64,000 nt of DNA from Octopus vulgaris (Eukaryota). The stretch spans positions 89,962,001-90,026,000 of the forward strand of contig OX597822.1 in NCBI GenBank assembly GCA_951406725.2. The letters run 5' to 3'. The notes under the pieces were generated by a model. The model was not told the origin of the DNA, made no database searches, and worked only from the letters and a program-made list of their open reading frames with translations. Shown here piece by piece: positions 1 through 64,000 of this stretch. The position numbers were made by a program, and so were the translations under genes. Numbering within the stretch: the first letter of the stretch is position 1; each line of letters starts with the position of its first letter.

Positions 1-1554
1 AACGGTGAAAAGCTAGTCATCTTATCTCCATTTTAAAGAAACAGCTCAATCATTACTGAGTTTCATAAAATTAGTGACATCCTGAATGAACATTACTTCA
101 CATTTAATGTTTGCTTTCCCAGCTAGCATGGATTGGATGGTTTGATGGGATCTGACTGAGTTCCAATGTTATCTTTTACTTGGTTTCTACAGGATGCATT
201 TTCTAACACCAACCACTTAAGGTGTACTGGGTGTTACAAAAGTGTATTGGCACTCGTGATGTTGCTGTGTAACTTAAAAGAGAGAAAAATGTAAAGGAAA
301 ATGTTCCCACTACTAAGAGGGGAGTTTTTGAAAAGGGTAGGTGGAGGTGAATGGCTTTGTCATGTTGATAGACAGAGACAAGCACAGGTGTCTTGTTATA
401 GAGGAAATGCTTAGCTGAAGGCGATAAAAGTAAGGTGGTGATGGGGTGCTAGAGCAAACTCTCAAGGTACAAAAAGGGGACATAAGAGAGGATATGGACA
501 GTGCGTCGTGAGAGGAAGTGAAAGAGCAGATGCTTTCATAAGGGGAGAAACAAATTAAGAAGTGGATGAATGGTTATAGGGTTTAAAGAGTTAATTAGTT
601 GGAATATTTTATAAATGACAAATTTACTGACTTTAAAGCATCTAGTGAGTCCTATTTGGAAAAGGGTGGGTCCTGCCATGATAAACTAGGGTGAAGTTGT
701 TGTTGAAGAGAAATACCAGCATAGAGAGGGGGTAGGGGGGAAATAAAGATAGGAATGGTTCAGGAAGGAGAATAGATCAGAAAGTAGTGGAATGATGTAC
801 AAGATGTAGGAGTGGTGAACAAGGAGCTGAGAGGACATTGAGAATCGCAGCAGATAAGAAAGAAGAATTAAGAATGGAGTATAGAGGAGGGGAGAAAGCA
901 TTGGCTGAAAGGAGAATATTGGTAGATACAGTGTGGGCAGGGATGATAATGAGAAATGGAAGTGGTTCCATGGAGAGAGGGAGGTGAATGGAAGAGAGAG
1001 AATGTAACATGTGCCAATTCTACTCTTAGGTGGTTACTGCAGCTGAATAGTACCATAGATGGGGGTGGGGTGATAATTGTTAGGGGATGAAAATTGGGGG
1101 AAATGCTTGATATGTTAGAGAGAGAAGAGGGTCATAGCCCTGGATATACAAGCATAATAGTGGTTATAAGACATCATTTTTGCTGTGATGGACAGGTCTC
1201 TTGAGTACAGTAAATCCATATACATATATATATATACTCATATATATAATGAATTAAAAGGGATCAAGTATTCAGGTGGGTACTGTTATGAGCACTCGGT
1301 TATTATCCAGATTATGGCTACCCACATCGAACTGTAAGGAGCACCTAGAATTACTTAAGTCAAGCAATTCCAATATATTTCATCCAATGGGTAAATCTTG
1401 GATTTGCTTCACTAGATTATAAATATTTTACCAGGTGTATATCCAAAGCACTTATCAAGTCATTAAAAATGAAGCGTCCGGTTTTGAACTGAAAGTTAAT
1501 TTTACTTTATCTCAACAAAAAGCAATGCAGTTAATCAAGGTATGCGCCTAAATT

Positions 1555-3000
1555 ATCAACAGAATTTTGCCATTTTATTGGTTGTATATTTATGCTGGCA
1601 GTGAAGAATTCTGGAGAGCAAGAGGTGATGAAATCATGAAAGGCTGTTTTTTGCATTTTCTTCAGATTTGAATTTTTTTCCTTGCAAAAAGTTGTCTAAT
1701 GCCTGGAAAACGTGATAGTTGATGCAAAGTCTGGTAGATATAGTGGATGACATGGTACTTCCAAGTTTACTTCCTGTAACTTGAGAAGTGTTCTTTCTGC
1801 AACATGTGGTTGAGCAGTGTCTTGCAAGAGAATTGGCCTGTCTCTATTGACCAATCTCAGTTGTTTAATTCCAAGTTCACTCATCATTTCATCCAGTTGG
1901 TTAATGTATCCATCCACTGTAATTGACTTACCAGGTCTCATGAAGCTGTAGTAGATGACACTAGCGCTGGACCACCAAACACACCATTAGCCTTTTTTGG
2001 ATTGTGTTTTGGCACTTTGTCTCTATCCAGCCACCATGCAAATCACTTGCTGTTGTTGAAAATAATCCATTTCTCATTACATGCAACAATACGATGCAAA
2101 AATGGTTCACTTTTATGCTATGACAGCAAAGAACAGCAAGTTTCGAGACAACATGTCATTTGATGCTCATTCAGTTCGTGTTGTACCCTCTTGTCCAGCT
2201 TCTTTACCTTGCTGATTTGTTTCAGGTGGTCCAATACGGTTAGAATCGAAACACCAAACCTTGCTGCTATCTCCTGCATAGTTTGAGAGGTATCCGCTTC
2301 CACTAAAGTTTCCAGCTCATCTGCACTCATTTGCCTCATCTTCACCAAACACCTCATTAATGTTTTGAGCTGCCTGGGATGTATTGGTTCCATTATGAAA
2401 CTCATTCATAAACAGTACGCAGGTGCAGGAGTGGCTGCATGGTAAGTAGCTTGCTTACCAACCACGTGGTTCCAGGTTCAGTCCCACTGTGTGGCACCTT
2501 GGGCAAGTGTCTTCTACTATAGCCTCGGGCCGACCAAAGCCTTGTGAGTGGATTTGGTAGACGGAAACTGAAAGAAGCCTGTCGTATATGTATATATATG
2601 TGTGTTTGTGTGTCTGTGTTTGTCCCCCCAACATCGTGTGACAACCAATGCTGTTGTGTTCGGCAAAAGAGACTGATAGAATAAGTACTAGGCTTACAAA
2701 GAATAAGTCCCGGGGTCGATTTGCTCGACTAAAGGCGGTGCTCCAACATGGCCGCAGTCAAATGACTGAAACAAGTAAAAGAGTAAAGTACAAATTTTTT
2801 ATCTATCCATGAATTCACAAAAATTGATTTACAAGAGAAAACTCACAATATAATCAGACACCATGAATTGCATTTTGAAAAGTGATGATGTAACTCTTCA
2901 ATGTTGTAAAACAAAGAATTGTCAGGATAAAACATTAGAGTTAACGACTGTCAAACTTGGTGCATAAGAAAATTGGACATTTCATTCTTAATGACCTGAT
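1555..3000 (-). mobile_element. Degenerate mariner (Tc1/mariner) transposon, interrupted by a SINE
   Basis: ORF fragments KKLDKRVQHELNEHQ (WVPHEL-like), ILLQDTAQPHVA and HPLYLPDFAS (YSPDLAP-like). Confidence 0.85.
2421..2788 (+). mobile_element. tRNA-derived SINE, family A
   Basis: Head with A/B-box-like motifs, a ccttgggcaagtgtcttc core and an internal (TA)/(TG) tract. Near-identical copies occur elsewhere in the window. Confidence 0.9.
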
Positions 3001-3215
3001 GCAATGAATCTGTGTATTTTAAAAATTTCTACAGCCAATTATATATAACATATTTGATTTAAATGTGTTTAACTTGTGTTTCTTCTGCATAGACAGCTAG
3101 CAATTGCATTTGCATCCAGTTACTTTCAACTGGTTATTAGTCTATGCAACTTCATTCGAAGTCCCAACACTGATGTGGTCTGAAGTGAATTGAGTCCTCA
3201 TCTTGTTTATTGTTA

Positions 3216-3259
3216 ACACAACATTTCGGCTGATATACCCTCCAGCCTTTATCAGGTGT
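3216..3259 (-). ncRNA. Minimal type-I hammerhead ribozyme motif (decayed)
   Basis: ACAC-CUGAUAA-AGGCUG(gaggguauau)CAGCC-GAAA-UGUU-GUGU. Stem I ACAC/GUGU and stem II GGCUG/CAGCC pair. Confidence 0.7.
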
Positions 3260-3320
3260 CTTGGGGAAATTTCGAACCTGGGTTCTCATTCCTAAGGTAT
3301 TTTCCGATGATGATGATGTT

Positions 3321-3352
<32 letters not shown>

Positions 3353-3366
3353 TGTTGTTGTTGTTG

Positions 3367-3920
3367 GGTGAGAGAGCAGTGCATGCCATCAAAGTGACAC
3401 TGGGGTAAAATTTACAAGGCCCAGTTTATCCATCATGACTACCCGTCTGATAAGGGTACACTAGGCACATGCTTCACAACCATATGTGCGCGACATGGTG
3501 ATCTCATATCAAAATAAACAGTGCATGACCTTGCAGGTGAGGCCCAGTTAGAATTTTCTTGTGGTCAAGTAACCCATCCCGCTCAAAAGGTCCTTGAATA
3601 AGGATTGTTTAAGGATGTAGAATGAAGCACCCATGTTTCCAAAGGTGAATTATCCAAACCTCTAAGAATTCCTTTCAACACAGCTATGATGCTCCTCCAC
3701 TACTTCTGCTCATGATCAGAGATGCGCATATTGTCAGCCAACTAAAGGACATGATCAACTGGTTAAGGTCAAACAACTGACAAGCAGATCTGTGATATTG
3801 AGCAGAATATTTACTGTAGCCCATCTTTTATACCAAGGCAAAATAATGTAAAAGATAACACTTCCAATCAGTTAAGATCAGAATCCATGAGAGCCACTGT
3901 CTGGTACTGCATCAGAGCAT
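3367..3920 (-). mobile_element. Unclassified interspersed repeat embedded in triplet microsatellite
   Basis: Shares about 260 bp with 31840-32100. Both copies abut (ATT)n/(GTT)n tracts. Confidence 0.65.
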
Positions 3921-4020
3921 TATTATTATTATTATTCAGATCACTGCTTGGAATCGAACTCGGAATCTTGGGGTTAGTAGCTCGTGCTTAACCACTACGT
4001 CACTATGCCACTATGCCCAT

Positions 4021-4300
4021 AGGCATATGGCGTAGTGGTTAAGAGTGTGGGCTACCAACCCCAAGATTCCGAGTTCGATTCCAGGCAGTGACCTGAATAA
4101 TAATAATAATGATAATAACAACAAAATCAAAAAATACCTTAGGAATGAGAACCCAGATTCAAAATTTCCCCCAAGACACCTGATGAAGACTGGAGGATAT
4201 ATCAGCCAAAATGTTGTGTTAACAACAAACAAGATGAGGACAAATATCCATCAATTGTAAATAATGTACATAATTCCTCATCTCTTAAATATAGAACTGA
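4021..4300 (+). mobile_element. tRNA-head/hammerhead-tail short element, plus copy
   Basis: A box TGGCGTAGTGG, B box GAGTTCGATTCC, then (AAT)n, then a tail containing a hammerhead motif. Confidence 0.75.
4176..4219 (+). ncRNA. Minimal type-I hammerhead ribozyme motif (decayed)
   Basis: ACAC-CUGAUGA-AGACUG(gaggauauau)CAGCC-AAAA-UGUU-GUGU. Its core mutations differ from those of the 3216 copy. Confidence 0.7.
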
Positions 4301-4999
4301 AACACCATCATGTTGACTGGTTGTTTGATTTTTATCGCTCTCAGTATATGTCCTCAGATTGACACTCAAACATTCTGAAATGTTCATATTGGTGCTTCTG
4401 GCACAAATGCCAAGCAGTGCAGCTTATTGTTTTCAAATTTCTGGCAGAGTGAATTGTGTCATAGTGCAGTTTTTCTCACAGATGGTACCCAGCTGACCCT
4501 ACTATACTGTGTAGTTGACAAAATCAAAAACAAACAATGCGCATGCATGAAATAAAAAATATAGAATGGGAACAACTTACCCATTACACTGTGTGTGTGT
4601 GTGTGTGTGTTTGTATATGAATAAATTTATGTGTGTATATATTTGCAAACATGTGTTTATGTTTTGGTGATTTCCACAGTTATAATGTGTGGCCACTGAT
4701 GTGACTGTAGCTGTTATATCTACTCTAGTAGCCACAATATTTTCTTGGTGTCAGATACAGTGTATCACTTCTATATCAGAATGGTAATATTGTGCTATTG
4801 CTGATAGCTCTGCAGGATACCATCTACCTTGACTGTGACTCAAACTTGACTATAACATGTAACTGGCTCTTAAATTCAACTGAGAACTCTTACAATGATT
4901 CTACAATGACTGACTCATGACTCCCTGTACTGGTTGATGTCGTCTCACTTTGTGGGAGGGGTCTACTATTTCCACTACAACTGTTAACTTTTCTTTTTG

Positions 5000-7900
5000 G
5001 GAAGTAATTTTATTTTACTTTATTCACCTCATCTCCCTTTTTTCTTTTTTTCTTTTTTATACAACTTAACATTTTTTCTTTTTGGCACCTATTCTTAGGA
5101 ACTCTGTGTTCTTTCTTTTTCTTCCACTTGTACGCAGGGGTTCAACCACCTGGAATGTGTCATACAGCCATTCCATAAATGCTTCCAATCAGTTTGGTTC
5201 ATTTTCTATGAATCTCTTCTTTAATTGGTTTCTGTGTCTTTTTTCAATACCTCTTTTGCTTTTTACCACATACATAATTTGTAATTTCACCTTCTTCACA
5301 GTACTGTTTTCTATTTGTATATGACCTCATTCACATCTTATCACCAATTTTGAAAAATTTTGATATGTCCTTCCTGGCACTTTTTATTTCCTCGCCAGGT
5401 AGCAGTTTATCAAAAACTGATTTCACCTTCCTCACGAACATCAGCTCTGCTGGTGAGCTTCCTGCTTGTGTATTGGGGTTTGGTGTCACCCTGTACCCTC
5501 TAAAATATTGTTGTAGAGTGACTTCGTCTGTGATGCCTTTGTTTTGCTTTCTTTAAAGCTCTTTTAAAGGTATCAACAAAATGTTCTGCCTGTCCATTTA
5601 GTCTGGGATAGTAAGGCACTATCATTATATGTTTTACTGTGAACATTTCACTGAATTTTCTAAATTCGCTGGGCACAAATTGTGTCCCATTATCAGACAC
5701 AATCACATTGGGGATGCCATGTCTTGCGAATAATTCATGCAAAAAATTTATTACAGTTGAGGAGGTTGGTCTTTTGCATTTAACAATTTCAGGCCATTTT
5801 GTAAAACTCAACAACTACTAAGCAATAATAACCATTTAACAGACCCGCAAAATCAATGTGTAATCTCAACCATGGGATTTTTACTTCTGGCCAAGGCTCC
5901 CATTTTTTGGTAGGCAATTTTTCTGCCAGAGCACATCCTCTGCAGCCTTTTACCAAGTTTTTAATTTTCTTGTCCATCTTTGGCCAATATACATAACTGC
6001 ACTTTAGCACTTTCATCCTTGAGATCCCTGGATGTATAATGTGTCTCCAGTATCACTACCCTTTGGGCACACATCAGTATGCCATTACATATTGAATATG
6101 TGTTCACATCTTGGTGTTTTGACACACTGAACCTTTTTTGTTTACTTTTGTTGACCACAGTATTTTTTTGTTTCATTTATGAACTTATCTTTTGACGCAT
6201 TCCATTTTATATCCTCCAGGTTTATCAGTAACTCTTGTACAATGTTCCACATTATGTCCTTAATTTCACCTTCAGCACTTAGAGCTGCTATTACTGTATT
6301 CTCAAATGGTTCGCCATTTTGGGGTATTAACCTGGTCAGGCCATCAGCATGTCCTAGCTTATTTGAAGGTAAATATTTCATTGCATAGTCATAGTTTAAT
6401 AGTATGATGTTGTAATCTGTTGTTGTAATCTATTTGCTGTATGTATTGGAATTCCTTTTTTGGATCCATAAATTGTCAGCAACGAGCAATGGTCTGTAAC
6501 CGAAAATGTCTCCCATGTATAAACTTATGGAACTTCTTGATGCCAAATATAATTGCCAATGCCTCTTTTTCAATCTGGCTATAATTTTTTCCCACTAGCA
6601 ATAGTGTCCTTGATGCATGCCTTTCTACTACCATCGTCACATTTGTGAAGAAGTACAGCTCCTACCCCGTACATACTAGCATCTGTGGACAATATTGTTT
6701 CCAACATTGACCGAAGTGTGTTAGAGACATAAACTGGTCGATTTTCTCAATTATAGCTAGACTTGCCAGTCTTTCCAGCTCTTTGTTGACCTGTTCTATC
6801 GCAGTAAACATGTTCCATCTGGGCCTAAAAGCAGGTGTTGCATTTTCTTTTACAGCAATCTTCACTTTTGTTTTAGTGCAATAGCCTAATACTTCCAAAA
6901 AAAAACATTTCGAAATAATTTTTTATTTTTTGTCTCAGTTCTTCGACTGCATTCGAGCCTCTGACCATCCCAACTACATTTCCACAGAGTCCGCCACATT
7001 CCAGGGGAAAAAACTACAAGCTATCAAGTAGTTGATAGCTTCCGTTACCTAGGTGACCAGTTGGTAGTGAGGGTGGATACTCTCAGAGTGTAGCTGCTAG
7101 AATAAGAATAGCCTGGGCAAAGTTCAGAGAGCTCTTACCTCTACTGGTGACAAAGAGCCTCTCACTCAAAGTAAAGGATAGACTGTATGACACATGTGTG
7201 CGAACAGCCATGCAACATGGCAGTGAAACATGGGCTGTGAATGCTGAGGACATGCGTAAGCTTGAAGGAATGAAGCTGGTATGCTCCACTGGATGTGTAA
7301 TGTCATACACTACAGAGTGTAAGTTCCCTGAGAGAAAAGTTGGATGTAAGAAGCATCAGATGTGGTATACAAGAGAGACGACTGCACTGGTATGGTTGTA
7401 TGTTGCATATGGATAAAGACAGCTATGTGAAAAAGTGTCACACCCTAGCAGTAGAGGGAACCTGTGGAAGAGGTAGACACAGGAAGACATGGGATGAGGT
7501 GGTGAAGCACGACCTTTGAACGTTGGGCCTCACAGAGGCAATGATAAGTGACTGAGACCATTGGAGATACGCTGTGCTTGAGAAGATCCAGCAAGCCAAG
7601 TGAGACCATAACTGTGGCCTATGCCAGTGCAGCATAACCAGCCCATTTAAGAGTACCCTTCAATCATTGGGCAATAAACTGCACTTGCAAAGACCTGTTG
7701 AGGCAAGCTAAATCATTGTCATGGCCGATAACAGTACCACCTGATAGGCACTTGTGCCAGCGACACGTAAAAAGCACCATTCAAGTATGGTCTGTGCCAG
7801 AGTCACCTGACTGGTCCTGTACCGGTGGCACATGAAAGGCACAATTCGAGTGTGATTATTGCCAGTGCTGCCCGACTGGCTCCCATGCCAGTGGCACGTA

Positions 7901-8995
7901 AAAAGCACCCACTACACTCTTGGAGTGGTTGGCATTAGGAAGGGCATCCAACTGAAAAAACTTTGCCAGATCGCTTCGGAGCTTGGTGCAGTCTTCTGGC
8001 TTGCCAGCTCTCAGTCAAACCGTCCAACCCATGCTAGCTTGGAAAGTGGACGTTAAACGACGACAGTGATGATGATGATGAACACTTATGGGGGTATCTC
8101 ACATTTTAAATAACTCTATACATTCTGTGCCAAATAAGTTTAGTGATTTTTTCAACTCATAAATATTTGCCCTTTTTGTTTTATCTCAAAAAGCTACATC
8201 GCAAACACATTAACCAATAAAATATAATTTCCTTCCAATAATACCATATTCTACTTTATTTGATCTAAATAATTTCGTTTTACCGATTTGTTTCCATGTT
8301 TTTTTTTCATTTATGATAGTGATATCATTACTTGTGTCTAATTGCATTTTGACAATTTTGGTTTCGATTTTCACTGATGAATTTTCTGTTCGTTGTACTA
8401 ACTCTTTTTTTCTAATGACAAACTATTTATTTTTTCTCATTTGTTCCAAATTTTCGTCATCTTCTGCAGTGCAATTTATAACTAGGATTATATCCTGGTT
8501 CATTTTCAGCTTTGCAAGAATTTTTGTTCTGACATCTGCGTCCTTTTTAGCAGTAAGTCCCTGTGCAAAAATCAGGAATTTGAAGGAATCTGGATTTAGT
8601 TGATCCAGCTTAAACCTTTTGTATTCCCTGTTCACTCTACCTGCATACGTAGTAAAGTTTACGTCGTCACTTTTCTCAAATGTTCAAACACTTCCGTGTG
8701 TTGAATGAGGTTTATTCACTGAACATATTATATAAACTCTCAATTGTGTCCGTAAAATTTATGTCAGAAGATTTTTTATGCATTATAAAGTTACTGTATT
8801 TTTCATGCTCTGTTGTCAGTTTCCTCAAAATTAGATGCGTTTTCATTTTGTCAGTCCAGTCTTAACATTATTTTTCAAAAATTTGTTCAAATCTTCGGTA
8901 ATATGCCTTGAAGGTGACTTCTTCCAGGTGATATTTCAATTCCTTTATTGAATTCGCTATGTGGTCTAGCAAAAACGTATTTCCAAGAAAATCTA
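5000..8995 (-). mobile_element. Degenerate Ty3/Gypsy LTR retrotransposon (gag-like, RT/RNase H and integrase fragments), split by an RTE insertion
   Basis: Integrase RLHIDFAG, LFARHGIPNVIVSDNGTQF and YYPRLNGQAE; zinc-finger part YVYWPKMD...GCRGC; GHADGLTRL; gag-like FKFLIFAQGL...RTKILAKL. Confidence 0.9.
6990..8080 (+). mobile_element. 5'-truncated RTE-clade LINE inserted in the Gypsy relic
   Basis: SLKVKDRLYDTCVRTAMQHGSETWAV, followed by the 3' UTR repeats and a (GAT)n tail. Confidence 0.9.
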
Positions 8996-11491
8996 AGCTA
9001 AGAGCACTAGACTCCTTGAAAGAAAGCAAACGAATGTATACGAAAACAAGGACGAAAAAAACAGAGAAATGGTACACAATTACAAATACAAACAACAGGA
9101 CATTAACAATAGGTGTCTTTCGACTAAGGACGAATTAAATTAAACTGGCATGTGTGGAAGTGAAGCCTTATGGCAGGAACATAAGAGATGAAAATCATGG
9201 GAAGGAATATAAGAGATGCTGCACGGATGGTAGTTGAACCAAGAAAGAAAGGTCAGGCTTGGCAGAACACTGGTCACGTGGAAAGAGAGGAGAGAGGTAG
9301 GGGGCAGAGGGATTGAAGAATTAGGGAGGGACGAGAAAGATAGAAAAAGAAAGGGACAGAGAGAGGGAAAAAAGGAGGGAAAGTGAGAATGAAGGGTAGG
9401 CAAATGTGTGAGAGGGAGAGTGAGAAAAAGAAAAGTGGAAAGAATGAAGAAAGTGTGAAGGGGCTGAAAGAAAGAGTAAAAGAATTGTACAGAATTTAGA
9501 TATATATATGTACTTATATATATATATATGTACTTACATACCGACCACAAGCGTACATACTCCGCTATATGTATATAGAAAAAACGAAAACAAAAAATGG
9601 AACAAGAACATAACAGGCAACAACAAATATACATGAATCAGTTGACAATAATTGTACTTATAGAAAAAGATTTAATTTTAAGAAATTAATATTTACTTTC
9701 TTTAAGATTCACTACAGTAGTTTCTTTGAGATTCACTAAGAGCTACTACCAAGAGTTTTTCTTTCTGTGACTAATGGAAAAATTTCCATAAAATGAGAAT
9801 TTTTTAAAGAAGATCAGTCAGTACATAACCACATCATTTATTTATTTAAATTAATGCCATTGGCTCACTTTTGTTATTAATTATAGTTATTTTTATAGTT
9901 TAATTATGCAAAATATTACTTGACCCAAATTTTTACAATCCATTTTTTATTATGTAAATATAACTTGTATTTAACTGACCAAACTAAGTTTGATAGACTA
10001 AAGTTTTTGTGATAAGGTAGTCTGTAGTTGTTCCTTTACCTCCAAACAAAGATCAGTTATTTCCATCAGAATGTCAATCAATTTTGTAAAATCAATTCTT
10101 AATTTCTTGAAACTATCTCTTCTTTTCTCTGAGACTCACTAAGAATTGCTTTTAGAGTTTTGTATTATTTCTCTAAGAAAGAAAGTCTAAAATAATACCT
10201 TAAAATCTTTTTCATTGTCTTCAGATTTTACAAAAAATAAAAGCTCTATACAAACAATATTATCAAAAATATAAAAATAAATTAAGAAAAGCATAGAAAT
10301 ACTTGTTTTCTTTAATATTAAATTAGATATGACAGAAAACTTGAGAAGGATGTAGGAAGAAAATATTATTTAATAACTCATCACCAAAACTACCTATAAC
10401 CTCTGATCTGCTATTATGCTGTGTTTTTCTTGCAATTATTTCTATTGATCATGTACCTCTGACTGTAGTTATATTTTACAGTTTTACATTAAATTATATT
10501 TTACAGTTTTACAGTCATGATTCTTCCTTTTATTGCATATTTGATCTAATTTCCTACACTCTTTTCAAAACATTTTGCTCAAATCTTCATTTATACAATT
10601 ACATTCATTGGAACTCTCTTCCACTCATTAAATTATATAATTTTACCATATCTAATCCCTATAGGTTTTGTTATGTTCCATTTTATTGAAAAAGTAAAAA
10701 ACTAAAGCAAAGAAGCTTGTATATTTCATAATGGATTTTTTTTGTTGATAAAATATTGAAGTATTTGCACACACTTATCAATAACTATTTCATATCTATT
10801 TCTAATAAGTAGGCTGCTTATGTGTTTCAGTTCATTTTCACTATAATGAAAGGCATTCCAGTCATAACCATTCTGTCATTCAGTGTACTCATTCTTTTGC
10901 CAAAATGGCATGTGAGATTTCAAAGAGATATTTCTAACAGATCAAGAAACTACATTAAAGAACTGTTGTTGGGTTATTATTAGAATATTGTGCTGGTGTT
11001 GACCAATGAAAATATCATTCAAAGATTTTGATTAAGATTTTATTTTAAAAATGAGCATTTTGATGCAGGCAGATTAGCATTAAAAAGGCAGTGATACAGC
11101 TACTATTAGTAAATTTGGTTTTTGTTACCAGATATTTACCAGAATCAGTGTTAACTTAATTTCAATGATTAGAGATAGGTGATGATGTACAGAAAATAAA
11201 GTCCTTCTCATATCCAAATTATATTTGTCTTATTTTATCTGCCAGGAACATTAATTATTTACTATTAAAAGCTGAATAAAATATACATTAAAATAATAAG
11301 TGTCTAATGAAGCAGAACACTCTATTACCATTTAAATTAAACTTGTAATTAAACACTTTAAAGAATAATTTCTAAATTTGAAAAAAATCAATTTAATACA
11401 TTTGTAGTATCAAATACATTTTAAACAGCAGTTGATTATATGCCACCGAGGCTTGCTTCTTGAACATGTCAGGATTGTATGTAACAATATA

Positions 11492-11597
11492 TCAATCCTT
11501 AATTATCGATCCTTCTTCATTGAATTGGCCAGTAGATGTTGACTTGTATTCATCTAAACTGTCCTTTTCACTTGCCTCAGTACCATCGACTTCAGTT
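11492..11597 (-). CDS. L1CAM/neuroglian-like gene, terminal coding exon E
   Basis: Acceptor ttttcatatacag. Translates TEVDGTEASEKDSLDEYKSTSTGQFNEEGSIIKD*, resembling the L1-family tail DSL.DY...GQFNEDGSFIGQY but stopping before FIGQY. Confidence 0.88.
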
Positions 11598-11778
11598 CTG
11601 TATATGAAAAAAAAAATTTTTAAATATAGTAAAAATGAAACATTTTGTCGACACATTATTGAATATGATTAACATTAGATTATAGAAACCAGAATTTATT
11701 ATAGAAATGTCAAATCAAAATAAACCCAAAAGTCAATTCTCAAAACTAAAATCTTTGATATGCTTCATTCCATAACTG

Positions 11779-11866
11779 CCATTTCTGAAGAGTGCAAGAT
11801 TACATAATTGGACTGTTACTTAACATTCTGTTGAACACCTAGTGTGAAACTGATTGGTAAGATTGG
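11779..11866 (+). ncRNA. Decayed hammerhead-like motif with long loop II (pLTR fragment in the last intron of the L1-like gene)
   Basis: ccauuu-CUGAAGA-GUGCAAG...CUAGUGU-GAAA-CUGAUUGG-UA-agauugg. The stems rely on several G-U pairs. Confidence 0.5.
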
Positions 11867-12099
11867 CCATAATGGATATATAATACTGTATACTTCAACT
11901 AATATACCCACTCTACTGACTAATGTACAAGTGCTTTTTTTCCTGATATTGATGATGATGCTGATGAGGATAGAACAATTATGAGTATTAATGTGTGTAT
12001 GTGCGTATGTGTATGATTATATACATGTGATGCATTTATTAACATAAAGTGAGTGTGTAATGGATTCTTAGATGGCTATATATATATATATATATATAA

Positions 12100-12350
12100 A
12101 TCACCCATGCCAGTATCATATAAGAAGCACCCATTCCAGTGCCATGTAATTACACCCATGCCAGTGCCACATAAAAAGCACCCACCACACTCTGTATAGT
12201 GGTTTGCATTAGGAAGGGCATCCAGCTGTAGAGACCAAACCAAATGAGACTGGAATCTGTTGCAACTCCCTTGCATGCTAGTTCTGGTCAAACCGTCCAA
12301 CACATACCAGTATGGAAAATGGATGTTAAAAGATGAATGATGATGATGAT
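12100..12350 (+). mobile_element. Short 3'-end copy of the RTE LINE
   Basis: aggaagggcatccagctgtag...ggatgttaa followed by (GAT)n. Confidence 0.8.
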
Positions 12351-12379
12351 AGAACAATCAAAAATACAAAATATAGAGA

Positions 12380-13175
12380 AAAAACAAGAAAGACAACAAA
12401 AAGTCAAAAGGATGGAAAAAAGAGTGGTTTTAACATTTTGAGCAATGGCTTTTCATCAGAAAAAGTCCAAAAAGGAAAAAAAAATGTTCAGAAGTATATG
12501 TGTCATTACATAGTGGAAAAATAATTGACCTAAAGTGGAGAGGGGTAGAGAAAGTTGTTTTTGAAGGCAGGAGAGTGCATAAATAGCCAGTGTATGTGTG
12601 TCTGTGTGTTTATGTTTATGTGAGTGATGTGTGTGTGTGTGTGTGAGGTAGTGGAGCAGACAGGTTAATAGCAGTAGTTAGATTTGGTGATCAAGAGGCA
12701 AGTTGACGCATGTGTGAGTGCATCAGTGTTGCTGTGTGTGTAAATATGTGTTTGTGTGTGTACATGAGTGCATATGGATGCATGTATGGGTGTGTATGTA
12801 TATTTGTATTTATGTGTTTTTGTATGTATGTGTGTGTATCAATGCAGGTGAAGAGTTTTTGTATATGCTAGGTTATGGAAACGTGTGTGTGTGTGTGCAT
12901 GCGCCAGATAGATATGTAGTATGCAGAGCAGATGTTGAAGAGTGAAGATGTAATGCTGTTCTTGGTGAAGCCTAATGGTAGGGGTTCCATGATGCCAGGC
13001 CAGACTGAAGACAGTAAAGTGTTCAGTGGTGTGGTTGGTAGAGCAAAGATGATTGGCGGTGAGAGTACTTTTATGGAGGCAGATATCTAATAGATGTTTG
13101 GTAAATCTGTCAACTAGATAATGGCCAGACTAACCAACACATAATGAGTCAAAGAGTGCATTTGAGGTAATAGAT
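12380..13175 (-). mobile_element. Degenerate Penelope-like element (GIY-YIG remnant, CA-rich UTR, hammerhead)
   Basis: Minus-strand 12920-13170 reads ..VG*SGHYLVDRFTKHLLDI..RLHQEQHYIFTLQ, homologous to the C-terminus of the 20577-21353 ORF. Confidence 0.75.
12428..12464 (-). ncRNA. Decayed minimal hammerhead motif
   Basis: uuuu-CUGAUGA-AAAGC(cauu)GCUC-AAAA-UGUU-aaaa, at the 3' end of the PLE relic. Confidence 0.55.
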
Positions 13176-13349
13176 AATGACAGAAGAGATACAAGATAAG
13201 AGTGTGTACAGGTACGTGTTTGTGTGCATGTATGTGTGCATGCACGTATATAGGTACATGTATATGAGAATATGTTTGTATATATGTATGTTTGTAAAAA
13301 TTTACATGCTTAAAGTTATCTACATCTATCTAAATCAGTACATGATTTT

Positions 13350-13588
13350 GTATGCCAGTGGTACGTAAAAAGCACCAATCTGATCGTGGCTGTTGCCAGC
13401 CTCGCCTGGCACGTAAAAAGCACCCACTACACTCACAGAGTGGTTGATGTTAGGAAGGGTATCCAGCTGTAGAAACTCTGCCACATCAGACTGGAGCCTG
13501 GTGCAGCCTTCTAGCTTCCCAGATCCCGGTCGAACCATACAACACATGCTAGCATGGAGAACGGATGTTAAACGATGATGATGATGAT
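13350..13588 (+). mobile_element. Short 3'-end copy of the RTE LINE
   Basis: Same 3' UTR and (GAT)n tail as 18780-18980. Confidence 0.85.
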
Positions 13589-13700
13589 TATGAGTATTAA
13601 TGTGTGTATGTGCGTGCATGCACGTGTATGTGCGCATGTGTATGATTATATACATGTGATGCATTTATTAACATAAAGTGAGTGTGTAATGCATACTTAC

Positions 13701-13740
13701 TTCTGTTCTTCTTCATCATTAGAAAGGCAATCATCTTTCA
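13701..13740 (-). CDS. L1CAM/neuroglian-like gene, exon D: 40-nt cytoplasmic exon
   Basis: Acceptor tcttatcttatcag, donor gtaagt, phase 1 in and phase 2 out, which bridges exons C and E in frame. Translates VKDDCLSNDEEEQ(K). Confidence 0.8.
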
Positions 13741-14309
13741 CTGATAAGATAAGAAAAATAGAGGACATTGTTATTACAGAATTCTAAAATATTCATTAAT
13801 TTAAACTAACAATAATTCTAAGTATGATGATTCAGTGCACAAAAACTGTGCACAAAGTTCAAGGATTTGAAGAGTGTGGAACAAATTCTAAGCCACTATT
13901 GCTCTCAAGTCTACTCTGACTCAAACTAGCAGCACCTGTTAGGGTTTCAGCTATGGGTAAACTAATATGTGAATCCGTGGGAGTGAAGTGATGGACCTCC
14001 AGTTCCATTTAGAACTTCGTTCTAGAAGATAAACTTGTATAAAAAATCTGAAGTGCAGTTTGGTTCTGGTCGTCTCAACCTGTTGTGCCACTGACTAAAT
14101 AGCCAATTGTACTGGAATGTAAGTTCAGTGCTGTGTATGCTTTAACCATTCAAAACAAATTCATGCTTGTTGGATTCTTGGAGTGTTTGCACAAGTTTAG
14201 GAAAAGGTTTTACTCAGTCATGAGTTGACTACCACCATATGTGTGTGTGTGTAGGACCTCGTTTGACCCTACCTGTTTGAATTTGAAACCAAATCTAGAA
14301 ATTCTCCCT

Positions 14310-15307
14310 AGTCATATGACCTATTGTCTTCTGTGATGTGATCTTTGCAGTGTGGGGTTGCAAATTGTCCTGATGAAACATCACACCTTTTCGATTCACT
14401 AAAGCGGGTCTTTTTTTTTCAAAGCTTGGTTCAAATGCTCTAATTACTGACAGTAGACTTGAGCATTGATTGTTGCATTAGGTGGTAACAATTCAAAGTG
14501 AATTACTCCTTTGCAATCCCACCAGATAGAGAGAAGAACCTTTTTCCCATGAGGTTCCCTTCTTGGTTGTGGTTGAGCTCTTTACCAAGTCACTGTTTAC
14601 AATGTTTAACATTTCGATAGAAGATCCATTTTTCGTTACCAGTCACAAGTCTATCCAAAAAGGGTGAAATGAGTTTGCGAGAATGGAGAGAAGAGCAGAT
14701 GTCAACTTGGGATTTGCAGTAGCTTTCGGACAATTCATGAGGCACCCATTTTCCAAGTTTAGGAACCTTTTCAAGTTGTCGAAGATGATAATGAACAGTT
14801 CTATGGTTTGAACTAAGCTTTATTGCCAAATCTTCAACTGATAATGAGGATTTTTTTCAAGTAATAATTCAAGGAGCTTATCATCAAACTCAACTGGACA
14901 CCCTGTTCAATCTTCATTTTCATCAAGGCTGAAATCTCCACTTCTGAATTTTGCAACCCATCTTTTGCAAGTTCTTTCATTCAAATGTTCTTTCCCATAA
15001 ACAGAGTGTATGTTTCAAGTTGCTTCGGCTGCAGAGTTTCTTGTTTCCTTTTTTGTATTCAAAAAGCATTATGTACTTCAGATGTTCTTTGGATATGTCC
15101 ATGTTAGAAAGGGTTTTAAATACACCCTGACAACTTTGTTCCATACAATGGCACCACATCACAAGAAAAGAATGCTTTACAGCAGTATTCCCCAACAATC
15201 TATCACATACCTAACAAATGATGGTACCTGAACTCAGAATATAAAAGTCTGTAACTAAATACTATAAGTTATTTTATCCAATGCACAACTGATTCTGATA
15301 CAATCTA
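14310..15307 (-). mobile_element. Degenerate mariner transposon
   Basis: KLGKWVPHELSE and LDRLVTGNEKWIFY (D,D34D first-Asp region); N-terminal EHLKYIMLFEYKKG. Confidence 0.9.
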
Positions 15308-15667
15308 TGTTGATATAATAATTACAGAGTAATGAATACCAGAATTAGTAGAACACTCAACAACATGCTTAGCAGTATTTAGTTACATCTCTTTATATCT
15401 TAAGTTCAAGTACCACCAGGATCAGGTTTCTGTTACATTGTATAAAATACTCAGAGATACTGAATTTTGTCTTTATAATCTTATAATCTTATCCCCAGGT
15501 CTTAGTGTAATATCAATAATAGCATTAATGCTTGAGATAAATAAATGCTGGCTTCTTTTGTGGTGTTATGAACTATGTTTTTATGTCACTGAAATGGGAT
15601 GTTCAATGTTTATAGGTAAAGAAATAATTTCATAGATATTACAAAACAGAAAAAAAGAAAAACTTAC

Positions 15668-15793
15668 CATAGTATTTGCTGCCTCTATCACACTTGATGA
15701 TACAAACAAGGATGAGAATTAGAAGAAGCACACAAATAGCAATCATCATCACCACAAACCAAGTAGTTTGAAGAAAATCCAAATCCATTTCAC
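15668..15793 (-). CDS. L1CAM/neuroglian-like gene, exon C: transmembrane helix and juxtamembrane motif
   Basis: Acceptor tttcaaag, donor gtaagt, 126 nt. Translates GEMDLDFLQTTWFVVMMIAICVLLLILILVCIIKCDRGSKYY(V), matching the L1-family pattern WF..MM....CII...RGGKY.V. Confidence 0.92.
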
Positions 15794-16059
15794 CTTTGAA
15801 ATAGATACAAACAAATAAAATAGTCTTTAGCAACTAAAATCTCTTTTGCTTTTATAATAGAATTAATGATTCAATGTTCTTGAAAGTTTTTACCCAAAAC
15901 AGGTAAAATAATCCATCAGTTACAGGATATTGTTTAATTCTCTAAATTACATGGCTTCGAAAGATCTGAATGTGAGCATAATGTCTAAAGTCGATTAGAT
16001 TCTGCAAAAAGACATTAAGAAGACAAAGACATCAATGTTTCAAGTATCTTATCTCATTT

Positions 16060-16500
16060 ATGAGGGTGGGCTGAAAAGCTCATAGGTTGACTATGAAGAA
16101 GTGATGATACAGCTGTAAAACCTTGCATGCATTAATTTCAACTCCTCTAATTAATAACTGCATTCTTTCTTTCTTTCTAGGTGAACTGATATCTGACTGT
16201 TCAAAGAAAACTTCAAAAGTAACTAGTAGTGACTTCTCTTCAGTAGTCAACAAAATTTGACATCGTGGTGTTATCAAATACCTGCAGGGAAAGCATTTAG
16301 CCCCCAAGGGCATTCATGCTGACATTAGAGGATGACACTTCAGCTTTAGCAACTTCAAACGTGGGCAGTTGAATTTAAGAGGGGAAGAGAGAATCTTAAA
16401 GATAACCCAGCATATGGATGTCCTGCAATTATCACCACTAAGGAAAACATTGATTGCGATCATCACATAGTGATGGATGACAGGTGATTGACTACATAGA
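16060..16500 (+). mobile_element. 5' part of a mariner element
   Basis: TIR-like start tatgagggtgggctgaaaag, and transposase N-terminal remnants (HRGVIKYL..K.L.PK.IH.D; EFKRGRE.L.D). Confidence 0.65.
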
Positions 16501-16584
16501 GAAAAGGAAATATATATAGATATATATATATATATACATACATATACATACATACATATACACATGTGTATATATATATATATA

Positions 16585-18947
16585 CACCAAAGAGCTGAGG
16601 TATTTCGGATTGCCAGTGTGTCAGAGAAAATAGTGATGTTACAGGAGAGAAATGTGTCTGCATGGATGATGGGGCACTTGCTTTTACTGTTAGTGAAAAG
16701 AAAGAGGCTTGGAGAAGCCATTATGAAAGACTGCTGAATGAGGAGAATGAATGGGAGGAGGAGAGCCTGCCAAATGTTGACCCAGTAGAGGGACCAGCCA
16801 CCCGAATAGAGAGCTCCCTTGTAGTTAAGGCAATTAAGGATATGAAACCAGGTAAAGCCCCCGGCCCATCAGGAATCACTGCTGAGATGCTTAAAACAGC
16901 TGGCTATGTGGGCTATGGCCTAGTCACCTGCATTGTAAACCAGGTAGTTCATAATGGAGTCATACCCAATGACTGGCGTAGCAGCACCATAGTCAACTGC
17001 TACAAGGGTAAGGGTGATGCTCTAGATAGAAATAACTACAGGGGTATCAAACTGTTGGATCAGGTGATGAAGATCACAGAGAGGGTCATAACCCATCACA
17101 TTAGGGAGAGAATTTGCTTAGATGAAATGCAGTTCGGTTTTGTGCCGGGTAGAAGCACCACTGATGCTATATTCCTGGTCCGACAACTGCAGGAGAAGTA
17201 CCTAGCTAAAGATAAACCCCTCTACAGAGCTTTTGTGGACTTGGAGAAAGCCTTTGACAGGGTTCCCCCGTTCCCTTATCTGGTGGTCGATGCGGAAACT
17301 GGAGATTGACGAATGGCTAATAAGGGCTGTACAGGCTCTATACAGAGAGGCTGTCAGCAAGGTTAGGATTGGCAACGAATATAGTGAAGAATTCCGGGTA
17401 GAAGTAGGTGTGCACCAAGGCTCAGCCCTCAGTCCCTTTTTATTCATCATAGTCCTCCAGGCAATAACAGAGGAATTCAAAACAGGATGCCCCTGGGAGC
17501 TCCTCTATGCTGATGACCTGGCTCTCATAGCAGAATCACTACCGGAACTAGAAAAGAAATTTCAGGTGTGGAAGCAAGGGTTAGAATCAAAGGGCCTTAG
17601 AGTAAATGTAGCAAAGACCAAAGTTATAGTAAGCAGAAAGGCGAACTCAGCACACACCCCCTCGGGCAGGTGGCCCTGCTCGATCTGTAGGAAAGGTGTA
17701 GGTAGAAACTCCATAAGATGCACCCAATGTAAGCTATGGACGCACAAGAGGTGCAGCAACATTAAAGGGAAATTAACAGATAAGATAGCTTTCATGTGCG
17801 GCAGATGCACAGGGACAATAGACACCACAGACACTCAGAAAACAGATTCCATCACACTCCAGGGAGAGAAACTAGAAGTAGTTGATAGTTTCCGCTACCT
17901 GGGTGACCAAGTTAGTAGTGGAGGTGGATGCACAGAGAGTATCACCACTAGAATACGAATAGCCTTGGCAAAGTTCAGAAAGCTCCTACCCCTACTGGCG
18001 ACAAAGGGTCTCTCCCTCAGAGTGAAAGGTAGATTGTATGATGCATGTGTGCGAACTGCCATGCTTCACGGTAGTGAAACATGGGCTGTGACTGCAGAGG
18101 ACATGCGTAGACTTGAAAGAAATGAAGCTAGCATGATCCACTGGATGTGTAATGTCAGTGTGCACACACGACAGAGTGTAAGCACCCTGAGAGAAATGCT
18201 GGATATAAGAAGCATCAGATGTGGTGTGCAAGAGCGACTCTTGCGATGGTATGGTCATGTGCTGCGGATGGATGAGGAGAGATGTGTGAAGAAGTGCCAC
18301 TCCCAAACAGTTGAAGGTATCAGGGGGAGAGGTAGACCCAGGAAGACATGGGATGAGGTAGTCAAGCATGACCTCAGAGCGTTGGGCCTCACTGAGGCAA
18401 TGGCGAAGGACTGCAAAGACCCGGGCTGCTTCCTACATCAGTTCCGCATAGCCCCTGCCCATTCAAAGTACCCCGGATCCCAGAACGTCCCACTGTGCTT
18501 GAGGAGACCTGTTGAGTCAAGTACATGAACATGAACGTCAAAATAAATATCAATGGAAATAGTAGTTGTGATGCCTGTGCCGGTGGCACATAAAAAGAAC
18601 TATCCGAACATGGCCGATGCCAGCGCCGCCCCGACTGGCTTCTGTGCCAGTGGCACATAAAAAGCACCATCCGAACGTGGCTGATGCCAGCGCCGCCCCG
18701 ACTGGCTCCTGTGCCGGTGGCACATAAAAAGCTCCAACCGACTGTGACCGATGCCGCCCCCCCCCCTGGCACCTGTGCAGGTGGCACATAAAAAGCACCC
18801 ACTACACTCGCGGAGTGGTTGGCGTTAGGAAGGGCATCCAGCCGTAGAAACTCTGCCAGATCAGACTGGAGCCTGGAGCAGCCCCTGGCTTCCCAGACCC
18901 CGGTCGAACCGTCCAACCCGTGCTAGCGCGGAAACCGGATGTTAAAC

Positions 18948-18980
<33 letters not shown>
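16585..18980 (+). mobile_element. RTE-clade LINE, 5'-truncated, near-intact reverse transcriptase
   Basis: KAPGPSG, NYRGIKLL, QFGFVPGRSTTDAIF, FVDLEKAFDRV, GVHQGSALSP, YADD, FRYLG and GRPRKTW motifs. One frameshift near 17270; (GAT)n tail. Confidence 0.95.
18560..18800 (+). repeat. Four approximately 60-70 bp tandem units in the RTE 3' UTR
   Basis: Repeated tgtgccggtggcacataaaaagcac unit containing a TGTGCC/GGCACA hairpin. Confidence 0.85.
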
Positions 18981-18983
<3 letters not shown>

Positions 18984-19174
18984 ATATATACACACACACA
19001 CACACATATATATGTGTGTATATACACATATATGTGTGTGTCACTCCCTGAATACATACCAAACATTCTACCTGATCAACGAATTTGTGAACTACTATAA
19101 ACACACACATCATACTAACACCATCCTGCCACACACAGTAGCAAAATGTACATATTATAATACTGTAATGCATT

Positions 19175-19285
19175 ATGTAACCTGATGAGGTTTCTTCTGC
19201 ACTGTGGAATGCATTCGATTTCATTATATCGTTCCCCATCCACATGGAAGCAGTACACATGTAAGCCGAAACAATCATCATGTTA
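19175..19285 (+). ncRNA. Hammerhead-like motif with long loop II (uncertain stems I and III)
   Basis: CUGAUGA-GGUUU...AAGCC-GAAAC. Stem II pairs, but the downstream stems are poor. Confidence 0.4.
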
Positions 19286-19584
19286 AATAAAGTTTACAGT
19301 AAATTCTGTCTTCCCTATCTACCATTTAAAATATACTAAATGTACACTGAAGAATTCCTTACATAGATCCTGTGGCTAAAGTGCAGTACCATGGATGATG
19401 CCTGGTAGCTGTATGTGTTGAACATGCTTTCAATGCACACAACTAGGGACATATGCAAAAGAAGGTTTGGATACTACATTCCAAAGCCTCCTATCTAAAC
19501 TTTAATTTTAAAATAACCTATATATCTATATCTATACATATATATACATATATATACATATATCTTAATACACACACACACACA

Positions 19585-19838
19585 TGTATGTATGGTGGTT
19601 GTCTACTCCTTATGACCACCTCCTGTACCTTCACCTTAGAACCATCATGGCATCTGATGTGGCTTTTTGAAGCAGGCAATGTTCTGAAAAGACACCCACA
19701 TAGATTGCACATCTGATTTGGACCACCAAAAGCTGCAGTTAAGTTCTGATCTCTGTGAATCTTAAAATGTCTTTTGAGGCCTCCATTAGATTTGCAGACC
19801 TTATTGCATACATGGTATTGAAAGATGTGCACAGACAT
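19585..19838 (-). mobile_element. LINE 3' fragment with two C2H2-like fingers (RTE/BovB-type C-terminus)
   Basis: VCNKVCKSNGGLKRHFKIH and CNLCGCLFRTLPASKSHIRCH. No splice signals or TGEKP linker; ends in a microsatellite. Confidence 0.5.
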
Positions 19839-19860
19839 ATATATATATCTGTGGCCATTG

Positions 19861-19920
19861 GAGTTTGATGAGTCATCTATAAAGCAAAGTATTTTATGGA
19901 TGTGAAACCATTGGTCACTC
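19861..19920 (+). ncRNA. Type-I hammerhead ribozyme (C3U variant)
   Basis: GAGU-UUGAUGA-GUCAUCUAUAAAG(caaagua)UUUUAUGGAUGU-GAAA-CCAUUGG-UC-ACUC. All three stems pair and the cleavage triplet is GUC. Confidence 0.8.
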
Positions 19921-20033
19921 TATGACCAGCCATACAACTAACTTCCTGTATATAAATTGCAGCTCTAATTTTTAGAGTATACTTCTTTTTTGGATATATG
20001 ATCTACTGACAACTACACACACACACACATGTT

Positions 20034-20070
<37 letters not shown>

Positions 20071-20072
<2 letters not shown>

Positions 20073-21353
20073 TCCCGACCCCACCCCCAGCACCCCCACC
20101 CTTCTCCGTTTGGCTGAGCTCGTCCTCACCCTCAATTGCTTCACGTTCGCCGGGGAAACGTACCAACAGGTGTCCGGGGTCGCGATGGGAACTAGGATGG
20201 GCCCCAATTTCGCCAATCTCTTTCTTGGCTACATTGAGGCCCAAGTGTTCTCCCAGTTCTCTGGGCCGACCCCGAACTATACGGTCGCTATATCGACGAC
20301 TGTGTAGGTGCCACCTCCCTTTCCCGGGAACGTCTCGGCCAATTCATCTCTTTCCTTTCCAACTTTCACCCCTCTCTTCAATTCACCTCCACCATCTCCA
20401 ACACCTCTGTCAACTTCCTTGACATCTCTCTCCGCATCGATCACCCCTCCAGCTCTCTCACCACCACCGCCTTCTTTAAACCTACGGATTCCCACCTCTA
20501 TCTCAACTTCTCTTCCTCCCACCCCTTCCACACCAAACGAGCCATCCCCTACTCCCAGTTCCTCCGCCTCCGACGTTTGTGCAGCCGCGACCAGGATTTC
20601 GAGACCCAATCTCAATACCTGGCCCGCATGTTCAGACTCCGAGGTTACCCACCCACACTCCTCTCTGATGCCCTCACCCGCGCCCGTCGCATCGACCGCA
20701 CTACCGCCTTGTCTCCTTCCCCCCGCCCACCCCCCAACCGCACCCCCTTCCCCCTCCTTTTCCACCCCTCTACCCTACCCCTTCGTCGCAAGATACTACG
20801 TGCCTTCCGTCGCCTCCAGCTTGATCCCACCACCCGCCCCATTTTCCCTAACCCACCCCTGTCCTCTTTCAAACGAGCCCGCAATCTGCGTGACCTCCTG
20901 GTCCACAGCACCCTCTCCCCTTCCCCCTCAGCCCCACACGGATCATTCCCTTGCTCTAGATCCCGCTGCAACACTTGCCCCTTCATCACCAACACCACCG
21001 CTGTCACCGGCTCCAACCTGCATACTGTACGCATTAGGCACTCTTTTACGTGCACCTCGTCTGGCCTTATTTACTGCATTAAATGCAACCTATGCGGGAT
21101 GCTGTATGTAGGTCAGACGGGACGCCGGTTGTCCGACCGTTTCACTGAACACTTGAGGGACGTTCGCCTACACTCTTTTTCTCCCGTCGCACGCCACTTC
21201 CGCTCGGCCGGCCATTCCCGAGATGACATCTCAGTGTTTGGTCTCGCCCCCCACAATGGTCGCCCACTTTCCAGGCTCCACTTGGAGCAACGCTACATCT
21301 TCACCCTACAAACTACCACCCCACACGGACTTAACACAGCCCCCTCCTCTTGA
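20071..21353 (+). CDS. Penelope RT and GIY-YIG endonuclease ORF (partial, one frameshift in the C-run near 20270)
   Basis: Joins ORF 20029-20307 to the frame of ORF 20577-21353. Confidence 0.85.
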
Positions 21354-21384
21354 GACCGTTTTTTTTTTTTTTTTTTTTTTTTTC

Positions 21385-24100
21385 CGGACACACCACCCAC
21401 ACACACCCACCCACCTACCTCCCACCCACCTACCTCCCACCCACCTACCTACCTCCCACACGCCTGTTCACACACACACATACGTAGACCCATCTACGTA
21501 CATACATTCACACATTTAATCACACACACTTACAGACACACATGCACATACACACACACATACATACACACACGCATACATACTTACACACACACACACA
21601 CACAGACATACATACACACATACACACACACATACATACGCACATACATACACACACACTCACACACACACACCGCACGTACATACCTCACACACACACA
21701 CATGCACACATACATGTAGGCACATACATACATACATACCCACACATGCACACCCGTACACTGAATGCACACACACATACACCTTTTTGCATCCAGGCAG
21801 CCCCCCTCTTTTCTGCTTTCCGGTTTTGGCTGATGGATCCTCGGTTCCCCGCGTAGCGGGGCGTTCGAGGGCCTTTGCGCTCGCGCGCCTTGGCGCGCGC
21901 TGGGGCTCGGTCGGCCCCTTTGGGCTTGCGTTGCACTGCTTGTGCGTTGTGTGCGTGAGCGCGCTTCGTGTGTGTGGGCTTGCTTCGGATGTGCGCTTGC
22001 GTATGTTTGCATACATACCCACACACTCGCATGCATCCCTACCCACATACATACACGCACACCTACTCACACACACACATACACACACACACATACCCGC
22101 ACACACACACACATACATACATACACACACATACCCACTTCAGACATACACACACACAGACATACACCCATACACCCACACTCACACGCATACACACACA
22201 CACATACACACGCACACGTACACATACACACACACACACACCCACATACATACATTACACTTGTATACGCACACACTTACATTCATACACACACACACCT
22301 ACACAGCCATACCCTCACTCAGACACACACATCTACCTACACACACACAAACACACACTGACACACACCCATATATAGATACATCTACACACTCACGCCT
22401 ACACACATACATACACACATACATAAACACACACACATACACATACACACACATACGCACACACGCATATACTTATACACATGCACACACACACACATAC
22501 ATACACCCATATACATACACACACACATACCTACATACTCCTATACGCACATACATACACACAGACATACACACATACACACTCACACAAACATACACAC
22601 ACACATACTTACACACACACTCACCTGCACGCGCACACACATGCATGACAAACACTCATACACTCACACTCACATACGCACACACCAACATAAACACGCA
22701 CACGCACACACACACCTACACTCCCACACACATACACACGCACCTACATACACACACGCACGCATACACACGCATACACACATACATTACACACGTACAC
22801 ACACACCTACATACACATGCACACACACACACACACAAACATGCACGGACACACCCAGACATACATACATACACCTATATACACACGCCTACACACCTAC
22901 ATACACACACATATACACACGCCCACACAGCTACATACACACACATACATACACACATACACGGACACACCCATACATACTTACATACATACACCTATAC
23001 ACACACGCCTACACACCTACACACACACATGCACACACACACACATGTACGCACATACACACACATATACGCACACACATATATACCCACACACATGCAC
23101 ACACACACACATACGCACATACATGCACGCATGCACACGCGCACACCTACACGCATACACACACACACACGCACGTACACATACATACATACACACACGC
23201 ATACATACACCCATACACATACATGCATCCTACACACACATACATACACACTCACACATACATACACACACACGCACTCACTCACACACCTGTATGTTCG
23301 CGCACACACATGCACATACACACACTTCCCCACACCCACACGTACATACATACACACTCATACACACATACACACACACACACACACACGGACATACATC
23401 TATGCACACACATATATACACACATACTCACATACATTCATCGGACACACTGCCACCCAGACATACACACAGACACACTCACACATCCACACGCACACAT
23501 ACGTACGCGCACACTCGCAGGCTCGCGCACACACGCGTTTGCGCCGGTTCGCGCACGCATGCGCCCGCATGCACCTCGCCCTTGGATCCGACGAGACCTC
23601 CCGCCCGTTCCTGGGATGTCGCGTGTCGTTGGGTTTTCCCACGCCCGTCTCCGCGGGACCACTCCTCCATCTTCCCCTCCGCTGGAGTCCTTTTCCTAAA
23701 CCCCCCCCCTTTTTTTTTTTTTTTTTTTCGTTACACACACGCGCACACATATACACACATTGCTTAAACATATACCTCACTCTTACACACATTCAATCTA
23801 CTCGCCACTAATACTACCACGACACTGGACACACACACACACTACCACTCAACACACGCTGGCACGCTACATACGCCCCCACCCCTTCCCCTCCCTCCCT
23901 TCCTCCTTCCTCCCTTTTCTCACTACTGACCTTTGTCTGCTATGCTGCTGCTATGCTGACCACCGTCTCGCCCTACCTCACACGCCTACACACAGACGCA
24001 CACACTAACACATACATATATTTTTTGTTTTTTTACCTCGCCTCACACACACACATACACACACGCACACGCACACACTCACACATACACACACATCTGT
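21385..24100 (+). repeat. About 2.7 kb degenerate (CA)n/(CATA)n array within the PLE 3' region
   Basis: Seen directly; interrupted by GC-rich islands at about 21785-22010 and 23510-23700. Confidence 0.95.
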
Positions 24101-24266
24101 TGCGTTACCAACCTTGTCTCCACTCTTTTGCCTTTAAAAACCCACTTTGCTCTTGTTATCGTAAACATCCGCCTTTCACCATGTGCTTCTGCTAACACCA
24201 GCCGTTTTTTTCTCTATCTCCGTTGCCCGCTCCGGGATCTTTCTTTCCTCTCTCTTCCTTCTTTAT

Positions 24267-24301
24267 GTTTCCGACGAAGAGCTCCGCTCGAAACGTCATA
24301 C
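24267..24301 (+). ncRNA. Minimal hammerhead variant (CCGACGA core) at the PLE 3' end
   Basis: guuu-CCGACGA-AGAGC(ucc)GCUC-GAAA-CGUC-auac, with palindromic ACGU stem III. Confidence 0.7.
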
Positions 24302-24387
24302 CTCCCTGCTTCCATTTCCTGAGCGCCTATTAATAATAATACTGTAATTGTTCCCTTGTTGTTGTTTTTTTGTTTCCCGTTTGGATT

Positions 24388-24423
<36 letters not shown>

Positions 24424-24548
24424 TCTAAATAATAACAATAATTATAAGCTTAAAGCTTATAAGTGATCACCATGTATTGGCTAAATATGGCCTAATCTTC
24501 TCCATCTAACACTGAAGGGCACTCATGACATTTTTTTGGAGTCACATG

Positions 24549-24650
24549 TATGGATCAAAACAATTTGATCCAAGTTCTTGGCTGAGGATTAGCATTACAC
24601 TTTGAAACTTAAAGTACCAAGGAATTTGGATCAAACTGTTTTGATCCATA
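24549..24650 (+). ncRNA. Hammerhead-like core closed by an approximately 33-bp inverted repeat
   Basis: tatggatcaaaacaatttgatccaagttcttgg-CTGAGGA-(weak stem II)-GAAA-CTTAAAG-TA-ccaaggaatttggatcaaactgttttgatccata. Confidence 0.55.
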
Positions 24651-25847
24651 TATATATATATATTGCAGTTTCATTTACTGGTGGATCATGGCATAAAAGC
24701 TGAAGAAAAATGTAATTAACATTGTATCTTCAAACTTATAGAAATAGACATCACCAAAAGATTCCCCATGATTTCAGAAAGCTGAAAAACAGTTGCCAAT
24801 TATATTTTTATGTTGTTGCTTCTTTGTAGTCTGTGTGAAAAGAGGCTGGGAAGTCAGCTGCTAAACCCATTTGGTGTTGTGCAAAGTAGGTCAAGAAGCA
24901 AATCCTTTGAAGTTTTGATCAGATTAATGCCCTTTCTCCATCCATTGGCCAAATAAAACCTATGATAATGGTGAAAGCTCTAAGAACTCAATTACCCAAA
25001 TTCAGTTGCTCCAAGAGTAACAATTTCACCAATACTCATTGTTATAAGGTTATAATAGAGAGAAGTAGGGTTTTTAGAATTATGAAATTATATAATAACT
25101 TGAAAAAATAAAGGAGAGGTATGCCCAAAATATAAGGTTGTACCTGCTCTTGAAGATAATTAAAAGAAGTAGGATTTAAGCTCTTCCATGCCGAAGATGA
25201 TCTAATAATCACCGAATGTTAAGTAAGTGATTGTATATTGGCCAGAATGAAAGGTAGTGGAAGAAACTGTGATGAACCATGGTCCCCCTTTAAAATTTTT
25301 CTCTTTGTATGACGAACAAAACATAATGGCATGTAAGGTGTGTTGCTGCACAACAGTGAAAGACTGATTTTAAATGTAGAAGATCTGCAATGACTTGAGA
25401 ATATCTTATGCTTATTTTCTCAATCTGCTTTGACATTTACTGTGTATGGATATGTTTGCAAAGAAGTACTGTAAGTTGGAGGTGGAAGTACATGTAGTAG
25501 ATGAAGAGCAAAACAGTAGCTAAATAAAATCTCAGATATTTAGTATAATGGATGGAATGAAATGGCATAGAAAATTATTATTAATATAACAATGATGATG
25601 TTGACGTTAGTAATGATTATGATAAACTGGAGAAATTATTTGCATGGCAACATAATATAGAGATTCTTGAACTTTTAACCACTATACCTCTTAATTGGTG
25701 ATTTTAATTACAAAAACATATAAATTGAACAGAATCACCATTCAAAAACTGAAAATGTATTACATTTGAAAGCCACATCACACTGTGCTCTTTCTGTGCT
25801 GGAAAACTGTACTCCACAAATTCAGAATCCATTCTTTTCTTTTTTTC

Positions 25848-26259
25848 TTTTTACTTGTTTCAGTCATTTGACTGCGGCCATGCTGGAGCACTGTCTTTAG
25901 TCGAGCAACTTGACCCCGGGACTTATTCTTTGTAAGCCTAGTACTTATTCTATCAGTCTCTTTTGCCGAACCGCTAAGTGACAGGGACATAAACACACCA
26001 GCATCGGTTGTCAAGCAATGCTAGGGGGACAAAGACAGACACACAAACACACATGCACACATACATATATATATACATATATACGACGGGCTTCTTTCAG
26101 TTTCCGTCTACCAAATCCACTCACAAGGCTTTGGCCGGCCCGAAGCTATAGAAGAAGACACTTGCCCAAGGTGCCATGCAGTGGGACTGAACCCGGAACC
26201 ATGTGGTTGGTAAGCAAGCTTACCACACAGCCACTTACCACACAGCCACTCCTGCGCCT
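25848..26259 (-). mobile_element. tRNA-derived SINE, family A
   Basis: Reverse complement of 2421-2788. Confidence 0.9.
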
Positions 26260-26372
26260 TATATAATTCAAATGAACAGGAATTTTACTTGATACCATTC
26301 TACCAAACAAAATAAGGAAAATTATGGAGAAAGTAATTCAAAGATTCATGTAATTTTTATAATAATACTTAC

Positions 26373-26534
26373 CTGATGTTAAAGGAAGAAGTAATGTTCT
26401 CCAGTCACTCGGAAATTCCAGTCCATTCTGTACCATAACTACTCGGAATTCATACCAAAGGCCAGATGTTAAATTTGATAAAACCTGCCATTGTTGCGTG
26501 GTAAACTCCAAAGTATTTTCTGTGAAATTGTCAC
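26373..26534 (-). CDS. L1CAM/neuroglian-like gene, exon B: second half of the FN3 domain
   Basis: Acceptor attttag, donor gtaagt, 162 nt, phase 1/1. Translates GDNFTENTLEFTTQQWQVLSNLTSGLWYEFRVVMVQNGLEFPSDWRTLLLPLTSG, with the FN3 'L..G..YEFRV' signature. Confidence 0.88.
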
Positions 26535-27697
26535 CTAAAATTCATATAATAATTCCGCTGAAAGTTACTTTCAAAACTTAAATGAAAAATAAAACTTAGG
26601 GTGTTTGTGAATGCACAATGTTATACATAAAAAGTTCTGTATTTTTGGAGATTTTTATACAACCTGACCACACTGATTACCAAAATTGTATATTACAAAT
26701 ATGTAAGACTATGATTTGTTAGAAATAAAGACAAGTGGGAAAATTTAGGGTAAGATTAATGAAAAGATCACAAATACAAGTGATCTCAGTAGAAAAATGC
26801 AAATTGTAATTGCTACAACATTAATGAATTGTCCAAGACTGCTGATAAATCAATTAGTAGTTAATTTGAATTTCTATATACACCTTAAAAATAAGATCAA
26901 CAGGTGAAAAAAATCCGAGAAATTATCATTCCAAACATCACCAACCCACATTCTCCCCATCCATCATTACCTGTTCATGAACAAAATACTAAATAGTTTC
27001 AAATTTAACACAAAAATGATAGTTATAAAGTAGCTTATAAAATGAAAAGAGTGAATGATAAGACATTATTTATAGAATAATTTAAAACCAGAGATAATAA
27101 AATTCATGATTTTATTCTTACTTCATCAAAATGATAGTGATCAAATGTTTGTGTTGCATATTAGCTCATGTTTTGCTCAAGAACACAATGCACACCCCAG
27201 TCTAAGGGTTGAAACCATGATCTTGTGCTTGTGAGCACAATATTCTAACTACTAAGCCATGTTAATAATTTTAATTTTTAATATTTATTGCCTAAAAATA
27301 TGAAACCAATAAACCACAAATTAATTTAATATTTCAGTATTAAAAAGCAATTTGTACTTTCAGCTGAAATCTTCATTATATTAACAACCACAGGTATATA
27401 ATAATGATAGAAGCTTGCTTCCCAACTATGTGGTCTTGTGCATCTATTATAGCCCCAGGCTGACCAGAAATAACTGACATTCTTTCTGTAAGTGATGGAA
27501 CCGAAATTGTCAACAAAAAATTGCCTGACACTGAACATTGTGATTCATAAAATGGGATGATTTGGTGTAGCCATATGGAAAAGAACTTTGGTGCTGAACC
27601 TGTTTTGCTGATGATCTTTTTGGTATTAGACAATTTGGTACAGAAAGTACACACACACATGAAGAGAGATGGAATAAAATGTTACATATAAAGAAAA

Positions 27698-27757
<60 letters not shown>

Positions 27758-28750
27758 AGGATAAAAACAATAAGATTAAATGTAAAATAATACTGAAATT
27801 GTTAAAACTGAGTTATCTCTTAATTCATAGCTTGATTTGCATCAGTATTTTTTTCCTGGTAGAAGTTAGTTATTCTGCCGAATAAGATATTTTTTCAGCA
27901 CCAAAATGTCCCTGCACTGAAACATTCTTACTAAATGGATTTTGCATCAAATTAGCAGTGCAGTACCATATCAACAGCACCAAAACATGCTCCAACCTTG
28001 TGACTCATTTCTCTTGATATCAACTCTTTCTATATCCATCAAGATATTTCAACCACCAATTTGTAGCTAATACATTCAAAGAGATATATGCTCATATACT
28101 TCCTGATGAACACAAAATGCTTTAACCCTTTAGATACTAACCTGCTTAAAACTACTTTTGGTTCTAATATATAAAAACTCAGTTAAAAATGATCTTAATA
28201 TTTGTTACTATTTTCAAAACTAATTGAAACAAAGACTGTGTATTCCTTTAGAAATATAGTAACAAATGTGTTAAACTCATCAGTAAACAACATGTAAATA
28301 CAGAAAACCAAAAACTGTGTTGTATAGGATGAAATATGAGATAGTAATTAGAAAATTCGGAAAGTCAGAATAGCAGAGATTCAAGTAGGAGATTTGCTGG
28401 AAGCTTTTAGTTAATTAGAAGTAGGGTTAATATACTAAAAAAGATTCGTTCAACATATTTACAAATGTAATTAAAGTAATTAAATTAATAAGAAATAATC
28501 TTTACATTTTAACAAAGGGAAATATCCAGATATGATAAGTACAAATGAAATAATAAAAATATGAGGATGTCATAAATCTTAATCCCACTTCTATATAATG
28601 ACAATTCAGTATAATAATACTTTAAAAGTTAAAAATCAACAGAGGCTTTCTCCACAAATGCAATGTCTGCATGCATACAAAATGTTACAAAAGGAGAGAC
28701 AAGAGGCTTAGGTCTTTTTCTATTTAAAGTAAGAAGTTAGATTTACTAAC

Positions 28751-28873
28751 CCATTTGCCTATATTCAAGAAAGTAAAAGTTTTCATATTCAGATGTTTCA
28801 TTGCCAGTCATCCAAGTTATATTTACAGAATCTTCATCAATTGGTATGACTGACCAATCAGTAATACTAGGAG
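28751..28873 (-). CDS. L1CAM/neuroglian-like gene, exon A: first half of an FN3 domain
   Basis: Acceptor ttctttttcag, donor gttagt, 123 nt, phase 1/1. Translates (A)PSITDWSVIPIDEDSVNITWMTGNETSEYENFYFLEYRQMG, with the FN3 'SVNITW' strand-B Trp and the 'YFLEY' strand C. Confidence 0.85.
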
Positions 28874-30379
28874 CTGAAAAAGAAAACATAAAAATATATG
28901 AATAAAAATAAAAATAATTTTCTTAAAAACATTTTTAAGTAAACCAGGGGTCATGCAATTGTTGTTGTCCAGTTTGAAGATACTACAAGTTGACGATTGT
29001 TAAAAAAGCAGATTGAGAAAAGGATACCAAAAGGTTGATGTTTTGGGATAAAGGAATGATTGTAGTGGTTAGTGGAGAAGGAAAACACAGAATGGATGAT
29101 GAAAGGAGGTAAATTGGGTATAGCATATGGCATTAAGCAAAGATGGTATCCAACTAACTTTTAAAGCAAGATCTATTGTAATAGTGTTAGAAGAAGCACA
29201 ATTGAGAGGACAGTAAGACATTGGTGTGTGTTGATGAGTGAATTTTTTGAGTGAATGAATCAGTTAAATGGCTTTCTTTTGGAGCAATTCAGGATGCTTT
29301 TTTGTGCTGCAGTGAGATCCTAGATATAGAAGCAGTACTTCATCAAGGGTTTCACTTGAACTTGTGAATATGAGATCACCAAAAGTTAACGATTTCAACG
29401 TTTTAGTAGCATGTTGTCCAAAAGTAGACAGGGTGAGGTAGAAAACTCTTTCCCTGATGTATGCAGTGACTGTTTTTGAAATGTTCAAAGAAATGAGATT
29501 TTCCAACAGGAGATTATTTCTGAGGTCTTCATTCATGGAACATGGTGCCAGTTTGGCATGTAATGTCTAGATTAAATGTGGGTAATTCATGAATGTGGAA
29601 GGTTAAATATGAGTAAAGTATGTATCATTTGCATGAGAGTGCTTATTGTTAAGAGTAACAGCAAGCAGATTGTTACTTTACAGGAAATGTGTGGATTAGA
29701 GAGCCTCTCATCTGCAAAGCGTGCGCACACACACACTGCATTTCAAATTGTCAATGATGTAACATCTTTTTATTTTATTTAAAAACTACACATGGAATTC
29801 AAAGAAATTTTCACAGAACGATGGCACCAGTTGTATGCATGTGGGTGTAAAAAACATGAAGTTTCATAAAACAACCCAGAAACTACAGCCATTTCCCAAA
29901 TTTATGCAAACTTTCAATGTTTCAAATTATTAGCAAGGTGTAATTAAAACTCATGTAAACAAGAAACTAACAATTTAATTGTTTGATGGACACTGAAATG
30001 AATACATACAGTCATAAATATGGAAGAAATAAATAAATAAACAGTATTCAAAAATTATTGGTGAGCTGGTTAGTAAGTTGGAAAGGCGCTGGTCCATGGA
30101 ACATGCTAATTTCTGGATCTCATCTGATGTTATACCATGGGATACATCCACTACTGGTAGCCACAGTTAATCCCTGCTCCTAAATTGATATCCATTCTCA
30201 TAAACATGTCACTTTAGAATACCCCACAAGTTTTCTATTGGATTTAAGTCAGGTGAACAGGCAGGCCACTTCATCTTCCAAGGTCCACAGAAGCCTAATT
30301 GTTGCAGATACTCTGTAGTTTTCTTTGCTAAGTGTGAGGGTGCATTGTCTTTCATGAATATTATGTGAATAGAAAAAGT

Positions 30380-30415
30380 CTTTTACGTTTCGAGCCTATG
30401 CTCTTCTACAGAAAG
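30380..30415 (-). ncRNA. Minimal hammerhead variant (CUGUAGA core) in a solo pLTR fragment (about 30372-30478)
   Basis: CUUU-CUGUAGA-AGAGC(auag)GCUC-GAAA-CGUA-AAAG; near-identical to 32229-32264. Confidence 0.7.
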
Positions 30416-30490
30416 GGACACAGAAAAAACAAGGAGAGAAAAAATGTGTGTAGTGGCTAACGATCTATCATGGCGACATGTGTGTATCTG

Positions 30491-30521
<31 letters not shown>

Positions 30522-30533
30522 CACACACATCAG

Positions 30534-30587
<54 letters not shown>

Positions 30588-30839
30588 AATAAATGGGATT
30601 AAAATATGAGCAGGATCATTGGTAAGTACTTCTGTGGATACAAGCTGAGTGTATATCTGGATATGGTTTACCTTAAAGGAGAAAACTATCTATACAGGCT
30701 CAAAAACCAGTTTAAATAGACTGGTTGTAGAATATGAATACATTAAATCAAAGACAGGAATTTATGGTATTATCTTCAATTCTTCAATTATGGTCATTTC
30801 TACACAACGTAGAAATTACATTTCATGAATATCAATATT

Positions 30840-31550
30840 GGTTTCAAATTTTGGCACAAAGCTTGCAAGTTTAGGGGAGGGAGTAAGTCAATTATATTGA
30901 CCTTAGAACTCAACTGGTACTTATTTTATTAATCTCAAAAAGATGAAAGGCAAAGTTGACTCCTGGCGGTATTTGAACTCAAATGCTGTTAAGCATTTTC
31001 TCTGGTGTCGAAATGATTCTTCCAGCTCACTTCATGAATATTAATAGTGGTTTCAAATTTTGACACAAGGCCCGCAATTTTGGGGTAAGGGGTAAGTCGA
31101 TCACACTGACTCCGATGTTCAACCTTATAATAATATACTTTTTGATGTAAAACCATGTGCAACTTCAGACAAAGTCTCAAAAATTATATTATTGTATTAT
31201 TTTGGAAACTTTGAAAAAATTCACACTGAAAAATATAGTATAATATTATGAATGCATTTATATTAATATTGATTTCAAATTTTGACACACAGCCAGCATT
31301 TTCTGGAGAAAAAGTAAGTCAATTAATTTCACCCCAGTGATCAACTGGTTCTTATTTTATCAACCCTGAAAGGATGTAATGCAAAGTCAACCCTGACAGT
31401 ATCTATATTAATATTTATGAAGGTGGCAAGTTGGCAGAATTGTTTTCACACTGAGCAAAATGCTTAGCAACATTTTCCCCAAATTTACATTCTGAGTTCA
31501 AATGCTGCCAGGGTCAACTTTGCCTTTCATCTTTTCAGGATCGATAAAAT
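30840..31550. mobile_element. Cluster of degenerate family-B SINE fragments in both orientations
   Basis: Repeated gtcaactttgcctttcatc and tttcaaattttgacaca motifs shared with 33755 and 52365. Confidence 0.65.
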
Positions 31551-31796
31551 TCACTTTCATTACTGTTATTTGAGTTATTATTAGTATTAGTGTTATTTTC
31601 TCTAATAGTAGTTACATTGTTATGCAAACTGGGGTTACTAGTTATTAATCCATCCTCATTATCATCACCTACTACACTTTTATCTATACTACCTATATTA
31701 TTGATGTTGTTATTATCACTATTTGTATCAATGTTGTCATCATTATTATTATTATCATCCTCATTATTAATATTATTATTATTATTACCATTATTA

Positions 31797-31839
<43 letters not shown>

Positions 31840-31840
<1 letters not shown>

Positions 31841-32100
31841 GAGTGAGAGAACAATGCATGCCATCAAAGTGACACTGGGGTAAAATATACGAAGCCCAGT
31901 ATACCCATCATGACTACCCATCTGATAAGGGTACACTAGGCACATGCATCACAACCATATGTGCACGACATGGTGATCTCATATCAAGATAAACAGCACA
32001 TGACCTTGCAGGTGGGGCCCAGTTAGAATTTTCTTCAGGTCGAGTAACCCATTCCACTCAAAAGGTCCCTAAATAAGGGTTGTTTAAGGATGTTGAACGA
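31840..32100 (-). mobile_element. Second copy of the unclassified repeat at 3367
   Basis: gagtgagagaacaatgcatgccatcaaagtgacactgggg..., adjacent to a long (ATT)n tract. Confidence 0.7.
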
Positions 32101-32228
32101 AATATATAATGCATATATATATATATATATATATATGGAGAGAGTTCACGAAAAAAAACACAAGATGAAGACAGGTGGTGTAGGAAACAAACAGATGTAT
32201 TAGTATAAAGCTCAGGAATTGAAAAGGT

Positions 32229-32264
32229 CTTTTACATTTCGAGCCTACGCTCTTCTACAGAAAG
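32229..32264 (-). ncRNA. Minimal hammerhead variant (CUGUAGA core) at the PLE 3' end
   Basis: CUUU-CUGUAGA-AGAGC(guag)GCUC-GAAA-UGUA-AAAG. Confidence 0.7.
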
Positions 32265-33754
32265 GGACAAAGAAAAAAACAAGGAGAGAAAAAAAATGTG
32301 TGTAGTGGCTACCAATCTATCATGGCGACTGCTGGACAGAAGGGTCACACAGCAGAGCGAAGAAGTAGAGGAGATAACAAAGTAAAGATGACCCCCAAAA
32401 CGAAGGTGCTTGTGTGTATAAAAGAGTATGCATGTGCGTGTGAAAGAGGGCTGCTGGTCTTGACGCGTGTGTGTGTATATGTATAAGTGTGAAAATGTGG
32501 GGATGGGAATTGGTCAGTGCTGGTGTGTGGGTGGTGTGTTGTGATGTGATGTGTAATGTTGTATGGTGTAGTGTGGTGTGGTATGATGTTGTTGGGAGGT
32601 GGGGAGGTGAGAGTGAGGAAAGCACAGGTGGGGTGTAGGTTAGGCTGAGGGCTGGGGTAGAGGTGGGGTATGTGGGTAGGCAGAGGTTGAGGGTAGAGGT
32701 GGGGTTTGTAGGTAGGCAGAGGGTGTAAAAGGATGGGATGGGGGTGGGAAGGATAGGGAAGGTGGAGTAGGAATGTGTAGGGGTGGGGTGGGCTTATGGG
32801 CGAGGGTTGACAATGAAGGGGAAGGGGAAGGTGGATATGTGAGAAGAGAGAGAGAGAGAGAAGAGTGAAAAAAGAGAGTAAGAGAGAAAGAGAGAGTGAA
32901 AGAGTAAGAGAGAAGAGAATAAGAGAGAAGAGAGAAAAAGAGAAGAGAGAAAGAGAGTAAGAGAGAAGAGAGAAAGAGAGTAAGGGTGAAGAGAAGTAAG
33001 AGTTGGAGCAAGAGAGGAGAGGTGGGTGGGAGGAAGTAGGAGGGAGGGAGAGAGAGGCAAAGGGAGGAGGTTCGATGAAGAGGGGAGGAGAGTTGAGCCC
33101 AAATCGCATAAAGGAGCGAAGAGAGAAGATTAATCCCTGTTCACAGCGCAAACGGGAGTCAGGATGGCCTATGTGCAAGGACAATCCAAACACCGACAGG
33201 TGTTGCAAAGAGTGACCAGTAGAGCGGAAATTGCATGAGACTGGGGTGTCATTGCCAAGGCGGATGTCTCGGAGGTGTTCCATGAACCGGTCAGCCAAGC
33301 AGTGTCCCGTTTGTCCGATGTACAGAGAGAGCAGGAGATGCAATAGATGATATTGGTAGAGGTGCAGGTGAAGGAGTCGGTGATGCGATAGGGTCGATGA
33401 TGGGTGCCGGTGAGGAGGGTGGTGTTGGAGAGGTAAGGGCAAGTGCAGCAGCGTGGGTGGGAGCAAGGAAACGAGCCAGGTTGGGAGGTAGGGTTGGGGA
33501 AGAAGCTGTGGAGCAAGAGGTATCGTAGATCGTGGGCTCGTTTGAAGGAGGCGAGGGGTCAGTTAGGGAAGATGTGTGAAGTGGATGGGTCGGACTGGAG
33601 ATGCCGGAAAGCTTGGAGAATGGTGCGTGGGTGGCAGGTGAGGGGAAAGGGGGGCGGGAGACTGCAGGGTGAATTCGGGGGGAGAGAGCAGATGCACAGT
33701 CCACGGAACGTGCTCTGGCAAAGGTGGCGTGGATAGTGGTGAGGGGAAATCTAT

Positions 33755-33985
33755 GCGGCGAGCTGGCAGAAACGTTAGCATGTCGGGCGAAATGCTTAGT
33801 GGTATTTCGTCTGCTGTTACGTTGTGAGTTCAAATTCCGCCGAGGTCGACTTTACCTTTCATCCTTTCGGGGTCGATAAATCAAGTACCAGTTACGCACT
33901 GGGGTCGATGTAATCGACTTAATACCTATGTCTGTCCTTGTTTGTCCCCTCTGTGTTTGGCCCCTTGTGGGTAGTAAAGAAATAA
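33755..33985 (+). mobile_element. SINE family B inserted in the Penelope ORF
   Basis: ggcgagctggcagaa...gagttcaaattc head. Imperfect target duplication gtgaggggaaatctatg / gtgagggggatatccatg. Confidence 0.85.
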
Positions 33986-34922
33986 GTGAGGGGATATCCA
34001 TGTAGGATGAAGTGGCGAGCCATGAGTTGAGACTGAGTCTCAAAGTCATGGTCGTCAGTGCAAAGCCTGTGCAGACAGAGGAATTAGGAATAGGGGATGG
34101 AAAGATTAGTGTGTTTGGGTAGGAAGAGGAGAAGTTGAGGTATGAGTGTGAGTCTGTGTGTTTGTAGTGGATGGAGGTGGTAAGAGTAGAATGATGAATG
34201 CTGACCGAAATGTCACGAAAGGAGACACAGGTGTCAGAGATAGTGCAGGAGAAGTGGAGGGCAGGATGGAAAGATTTGACAAAAGAGAGGAAGGAGTCTA
34301 GCTGTTCGCGGAAGAGTGAGGTGGCACCGATACAGTTGTCAATATAATGGCCATATAGTTTGGGAGTTGGACCAGTGAAACTTGAGAATATTTGGGCCTC
34401 AACATAGCCAACGAACAGGTTTGCATAGTTGGGGCCCATTCTCGTTCCCATGGCCACTCCCAAATTGCTTGTAGAAATCGCCCGCAAACGAGAAGCAGTT
34501 GAGTGAGAGGACAAGTTTGGCCAGACGAACGAGTGTGGAGGTGTCGGGTTGGGGATTGGGTTGGAGGTCCAGGAAGTGTTTCAGTGCACGCTGCCCCTCG
34601 TGGTGAGGGATCACAGTGTAAAGGCTCTGGATGTCCAGAGTGAAGAGAAGTTTAGAGGGGCCAGGAGGGAAGGAGAAAGAGTTGAATAGATGAAAAGCAT
34701 GGTTGGTGTCAAGGATGTGAGAAGGGAGAGAACCCACTAGGGGGCAAGGACACGGTCGAGATATTTAGAGATAAGCTCGGTGGAGCGGTTACAGGCAGAG
34801 ACGATGGGCGGCCAGGGTTGTGGAGGAGACGGGAGGACGAGATGAGGTCATGGATGGTAGAGGAGACCGTCTGTTGGTAGCTGGGGGTGGTGTCATGAAG
34901 TTGGTGGAGAGCTTTGGATATA

Positions 34923-34966
<44 letters not shown>

Positions 34967-35039
34967 TCATCGTTTAACGTCCATTTTCCATGCTAGCATG
35001 GGTTGGACGTTTCGACCGGGGTCTGGGAAGCCAGGAGGC

Positions 35040-35081
<42 letters not shown>

Positions 35082-35097
35082 TATACATAATATATAT

Positions 35098-35141
<44 letters not shown>

Positions 35142-35195
35142 CATACACATATAACATATAGATATGTGTGTGTGTGTGTATATATATAACATATA

Positions 35196-35273
<78 letters not shown>

Positions 35274-35315
35274 CACACATATATATATATTCTTATATTC
35301 TTTTATATATACATC

Positions 35316-35373
<58 letters not shown>

Positions 35374-35376
35374 CAT

Positions 35377-35780
35377 AGGCATAGGAGTGGCTGTGAGGTA
35401 AATAGCTTCCTTATGAACAACATGGTTCCGGATTCCATCCCACTGCATGGCCATCTCAGACAAGTGTCTTCTACTCTCGCCTCGTGCCAACCAAACCTTG
35501 TGAATGGATTTGATAGACGCAAACTGAAAGAAGCCCGTTGTATATGTATATATATATGTTTGTGTGTGTGTGTTTCTGTGTCTGTGCCCCCCACCCCCAC
35601 CCCCAACATCGCTTAACAGTCGATGTTAGTGAGTCTACGTTTCTGAAACTTAGCAGTGCAGGAAACGAGTCCGATCGAATAAGTACTAGGCTCACAAATA
35701 ATAAGTACTAGGGTCGATTTGTGAAACTAACAGCTGTGCTATAGCATGGCTGCTGTGAAATGATTGAAACAAATAAAAGT
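35377..35780 (+). mobile_element. tRNA-derived SINE, family A (diverged)
   Basis: Colinear with 2421-2788. Confidence 0.85.
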
Positions 35781-35863
35781 AAAATAAATATATTATACAT
35801 AATATATATATATTTTTTATACATATGTATATGCATAATAAATATTTATATAATATATAGATA

Positions 35864-37037
35864 CTAGCAGTATCGCCTGGCGTTGCTCGGGTTTGTTTAC
35901 TTTTCGACCCTGTAGAATTGAAATTTTTGAAAAGTAAAAATTTTGCATTATGTAGCTTGTTATTTTCTTTAAGTGAACATTTTTCTGGTTGAAATACACC
36001 GAAAAATGGCGACACAGCAGTAAAAAAATCGTAAAAATAGGGATTTTCATAGAAAAAAAGCACCTTTTTGATGTAAATAATTTTTGGTATTAACATGGTC
36101 CAATTTGAATTTTTTCTTCTACGGAAGGAAGAGCAAGCCTTCTTCTATCATACTTTCAATTTTGGCCAACTTGCGCCACAGGGTCTCGGAGGAGATAGTG
36201 TTAGTTGAAGGCTACCAAACCTGCCATACACAGACAATTCACCTCGCAAAAATTGACATGCGAATGCTTACACAACTTAACGAGATCATTTTCACGAATA
36301 TTTTCATTGATATTAAGAGCACTTCCCGTTCGATTTTTGAGGCGATTCGGTCTGAAAATAATTCTTTCATTTTGAGCTATTTTTTGACACCATTTTCAAC
36401 TGAGAACTCCCTTAAAAACTGCTAGAATTTACATTTTTCAAGTTAGAGAATTCAAACTTGCTCCAATCGATTCAGGAAATTTTTCTACGTATATGCTCAT
36501 ATTTTGTTTTTCGAAAAATTCAAAACTTGAACGTGTTTTCGCCCCAATTTTTCCGTTGCATTCGCGCAAACACGCGTACAGTCACGTATAGAATCCAACA
36601 TGTTGCGTGAACACAACTCAAGGCAATAGTGTATGACATCCACTCACTCGCAGAAAATGCATCGTTTCGGGCCTTTGTTATCGAGATAGAGACGTGAAAC
36701 CTACTCTGGCCGTAACTACACTACGCCTTCAATAAGTGTGTAAATTTTCAGCTCGATCCTAGCACGTCTAGTGCCATTGAATCCTTACCAAAGCCAAAGT
36801 GTGCAAGTTTTTTCCCTCTTTTATATAGGTAGATAGACAAGAGGAGAGACCACTCAGTGGATCCTTTATATGCTAAAAATAATATTAATTTCTACTCTTA
36901 TTATCTTTTATCTTGCTTTGCTACCTTTTATACTATCAGGTTTGGTGAAATTATTCTTAAAATTATTAATTGCTTTTTTAACATTTTTGATTTCTTTATG
37001 TTCGATTGAATTAACAGCCAACTCTTGCGCTCGTATG

Positions 37038-37075
<38 letters not shown>

Positions 37076-37433
37076 AACACACACACACACACGCGCACAT
37101 GCACACACTCACACACGCACACATTATTTCGCAACAGATAAGTAATCTTGATATTTATGTACAGTCGTTACTTGTAAATGTAATCACTGAAACTACTGAG
37201 TTGTTCCCCTAACAACGTATCTATTTCTGAATGCTGAAATATTTTTAAAAATCGCTCTTTTTGCCATAGCAACCACATCTTTATAGCTTGCGAATTTTAA
37301 CCATCGCGGGTCGCATCCTCACCATGCATTAAGTATCCCTGCCAATTTTCAGCTCGATCCTAGCACGTCTAGTGCCATTGAATCCTTACTAAAGCCAAAG
37401 TGTGCAAGTTTTTTTCCTCTTTTATATAGGTAG
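35864..37433 (-). mobile_element. Non-autonomous Helitron-like element with two 5' termini
   Basis: The minus strand starts A|TC at 36833 and again at 37433, and ends with a GC hairpin (cccgagcaacgccagg) and CTAG|T at 35864. Confidence 0.7.
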
Positions 37434-37457
37434 ATAATATATATATATATATATATA

Positions 37458-37500
<43 letters not shown>

Positions 37501-37559
37501 TATAATATATATATAATATATAGATATTATATATAATAAATAGATATAATATATCTATA

Positions 37560-38230
37560 TGGCCTCCATGTATACTATGGAAGCACCCTGCATGTTGTTC
37601 AATATGTCCATTGAAATCGCCAGCCACAAAGAGAAGGTCCTGGTCATTCATCGACGAGGTAGTCAGCAAGAGGGTGTCATAAAATCAGTCTTTCTGTTCA
37701 TCAGGTAGCCCCGACTGAGGGGCGTAGGCTGAGATAATGGTTGCTAACCCATAATTTAGCACTAATCTAATGTTAAGTATTCTATCGCAGATTCTGACTA
37801 CCTCGATTACCTTATCTACCCATTTCTCTGCAAGAAGTATACCCACGCCCCCAACCCCATCAGTGTTCCCTGCCCAGAAGATCTTGTATCTATGTTCTTT
37901 GCCTGTGAGGAACCTAGTAGCACTGCCTCTCCACCTTACTTCTTGGATGCAGCACTGATCTACACATCTCCATTCAAGCATCTTAACAATCTCACCAGAC
38001 CTACCTTTCAGTGTGCCCACATTGAGTGTGCCAACTCTGAGGGTGTGGGAGGTGAGGGCCCATGTGACCCTGGGATGGGAGACAGCAGCATCATGTACTT
38101 GAAAAGAAAGCTCGCATTTGGCAGAATTCATAAACAAACAACAGCCTTCAAGCTGCATACACTACACCATTTTTATGCGCTATATGATCACAACCTTACA
38201 TAGGAGACAGACCCTAAGTAGGGGGTGGGG
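37560..38230 (-). mobile_element. RTE LINE 5' fragment (AP-endonuclease domain)
   Basis: LRVGTLNVGTL, CIQEVRWRG, GVGGVGIL, IISAYAPQ and VAGDFNGH motifs. Confidence 0.9.
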
Positions 38231-38485
38231 ATGGCATTAAGTCTTTAGAAGTGTTCATGGGAGACAACCGAAGGCTGTCACTGGATAGTGACTTCTAGTA
38301 CTGGTGCTGGGCGGTGAGAGGACAGGGACTTCTGGTACTGGTGTTGGGGGTTGGAGGGTGGGCAAACCACGAAACAGCAACACTGGTGTTAGACAGAATT
38401 TAAAGCTCTTTGAATTTTCGGTCAGCCAATTTGTGACAAAATTAGAGAAATGAATAATTGACGATGTGACAAAATTAGAGACATT

Positions 38486-38885
38486 AGGCATAGGAGTGGC
38501 TGTGTGGTAAGTAGCTTGCTTATGAACCACATGGTTCTGGTTTCAGTCCCACTGCATGGCACCTTGGGCAAGTGTCTTCTACAATAGCCTAGGGCCGACC
38601 AAAGCCTTGAGTGGATTTGGTAGACGGAAACTGAAAGAAGCCTGTCGTATATATGTATACATATATAAGTTTGTGTGTGTGTGTATGTTTATGTGTCTGT
38701 GTTTGTCCCCCCAACATCGCTTGACAACCGATGCTGGTGTGTCCCCGTAACTTAGCGGTTCAGCTAAAGAGGCCGATAGAATAAGTACTAGGCTTACAAA
38801 GAATAAGTCCTAGGGTCGATTTGCTCGACTAAAGGTGGTACTCCAGCATGGCCACAGTCAAATGACTGAAACAAGTAAAAGAGAA
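38486..38885 (+). mobile_element. tRNA-derived SINE, family A
   Basis: Colinear with the other family A copies. Confidence 0.9.
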
Positions 38886-39302
38886 AGAGAAATGAATAAT
38901 TGACGATGTGACAAAAGTAAATGGATGCATGAATAAGTGACAATAAGGGTATTCGTGTAAACTTAAGTTAGTTTTTAAGATGGAAGACGAAAACTATGTT
39001 TACAGAACTAAGAGGGGATTATGATCTGCACTGAAATAGAGGTGATAGATGTATTGAGTTGCAAAAAAACAAGATTCCTTATCTGAACAACATCTGGATT
39101 TGTATTCTTTTGGTGAGGTTATTGAAATGTAGAAGGAATCTGAGAGAGCAGGTTCATATAGAGTGGGATGGTGGAGGAGGAGGTAAGTAATTGGAGAAGT
39201 GAGTGGTTTATATATAAATAATATATATCAAATATATAATAAAAATAAAAATACATATAATATATAAATAATATATATACAGAGAATGTACATACATATA
39301 TA

Positions 39303-39347
<45 letters not shown>

Positions 39348-39355
39348 CATATAAT

Positions 39356-39645
39356 GTGGAGGCGCAATGGCCTAGTGGTTAGGGCAGCGGACTCGTGGTC
39401 GCAGGATCGCAGTTTCGATTCCCAGACCGGGCGTTGTGAGTGTTTATTGAGCGAAAACACCTAAAAGCTCCACGAGGCTCCGGTAGGGGGTGGTGATCCC
39501 TGCTGTACTCTTTCACCACTCTTTCTCCCACTCTCTCTTCTGTTGGCCTGCTCGCTTAGCCAGTGGGGCGGCGTCATTCGAAGGCTAAAACAATGCGAAC
39601 GCATTGTGACCAGCGATGTGTAACAACATCTGATGTGATCACGTG
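39356..39645 (+). mobile_element. tRNA-derived SINE, family C
   Basis: A box TGGCCTAGTGG and B-box-like GTTTCGATTCC, followed by a distinct body; lies within (TA)n. Confidence 0.75.
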
Positions 39646-39726
39646 ATATACATATCATATATTACATATGTAATATATTAATATTTATAATATATAATAC
39701 ATATATACATATATACATATATATGC

Positions 39727-41390
39727 AAATGGATGAGGGCAACTGTGTGAAAAAGTGTCAAACCCTAGCAGTTGAGGGAGAGATAGGTGGTGAAGCACAA
39801 CCTTCGAACAATGGGCCTCACCGAGGCAATGACTAGTGACCAAGACCTTGGGAAGTGCTTGAGAAGACCCTGCAAGGCAGGTGAGACCATAACCAGTGGC
39901 CTACGCCAGCGGTGTAAACAGCCTACTTAAGTGTTGCTTGCAAAGACCTGTCGAGGCAATTGAAATCACAATTAAAATCAAATTCGCTAACATGGCCAAT
40001 GACAGCAATGCCTGGCTGGCACATGTGCCAGTGGAACATTAAAAGCACCATCCGAGTGTGATCATTGACAGGGCCGCTGACTGGCTCCCATGCCAGTGGC
40101 ACATAAAAAGCAGCATTCGAGTATGACTGTTACCAGTGTAGCCTTACTGGCACTAGTGCTGGTGGCACTTGAAAAACAACATTTGAGTGAGGTCGTTGCC
40201 AATGCTGCTGGACTGGCTCCTGTGCAGGTGGTACTTAAGAAATGCCATTTGAGTGTGGCTGTCACCTGTACTGCCTGACTGGCCCTTGTGCCAGTGGCAC
40301 GTAAAAGCACCCACAACATTCTCACAGTGGTTGGCATTAGGAAGGGCATCCAGCTGTAGAAGCTCTGCCAGATCAGATTGAAGCCTGGTGCAGCCATCAG
40401 GCTTGCCAGTCCTCAATCAAACAGTCCAAGCTTTTACTCTGAGTGAGAAGCCCTTTGTCACCAGAAGAGGTAAGAGCTCTCTGAACTTAGCCCAGGCTAT
40501 TCTTATTCTAGTAGCTACACTTTCAGTGCACCCTCCCCTGCTACTGACTTGGTCACCTAGGTAAGAGAGGCTATCAACTACTTCTAGTTTTTCTCCCTGG
40601 AATATGCCGGAAGTTGTACTCTGCACATTTTCAGTGTTATTTATTGCTCCTGAGCATCTGCCATATACAAAAACTATCCTCCCAGTTACCCTTCCTTTGA
40701 TATTGCTGCACCTCTTATGTGTCCATAGTTTACACTGGGTACATCTTATAGAGTTTCTACCTACGCCTTTTCTACAGATCGAGAAGGGCCATTAACCTGA
40801 AGGGATTTGTGGTTTGCCTGCCTTCCTACTTATTAGGACTTCGGTTTTAGCTAGATTGACTCTAAGGCCCTTCGATTCTAATCCTTGCTTCCACACCTGA
40901 AACTTCTCTAATTCTGACAGTGACTCAGCAATTAGAGCAAGATCATCAGTATAGGGAAGCTCCCAGGGGCAGCCTGTCTTGAATTCCTCCGTTATTGCTT
41001 GGAGGACTATGATAAATAGGAGAGGACTGAGGACTGAACGTTGGTGGACCCCTACCTCTACCCTGAATTCTTCACTGTACTCATTGCCAGCCCTCACCTT
41101 ACTGACAGCGTCCTTGTACATGGCTTACACGGCTCTAACTAACCATTCATCTATCCCTAGTTTCCTCATTGACCACCAGATAAGGATTCAGGGGACGCTG
41201 TCAAAGGCTTTCTCCATGTCAATGAAAGCCAGGTACGGGGGCTTATCTTTGGCTATGTATTTCTGCTGCAGCTGTCTAACCAAAAATATGGCATCAGTGG
41301 TGCTTTTCCATGGCACGAAACCAAACTGCATCTCATTTAAACTGACTCTCTCCCTAATTAGTTGGGCTATGACCCTCTCCGTGACCTTCA
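39727..41390. mobile_element. Rearranged RTE LINE: RT on minus (40430-41390) fused to the 3' end on plus (39727-40428)
   Basis: Minus: MQFGFVP..AFD..GVHQ..YTDD..KGFSLRVK. Plus: MDEG..3' UTR repeats. Confidence 0.85.
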
Positions 41391-41714
41391 TAATATATAT
41401 ACATATACAACATATACTATATATAAATATAAAATATATGTATATTATACAATATATATATATATAAAATATATGTATATTATACAATATATATATATTA
41501 TATAATATATATATATATATATACATAAAATATATATATATAAAATACATGTACATTATGTATATTATACAATATGTATATTATATATAATATATATATA
41601 TATACACATATATATATATATACATAATATATATATATATACATAATATATATATGTATATATTTATATATATACATAATGTATATAGATATATAATGCA
41701 TATAGATACATATA

Positions 41715-42540
41715 GTGGCCTTTGCTAGCTATGCAGATGACACAAAAGTCTCTCAGTCAATACAAAATCCTGGAAATATTGCACATCTGCAACAGAAGTT
41801 GGATGCAGTATACAGGTGGGCTGAGGGCAACAACATGCAGTTTAAAGTAGGAAAATTCCAGGCTCTACGCTACCAGCACACAAAGCTAAATGACATGCAC
41901 ACAGAATACAGTGGCCCAGGTGGAATTGAAATCCCTGAATCAAAGTCAGTGTGTGACCTGGGTGTTGACATGAGCAGAGATGCATCTTTTCAAGTGCATA
42001 TTACCAATTTGGTAATAAAATGCAGATAGCCACTTAGACTATTGCTCCCAACTATGGTCACCACACAATAAAAAATCCACGGTGGAACTCAAAGCAATCC
42101 AATGAAGCTACACTAAGAAAAACATCTTGTTGCAACATGTCAGCTACTGGGAAAGACTTAAAGAAGTAAAACTCTTCTTCCTGGAAGGAAGGCAGGAGAG
42201 ATATGCAGTGATATACATCTGGAAAATCCTAGAAGGCCTTTACTAAACTTTGGTATTGAAAGTTACTCAAACTGCAGAATGGAGTGCCACTCCATACTAC
42301 CAGAGATCCCAGATACTGCAACGAGTTGGGCTTCAAGGACCCATAGCTCTTTAATATCCTTCCAAACTACCCAAGAGACCTATATGGTGTGGATGTAAGT
42401 GTCTTTAAAACAAAACTAGATCTCCCCCTGTAACGGATTCCAGATGAGCCTACGTCATGGCAGGAAACACAGTTGGGGGCAGCAGCATTAAAATCCCTCA
42501 TTGACCGAAGGCCACATATCAGAGGAAGTTCCAAATAATG
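41715..42540 (+). mobile_element. Degenerate CR1/L2-group LINE, RT C-terminal part
   Basis: FASYADDTK, NNMQFKVGKFQAL and DLGVDMS motifs. Confidence 0.8.
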
Positions 42541-43019
42541 GTGTAGCTCAGTCAATGGTTGTGCTCCAGCATGACCATAGCTTTGCAGCTGAAACATTTT
42601 AAAATAGCTAAAATATTAAAAAAATACATACATAATGTATATAGATACATAATATATAAATATATACATATACATAATATATAAATATATACACATACAT
42701 AATATATAAATATATACACATACATAATATATATATATATATATATATACATATACATACATATACATAATATATATATATATATACCATATACATATAA
42801 TATATATATATAAAATTATAGATATATAATATAGATACATATAATATATACATAAATAATATAAATATAATATATTATATGTATGTATATATATATATAT
42901 ACACACATATATAATTATATATATATATAGTATATATATGTGTATATATATGTTAGATATATTTATATATATAGTATATATATATACACATATATATATA
43001 TATATATACTATATATCTA

Positions 43020-43051
<32 letters not shown>

Positions 43052-43052
<1 letters not shown>

Positions 43053-43372
43053 GTAGTGGTATACTATCAACTTAATGTGACAGTCCCATGAAGGGAATAA
43101 TACTACTGTTATTTAACCCTAGGAAGCAGCAACTCTTCCTGTTGACCTTGACACATTTCCTGTGTCCTTATGTTTGCAAGGGGAAGATAACCACCTCCAC
43201 ACAGCTAAGCCTGCTCAGCTGGGTGGAGGTGCTTATCTTCCCCTTGCAAACATAAGGGCACAGAAATTGTGTCAAGGCCTACAGGAAGAGTTGCTGCTTC
43301 CTAGCGCTAAATAGCAGTAGTATTATTCCCTTCATGGGACTGTCACATTAAGTTGACAGTATATCACTACTT
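43052..43372. repeat. About 320-bp fold-back (palindromic) element in (TA)n
   Basis: Arms of about 155 bp are reverse complements (e.g. cttaatgtgacagtcccatgaagggaataatactactg); centre near 43211. Confidence 0.9.
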
Positions 43373-43415
43373 TATATGTATATATAATTTGTATACATTT
43401 ATATATATAATACGT

Positions 43416-43446
<31 letters not shown>

Positions 43447-43677
43447 ATGTGTATATATGTACATATATATTTAATGTATATATATATATATAATAAATAT
43501 TAGGGAATAAATCCAAATTTACAAGGAAAAATCAGATTTAAGATTGAATCCAATTTTATAATAAAATATTATATTATAATAAATTAGAGACAAAACCACT
43601 ATTATGCAAATCAAACAAAGAAAGACTTAAGCCAATACATAAAATAATTTATATAAATTAAAATTTAACAAATGAAT

Positions 43678-43729
43678 AACCACTACGATTGTTTCGTGTC
43701 AGCACATCTTAGACATTCTTCAGGTGGTT
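43678..43729 (-). ncRNA. Type-I hammerhead ribozyme
   Basis: Mirror copy of 43849-43900 with one loop III change (GAAAC-AAUC-GUA). Confidence 0.8.
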
Positions 43730-43848
43730 TCTAAATCTTCTTAGCGAGTTATAAACTATGAAGTCAGTGGTTTCTAAACCTTCTTAGCGAGTTATAAACT
43801 ATGAAGTCATATGACTTCATAGTTTATAACTCGCTAAGAAGGTTTAGA

Positions 43849-43900
43849 AACCACCTGAAGAATGTCTAAGATGTGCTGACACGAAACGATCGTAGTGGTT
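43849..43900 (+). ncRNA. Type-I hammerhead ribozyme with canonical core
   Basis: AACCAC-CUGAAGA-AUGUC(uaagaugugcu)GACAC-GAAA-CGAUCG-UA-GUGGUU. Six-bp stem I, palindromic ACGAUCGU stem/loop III, GUA triplet. Confidence 0.88.
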
Positions 43901-44019
43901 ATTCATTTGTTAAATTTTAATTTATATAAATTATTTTATGTATTGGCTTAAGTCTTTCTTTGTTTGATTTGCATAATAGTGGTTTTGTCTCTAATTTATT
44001 ATAATATATATATATATAA

Positions 44020-45406
44020 TGTGTGCATTATGTGGTCGGTTGAGCTGAAAATATGCACACCTATGTTAAAAGTACTGGCGAGTTTGCATGGCAACTATTT
44101 TTTTCCTCAAATGAAAGGCGTGACCTCTAGGACAAAATTCCTCATCTTATAAAATGTGGCCCAAGTAGACCTGAATGAAATCGGGTTATATTAACCAAAA
44201 TGTGAAAATGGGTCAAAATGGGTCTGGAAGGGGATTAAAATTTACAGGAGCATGTGTTTAGGAATTCTGTTACATCAAGCTAAAAAATTTGCGCCAGCCT
44301 TTAAATCTTCAATGTGTTGCCTTCCATGATGAAGAAGTTTTGAATGCTTGCCATGGTGAGTCTACTGTCGTGAGAAAGAATCACTTCAAAACTTGGTGTT
44401 TAGGAATTTTCTTTTACATCAAGTTCAAAATTTTATGCCAGCCGTTAAACTGCCACAACGTTGCTGTCCATCGTTAAGAAGTTTTGAATGCCAGCCATGC
44501 TGAGTCTACTATCCTCAGATTCTATCCTTTCAAACTTTGGTTTCCAATATGTTTTTATTTTTATTCAGCTCGCAAGTTCGTCTGTCCCTTTTAAATGTTA
44601 CTGTTTTGAAGCAGACCTTTCTTTTGTCACTGCCTGATATTTATGATTGATCTTTCAAAATATTTCTTTCTCAGCTTACTCCAGATCTTTTGTTGTTTGT
44701 AAATGGGAGATAGATAGATAGAGAGTAAGAGAAAGCGAGGGAGAGTCCGAGAGAAAGGAAGAGTAAGAGAGTGGGAAAGTGAGCCAGCCTTTAAATCATC
44801 AATGTGTTGCTATCCGTCATGATGAAGTTTTGAATGCCTGCCATGGTGAGTCTACTGTCGTAAGAAAGAATCACTTCAAAAATTGGTGTTTAGGAATTTT
44901 CTTTTACATCAAGTTCAAAATTTTACGCCAGCTGTTAAACTGCCACAACGTTGCTGTCCGTTGTTAAGAAGTTTTGAATAGCAGCCATGGTGAGTCTACT
45001 ATCCTCAGATTCTATCCCTTCAAACTTTGGTTTCCAATATTTTTTTAATTTTTATTCAGCTTGCAAGTTCGTCTGTCCCTTTTAAATGTTTTGCTGTTCG
45101 CCTTGAAGCAGACCTTTCCGTTGTCATTGCCTGATATTTATGATTGATCTTTCAAAATATTTTGTTTCTCAACTTACTCAAGATCTTTTGTTGTTTATAA
45201 ATGGGAAAGAAATAGATAGAGAAAGATAGAGAGTAAGAGAAAGCGAGGGAGAGTCAGAGAGAAAGGAAGAGTAAGAGAGTGAGGAAATGAGAGAGAAAGG
45301 AAAGAGAAACAAAGAGGGAGAATGTGGTGATAAGAAACAGAAAGGAAGCAAGAGAAAGTAACAACCACACTCTCACCCGTGCGTAGAGTGGGTCACCTTA
45401 AGCTAG
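44020..45406 (+). mobile_element. Non-autonomous Helitron-like element with an internal approximately 490-bp tandem duplication
   Basis: Ends with hairpin cacccgtgcgtagagtgggt and CTAG|T. Segment 44290-44780 is repeated at 44780-45290. Confidence 0.6.
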
Positions 45407-45477
45407 TATATATATAAGTTGTACATATGTATGTTAGACACATAATGTATATAACATAATATAATATAATATATATA

Positions 45478-45625
45478 TGGCGTTAGGAAGGGCATCCAGC
45501 TGTAGAAACATTGCCAGATTAGACTGGAGCCTGGTGCATCCTTCTGGCTTCCCAGAACCCCGGTCGAACCGTCCAACCCATGCTAGCATGGAGAACGGAC
45601 GTTAAATGATGATGATGATGATGAT
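45478..45625 (+). mobile_element. Short 3'-end copy of the RTE LINE
   Basis: Terminal approximately 130 bp plus (GAT)n. Confidence 0.85.
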
Positions 45626-45746
45626 ATATAATTATATTTAGTAGAAAGAATAGCTATAACTCTTTGACTGCTATTTCTAAATTTGGTGTGTGGTGAGGCA
45701 AATCGTTGCTAAACCCTTAATTACTTAGTATATATAATTATATATA

Positions 45747-45777
45747 TTGATGAAGGGCAAATACCCTGAAACATGTC
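45747..45777 (+). ncRNA. Minimal hammerhead motif (C3U), 5' strand of stem I lost into (TA)n
   Basis: UUGAUGA-AGGG(caaaua)CCCU-GAAA-CAUG-UC, with palindromic ACAUGU. Confidence 0.65.
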
Positions 45778-45948
45778 TGAAGTTGCCTAATCAGCAAGGG
45801 GAAGCGGCTGACCTCCCCTGTTCGAAGGTTATAATGGGCACAGGTTGGTGTGTCATATAGCTAGCTAGATGCGATGACCTCTTGGAGCTAATCAATGGCA
45901 GCTTTCATCCTATATTTATGGACTGCCATATTTGCTTGGCGATAACTA

Positions 45949-46010
<62 letters not shown>

Positions 46011-46419
46011 TCTACCCATGTATATATATATATATATAAATTAGAGAAGAACCACCTTTTATCAATTCAACAATGAAATAACAATGATATAATTAAATTA
46101 TACCATATAGAAAAAAATTAAAAATACGATAGAAACATATACCAATAATTATGTAAAGTTCAAAATAATAAATAAACAGTATATAATTGGTAAAAGGACT
46201 ACACATATATCTATTTAATTATTATTTTTATTATTATTATTATTATGTGAATTAACGTATTATATAATTTATTTTGTGAAATAGTTTTGTAAGACAAAAT
46301 ATTATCTAATAGTTAGGAGTTTTATTTTTGTAGCATTACATTGAAGTAAATACTTTTAATATTAAGTGATATTTTGTTTAATTCTATAAGTGAGTGTAAT
46401 ATTAAATCTATATATACTA

Positions 46420-46843
46420 TAGGTGCAAGAGTGGCTGTGTGGTAAGTAGCTTGCTTACCACCCACATGGTTTCGGGTTCAGTCCCACTGCGTGGCATCTT
46501 GGGAAAGTGTCTTCTGCTATAGCCTCGGGCCGACCAATGCCTTGTGAGTGGATTTGGTAGACGGAAACTGAAAGAAGCCTGTCGTATATATGTATATATA
46601 TATATATATTTATGTGTGTGTATATGTTTGTGTGTCTGTGTTTGTCCCCCCCAACATCGCTTGACAACTGATGCTGGTGTGTTTACGTCCCCGTCACTTA
46701 GCGGTTCTGCAAAAAGAGACCGATAGAATAAGTACTGGGCTTACAAAGAATAAGTCCCGGGGTCGATTTGCTCGACTAAAGGTGGTGCTCCAGCATGGCT
46801 GCAGTCAAATGACTGAAACCAGTAAAAGAGTAAAGAGTAAGAG
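46420..46843 (+). mobile_element. tRNA-derived SINE, family A
   Basis: Colinear with the other family A copies. Confidence 0.9.
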
Positions 46844-47279
46844 TATATATAAATTAATAATATAAGTTTAAATAATAGGTGTGTATATATTTGAACCATT
46901 TTCAATTTTTAATTCTAGTAGTCATAGTGTGTACTAGCATTATGTATACAAGTTAGCATGAAGTTTTTTTTAGTATATATTACTTAATTAGAATAAAATT
47001 TAACTTAGATGTTTATTAAATAAATAATTTAATTTAATGTATATAGATTAAATTATAGTATTTTAGTTTTCACCTTATGTATATTTTGTATTTTATATAT
47101 ATATATATATTTATTTGTTTTAAATATTTTAAGTACTTGTATTTTAATTTTCTAGTAATGATATATTATAGTTTGTCATTCTTTTCTTATATAAGTTAAA
47201 ATCTATTTTCATAGATATAATAAATATTTATACCATAATATATTTAAGATATTTCGTGTTTGTATTTTATGATACATAT

Positions 47280-47940
47280 CAAGAAATCCTCTTGCGAGCG
47301 TGACCTAGGCATCACTGTCAGCAGTGATTTGCGTTGGACAAAGCATATCTCTAAAATTGTCAAGAAGGCTGAGGGTGTCTTGGCATCACTCAGCAAGACT
47401 TTTGTTAGCCGCTCTCCAGCCATCTATTTAAAACTGTATACAGCTATGGTACGACCACACTTGGAATTCGCATCATCAGTTTGGAAACCCTATCTTGCTC
47501 AGAACATTGACCTCCTGGAATCTGTCCAGAGACGTGCAACCAAACGCATACCCTCCATCAGACACCTACCATATTCTGAGTGCCTTGTTTCCCTGGGCAT
47601 GGATTCACTGAAGCTCCGGCGTCTGGCAACGGACTTGGTAAACACCCACAAGGTTATCAACCACCTCACCAACAACAACACTGAACACCTTTTTGATCTC
47701 CATGTGTCTAACACACGTGGACATGCCTACAAAGTCAGAAAACAGCACAGCTCCCATGACTTTCGGAAACATCTTTTCACGCTCAGGGTTGCTGAAGCGT
47801 GGAACAAACTGCCTGCGTCAGTTGTTGACTGCCATGACACTGCATCTTTAAGGCCCTCATGCTTTCCGAAATCCGCCAAAACTACACCTGATTATATATA
47901 CACTTTAGATGAGTTGTAGTGCACCTGAGCACTGTACACA
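47280..47940 (+). mobile_element. CR1-group LINE 3' end
   Basis: ERDLGI, VRPHLEFASSVWKPY, LESVQRRATK, TRGH and RVAEAWNKLP motifs; short UTR and (ATT)n tail. Confidence 0.9.
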
Positions 47941-48082
47941 ATTATTATTATTTTTATTATTATTATTATTGTATTTTGTTTTGATTTTTATTGTAAAATT
48001 ACGTATTTTTATATTTATTTATATTTTCTTACAAGATTATATACATATATTTATTTATTTAATTATTTTATTGTTTTTATCT

Positions 48083-48170
48083 TGGGCCTGAAAAGTGACT
48101 ATATTTAAATTGAATTGATTTTACTGTTATCAGTTTGAAAATATAGCCACGAAACAAACACGTGTAGTCA
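48083..48170 (+). ncRNA. Decayed hammerhead with long stem II in an AT-rich pLTR
   Basis: gggc-CUGAAAA-GUGACUAUAUUU...AAAUAUAGCCAC-GAAAC(AAAC)ACGUG-UA-guca. Confidence 0.6.
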
Positions 48171-48409
48171 TTTTACCAATTATATACTTTTTATTTATTA
48201 TTTAGTACTTTACTTAATTATTGGTATATGTTTTTATCGCATATTTAAATTTTTTTCTATATCATTAATTATATCATTGTTGAATTGATAAAAGGTAGTT
48301 CTTCTCTAATTTATATACATATATTATATATTGTGATATTTGATTTAGTATTACTAAATTGAATTTTTCCCTGTAAGTTTGGAATAATATTCCCTAATAT
48401 TATTATCAT

Positions 48410-48473
<64 letters not shown>

Positions 48474-48509
48474 CTATCTACATATACATTTATATATATG
48501 TATATATAT

Positions 48510-50278
48510 ATTGGAATAGTACGGTAGACAAACCCATTAGAGCAAAGAAACAGGCCTGGAAAGCCTGGCGGGATGGGGGTAGCAGGGAACTGTACCAGGT
48601 AGCCAAAACGGAGGCTGGGCAGCAGGTATACATAGCCAAGGGCGAAGCAGAAAAGAAGTTTGCCAATGTCCAGCGACGTGAGGACCAAAGAACTGAGGTA
48701 TTTCGGATTGCTAGACACTGTGTGAGAGAATATTGTGATGTCACAGGAGAGAAATGCATCTGCATGGATGATGGTGCACTTGCTTTCAATGTTTCTGAAA
48801 AGAAAGAGGCTCGGAGAAGCCATTATGAAAGACTGCTGAATGTGGAGAATGAATGGGAGGAGGAGAGCCTGCCAAATGTTGACCCAGTAGAGGGACCAGC
48901 TATCCCAATAGACAGCTCCCTAGTAGATAAAGCAATTAAGGGTATGAAGCCAAGAAAAGCCCCCCGGCCTATCTAGAATCACTGATGAGATGCTTAAAAC
49001 ATCTGGTGGTGTGGGCTATGGCCTAGTCACCCGCATTGTAAACCAGGTAGTTCATAATGGAGTCATACCCAATGACTGGTGTAGCAGCACCATAGTCAAC
49101 TGCTACAAGGGTAAAGGTGATGCTCTAGATAGAAATAACTACAGGGGTATCAAACTGCTGGATTAAGCGATGAAGGTCACAGAGTGGGTCATAGTCTAAC
49201 TCATTAGGGAGAGAGTCTGCTTAGATGAGATGCAGCTCGGTTTTGTTCTGGGTAGAAGCACCACTGATGCCATATTCCTGGTTCAACAACTGCAGAAGAA
49301 ATACTTAGCTAAAGATAAACCCCTCTACTTAGCTTTTGTGGACTTGGAGAAAGCCTTTGACAGGGTCCCCCAATCCCTTATCTGGCGAACAATGTGGAAA
49401 CTGGAGATAGACGACTGGTTAATAAGGGCTGTACAGGCCGTTAGTAAGGTTAGGATTGGCAACGAATATAGTGAGGAATTCCGGGTAGAAGTAGGGGTCC
49501 ACCAAGGTTCAGCCCTCAGTCCTCTTCTATTCATCATAGTCCTCCAGGCAATAACAGAGGAATTCAAGATGGGTTGCCCCTGGGAGCCCCTCTATGCTGA
49601 ACATAAGAAGCATCGGATGTGGCATGCAAGAGAGACGTTTGTGCTGGTATGGTCATGTACTACGGATGGATGAGGAGAGCTGTGTGAAGAAGTGCCACTC
49701 CCACACAGTTGAAGGAATCCGGGAGAGAGGTAGACTCAGGAAGACATGGGACAAGGTGGTCAAGCATGACCTTCGAATGTTGGGCCTCACAGACCGAGAT
49801 CTCTGGAGATATGCTGTGACTGTGAAGACCTGACAAATAATGTGACTTCATGGCTGTTTCCTGCACCAGTTTCACATAGCAGCCCCAGCCCATCCAAAGT
49901 ACCTTGGATTGCAGAACGGCCTGCTGTGCTTACCTTGGATCATAGGGTGACCTGCTGTGCTTGAGGAGACTTATTGAGTCGAGTACATCAACATCAAAAT
50001 AAAAATAAAATGGAAATTGTAGTTGTGATACCTGTGCTGGTGGCACGCAAAAAGCACCATCCGAATGTAGCCAATGCCAGCATTGCCTTGACTGGCTTCC
50101 ATGCCAGTGGCACGTAAAAAGCACCCACGGAGTGGTTGGCGTTAGGAAGGGCATCCAGCTGTAGAAACACTGCCAGATGAGATTGGAGCCTAGTGCAGCT
50201 TCCTGGCTTCTCAGACCCTGGTCGAACCGTCCAACCCATGCTAGCATGGAAAACAGATGTTAATGATGATGATGATGA
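48510..50278 (+). mobile_element. RTE LINE copy with stop codons and an internal deletion
   Basis: Colinear with 16585-18980, but jumps from WEPLYA to NIRSI near 49598; (GAT)n tail. Confidence 0.92.
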
Positions 50279-50337
50279 TTATATATATATATAAAGATTT
50301 ACCTATAGACATATATATACACACATATATGTGTTAA

Positions 50338-50372
<35 letters not shown>

Positions 50373-50384
50373 CTGCTGGTTTAT

Positions 50385-52360
50385 CTGAACCATCAGTGAA
50401 ATTCATCTAATAATTTCTTGTGAAAATAACACTAAATTTGCCAATTTCTCAAATATCACTCACAACTTAGTTGCAAATCTATATTACCCTTTTCATAAAC
50501 CCAATGAATTTACCACAATATGGCAACGTCGTATCCCTGCACTTAATAACATTGTAACTTATCTCTATTAGAATTTTAGGCTTATCAAATAAAGATATCT
50601 TTAACAATCATACCCCATATTATAACCCAGCTTTCCAGATCAGTGGTTTCCCCTGCACTCTAAGCCCTCAAAGGCCAGGAACCAGGAAAACCTATGGTTC
50701 TTGCAACCTTTCTCCCTTCTAGTTTCTTTAAAATTCTGTACTCAATTTCTCACCGCAACATAGCATCACCCTATCTTCAATAAATCATCTATTAAAATCT
50801 CCTACTCCACCATGCCTAACATAGGATCCATAATCGCCTCCTGTAGTAGATGCAAACTTCACCACCTGTCTTTGGGCCCTATGATCCATGCACCTGAACC
50901 CCATCTGATTCAATACCTGCCCCAATGATACTCTCCATACTACTACTGGTATTGTCACATATAACAGCAGTGATGCACCCTCCAAATCTAACATCAGTAG
51001 TAATAATACCTTTAGTGTTTCTTCAGAGGTAATTGATCATACAAACCAGACCTTTCCAAGGATCAGTTTCAACTCTAGTGCAAGGAAGGAAACTTGCAAT
51101 TTCTGGGTGTCTCAACTCTGACTTCTTGGATGTTTCTATCTATGCAAAAATGTAACCTACATTCCTATAGGCTGTACATTTGCTGCACTGTTGATTTCAA
51201 GCACTGCTACTGAGCATGAATGAATTCTGTCTCCAATCAAACTTCTAAATTATCTACCTCTCTAGCAACTCACATACACAACCTCAAGTTCCAAAACATC
51301 CCCAGTACCCTATCCTGGTCCATTATCTGTAGGGTTCCACTGTACAACCACTAGCCTTGGAGTTTGTAAACTGTTTAAAAGAGAATCACTTGCCATCCTT
51401 TGCAACCACAACCCTACCATTACTTAATAAATTCTCGGATATAATACTTTCATGTAAGTACAAATTCTACTCATCGTTTTCCCATTATGTAAAATCTATG
51501 TAATTCCCAAACTACAATATTATCTTAAGTTACTCTAGTAATATATCCCTTCTATTATATATTTCTTCTTATGATTACCTTTGCAAATCCCTTTTACCCA
51601 GCACATCTCCCTTTACAGCTACCCCATCCTCATACTTTCAATTCCTTTCCCATCTCCACTTTGCTTCTTCAACCAGAACTGCTTAACACCACCACCCCTT
51701 GCCTTTGCTATCAACCTATCCTTCTTATTTATTCTCATACTTCAATACTTTTCTTCCACTACCAACCAACCTATGGTCATTCTTTGAATCCACCTTTCGC
51801 CACCCTACTGGCATCTACTAGATCTTTTCCCTCCCTTCTCTCACTATTCCAATTCCCCTTCTCAGTTCGATAGCCCCACCATCTCTATTAACATATTTTG
51901 TCAAACCCAACAATGCTACCCCTTCCACTCATCTCTCCACTACTTCTTTCAATACCCTGTTCACTCACCTTTCCTTCTTTCTAATCTGACTCTCTTATCG
52001 CTTCTTGCTCTTCCTTGCTATAACACGCTTGACACCCCCATCAAACTGACTACTTCTTCCCTCCACTTCTGCTTGCCTTCCTTTTCACTCACTCCACCTT
52101 TAAATTTTCTTGCATTATGGCTTGAAATGTTAGATATCTATCTCTCCACCCTGAAGATGGAAATTGGATCTACCTAATGTTTATATGCTTCCACTACTGG
52201 TTGTATATCCTTGACTTTTTGTGAAATACATCTGTCAATACTATGAAGTAATTCCAAGGCCCCAGAAACAGCTGTCAGACCTATAACACCATACTTTCTC
52301 CCCTTCATTTTCTGTGTCTTTGTACAATGAATAAGTTTGCTCTGTTAATACATAAATATC
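50385..52360 (+). mobile_element. Highly degenerate Penelope-like element of a second type (possibly Naiad-like)
   Basis: IKISYSTMPNIGSII at about 50790-50835; LGVCKL..RESLAI and LNK.S.I remnants at about 51355-51450; pyrimidine-rich UTR; terminal hammerhead. Confidence 0.65.
52146..52280 (+). ncRNA. Hammerhead-like motif with about 100-nt stem-loop II
   Basis: CUGAAGA-UGG(aaa)UUGGA...UCCAA(ggcc)CCA-GAAA-CAGCUG-UC, with palindromic ACAGCUGU. Stem I is poor. Confidence 0.6.
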
Positions 52361-52364
52361 TATA

Positions 52365-52558
52365 TGGCGAGCTGGCAGAAACGCTAGCATGCCGACCGAA
52401 ATGCTAGCAGTATTTTGTCTGTCTTTACGTTCTGAGTTCAAATTCTGCTGAGGTTGACTTTGCCTTTCATGCTTTCGGGGTCGATAAATTAAGTACTGGT
52501 TGTGTACCGGGGTCAATCTGATCAACTGGCCCCGTCCCCAAAACTTTTGGGCCTTGAG
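52365..52558 (+). mobile_element. SINE family B
   Basis: Same head and core as 33755. Confidence 0.85.
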
Positions 52559-53149
52559 TAACTTCTGATTTCTCATTATTTTCTCCCTGTCTGTTTCAAA
52601 CCATGAAGCTGCAAGTATTGCTTCATCTTTTGAAGTAAAAACAAGCCAGCACTGTTGTTGAAGTTGAGAGAGTTTGAAACATAGTCAGGAATTGGGTAAT
52701 TTTTCTCAAGGAATTTTTTCTTAACTTTGAACCAGTCGTAACTGAGGTTGCTAATAAAATATCTGGATAAGTTTTGGCATATAACAATCAATATTCTTTC
52801 CTCTATAGGATTCCAAGTCGATTTTTTATGCACACAAGTGTCTAATTTGATAATATTTAATTTAAATAAGTGACGTCTAAACTGGGGCAAAATGAATCAT
52901 GACTAATTTCAATAATTTCTTCTTTTTAACTTCATGGTATGTAAATATATCATGAAGAGAGCCATTCCAGCAGATTGTGAAGAAGCTATAGAGAATATTA
53001 TATGTGGAATTTTCAGATTTAGTTGAATTTGATATATGTCACTTTTCCATGATCCTCTTTCAATTTGACCTAGATATTTTTAATTTTTGTCATATTTCTG
53101 ATATCTAAGGATGAATACTGATGTTTTTATTTTTATTTTTTTAATTTTA

Positions 53150-53450
53150 TCTAGTTTCAGCTCACAAGCTGTGGCACCGCCATTCGGTGTTGCTACATGA
53201 TTTTACTTCACGAATGCTTTTTAGCAATTGCCATTTGGTGCATGAGAGAGTTCGATGCAGCTGCCCTCATCTGTACCTCCTGCCATGAAGTTGGTTCATC
53301 TGGGACACCTGACAGGAAGAGATCCAGTTTTATTTTAAAGACATCTGCATCCCATGCAGGTCTCTCAGGTCCTTCAGGAGGATATTGAAGAGCTGTGGAC
53401 CTCTGAAGCCCAGGCTACCACAGTATCTTGTCCTACATCTTGACAAATGC
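53150..53450 (-). mobile_element. CR1/L2-group LINE 3' fragment
   Basis: Homologous to 42320-42540 (GPQLFNILL..LRDL..FKIKLDLFLS.VPDEP). Confidence 0.7.
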
Positions 53451-54299
53451 ATTTCTGGAGAAACAAAGAAGCAAATTTACCTCATCTCACCCATTTTGCC
53501 CCAGCTAGTTTTGTCTTTTATATGCTCAAAAAGAACGGGGATAATTTTCTGAGATAGTGTTCAGATTATGAAAAATGTTTTTAATGCATTTAGAGAAGGT
53601 CATTTGCTTAAACTGATATAATTTTTGTATGGTAGTGAATATTTGCAAAAATATTGTTTTCTCAAAGTCAAAAGTAAATCATACTCATGTCCCCTGTATA
53701 TATTTTTTTGATGGTTTTTGATGGTTTTAAATGATTCTAACCATTGAAACCATGCACGGGCAGCCTGTCTTGAGATATGACTTGTCATCAGGTGGACCGT
53801 AGTTTTCCCATGACAAATGAAAACCATCGGAAAAATAACTTGTTTTTTAAGGTAAACTACCCATTCAAAGTGAGATGGATGTAAATAGTAAAAGCTTACC
53901 TGAAAGTTAGCCGTATCAGAAAAACAGCCGAACCTGTTATAATCGGTATAAAAGTTATAGAAAACAGAATTAAATGGCATGAATTTACTATTATATTCGT
54001 CTATGAAGGAGAAATTTATGTGAATCCTCTATTGTTTTCAGTATTTTAAATGAATCTGGCCATCAAAACCATCGGAAATCATTCGTTCTTTCGGTAAGCC
54101 ACATTTTCAAAGTAATATTGGGTTGGTGCATAATTATTGCGGCTTTTTATCAACAAATTTTATTCAACAAAAGCAATAATGATATTTAACAAAAACATCT
54201 TTAAATGACGGTCTGACCATCTGCAAAGCAAATGGGAAGCAGTAATTGAAGTAGATGGTGAATATGCTCCGGAAAAAAATCATCTAAAGATGTTTTTGT

Positions 54300-55632
54300 T
54301 ACAAGTTGTGGCAAGACTTCTGCCCGTCCCCCACCCAAAAAAAGCCACCCGCTTAAAAAAATTTTTTAGAGACAACCCCCACCCCTTTTGGCTACGGGGA
54401 ATACGAATCTGCAAAAAAATTGGTTTTTTAAATCACCACTCCCATTTCCTTCATTTTTCAGAAATTTTTTCAAAATATGCAGAAAAATACGGAGATTATG
54501 ATTCTGAAAAAAAAATTTCCAAAAAGTTTTGTAAAATTTTTGTAAAGATTTTTTTCTTTTTTTCTAAATATGCAGAAAAATACGGACATTATGATTCGGA
54601 CAAAAAATTAAAAACATTTCTGTACTTACAGTTAGGGCCAGGGTTTTAGGGTTAGGGTTAGTGTTGGGGTAAAAAGTCAAAATTAAAGAATTGGGGGGGG
54701 AAATTTAACTGCTGATTTTTGGCAATTTTCCAGAACCTCTGTATCCGAAAATAGGGGTTTTTGGCAAAAGATTTTTTTTAAATAAGCAAATTTGGGAGAA
54801 AACAGTGGGGGGACGAGTGGAAGTCTTTCCGAGTTAGGGTTAGTGTTGGGGAAAAAGTCAAAATTTGAAAATGTTTTTTTGGGGGTGGGTGGGATTTAAC
54901 AATGCCGATTTTTGGCAATTTACCTGGGCCTCCGTATCCGAAAACAGGGGTTTTTGGCAAAAACGATTTTTAAAAAATAAACAAGTTTGGGAGAAAATGG
55001 GAGGTGGGCGGAAGTCTTTCCAAATTCGGAATTCCATATGGAGAGCAGATTTTGAAAAATAGATTTGGTGGCGATCCTTCGGTATAAGTACACACGTGAC
55101 TTTGTTTACATTTCTGAAGATAACAGAAACCCTTTTCTCTCACCCCTAACCTTAACCCTAACCTCCCATATATATAAAAAACAACAACACTTTCTTGAAA
55201 TGTATCCGGTACTTATACCGAAGTTACGCCGATGTGGTAATTTACCATAGATATTTTTGTTTACAAAAATTTCAATTGTAACCCCTCTCCCACCTTTCGG
55301 ATTCCTCATCTCACCCTTCGTTGACGACATTCCGGATGTTTTTAAATTCATCTGCTCATTTACGCATGCGTAAAAACTTTCCGAGGCAGCAGACGAAATG
55401 ATGGAGGCCTCAACGCAATCGTCCCACATTCTAGAAATAACAGCTAAAGCTCTGAAAAAGATCTTTTTCCAAAATTTCATTTTTTAAAACTCCTTATCTG
55501 TCTTTCAGAATGACACCAGCCCAAAAGAAACAAGAAATTCATCAGCATATAAGTCCCATCCCACTCCAGCAAACTTTTGTCGAAATATTAGGTAAATTTT
55601 TGGCACCTCTTTCTTAATTAACGAGAAGGCAA
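54300..55632. mobile_element. Helentron/DINE-1-like non-autonomous element with TTAGGG-like tracts
   Basis: Starts with acaag and ends in the imperfect palindrome cctctttcttaattaacgagaagg plus an A-run. Has internal approximately 185-bp tandem units and follows a mariner-like end at 54117. Confidence 0.45.
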
Positions 55633-56910
55633 AATAGACTTTTCACTCATTTGCTTTGCAAGAAAAGAGCACATAAGAAATGAGTTATTAGATATGTCAA
55701 GCTAAGTGAAAATCGACGAAAGGAAAACTAATGCTAAAGTTTATGAAACTGAAAGGAAAACCCTAAAATAATAATTTTTTATGTTTACAATTCACCCAAT
55801 ACTAGGCCCCCGTGCAATACGTCCCCTACAAAGGTCGAGATCACATCACATAAGAACATTGCGACACAATTTCTTCACTGCAAATGGTCCTGCACATTTC
55901 AATGCCAAAGGAAATCAAAGTAGAAAAAGATCCCACAGCTTTCAAACGGTGCCGGGACAAATTCCTCCAGGAAATACCGGATAAACCGCCTACATCGGGA
56001 TACGTCTAAACCAACTCTCTGCTTGAGTGGTCCATGGTGTCCCGAAATAACTAACTAAAAGACTTTTCCAGGTGGTGTTATTGAGTTAGCCATGACCTGG
56101 ACCAATAATGGCCGAAACCAATCTATATATATATAAACCTTACTGAATAATTTCTTTTACATCTGCTACAAACAACAACTCTATATAATCACAAATTCCC
56201 ATCTCAAACACTAATGCAAAATGGAAGAGTAACAACAAAACAATTAGAAGCCACAGCAAAAATTCCGATTGTATCAAAACTTATTCCCTATTACAAACAA
56301 GGTGGTCGCAGTGTAGTGTAAAAAAGAAAATTTCTTTCACGATCACTAAACTTCTAACTAAAAGCATGTATAATAAACCGTTTACTGTACAGAAAATTAA
56401 GCAAAAAATATATCTCAAGAAATTTAGCTTCCACCTAAGAAAATTATTTTTAGATCATAAAACCATTTGAATTTAGCAATTAGTAACTAACTAATATAAA
56501 ACATAAGATTTGTAACGGCTTCTCTAATAAAAAGTTCATAATAAAGTTTTTCATTAATTTATTACACGCTAGCTAATGAGAAGAGACAAAATTAAGAGGA
56601 GCTACTATTCGAAAATTATTACAATAAAGAATTTCAGCGCTACATAAAAAGCATTTATCGTGTAATAATGAGAATATAAAGAATTAGACAACTTTGTTAT
56701 AAGCAAAATATTAACACGCTGAAAACAAATCAAGAGTTACAAAAGAAAACGTTTCAACGAACAGAACATTAACAGAAAATGAAATTTTGTTAGGAAAAAG
56801 TCAACATCCCACTCATAAGTTGCATTATTATTAATTTAGAAGTTATAACTGAAAAAATTGCTTTAATATGAAGCAAATTAAATCACAGGCAAGCTGAAAT
56901 AGCGATTTAC

Positions 56911-56917
56911 CTGCCAT
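56911..56917 (-). CDS. Candidate start-codon exon end (ATG GCA G|gtaaat) for the L1-like gene
   Basis: gcgaaATGG is a good Kozak context, followed by a CAG|gtaaat donor. Phase 1 matches exon A, and it lies in unique, CpG-richer DNA downstream of the neighbouring gene. Speculative. Confidence 0.3.
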
Positions 56918-57288
56918 TTCGCTCAATCTTCTGCCGAAACGAAAACTACATAACTGATTATTTTGCATCAATTTCCGTTTACCTTATTTAGGATGCAACA
57001 TCGTTTATATTTGTAATCCAATCTGAAACAAACTGTACTATACATAATTAGAGATATTTATAGCTATTTTATTTAGGAAAGTCTGGCTCATCGTCATAAT
57101 AATAATATCTACATTCTTATACACTATGTGTCAGCGTACTGCGATATGTAAACTGGATGTGCCCCAATATAATATATTTAAAAAATGCGAAAAATACAAA
57201 CCGCTAATTTTAATTACATCAAGTTTTGATATCTGTCTTTAAGATTCTGTGCATAAAAGCATTTCATATTAATAAGCCAAATTATATA

Positions 57289-57493
57289 CAGTAATCCCTC
57301 TCCATACCGCGGTTTATTATTTAAGCTTACGTCGATTCCTCCGTGGTGTTGTTTTGCATTTATAATAAAATAAATATATACAAATTATAAAAATAAAAAT
57401 AATGCAATACAATACTGTTTCTACTTCGCGTATTTTCACCTATCGTGCGAACTGAGGCGGGACGTAACACTAGCGATAGTCGAGGGATTGCTA
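57289..57493. mobile_element. Tigger/pogo-like MITE
   Basis: TA-cagtaatccctc ... gagggattgcta-TA terminal inverted repeats. Confidence 0.7.
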
Positions 57494-60443
57494 TAAATAC
57501 CGTTTGAAAGCACATTTAAGAAATTTTATGGACAAAATATTTGCTTACTAGTGTATCACGAAATAAAAAGAACGGGACCAGTTTTAATGAAAACCACAAA
57601 AGCATCGCGAGTGATGTCTCATCAATTGTGGAGTTTTTGCGGGTTTACAATAAGGGAACGGATACGTTTATGTATTAATGTCTTACAGAATGTCTCACAT
57701 GTTTGGTGCTTCTTTTTTTTTTTTTCTACTGATCTTATAGCAATGAGTCGGGGTTTGAAACTAAAACAGTTTGGTTCACAAGATGACGCACAATTTGTAG
57801 GGGACGTACTTAGCGATTAAATCTACTTAGCTCATTGCTGATAAAAAAAACAAAAAAACACTCAACCCCAAAAGGTTCAAAATTTCTTACATTCCACAGC
57901 CCTCTTCTCTAGATAATAATTACTAACTCCATTAGTGGGAATACCACAATTATTTTGAAAACAGTAAGATGATTTGAAGTTTATTACAGTGCATGTAATA
58001 TATATCTTTTGAAATAGTATTTTCTTTGTCTACATAGGTAGAATTAAAAGTGCAGTCATAGGAGACATCTAAAAGGTAAAGGCCTTGTTATACACTTGTC
58101 ACATTTAACTTCAGAGTTGTAATCTACTTTCATTTTGTCAAGAAGTAAATCTCAAGTATGGAATGAAATCGAAGATTTAATCAAGCTACAATATTCTGCT
58201 ACTGTACAACGTTGATAAAGCTTCATATTTTAATAGCTGTATTACTATCTTATTTTCACATCAGTGAGCGAATTGTAGTAGCTACCCCATAAAGCTGTGG
58301 ATTCTAGGAAAAAAAAAAGTTATGTAACGGTTAGTACTTCGTTGCAATCAAGAGTCACCAATTGTGAGAACTGTTCATGCGATGGTGAAGGCTGCAATTC
58401 TTTAACTTGAGGTCACCAATTTGTAACGGTTAGTATTGTTAAGGTATTGGTTGCCAGTGTACAAGATAGAAGAACAGTGATTGAAGTTGTAAAGAGATAT
58501 TTATTTACTGGTACTTTGTATATATCCAAAACTACGACGGGTTGGTATATATAACTAATAAATGGAAAAGCATGCGGGATAAAAAAAGTTAATTTCGGCT
58601 GGTATGTGTGTACACGATCTCATAGTAGTATATATAGAGAGAGATATGGTAAAGTTACAGAGAAAAGAAAGTTAGTGAAAGTGAGAGTGGTAGGACGAAA
58701 CAGCTGCTTAGTTGGTGAGTTACCATAGTTGTCCCTTTGTGCCTTTTCCTTTAGAGATAGCGTTTTCTTCAGCCGGTCAGCCAGACTCGGTTTTCACCAA
58801 CTAATTCCTTATTCAAGCACTCAGGCTCTTACCCAGAGGAGATGACTTTAGCTTACGGAGTTCTTGTTTTCATAACTATCCAAAACCAGAATAGACCTGT
58901 TAAGTGAAACTTGGCGATCGAGGATCGAATCCACGCCATGCCCGCATGAAGCTACTACAGTTATATAGATGTAACCATGGCTGTTGAATAAAGAAGTTCG
59001 CATCGTAACTAAATGTTCCGGGTTCGGACCAACTGCATAGCACTTTGGGCGAAAGTCTTCTACAATAGCCTTGGACTGATCAATATTTTGAATCAAATTT
59101 GCTAGTTAGAAATAGTCTGGAAGTCCATTGCATGTGTGCGCGTGCGTGCATGTGTGTGTGAGCGCGTGAATTTTATGCCGCTTGAAACCGCACTTACCAG
59201 GAAACAAAAATGGGGTGAAGACAATGATATAAAAGCCTCATCAGTTTTTAAAATTTTTTATCAACATAATCATAATCTACATTGCTGTAAATGTGTCTGC
59301 AACATTTCATCAACCCTTTCCTGGATTATTCCAAGATATTTCGAATTTTGATAATGTTATTTTTTTTGCAAAAGCACGAGAAAACTCCTGAAAATATACA
59401 TGTTATGAAATGGGCCCTAACGTGAGATCATGTGGTTTCCAAAGCTTGCTGGATCACCCCAATACACACACGTTGACTAGTGAACTTTAACGTTTGGTAG
59501 CCATTTTTGACAGTTTCTAGTCAGTGCTCGAAGGGAGAGCACGCATGAATGAATATACAGCTTGCTCACTGGAGTTATTGTTCTTGATTTTGTTTTTGTA
59601 CTTTCTGATATTGAACCCATGCAATGAAAAACGAGGAGTATACGAAGTGTGAGGCATCTTTGCCACGGAGGAAGAGGAGTCTAAGGTTTCAGTTCACAGA
59701 AATGTAAGACAAGTCAACTATGCAACCAGTATGAAAATAGGAGAGAAAGAGAGAAAGGCTGGTTACAAGTCACATGCCAACAGTAAGCAGAGGAGAAAGA
59801 GGGCAAGAGAGAGCGACAGAGAGAAAACAATGGAAGGGAAGGAGAAAATCTAGAAATAGAAGAGGGCGAGAGAGAGAGAGAGAGAGAGAGGGGGGGAAAT
59901 GAGAAAGAGGGAAGGCTAGAAATAGAGTCGCACGGATATATAAAGAATTGATTGCAATGTCACTGCAACGATTTTTGTTTCAATTCTTACAGGTATTTCA
60001 CAAACTTTGCAAGGAAACATATTTATTGGTCAAAATTCAGCCTATAATTGAATACTTGTTCCACCTGCTGAACTCCGTCCGTCCATCTGTTTCTTATGTT
60101 ACGTTCGTCCAGTGGTCGAGGGACCCTTTCTGTTTGTTATTTCCTCGTGTTTGTATATGTACATTCGTTTGCCTTACTCTGGGGCTTGGTACTTTCAGCT
60201 TAGGCCCTTGGCCCAGCTGGTTTTGAGTGGTGTCGGAGATGGTTGGGTAGGGCTACATGGGCATTTGGGACTCCGACTGAGGGGGCTGTTGGCTGTGGAT
60301 GGTCTGTGTATCTTATTTTGTCCTGTTTGTTGTTGTGTTATTGTCCTTTTCCTGCTTCTTGTGCTTTGGCGGTTTCTGTTTGTTGTTTATTGCCTTTGAT
60401 TTATATATATAAAGCAAAGTATAGATAATATTGTAGTAAATTC

Positions 60444-60562
60444 GACTTACAGCTGTTTCTGACAGTTATTATAGTTCATTGACCAGTTTATTCAATCAGT
60501 CCACTGATTGGTTGAGAAAAATTGAACGACCTTAAAGAACTAATGCTATCTTTATCAGAGTC
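60444..60562 (-). ncRNA. Hammerhead motif with long loop II (G8A change)
   Basis: GACU-CUGAUAA-AGAUAG...CUGUCA-GAAA-CAGCUG-UA-AGUC. Stem I GACU/AGUC pairs and stem III is palindromic. Confidence 0.65.
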
Positions 60563-61299
60563 ATACATATATATGTAACTTACACTAAAAATGTTTTACT
60601 GGTCAAAGAATCCTATGCTTTAGTAATCATTTTTTTTTTTAGAAAAATGGTGTCACAATTTCAGAATCAAAAAATAGAGGCAACATCTTCATTTTTCTGA
60701 CAATAAAACTTATGATCATGAAATTCACCTTCATCCTAAACTAAAATAAGATACATGATGTCTTCTGTCCTTTTTTCAGAGTTCATACATTCCAAAAAGA
60801 GATAGCATTAACAAAAGCCTTATATTGTATAAGAGTAGTCTTGTGTGTATTCAGTCCATTCCTCTGAAGCAGTACATCTAGGATGAAATATTTTATGTTG
60901 CATGAATCTGAATCAGAGTATGCTTGAGTAGTCATTGTACACAAGAATACGAACAAAGCTTAATGAGGAATTTAGTGACCTCCCAATGCTCGTATAGGTA
61001 GTTATAACATTCATGAAACCTTTGCTACAACAAAGCTACTGCCTAAGTATTAATCACTCTTATACTAGTCCTCAACTAGCTGATATACTCGTCCAGAATT
61101 ATATTGAGGTGTAAGGTACTGTGCACCAAAATCGGTAATACATAAACTTCTGGAGAAAGAAAAACTGAAAAGGTGTGAAATTTGTGTCTTTCAGATGGAA
61201 GGCCTTGACCCTAAAATAGAAAAAAAATCATGAAGAAAGTAACAAAGTCTACACACTTGATTCCTTGGATACTAACTGCTTCAGTATGATGGGAAACCA

Positions 61300-61955
61300 G
61301 TATGGAGTGGGATAAGGTAGGAGATATAGGAGTGGCTCAAGGAGAACAGAACAAAAAAATGTACTAGGTGTGGGAGCAATATAGTGGGTGAGTAGGTCAT
61401 GATGGTAAATATGTGAAGGCATTGAGAATGACAGCAGATAAGAGGTGTTTAGAGGGAAGAGAGAACAGTGGCTGAAGGCACAGAAAGTAGGGGGTGATTG
61501 GTCGAAATGGTGGGCTCAGGAATGATGAGGAATGTAGGAGACTCTTAGGGAGGGGATGGGATGTAATGTGTGCTGCTTCTGCTCTCAGGTGAGTACAATA
61601 GCCAATTAGTACCAAAGTAGAACAAGCATAACTAAGTGATTTTAGGTTATCATTTTTGCTGTAATGGACAGGTCTTCTTGAGCACAGCAAAATGACAATC
61701 ATATCAGTCCCTTGTCACCTCTCCTGTAAGGCTCAACAACTTGAGATCAGCTTTCAAAACTTCATTTCATTTCTTCTTGGGTCCACCGCTTCCATGAATT
61801 CCATCCACTTTAAGCCATTGACACTTCTTTATGCAACCGTCTTCATTCACATACATCATCTGACCAAACCCGTGCAGTCTTCTTTCTTGCATGCTACATC
61901 TAATTCCTCTTATGCCTAACTTTTCTTTCAATACATTTGCACTTTGTTGTACATA
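61300..61955 (-). mobile_element. Old RTE-type 3' fragment with long UTR; related sequence at about 330-1215
   Basis: LGIRGIRCSMQERRLHGFGQ. The motif catttttgctgtaatggacaggtct is shared with about 1175-1200. Confidence 0.65.
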
Positions 61956-62768
61956 CACACTATGGGCTTCTTTCAGTTTTCATCTACTAAATCTACTTGT
62001 AAGTCTTTGGTCTTAAACTCAACCACAAAACTATTATTTACATCATCAATGGCAATGCTATCAATTAGAAAAGAAAGAAAACCCCAATTACTTTTAGTTC
62101 TGATACCCAGAAATAAGATGATTTAAATCAAAATATATTTTGAAAAAGCAAAGGAGTAAGATGGTAATTCTGAGACAATCTTGGATTGATTACAAAGAAA
62201 TCAAAATCAAACTAAAACTTGACTGTTGAGAAGTCACCATCACAAAATGTGTGTATACTGAAAAATTAGATATATGTCATTACTATTAAGGCACTAATTT
62301 AATGAAAAAGGATGGAAATGTTTTATTTGTGAAATCAGTTCAAAACAAAAATGAAATGTGCATGTATGACTGAGAGTGATTATAATTTACTGTAGGTTCA
62401 CCATAATAATGATTTAAACAATACATGTTCCATTATAATTATTGTTGTTGTTGCTCTTATTATTATCATTAAAGATGTAAAGAATGAATGAGAAAAAAAA
62501 AAACCCAAGTATTATCAAACAATACTTAACAAGTGTTCTTAACCCCCAAATTGCTTCAAACCATGTTTTTAAGATTTAATTAATATTAGTGTATTAATAA
62601 TAATCTTCATAGAATGTTAGGAATATAACATTCAATTTGATCTCCACCAAGAAAATAACTTACACATTTCCTCCTTTGAATAACCCATAAAAAAAAAAAT
62701 CCTGTGCTAGCTTAGGTTCTTTTTTTCTCTCTTTAAATAATAAATGTGTAATAATTTTGTTTCTCACT

Positions 62769-62900
62769 TCAAGTGAGATAATGTTCAAAATTCCACTTTT
62801 GGCTATCTGATTTAGAGCACTTTTGTGTAGAAACAGATTCCCCAGCTTTTGTACTGTGAAGACATGCTCCAGTCATTACATGAACCAATGTTCCATTATT
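62769..62900 (-). CDS. Terminal exon of a ricin-B lectin-domain protein, probably a polypeptide N-acetylgalactosaminyltransferase (GALNT family); the gene continues beyond the window
   Basis: Acceptor aattttacag, 132 nt. Translates NNGTLVHVMTGACLHSTKAGESVSTQKCSKSDSQKWNFEHYLT*, with the ricin gamma-repeat pattern G.L.H..TG.CL...C....QKW.F at the C-terminus. Confidence 0.8.
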   Translation of the reverse strand, partial: NNGTLVHVMTGACLHSTKAGESVSTQKCSKSDSQKWNFEHYLT

Positions 62901-63429
62901 CTGTAAAATTCAAAAAGAAAAAATATTTGTTTTACTTCATAAACTAAAAGACAATACATCACATTTCATCATATTTCTTAGAAATATATTATTAAATATA
63001 CCTTAAAGTATTTCCATTCTTGAGCTTTTTTCTCACCATCACACGTGTGCAGGGTAGGCTTATCTCCAGTCTGGAAAATTTGAAGACACCCAGTCTCCCT
63101 CCGAAGTTCATTTTTTAAACTTAAAGAGAAAATCTACAAAAAGAATATTAAGAAGAAATATGAAATGAAAACCAATTTATAACCAATGTTTGCAGCAATC
63201 GGCCCACCCATACATGTTATATACAACAAATAACATGTTCAGCTGAAATGAGTTAAATATAAAAATGAGTTTAACAAAATATAATATGTTTCGTTTTGTT
63301 CAAAGTCACTTCAAAAACAAGAAAATTGTAGTAAAGCTGCATGACAGTGGTGTCAGACATGGCATGCAGACCATCATACAACTTGTTTGATATCGAGTTT
63401 TTATTCTTCTCTTCCATTTTATGAATTCA

Positions 63430-64000
63430 GTGTGCCAACTCAGCCAAAGACCTAGGCTGCGTTCCCCCAACGGGTGCTATCCGCCTTGGACGACCTGGCC
63501 CAAAACCTAGGCTCATCAAGTTGTCTTTTACGGACCCCACTGAGGCAACCTCTTACCATCTGGCCTCAGTTAAAGCTGGGCGGGAAAATCGGACCACCTT
63601 CCGAACACGCCCAGGCTTACCGTCCGATGTACGTCCGAAGCTACGTGTAGTGGCTTCCCTGAATAGGAACTCAGCTCTACAGGAAAGCTTCAGTCTTCGG
63701 AAGATGGACAAATCTGGAGATTTGTCAAGACTGCTGAAACGTGGAAGAGAGATACCAGCTGGTCTGAGTGCTCTCTACCCACCATAACTAAAAAGACTAC
63801 AGCAACTCAGGGAAACTAAACCAGAACAACCTGCCATCCTCTACACACCATCATAAACTGCGAGCAGGGTACAAATTGTTGTCCTTAAATGCTCGCAGTT
63901 TATGCAACAAAATACATTTGTTCAACGCCTACGTCAGAAGTGTTGACCCTGACTTCATCACTGTCACGGAAACATGGGCGCATTCCTTACTCTGTGATGG
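63430..64000 (+). mobile_element. CR1/L2-group LINE (ORF1 C-terminus and start of ORF2 AP-endonuclease) in the GALNT-like intron
   Basis: ORF1 IRLGRPGPKPRLIKLSF; ORF2 LLSLNARSLCNK...PDFITVTETW. Confidence 0.8.

Follow-up and report, generated by a model that had tools for sequence, protein, structure and literature searches.

The closest described system is the Poseidon element of Anolis carolinensis (PAc; PMC11167929). As far as the available text of that report describes it, Poseidon has a single ORF of ~835 amino acids which encodes a reverse transcriptase (RT) with a C-terminal endonuclease and starts at a hammerhead, and its copies have two 3′ ends with an optional tail, inverted 5′-truncated partners, and partial tandems. 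All of these features are shared by the octopus repeat family described below, in which the endonuclease is a putative one. The Anolis protein is reported there to cut and extend both target strands (Frangieh et al. 2024, PMC11167929), with reverse transcription starting at two internal sites, which define the tail. Inverted 5′ copies and the tail are given as general features of Penelope-like elements (PLEs) in the text seen of Craig et al. (PMC8557442); the tail is optional and 30-40 nt long. The SINE-like Sm-alpha and Sj-alpha of Schistosoma are likewise tRNA-related, apparently Pol III-transcribed, and hammerhead-bearing, but they are presented in the accessible text as non-autonomous tandem repeats with canonical ribozymes, not as the terminal repeat of a coding element (PMC6765202, PMC2770079). 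Short hammerhead repeats from PLE terminal repeats (pLTRs) have been described as non-LTR retrozymes in a preprint whose main text contains neither the term "tRNA" nor "Pol III" (bioRxiv 10.64898/2026.07.22.740005). Retrozymes are defined there as tandem arrays, whereas the octopus family consists mostly of inverted pairs and singles, with arrays only occasional; small retrozyme-like tandem arrays of hammerhead units were seen at locus L087. Full-text literature searches turned up no paper on a PLE with a tRNA-derived pLTR head or on a coding retroelement driven by Pol III; Repbase, Dfam, SINEBase, paper supplements, and subscription journals lie outside these searches and may hold the family, possibly as a SINE. 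The available texts of PMC13282606, PMC4758252, and PMC6685494 contain nothing on the octopus pLTR family, and the second of these lists the octopus OR2 SINE as a CORE SINE.

The window analyzed here is a 64,000-nt stretch of the Octopus vulgaris genome (contig OX597822.1, positions 89,962,001 to 90,026,000). In the original prediction, a pair of repeats in this window was described as a candidate independent, non-coding, Pol III-driven SINE with a tRNA-like head and a hammerhead tail, copied by a Penelope-type RT. We consider the best explanation, at a probability of roughly 0.55, to be that the repeat is the pLTR of a decayed Penelope/Poseidon-type element, whose tRNA-derived head is likely an internal Pol III promoter that sets the 5′ end of the RNA.

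The right copy (4021..4299, plus strand) bears a tail and is 94.6% identical to the family majority. It opens with the head (4021..4095), in which 4028..4038 and 4072..4082 fit the box consensus and are taken to be the A and B boxes (tRNA positions 8-18 and 52-62). An (AAT)n/(AAC)n spacer follows (4096..4124), whose length varies among copies of the family. The first ~50 codons of a parent ORF occupy 4145..4299, where 4145 is the first in-frame ATG, and this portion contains a 1-nt insertion near 4168. Within it lie a minimal type-I hammerhead motif (4175..4219) and the Penelope "tail" (4267..4299), the segment between two family-wide 3′ ends at unit positions ~245-254 and ~278-284, ~27-30 nt apart. 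The head with its two boxes, the (AAT)n, and the hammerhead were thus all located as predicted, but the unit is not non-coding, since the parent ORF begins at 4145 and crosses the hammerhead. The two copies are inverted about a short palindrome (4012..4027) with a 2-nt center at 4019-4020, in agreement with the inversion about 4019 that had been proposed; the autonomous element has the same palindrome where its UTR meets the head.

On the minus strand, the left copy comprises the head and (AAT)n (3919..4018), with a 9-nt duplication near its start, and a 3′ part (3194..3312) that contains a hammerhead motif (3216-3260), is tail-less, and ends near unit position 221-234. The two parts are separated by a 550-bp unrelated repeat (3369..3918, minus strand), a later insertion in the copy's microsatellite and not part of the element. 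The description of a ~280-bp unit present twice therefore holds for the right copy only, as the left one is split by the insertion and microsatellite and stops ~45 nt before the 3′ end of its partner.

Several other repeats were observed in the window. The ~550-bp repeat begins at a fixed 5′ position, immediately downstream of (AAT)n, and finishes with (AAT/AAC)n. It is also present at seven other loci (L017, L080, L129, L134, L270, L288, and L334) and as a partial copy at 31827-32101, and it frequently sits inside the pLTR's own microsatellite. No long ORF was found in its three sense frames and Rfam gave no match; it looks like a microsatellite-targeting non-autonomous retroposon. An abundant SINE-like repeat of ~400 bp lies at ~2400-2800, with relatives near 25849-26259, 35383-35794, 38492-38886, and 46421-46835 (72-83% identity between copies). 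Fragments of presumably RTE-like LINEs are located at 16599-18528, 37685-38161, 40417-41580, and 48398-49673, and one that is presumably CR1/L2-like at 47248-47919. At 20238-21353 (plus strand) and ~32345-34764 (minus strand) lie pieces of a different PLE type, with long low-complexity tracts after them. These PLE pieces were rejected as partners of the unit, with which they have no DNA in common, and no hammerhead passed a motif scan of them.

By its sequence, the head is tRNA-derived. When the searched loci were scanned with a profile built from 10 host tRNA genes, both window heads were recovered (E = 8e-4 and 1e-3 for that search space), and the nearest tRNA was tRNA-Arg(TCG) (z = 8.5) among 30 host tRNA hits, a set with only six isotypes. 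Both boxes are intact and spaced as in a tRNA, whereas the cloverleaf is decayed and the acceptor stem broken. ARAGORN at default settings and Rfam called neither a tRNA nor a hammerhead in the unit, and miRNA matches were dismissed as chance hairpins. No tRNA-like match was present downstream of the ORF in 36 relatives with an ORF end and at least 250 nt beyond it; across 79 relative loci there were two strong tRNA-like matches, both upstream of truncated ORFs.

The hammerhead motif is present in the family majority, and its core is intact in 17 of 74 spanning copies, the main non-CpG core variant falling at the free position 7. As had been claimed, the two window copies carry different core mutations and share one CpG change: each has a core G-to-A, at different positions. 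With its core G-to-A and the CpG change, the right-copy motif is predicted to be inactive. The ribozyme reconstructed from the two copies is identical to the column majority of 30 genomic copies. Like the minimal metazoan PLE hammerheads, as shown in the available text of Cervera and De la Pena (2014, PMC4209133), it has a 5-bp helix I, an extra base between 9 and 10.1, a G10.1-C11.1 pair, a palindromic 15.2-16.2, and no stable helix III; helix II is 5-6 bp here and 7-8 bp there, which is no real difference. Its activity is predicted to require a dimer or the assistance of a protein, and in a two-copy co-fold the minimum-energy structure was not the active dimer.

The family is large. An exact 19-mer from the head occurs 5,629 times in the host genome (reversed control, 0) and one from the tail 6,712 times (reversed control, 1), while corresponding 19-mers from the end of the parent ORF and from its UTR occur 788 and 1,003 times. 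Solo units outnumber ORF-attached units by about five to one. We sampled 70 head loci in genome order along one contig, leaving out one without a forward alignment (L211) and not taking separately two head matches within ~110 nt of a sampled one; the samples span the first 19-37 Mb of that contig, with a few duplicated loci included. A tail lies downstream on the same strand in 58 of the 70 loci, and on either strand in 63, so that the expected co-occurrence of head and tail is borne out. In the 12 head loci that have no tail downstream, what follows the microsatellite is either another inserted repeat or unrelated DNA, and no body is common to these loci; a separate donor SINE sharing the head was rejected on this basis. 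The best-matching copies differ by 4-12% from the majority, every copy seen is broken, and the ORF is known solely as a column majority. Because even the best copies are this diverged and no intact ORF was seen, the family looks inactive by its sequence.

Two loci extend beyond the usual 3′ end of the unit, and an extension search from them led into a Penelope-type N-terminus and on into RT and endonuclease regions. The majority monomer is 2,662 nt (~2.66 kb) long and consists of head, (AAT)n, ORF, a ~29-nt UTR, and the next head. Its one RT-endonuclease ORF of 835 amino acids (an 851-codon open frame in the column majority) starts inside the unit at position 125, corresponding to window position 4145, and crosses both hammerhead and tail. 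Among 20 extended loci anchored on the RT, 10 continue as far as the end of the ORF, and nine of these have a head ~29 nt after the stop. In 30 UTR-anchored loci, an intact head comes next in 27, a deleted head in two, and neither in one. The unit thus stands both before and after the ORF, the tandem or partial tandem arrangement of pLTRs. The 3′ end of the unit is early coding sequence of the PLE ORF and is neither LINE-derived nor a simple repeat. The tail of the unit therefore does run into an autonomous PLE, as the proposal of a Penelope-type RT as copy maker had anticipated, and does not match a LINE 3′ end. A short intron in the tail was considered and rejected, as the frame is open without splicing.

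The encoded protein has 283 homologs at E ≤ 1e-20. Its closest homologs are four ENA proteins (P0001-P0004; 52-66% identity), one of which (P0002) has an N-terminal motif that matches the hammerhead-overlapping N-terminus of the parent. It is 37.5% identical over 808 amino acids to an 836-aa Anolis protein (P0043), which we infer from species, length, and N-terminus to be PAc. In a quick tree, it nests among RT homologs including the Anolis protein, apart from a Naiad-like control. RVT_1 was matched by two of three proteins from natural fragments. The C-terminus aligns with that of the Anolis protein, including two conserved motifs (E = 1e-23); the Pfam GIY-YIG models matched neither this C-terminal fragment nor the Anolis protein, and the fragment had no PDB match. 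The host genome also contains a young family of Naiad-like PLEs in which many 781-aa frames are intact (e.g., L097 and L102); this family does not carry the unit. Naiad-like PLEs were discarded as partners, the unit being found at none of 30 GIY-YIG loci.

Solo (n = 60) and ORF-attached (n = 29) units show no fixed difference, and the majority base is shared throughout except for two ties. Because the head sits at a fixed junction with the ORF end and no bases are diagnostic of solo or attached units, the unit is very probably a pLTR that belongs to a decayed retroelement of the Penelope/Poseidon type, and not a separate SINE. Two further features of the family were observed. The last 14 nt of the UTR form an imperfect mirror of the first 10 nt of the head (L188-L196), possibly the scar of a fold-back that captured the head. 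Five loci (L122, L126, L130, L143, and L144) carry internal deletions that fuse the first ~118 nt past the tail back to position 112 of the pLTR, the junction lying in a short word common to both sides.

Head-to-head pairs are ordinary in this family. Of 69 loci, 47 have an inverted copy lying directly against the 5′ end, and where the pair could be classified, a tailed copy was joined to a tail-less one in 29 of 36 cases (P = 1e-4). The window pair, with its tailed right copy and tail-less left copy, shows the same pattern, which is a normal Penelope signature.

The 5′ ends of copies are concentrated at the head. In tail-anchored loci (n = 48), ends occur at a flat rate of 0.0032-0.0040 per nt in five bins across the unit, but 11 of the 17 copies still at risk end between -14 and +10 (0.026 per nt, sevenfold over background, P = 2e-8). 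In head-anchored loci (n = 69), 48 start in the same interval, 12 farther upstream, and nine inside the head. Two independent loci start at the head and run at least 900 nt into the ORF. From these ends, the RNA of the element rather probably began at the head. In about 6% of each of three raw RNA-seq runs from a single study (X21-X23), reads matched the repeat in both mate orientations, their starts did not pile up at the head, and 83-89% of these reads ran into unlike flanks. This pattern fits copies embedded in host transcripts and is neutral on Pol III.

The peak of 5′ ends could also be produced by RT stalling or fold-back, since a stable 9-bp hairpin (-9.6 kcal/mol) lies at the UTR/head junction and a weaker palindrome at position 134 also collects partner ends, if few. 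The head of the same pLTR would then be the passive remnant of a tRNA or SINE that had been captured, and the RNA would come from Pol II or host read-through. The junction hairpin ranks in the top 0.6% of the monomer's 30-nt windows, and short fold-backs are centered on the junction at four loci (L212, L220, L418, and L432). However, stem II of the hammerhead is nearly as stable (-8.1 kcal/mol) and draws no peak, the end hazard being flat over 161-210. Furthermore, 23 of the 69 head-anchored starts fall at +1 to +8, which excludes the left arm of the palindrome from them. The mirror of the head start at the UTR end may have been left by an old fold-back at an RNA 5′ end, in which case it would not be the cause of that end, and the A and B boxes have stayed intact while the cloverleaf decayed. 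We regard this passive-relic explanation as the main rival and a serious one, if rather unlikely.

The composition of the monomer also bears on the choice between a passive head and an active one. A run of four T residues is the Pol III terminator, and the transcripts of this polymerase are normally confined to short non-coding RNAs. The 2,662-nt majority contains no run of four or more T residues in the sense orientation, against 30 on the antisense strand. Synonymous shuffles of the majority contain on average 3.0 such runs (P = 0.02). Across 66 kb of natural fragments of the family, the density is 0.32 runs per kb, compared with 1.7-5.9 per kb for the host genome's other retroelements. In 79 relatives found in other eukaryotes it is 4.1 per kb, and the Poisson P against the 50 of them that are T-matched is 5e-4. 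A Naiad-like majority built alike has six in 1.85 kb. Under Markov nulls that keep the di- or trinucleotide make-up of the element, on the other hand, the absence is not significant (P = 0.07 and 0.19), which counts in favor of a passive head. GGGG is likewise absent from the majority monomer, and five of the 79 relatives, all of ≤1.6 kb, have no T run. The evidence from T runs is therefore moderate, with P ranging from 0.0005 to 0.19 depending on the null model. Taken together, the pile-up of 5′ ends, the intact A and B boxes, and the absence of TTTT indirectly suggest transcription by Pol III, possibly of the whole element. Given that the RNA began at the head, we consider it probable that Pol III made it.

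In the reading that we prefer, the pLTR with an active promoter head, the RNA would start at the tRNA-derived head and would likely be made by Pol III. By analogy with the available account of Anolis Poseidon (PMC11167929), the PLE protein would cut both target strands and start reverse transcription inside the RNA at two sites, so that each insertion would be built from two cDNAs whose far ends are joined to each other. If the RNA begins at the head, both cDNAs would run off after at most ~280 nt, yielding solo pairs that look like SINEs. The rarer ORF-bearing copies would arise only from read-through RNA that spans the ORF and the downstream repeat, and the absence of TTTT may have let Pol III read through the ORF. 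A stronger form of this model is an autonomous coding Penelope with a captured tRNA promoter, transcribed by Pol III from end to end with terminators purged from its 2.5-kb ORF, so that the LINE-like parent would be its own SINE. RNAs made by Pol III lack a cap and are translated poorly, which counts against a Pol III-driven coding element, and we put this stronger form forward only as a tentative possibility.

The unit resembles classical tRNA-derived SINEs, with which it shares a tRNA head with A and B boxes, a length of ~280 nt, thousands of copies, and a sharp 5′ end. On an alternative reading, it would be an independent Pol III SINE made of a tRNA head and a PLE hammerhead end, with its own master copies, moved by the PLE protein in trans, and the ORF-attached heads would be secondary chimeras. 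The roughly fivefold excess of solo units fits this, chimeras of ORF pieces and heads exist, and such a SINE may have been the ancestral source of the PLE's head. In contrast to a classical SINE, however, the octopus unit lacks a LINE-derived 3′ end or simple-repeat tail, usually occurs in head-to-head pairs, and is part of an autonomous element. A single fixed ORF-end/head junction recurs in 27 of 30 loci, no diagnostic bases mark a subfamily, and the ORF starts inside the unit. By analogy with Anolis, moreover, the RT would need RNA downstream of its start site, which is missing in solos that end at the tail (PMC11167929, available text). The non-autonomous SINE put forward in the original prediction is thus largely refuted, the whole unit including its head being the terminal repeat of an autonomous element, and we consider it improbable. 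It is very improbable that the RNA begins at the head through processing by an RNase P-type activity upstream of the tRNA-like fold or through a Pol II start in the pLTR as in Drosophila Penelope, because, although the boundary coincides with a mature tRNA 5′ end and pLTRs are reported, in the text available, to contain a start site and internal promoter (PMC8557442), the acceptor stem is broken, ARAGORN at default settings calls no tRNA in the head, and the missing T runs would be left unexplained.

Two features set the octopus element apart from Anolis Poseidon as described in the available text (PMC11167929): its pLTR opens with a tRNA-derived head that has A and B boxes and is followed by (AAT)n, and its monomer has no TTTT. 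Judged by sequence, what is unusual here is a tRNA-derived pLTR head on a coding PLE, 5′ ends piled up at that head, and a TTTT-free monomer; the paired arrangement is ordinary.

Retroelements are usually sorted by polymerase, with coding elements assigned to Pol II (R2 to Pol I) and SINEs to Pol III. If true, a coding PLE driven by a tRNA promoter would break this rule, and it would raise the question of how an uncapped RNA gets translated. Even without Pol III, thousands of genomic copies in this family would show the two-start-site, two-strand mechanism, so far seen in vitro for one lizard element. The family also cautions that what a repeat library files as a "SINE" may in fact be a solo pLTR.

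Follow-up and report, generated by a model that had tools for sequence, protein, structure and literature searches.

Sixteen type-I hammerhead motifs from thirteen repeat families in a 64-kb window of the Octopus vulgaris genome

To our knowledge, hammerhead ribozymes are nearly universal in Penelope-like elements (PLEs). In vitro, PLE hammerheads are slow cutters, and Lunse, Weinberg and Breaker (RNA Biol) reportedly described small PLE variants with a reduced stem III that cleave as dimers. The closest relatives of the octopus motifs are the min-HHRs of metazoan PLEs, with which, in the available text of Cervera and De la Pena (2014, PMC4209133), they have in common the type-I order, the CUGANGA and GAAA boxes, an extra base after A9, a palindromic 15.2-16.2 region, a stem I of down to 2 bp, and the U3-A8 variant. 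The same text describes, as was found here, many families per genome, mostly single truncated copies, and opposite-strand pairs 100-700 bp apart. In contrast to that description, stem II domains of 39-107 nt and palindromes of 8-10 nt were common in octopus, and octopus families carried family-wide A6U and U4C cores, which are absent from it. Its 2,000-9,000 motifs per genome and the approximately 50 intact cores per Mb found here come from different descriptors and are not strictly comparable. The EN+ PLEs of the Neptune and Nematis clades, in the sections of Craig et al. (2021, PMC8557442) that describe them, likewise have RT followed by a C-terminal GIY-YIG, a CX2-5CxxC linker, a hammerhead in the pLTRs, 5' truncation, partial tandems, inverted upstream copies, and TA targets, whereas a 2.9-kb CA-rich 3' region distinguishes octopus family G. 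In green anole Poseidon PAc (Frangieh et al. 2024, PMC11167929, partial text), the hammerhead also lies near the pLTR-ORF junction and copies end at fixed downstream points; cleavage was measured there and was unnecessary for insertion in vitro, whereas the octopus families are known from genomic evidence. Animal non-LTR retrozymes, as portrayed in the available parts of PMC7229834 and 10.64898/2026.07.22.740005, also place type-I hammerheads in non-coding repeats, with up to 120,000 copies in axolotl and about 5,000 in mussel. They form tandem arrays of two families per genome, in contrast to the 13 families of dispersed singles or inverted pairs described below.

The giant squid genome paper lists 235 hammerheads (PMC6962438, partial text), and the words ribozyme and hammerhead are absent from the main text of a 2026 Octopus vulgaris repeat annotation. 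Literature searches on octopus with Penelope or hammerhead ribozymes returned no octopus hammerhead census. A search for hammerhead A6U returned just a twister paper, and one for a long or extended stem II in Penelope-like elements returned PMC4209133 alone, with one mention of "extended helix II" in its available text. The kind of motif is thus already known, with octopus copies that appear to add new variants; what is added here is a genome-wide census.

The window, the whole stretch of 64,000 nucleotides that was analyzed, contained all sixteen hammerhead-like motifs proposed in the initial annotation, on the same strands and within a few bases of where they had been placed. Our own type-I descriptor (score ≥18) recovered 8 of the 16, whereas 30 local dinucleotide shuffles of the same sequence averaged 0.13 and reached at most 2; the other eight were too decayed, too variant, or too long-armed. 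The motifs belonged to 13 high-copy repeat families, and in every family the type-I topology and palindromic stem III that had been claimed were observed. Unrelated stem II sequences had also been claimed, and this stood except for families B, G, and N, which had one short stem II and an ACGU palindrome in common. One motif (43855+) was fully canonical, 2 had a variant family core, 2 were weakened, and 11 carried damaging lesions; the majority of the window copies are predicted to be dead. The motifs at 19182+ and 48088+ were delimited from family alignments. The host gene and the motifs were as follows.

9747..28922, minus strand, host gene resembling L1CAM/neuroglian (known span); exons ending 11597 (Bravo_FIGEY), at 13701-13740 and 15668-15795, and from ~26374
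3214..3261, minus strand, family A hammerhead; C3 at 3255, G8A and a CpG-decayed palindrome, predicted dead; inverted partner of 4180+
4174..4221, plus strand, family A hammerhead; C3 at 4180, G12A, predicted dead; tRNA-like head and (AAT)n tract before the motif
11779..11865, plus strand, family K hammerhead; 54-nt stem II domain, 10-nt palindrome, intact core, stems weakened to G-U pairs; antisense, last host intron
12426..12465, minus strand, family N hammerhead (12459-), related to B and G; G12A, predicted dead; caps a GIY-YIG remnant; sense, last host intron
19176..19285, plus strand, family D hammerhead (19182+); branched stem II domain of 79 nt, neither the palindrome nor the first stem I pair intact
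19859..19922, plus strand, family J hammerhead; 9-nt palindrome, C3U, G8 retained; activity predicted to be attenuated
24265..24303, plus strand, family G hammerhead; C3 at 24271, U4C core and U-U stem I mismatch, both family-wide
24576..24622, plus strand, family M hammerhead; intact core and 9-nt palindrome, stem II of ~2 bp only
30378..30417, minus strand, family B hammerhead; family-wide A6U core, ACGU intact
32227..32266, minus strand, family B hammerhead (32260-); A6U, palindrome now AUGU through decay; caps the upstream PLE remnant
43678..43729, minus strand, family C hammerhead; inverted arm, one change breaks the palindrome
43849..43900, plus strand, family C hammerhead (43855+); fully canonical, with intact core, 6-bp stem I, and 8-nt palindrome
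45741..45783, plus strand, family E hammerhead; U3-G8 (family core U3-A8), 5' strand of stem I missing, predicted dead
48082..48172, plus strand, family H hammerhead (48088+); 56-nt hairpin stem II, G8A, 4-nt insertion in stem III, predicted dead
52145..52282, plus strand, family I hammerhead (52151+); 107-nt stem II domain, with the first pair of stem I broken
60442..60564, minus strand, family F hammerhead; stem II domain of 92 nt; carries G8A and is predicted dead

Family profiles matched exactly these 16 places and no others in the window, a result that follows by construction, as window copies are part of most profiles; in 600 kb of other genome they matched 37 places, and in a shuffle of it none. 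An Rfam scan of the window at E ≤ 1 returned no hammerhead (0/16), only microsatellite-driven miRNA matches, which indicates that standard annotation undercounts PLE hammerheads. A crude look for rewired hammerheads in the window yielded no candidate, and none of the 16 motifs lay in a tandem array; all were dispersed singles or members of inverted pairs.

Families departed from the standard core by A6U (B), U4C (G), or U3-A8 (E), with the type-I order and the CUGANGA, GAAA, and NUH boxes otherwise kept. Stem I was 2 bp in families D and I and mismatched in G, and stem II was weak in M. The covariation check that had been proposed was positive for the family E core, with 96 U3-A8 pairs, 4 C3-G8 pairs, and no mixed pair among the first 100 of 421 matches. 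A search with the core letters only, over 660 kb, gave 27 matches, in which stem III was palindromic in 23, stem I paired in 21, and stem II paired in 20; shuffles gave at most 3 matches and at most 1 paired feature each, and stems I and II are thus backed by variation between families. Within families, folding of the long arms was significant for H (z < -2 in 16/17 copies) and partly for D (6/13), and not for F, I, J, or K. Rough energies favored or tied the active dimer for families C, A, and B and disfavored it for G (roughly -4 kcal/mol, compared to -18 for two misfolded monomers, as a rough sum), whose U4C core is predicted to misfold.

Searches of the genome by family gave 40 to 83 matches each for 12 of the 13 families (40 candidates scored), and 15 for family N, of which the 14 non-self ones were weak. 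Each window motif's family had intact or family-typical copies, though for F, I, M, and N the number was just one each. Evenly spaced genome samples totaling 600 kb held 30 to 32 motifs with intact cores, compared to none in four shuffles; the density of ~50 per Mb extrapolates from these samples to ~140,000 genome-wide (75,000 to 229,000). The genome therefore likely holds more than 100,000 intact-core copies, many in shapes that standard searches miss. Three exact patterns matched 80,147 times in the whole genome, compared to 5,699 in controls, half of them with a stem II arm of 39 to 68 nt; one of the exact patterns searched matched 40,103 times against 1,613 in its control. A pattern for cores lacking A6 matched 33,088 times against 9,683; the A6U family made up most of the first 100 matches listed, and position 7 varied freely. 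The exact family G motif, a 32-mer, occurred 1,484 times. Counted by eye among the first 100 genome matches listed, approximately 69 had a Watson-Crick palindrome at four unconstrained positions, in 12 different words, and approximately 83 did so when G-U pairs were allowed. With 32 clusters among 45 sampled matches and no Rfam match, the large, diverse, and under-annotated PLE hammerhead population that had been suggested was borne out.

Four motifs (12459-, 24271+, 32260-, and 52151+) capped PLE reading frames, the same number as first reported. The elements behind them were the following.

12935..13144, minus strand, GIY-YIG remnant, capped by 12459-
20070..24421, plus strand, 5'-truncated copy of a young 6.2-kb PLE (99.1% identity over 4,354 nt); RT end, CX4CX2C linker, GIY-YIG (frame ends at 21353), 2.9-kb CA-rich 3' region, and pLTR
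33083..35020, minus strand, frameshifted RT-GIY-YIG remnant of a PLE, lying upstream of 32260-; its protein is mostly 54-77% identical to that of the family G element
50388..51500, plus strand, decayed PLE RT-thumb/GIY-YIG remnant of a second clade, presumably Nematis-like by its motifs; upstream of 52151+

Family G was represented by four full-length elements (99.6 to 99.9% identity) with the motif at both ends, 6.2 kb apart. Two of the four contained an 884-codon frame with RT, a CX4CX2C linker, and GIY-YIG at the C terminus (RVT_1, E = 0.001; GIY-YIG, E = 0.011; both below curated cutoffs). We provisionally take this element to be a Neptune, both clade names being drawn from the linker and from motifs. 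Of 19 other loci of the family I element, 7 had the motif downstream. Location in an RT-GIY-YIG pLTR was secure for families B, G, I, and N and suggestive for D and M (one to four loci each), with the family D frame links pointing to two different clades. No secure link to a reading frame was found upstream of the loci searched for families A, C, E, F, H, J, and K, and no PLE frame was present in two long inverted loci of family C or in a related one. A frame upstream of one family E copy was not counted, as it probably belongs to another element with its own hammerhead. An attempt to link orphan families to frames through upstream sequence in common was swamped by other abundant repeats.

The 3' ends of insertions were flanked by microsatellites. 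TA runs, which are common across this genome, lay at a fixed distance 3' of the motif in 23/25 family B and 14/20 family G loci. Inverted partner arms were present at 15/25 family A and 10/20 family J loci but at only 1 of 60 loci of families B, G, and N; family C loci in this comparison include three duplicated places. Palindrome length was rejected as a predictor of inverted insertion, with no trend (family A, 4 nt, 15/25; family I, 8 nt, 1/20).

Topology, family membership, the four PLE-frame links, the microsatellite-flanked 3' ends, the inverted partner arms, and genome-wide abundance were all observed, and from these the 16 motifs are very probably minimal type-I hammerheads at the 3' ends of 13 families, PLEs and likely passengers, left in truncated and mostly decayed insertions; intact ones would cut only as palindrome-paired dimers. 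Families without a frame link could be PLE tails or non-autonomous passengers. Reverse transcription of a family's source RNA would start ~50 to 200 nt downstream of the motif; because of this, even the shortest insertions would keep the motif, which would explain why motifs outnumber PLE reading frames. Inserted copies would then decay neutrally (CpG loss, G8A, and G12A), while selection on the fold would act in the source lineages and be visible between families. In some lineages (U4C and A6U), cleavage may be weak or dispensable.

It is possible, if not the reading we favor, that most orphan motifs derive instead from elements that borrow PLE enzymes, either non-autonomous retrozymes or SINE-like ones headed by a tRNA, with the hammerhead freeing short or circular RNA. 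Family A has a tRNA-like head, with a B-box-like motif upstream in 22/56 copies and no PLE frame found nearby; two family C loci have arms of 2 kb or longer in which no frame reaches 200 codons; the genome sample contained a 359-nt tandem array (L262) of seven motifs; and retrozymes co-occur with PLEs according to the available text of PMC7229834 and 10.64898/2026.07.22.740005. However, the window motifs were outside tandem arrays, four followed PLE frames, and long non-coding 3' regions such as the 2.9 kb of family G would conceal a frame from 3-kb loci.

Somewhat more doubtful is the proposal that the fold persists chiefly as a signal for RNA pairing or protein binding, while cleavage in some lineages is secondary or has been lost. 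Family G is young and abundant despite U4C, the mispaired U-U in stem I, and a helix that competes, and the excess of cores lacking A6 is dominated, among the matches listed, by one family; U4C in the young family and A6U in a very large one would fit dispensable cleavage, as would the indifference of anole PLE insertion in vitro to catalytic mutants (PMC11167929, partial text). Against this, a U4C viroid hammerhead retains enough activity in vivo (PMC3088659, in the text available), most families keep the full catalytic core, the U3-A8 covariation preserves the catalytic pair, and palindrome length does not track inverted insertion. A further step, unlikely in our estimation, is that this genome is among the densest and most varied natural hammerhead collections (more than 100,000 intact cores, families numbering dozens to hundreds, and a dominant long-arm class) and that its most successful recent PLE lineages spread with non-cutting cores, the palindromic fold being kept as a pairing or binding signal; if true, hammerhead shape and catalysis would be uncoupled in nature. 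The octopus genome offers a natural series for the hammerhead's role in PLEs, with canonical, U3-A8, U4C, and A6U cores, short and long arms, and a young family with intact full-length copies.

Several copies had been placed in introns of a host gene, and six motifs did lie inside introns of the L1CAM-like gene, within its known span. At 28749-28922 the gene also matched fn3 weakly. Of 157 candidate frames on the minus strand, 71 were scanned against Pfam, with no additional Ig or fn3 exon among them, and the 5' end was not found. Adoption of some of these copies by the host to cut or regulate its pre-mRNA is very improbable. Conserved intronic hammerheads occur in amniotes (PMC7229834, partial text), but a host role is unsupported here because five of the six copies are antisense and the sense copy has lost G12 (G12A); each is also one of hundreds to thousands in its family, and in two mRNA-like contigs, exons were joined normally across motif-bearing introns. 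At a density of tens of intact cores per Mb, some should fall within many introns, and strand bias among introns would therefore test directly for activity in the cell.

An origin by chance in AT-rich repetitive DNA can be dismissed: half of the 16 motifs fail the type-I descriptor, but 32 intact cores against none in four shuffles (600 kb), 40,103 against 1,613 matches for one exact pattern, and the assignment of every motif to a repeat family with intact or family-typical copies stand against it. The window was rejected as a hotspot (8 descriptor matches against 4.8 expected, P = 0.16); a union count of motifs gave P = 0.017, a figure biased because the families were defined from the same window. 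It is an ordinary sample of the genome, and the adjoining 60 kb contained 3 matches.

The sixteen type-I hammerhead-like motifs reported in the initial annotation were all found (16/16), and the observation is confirmed. They represent 13 repeat families (A to K, M, and N), and comparison with family alignments showed 11 of the 16 copies to be damaged.

Hammerhead copies in the window (C3 position, strand, family, and state; A6U, U4C, G8A, and G12A are core changes, and the palindrome is stem III)
3255, minus: family A, G8A, damaged
4180, plus: family A, G12A, damaged
11785, plus: family K, core intact, stems weakened
12459, minus: family N, G12A, damaged
19182, plus: family D, palindrome and stem I broken, damaged
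19865, plus: family J, U3 together with G8, damaged
24271, plus: family G, same as variant family type (U4C)
24582, plus: family M, core intact, stems weakened
30411, minus: family B, same as variant family type (A6U)
32260, minus: family B, A6U and decayed palindrome, damaged
43723, minus: family C, palindrome broken, damaged
43855, plus: family C, fully canonical, the sole such copy among 16
45747, plus: family E, lacking the 5′ strand of stem I, damaged
48088, plus: family H, G8A and an insertion, damaged
52151, plus: family I, first stem I pair broken, damaged
60558, minus: family F, G8A, damaged

A type-I descriptor allowing ≤1 core mismatch recovered 8 motifs at score ≥18 in the window, compared to a mean of 0.13 matches in 30 local dinucleotide shuffles. 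The window was drawn from a 2.80-Gb assembly of 227 contigs, and searches of this genome with one representative per motif kind showed all 13 families (13/13) to be dispersed repeats, with 264 to 3,087 first-look candidates per family except family N (15). Stem II sequences had been described as unrelated; this did not hold for families B, G, and N, which have one short stem II in common and are related.

Pairing was assessed over 660 kb, made up of 60 evenly spaced samples of 10 kb each and the 60 kb beside the window, by requiring only the core letters and scoring pairing afterwards. Among 27 matches in the 8-nt stem III class, stem III was a Watson-Crick palindrome in 19 (23 counting G-U), three stem I pairs were present in 21, and stem II was present in 20; five shuffles gave 0 to 3 matches, with ≤1 paired feature each. 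The 9- and 10-nt stem III classes were weaker (5 matches each, 2 with stems). By eye, the four free positions formed a Watson-Crick palindrome in about 69 of the first 100 matches listed for the 8-nt pattern and a palindrome via G-U in 14 more (chance level for four positions, about 7%), and these 100 matches used 12 of 16 possible palindrome words. The first 100 matches listed for the family E pattern comprised 96 U3-A8, 4 C3-G8, and 0 mixed pairs. These results show covariation between families; changes within a family are mostly decay.

In the 60 evenly spaced samples (600 kb), 45 descriptor matches scored ≥18, compared to one in each of four shuffles; intact-core matches at any score numbered 32, compared to 0 in the same shuffles. 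The 30 intact-core matches scoring ≥18 correspond to 50 per Mb, extrapolating to ∼140,000 intact cores in the genome (bootstrap, 75,000 to 229,000), and to 109,000 when one tandem array is excluded; descriptor and family-profile matches, decayed copies included, came to ∼317,000 (229,000 to 415,000). The 45 matches formed 32 clusters, which bears out the proposal of a large and diverse ribozyme population, and an Rfam search of the window detected 0 of the 16 hammerheads, consistent with its being under-annotated. Exact genome-wide patterns, which did not include pairing and whose three classes may overlap slightly, gave 22,735 matches (control, 2,544) for ACGU with a stem II domain of 8 to 38 nt, 17,309 (control, 1,542) for an 8-nt stem III with a domain of 8 to 38 nt, and 40,103 (control, 1,613) for an 8-nt stem III with a domain of 39 to 68 nt, in agreement with the sample extrapolation. 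Among long-arm sample matches, 8/15 passed all three pairing tests and 14/15 were palindromic. Genome counts were 13,266 (control, 2,466) for the U4C core pattern and 33,088 (control, 9,683) for the not-A6 core pattern. The window is ordinary rather than a hotspot, since 8 descriptor matches compare with 4.8 expected (P = 0.16).

The hammerheads belong to an already known kind. Published counts are 2,000 to 9,000 minimal type-I hammerheads (min-HHRs) in a genome (PMC4209133), and axolotl is described as having as many as 120,000 retrozyme copies from two families (PMC7229834); the total here therefore has precedent in axolotl, whereas density and family diversity appear higher than in these published genomes. 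A literature search, whose reach did not extend to the most relevant work (Lunse et al.), found no octopus hammerhead census or A6U hammerhead in print.

Four motifs had been described as capping Penelope-like element (PLE) frames, and four do so: tblastn with the family G protein placed frames upstream of 24271+, 32260−, and 12459−, and a decayed frame of another clade (∼50388 to 51500) lies upstream of 52151+, whose carrier element is followed on its own strand by family I in 7/19 other loci. The family G element is 6.2 kb long, and both of its ends carry the motif in 4/4 full-length copies retrieved; these are 99.6 to 99.9% identical over 3.3 kb, and 2/4 contain an open 884-codon RT-GIY-YIG frame with a CX4CX2C linker. 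At one locus (L366), a GIY-YIG frame precedes the family D motif by 1.8 kb, and at another (L364, contig C16, 20.84 Mb) a family D relative lies 1.6 kb downstream of an intact 781-codon PLE frame; two family D loci, however, have upstream fragments from the other PLE clade, and one family M locus has a PLE frame upstream. The L364 frame represents a second young PLE family, open in many copies.

No PLE frame was found upstream of families A, C, E, F, H, J, and K in the loci examined, and these families keep PLE insertion habits, namely, inverted arms and TA runs. Inverted partner arms occurred in 15/25 loci of family A, 10/20 of J, 6/20 each of E and M, 4/20 of K, and 3/20 each of H and F, and TA runs sit downstream at a fixed distance in families without a frame link. 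A tRNA-like head precedes family A, with a B-box-like motif upstream in 22/56 copies.

Feature ahead of family A in the window
3900-4120, plus/minus: inverted pair of tRNA-like heads with A-box-/B-box-like motifs and (AAT)n tracts

Six motifs lie in introns of an L1CAM-like gene, as had been proposed of several copies in a host gene. Contigs presumed to be RNA (2/4 runs) connect 11597 with 13701 and 13740 with 15668 over GT-AG introns, and the loose end of these contigs matches an exon at ∼26376; the six placements follow from these joins and this match. Five of six are antisense, and the sense copy, 12459−, carries G12A. The 5′ end of the gene was not located.

Features of the L1CAM-like gene and of a second minus-strand gene, GALNT-like glycosyltransferase, ending near 62.8 kb (ricin-type lectin and Glyco_transf_7C matches)
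11495-11668, minus: L1CAM-family Bravo_FIGEY region (Pfam, E = 2e-5)
28749-28922: weak fn3 match (Pfam)
Last L1CAM-like intron: holds 11785+ and 12459−
10.6-kb L1CAM-like intron: holds 19182+, 19865+, 24271+, and 24582+
62772-63133, minus: GALNT-like exon in the window
L325:7770-7895, L326:7000-7119, and L327:6244-6393 (fetched loci), minus: GALNT-like exons

The reading as a PLE hammerhead population is supported, with cleavage predicted. In these retroelement families the 3′ ends are fixed and the motif lies 50 to 200 nt inside them; even short insertions therefore retain it. Earlier work has established that PLE reverse transcription begins within the RNA, that catalytic mutants still insert in vitro, and that min-HHRs cleave weakly, as dimers (PMC11167929, PMC4209133). 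Two copies would pair through the palindrome, with selection presumably acting on the fold within source lineages and copies decaying after insertion. By rough energy sums, which ignore tertiary contacts and proteins, the active dimer is favorable or level for families C, A, and B and reaches about −4 kcal/mol for family G, compared to −18 for two alternative monomers. Family G owes this poor dimer energy to U4C, to a U-U mismatch within stem I, and to a helix that box 1 forms with the cleavage triplet. Its recent spread would be consistent with dispensable cleavage; slow cleavage may nevertheless occur, since a U4C viroid ribozyme is described as functional in vivo (PMC3088659).

Several further elements were observed. 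Another PLE family (L369, L375, and L382) has a 6-nt hammerhead palindrome, with U4C in two loci and a canonical core in one, which suggests either repeated origins of U4C or a return to the canonical letter through CpG decay. Inverted hammerhead pairs with no PLE frame between them, at spacings of 4.4 kb (in family C kin) and 8.9 kb, occur in L322/L323 (contig C1, 8.39 and 8.77 Mb) and L331; L322 looks like one long noncoding CA-rich palindrome and is nearly identical to L323. A retrozyme-like array (L262:2300-4560; contig C1, 20.00 Mb) has ∼359-nt units and seven canonical hammerheads, five one way and two inverted. Within the window, a MITE-like or fold-back inverted repeat of 173 bp (43038-43385), which has a 2-nt spacer and is bounded by TA tracts, showed no hammerhead, and two tandem ∼490-nt units with internal 143-nt repeats (44180-45200, minus) showed no hammerhead fold despite a box-1 word. 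A decayed LTR-retrotransposon pol remnant (5190-6920, minus) retains an integrase match (rve, E = 7e-11). LINE reverse-transcriptase remnants, which we take to be RTE-like, lie at 16599-18528 (plus; RVT_1 and PHD-finger match), 40417-41580 (minus), and 48398-49673 (plus), and 1534-2405 and 30212-30382 (both minus) are, by their motifs, presumably Tc1/mariner-like transposase remnants. L329:3861-6380 (minus) holds a third type of PLE, nearly complete but interrupted by single stops, and an open 879-codon endonuclease-RT LINE frame lies just outside the window (L325:2-2638, plus).

Follow-up and report, generated by a model that had tools for sequence, protein, structure and literature searches.

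The window analyzed here, a 64,000-nt stretch of the Octopus vulgaris genome, carries on its minus strand a short gene of the L1 family which, judged by its sequence, arose by duplication of only the 3′ end of cephalopod neuroglian and is very probably a real, separate gene. L1-family proteins have six Ig and four to five FN3 domains; the product of this octopod gene comprises one FN3 domain, a transmembrane (TM) helix, and a tail, with no signal peptide. Our preferred explanation, held at a little short of an even chance, is that the protein lies N-out in the membrane and is likely a non-adhesive adaptor acting via its juxtamembrane segment.

Exons A–E total 557 nt in a single open frame, with an AG acceptor and a GT donor at each (phases 1, 1, 1, and 2), a structure claimed in a preliminary description and confirmed by splicing the window sequence. 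Exon A (28873-28751, minus strand as for all exons here; 123 nt) and exon B (26534-26373; 162 nt) encode the first and second halves of the FN3 domain, each with two sequons; a possible inner acceptor in exon B, at 26519, is also in frame. Exon C (15793-15668; 126 nt) encodes the stalk, a 22-residue TM helix, and the start of the juxtamembrane tail with an ERM-type motif and a new cysteine, and is followed by exon D (13740-13701; 40 nt), encoding an acidic juxtamembrane segment with a second new cysteine. Exon E (11597-11492; 106 nt including TGA) holds the remnant of an ankyrin-binding region, its stop preceding the position of the FIGQY tyrosine. Past this stop, 32 further codons are open in frame, and a likely 3′ UTR extends from 11491 to 11044, with ATTAAA occurring first at 11397 and AATAAA at 11044. 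In a search of sequencing runs, 20 of 24 rows contained the last-exon and 3′ UTR stretch; no RNA run was listed as containing it, 14 of the 20 being RNA by guess alone, and these rows are not counted as evidence. The whole short protein matched Pfam fn3 (E 5e-7) and exon E matched Bravo_FIGEY (E 9e-6), both above the cut-off. Given six exons with introns, counting the first exon described next, a retrocopy origin was ruled out.

The coding part of exon 1 (56968-56911) contains two in-frame ATGs and a phase-1 donor, and has no hydrophobic core; a start at 56968 gives 204 aa and one at 56917 gives 187 aa. Spliced to exons A–E, it reproduces the annotated 204-aa "neurofascin isoform X1" (P0001, Octopus vulgaris/sinensis), although the window may itself be the source of one database model, and the junction between exons 1 and A is the one predicted by those models. 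The 7-nt first exon (ATG GCA G) of the preliminary description agrees with the database models, and the Argonauta hians ortholog starts MAAP. The donor in ATG GCA G/gtaaat (56917-56911) fits 8/9 consensus positions and is the best among six ATG-started phase-1 candidates (four donors) scoring at least 7/9 between 28874 and 62768. Exon 1 sits at the highest CpG observed/expected bin of the window (1.64 at 57001-57500, against a median of 0.385 across 128 bins), and the surrounding CpG-rich stretch (56500..57500, minus strand; 1.64 and 1.26 in its two bins) is likely the promoter of the short gene. By hydropathy, an N-terminal hydrophobic segment was absent from all six short-gene models, which bears out the earlier prediction of a missing signal peptide; the N-termini differ among models of 164, 199, 204, and 280 aa.

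The Ig-less, signal-less form is also annotated in O. bimaculoides (92%) and A. hians (~55%; E 3e-56), and the five members of the short protein's cluster are all short (164–280 aa), the three that were scanned having fn3 and no Ig. The full-length neuroglian, sought by protein searches in place of tblastn, was present in three species on a contig that differs in length from the one carrying the short gene (127.5 vs. 96.9 Mb in O. bimaculoides, 135.9 vs. 105.9 Mb in O. sinensis, and 26.5 vs. 34.8 Mb in A. hians). Both searches, for cephalopod orthologs and for a separate full-length gene, had been suggested as checks in the preliminary description. The short gene and coleoid neuroglians form a clade with support of 95/93 in a 29-row tree and 99/100 in a 17-row tree, while the placement of the duplication differs, being sister to all coleoid neuroglians in the former (86/92) and inside them in the latter (46/51). 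Its stem branch is long (1.9–2.2 changes per column), and the short protein shares 32% identity with Octopus neuroglian (XP_052824013.1) over 218 columns (E 2e-29). Since the full-length gene sits on other scaffolds and the short gene branches with cephalopod neuroglian in the trees, the earlier proposal of a separate partial duplicate holds. Among 1.84 billion representatives, no full-length relative closer than neuroglian was found, and a PDB sequence search returned only one designed FN3 and one weak match. Protein searches returned no squid or cuttlefish ortholog, the first of them requiring shared 5-mers and its coverage of those taxa being uncertain. The idea that a fission had left the Ig half of the gene as the 666-aa "neuroglian" LOC115210201 was set aside; the listed relatives of LOC115210201 are from Lottia and Crassostrea. 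A literature search on octopus neuroglian and neurofascin, with subscription journals mostly outside its scope, found no published description of the short gene.

The open frame is kept in four assemblies, spanning an octopod split that is fossil-bounded at at least 29 Ma (accessible text of PMC12682272). Substitutions are more conservative than neutral: between O. bimaculoides and the window protein, 12 of 17 differences are BLOSUM-positive against ~5.4 expected under neutral simulation (mean BLOSUM score, P 0.004–0.005), and 67–68% of the neutral runs gained a stop. The short gene also evolves faster than neuroglian, with O. sinensis–Argonauta identities of 86/153 and 133/159, respectively. 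Its most conserved part is the remodelled juxtamembrane segment, where residues 148–172 are 21/25 identical to Argonauta compared to 47/93 for the FN3 (Fisher P 0.003, the region having been delimited after inspection of the alignment); against neuroglian, only 4/23 are identical, which is not significantly below the FN3's share (P 0.21). The TM helix is 15/23 identical to that of O. sinensis neuroglian, and in the distal tail O. sinensis and O. bimaculoides agree at 29/32 positions.

The FN3 is predicted to be intact and is confidently modelled: the AlphaFold2 model of the short protein shows seven strands, forming one domain (Pfam likewise finds one fn3 stretch), and one long helix, and its top Foldseek matches are FN3 domains. 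All four N-glycosylation sequons are kept in Argonauta, one of them being absent from the three coleoid neuroglians compared; under a simple model the probability of this retention is 0.006–0.02, with one sequon aligned with a one-column shift. Sequons may also be kept for structural reasons. In three orthologs, the C side exceeds the N side in charge by +4, +4, and +1 (+4 in Octopus, +1 in Argonauta), so that the features of a type III protein are found together: no signal peptide by hydropathy, one TM, and a bias of positive charge toward the C side. Given the four sequons, the charge bias, and the predicted intact FN3, we consider an N-out (type III) topology probable. It is disfavored by the charge bias of only +1 in Argonauta and by the ~107–124 residues, with a foldable domain, that must cross without a signal peptide, since type III ectodomains are typically short (<75 residues in gamma-secretase type III substrates; PMC13507816).

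In the TM and tail, the W-F and juxtamembrane Cys of L1 type are present (W126 invariant, C145 nearly so), and the ERM-type motif keeps G-x-K-Y-x-V with its flanking basic residues changed. Of the usual KRNRGGKY flank, two basic residues have been substituted, a change that might reduce FERM binding. In L1, the ezrin motif reads KGGKYSV (accessible part of PMC3737756), and the FERM site of fly Nrg is independent of FIGQY and likely works via Moesin, according to the portion of PMC4384726 available. A cysteine occurs in the juxtamembrane segment of only one of 35 neuroglians, compared to the two new ones here. The tail ends S-I-I-K-D-stop, so that the FIGQY tyrosine is lost, while EDGSFIGQY is found in 35/35 full-length relatives; by alignment, the C-terminal PDZ-binding motif (S/T-x-V) is also absent. 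The upstream F-N-E core of the ankyrin region is seen in Octopus only, the Argonauta model ending before the whole of that region, and C-termini vary further with one model (P0048) being 17 aa longer.

In the adaptor explanation, a DNA-level duplication would have copied the final exons of neuroglian, with the ATG coming from a short, newly acquired first exon at the CpG-rich promoter. The TM helix would act as a reverse signal anchor, passing the FN3 into the ER lumen for N-glycosylation, the juxtamembrane cysteines would be palmitoylated, and the R/K-G-S-K-Y-Y-V motif would bind a FERM protein, moesin for instance. Lacking Ig domains, FIGQY tyrosine, and PDZ end, the short protein could neither adhere in trans nor be phospho-switched on ankyrin, and would therefore connect cortical actin to a partner in cis or to a ligand of the FN3. 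This FERM-adaptor role is tentative, its chances being somewhat below even.

The preliminary description instead suggested an encoded decoy, which would compete with full-length neuroglian for ankyrin or join its cis clusters as a dominant-negative that FIGQY phosphorylation cannot switch off; we consider this unlikely. By alignment, the Octopus tail does keep residues matching neurofascin F1202, N1203, E1204, S1207, and I1209, and in neurofascin mutants, as reported in the accessible text of PMC9396398, changes at F1202 and E1204 cost 20- to 27-fold and those at F1208 and I1209 cost little. The TM and distal tail identities noted above fit a decoy too, as does the action of fly Nrg in multimeric clusters (PMC4384726, in the part available). 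However, the positions matching D1205, F1208, G1210, and Y1212 are changed or absent from a tail that in the 35 full-length relatives reads EDGSFIGQY, and overall identity to neuroglian is low (32%). The loss of the tyrosine and PDZ end, along with an Argonauta model lacking the ankyrin region, counts against the ancestral protein having been an ankyrin decoy. When the short protein (residues 18-172) was modelled in complex with O. sinensis neuroglian (955-1215), the score was 0.01, which speaks neither for nor against binding.

A new small receptor or co-receptor, whose single FN3 would bind a secreted ligand or another receptor while the tail served mainly in trafficking, is similarly doubtful. 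Vertebrate FNDC9 and FNDC5 (single FN3, TM, and short tail) share the size and architecture of the short protein, with FNDC9 presumably also starting with its FN3 and having no signal peptide, and an ESM Atlas feature search placed the FNDC9 (0.97) and FNDC5 (0.95) clusters first. Their family domains (PF28127, PF16066) were unmatched in the short protein, as was any other family domain, among 24,736 Pfam models, a set that may be without PF28127. Because the ancestry of the short protein is neuroglian, in trees built without FNDC9 and FNDC5, the likeness would be convergent. The long stem branch, with conservation after it, is consistent with a shift in function, and in C. elegans SAX-7 the two final FN3 domains likely suffice for LECT-2 binding (accessible part of PMC5079751). 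Yet the FN3 is the less conserved part, and four glycans on a 90-residue domain would hide much of its surface.

We find it very unlikely that the gene is a slowly decaying or mis-inserted duplicate under weak selection, whose FN3 would fold in the cytosol for want of a signal peptide, with inverted insertion or degradation. Its faster evolution and variable N- and C-termini are what such decay predicts, and no peptide named neurofascin occurs in the examined part of one ink proteome supplement. The long-kept open frame, the conservative substitutions, the retained sequons, and the confident FN3 model all speak against it.

A profile built from 35 full-length neuroglians was searched against 2,697 six-frame segments of the window and matched exons A, B, C, and E only (iE 1.5e-14 to 1.2e-3; next best iE 6.9), in agreement with the earlier claim of no Ig or FN3 exons between 28873 and 62769; Pfam likewise found no Ig domain in any of four short proteins. 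The last two exons of the upstream neighbor (62769..63133, minus strand; stop at 62769) gave Ricin_B_lectin matches below the cut-off (E 6e-5 and 3e-3), and this gene is likely a polypeptide GalNAc-transferase, the usual host of the domain. It sets the 5′ bound on where missing exons of the short gene could lie. An incomplete model, in which these exons would close a longer L1 gene with its Ig exons absent from the assembly or located past the neighbor, is highly improbable: intron 1 is 28 kb of repeats and the exon 1–A junction comes from database models, but the window is free of N, no Ig or FN3 remnant was detected by the profile, none of 11 candidates was a hydrophobic first or symmetric exon (best 8-residue mean 1.9), no longer protein carrying exon B (weak evidence) and no closer full-length relative was found, and the same short form recurs in four assemblies.

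Compared with Octopus neuroglian (O. sinensis neuroglian X2), the short protein shares the last FN3, TM W-F, juxtamembrane Cys, K-Y-x-V, and the tail features D-S-L-x-x-Y and F-N-E-x-G-S, and differs in having no signal peptide, no Ig, one FN3, a tail about half as long without the FIGQY tyrosine or PDZ end, two new cysteines, a faster rate, and another scaffold. C. elegans LAD-2, a co-receptor, is likewise not known to carry FIGQY but keeps its Ig ectodomain and signal peptide, unlike the short protein. LAD-2 is a second L1 gene, and the shortened Dscams (sDscams) of chelicerates are likewise lineage-specific, being reduced paralogs of a long adhesion gene with Ig and FN3 domains, though with three Ig and three FN3 domains and in arrays, where the short gene is single and has no Ig (both from the accessible text of PMC10084454). 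The preliminary description also likened the protein to the stub left by shedding. This stands insofar as cleavage products of L1CAM and SAX-7 (L1-80, L1-32; SAX-7 60 and 28 kDa) are membrane-anchored C-terminal parts without Ig; it is weakened in that, within the accessible parts of PMC9562852 and bioRxiv 2021.01.25.428117, no described fragment equals one whole FN3 plus TM, the L1-32 stub arising from near-membrane cleavage and FN3-cleaved forms keeping more than two FN3 domains. Those products come from proteolysis of a type I precursor and have a native tail, whereas the short protein has its own locus and start exon, one whole FN3, and a remodelled tail.

L1 proteins, conserved from cnidarians to humans, are long Ig/FN3 adhesion molecules, and the short forms of them that stay in the membrane are familiar as products of cleavage. 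The octopod gene clearly illustrates how a gene can be born by partial duplication, and its topology has likely switched from type I to type III. "Neurofascin isoform X1" is a misleading database name for this gene, and its reads could pass for neuroglian in cephalopod expression studies. At its most speculative, and we think improbably, the protein would be a dedicated, signal-less octopod "mini-L1" derived from the final exons of neuroglian. As a type III glycoprotein it would separate cortical anchoring from adhesion; its juxtamembrane segment would carry a newly fixed code that includes cysteines, and in Octopus its ankyrin core, tyrosine-less and not phospho-switchable, might be extended by stop-codon recoding. 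Such a protein would adjust wiring that depends on neuroglian and would be a neural innovation of this lineage. As a separately encoded, selected paralog free of Ig domains and signal peptide, the short gene offers a natural experiment on the last FN3, TM, and juxtamembrane tail of an L1 protein without adhesion.

The short gene, a neuroglian-derived locus on the minus strand (11492..56968), is real and by descent an L1 paralog. Lying in AT-rich, repeat-filled, N-free animal DNA, it comprises a first exon followed by exons A (28873-28751), B (26534-26373), C (15793-15668), D (13740-13701) and E (11597-11492), which bear AG/GT ends and sum to 557 nt in a single open frame, just as the preliminary description had it. 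The ATG GCA G/gt reported at 56917-56911 is likewise present and in phase; the exon 1 donor (8/9) is the best among 6 candidates, and exon 1 sits in the window's highest CpG bin. A second in-frame AG at 26519 (minus strand), 15 nt inside exon B, would if used remove five residues and one sequon. Intron 1 carries a 490-bp unit in two head-to-tail copies (44293-45291, 90% matches), and what we take to be broken retroelement frames occur at 16599-18525, 20238-21350, 33172-34764, 47248-47916 and 5334-6429, presumably, from their motifs, RTE-type LINE, Penelope-like, other LINE and Gypsy-type integrase fragments. Upstream lies the end of a gene with a ricin-type lectin domain, presumably a polypeptide GalNAc-transferase; its final two exons (62769-63133, minus strand, ending at 62769) provide a synteny marker for ortholog searches.

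Exon B matches a single protein, P0001 (204 aa, "neurofascin isoform X1", Octopus vulgaris and O. sinensis), and 56968-56911 spliced to exons A-E reproduces it exactly, which places the window in one of these two octopuses; it may itself be the source of one model. The P0001 cluster has five members (164-280 aa), O. bimaculoides forms among them, and two O. bimaculoides accessions share the 204-aa protein and its first exon. In the NCBI pipeline, X1/X2 isoforms normally need transcript support. In O. bimaculoides, isoform X2 uses an alternative first exon that is matched at 59431-59390 (minus strand; 13 of 14 residues), but the stretch in the window contains a stop, then GG in place of the GT donor. 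Argonauta hians has an ortholog, known as a protein model (168 aa, E 3e-56), that begins M-A-A-P, the product of the ATG first proposed at 56917. The unnamed 71-aa record P0048, whose source is a near relative of O. bimaculoides among the octopuses, corresponds to this gene's final exon without splicing; it has Trp where the window has its stop and 17 further residues ending S-V-A; the window frame stays open for 32 codons beyond the TGA (11494-11396, minus strand). This Trp may reflect either divergence between species or RNA editing of UGA to UGG. Our literature search found no published description of the gene, though public databases include the protein it encodes. Another Octopus protein named neuroglian (LOC115210201/A0A6P7S854; 666 aa, hydrophobic N-terminus) was detected in ink by one peptide (supplement of PMC10142993), and the relatives listed for it, from Lottia and Crassostrea, point to a molluscan family of its own.

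Full-length neuroglians (1,230-1,295 aa) occur in O. bimaculoides, O. sinensis, A. hians and a cuttlefish, and in the first three they lie on contigs whose lengths differ from those of the contigs carrying the short gene. The top L1-type full-length match of the short protein is Octopus neuroglian (32% identity), outscored by one multi-FN3 protein through summed repeats. In trees built on the final FN3, the TM and the tail, the short gene groups with coleoid neuroglian on a long stem (95/93 with 29 rows; 99/100 with 17 rows picked from those 29), which bears out the proposed partial duplication of an L1-family gene. Judged by sequence, it is a separate gene placed within or beside the coleoid neuroglian group. 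A retrocopy is ruled out by the introns. The short gene is at least as old as the split between Octopus and Argonauta, for which the relevant part of PMC12682272 gives a fossil bound of about 29 Ma or more.

Our leading, if tentative, reading is a one-FN3 protein that would enter the membrane without a signal peptide, become glycosylated and probably palmitoylated, and connect cortical actin, via a FERM protein, with a ligand or a partner in cis, with no role in trans adhesion. Pfam matched fn3 on the whole protein (E 5e-7) and Bravo_FIGEY on exon E (E 9e-6), and the AlphaFold2 model (mean pLDDT 71; FN3 and TM blocks mostly 85-95) has seven strands, a long helix and a disordered tail, with FN3 domains as its best Foldseek matches. 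As first described, there is no signal peptide: a hydrophobic N-terminus was absent from every model and from 11 candidate extra exons. All four sequons recur in Argonauta, one shifted by one column, with a probability of 0.006-0.02 under a simple model that the full set would persist, and one is missing from the three coleoid neuroglians compared. Together with the difference in charge between the two flanks of the TM, which spans 22 residues (+4, +4 and, in Argonauta, +1), these favour a predicted N-out insertion by reverse signal anchor; against it, more than 100 residues would have to cross the membrane, and type III ectodomains are usually short (part of PMC13507816). FNDC9 and FNDC5 clusters ranked first in an Atlas feature search, a likeness in architecture only. 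Residues 148-172, a region chosen after the alignment had been viewed, are the best conserved (21/25 identical to Argonauta vs 47/93 in FN3, P 0.003; 4/23 to neuroglian) and contain G-x-K-Y-x-V, resembling the L1 ezrin motif KGGKYSV (excerpt of PMC3737756), plus two cysteines; one of 35 neuroglians has a cysteine in the matching segment. The fly Nrg FERM site acts independently of FIGQY, likely through Moesin (sections of PMC4384726).

A decoy, of ankyrin or in cis of neuroglian, is unlikely. EDGSFIGQY is kept in 35/35 full-length relatives. The short protein ends S-I-I-K-D, without a PDZ end; it retains the positions matching neurofascin F1202, N1203, E1204, S1207 and I1209 and lacks those matching D1205, F1208, G1210 and Y1212. 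Given that F1202 and E1204 count most in the neurofascin-ankyrin complex (portion of PMC9396398), weak, unswitchable ankyrin binding is possible in Octopus; the Argonauta model ends upstream of this region. A small receptor acting through its FN3 is similarly doubtful; an analogy would be the last two SAX-7 FN3 domains, which are probably enough to bind LECT-2 (part of PMC5079751).

A decaying or mis-inserted copy is improbable. The short gene is 91.8% identical to O. bimaculoides and 54.4% to Argonauta (158 shared columns), vs 98.1% and 83.5% for neuroglian (P 1e-7), and is therefore under looser constraint; yet at the 17 positions where it departs from O. bimaculoides, 12 of the changes are conservative, vs about 5.4 under neutral simulation (5,000 per setting, P 0.004-0.005), a proxy for, not equal to, dN/dS. 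Two thirds of neutral runs acquired a stop. An incomplete gene model is very improbable: a profile built from 35 full-length neuroglians, run over 2,697 six-frame segments of the window, matches the four larger exons only (next score iE 6.9), in keeping with the reported lack of Ig or other FN3 exons.

The suggested likeness to a shed membrane stub holds only loosely, since L1 stubs arise by proteolysis, with cleavage sites close to the membrane or within the third FN3 (passages of PMC9562852 and bioRxiv 2021.01.25.428117). In its domains the short protein departs from the L1 family definition: it has one FN3 and no Ig domains, and lacks a signal peptide, FIGQY and a PDZ end. Neither neurofascin nor neuroglian is therefore a suitable name for it.
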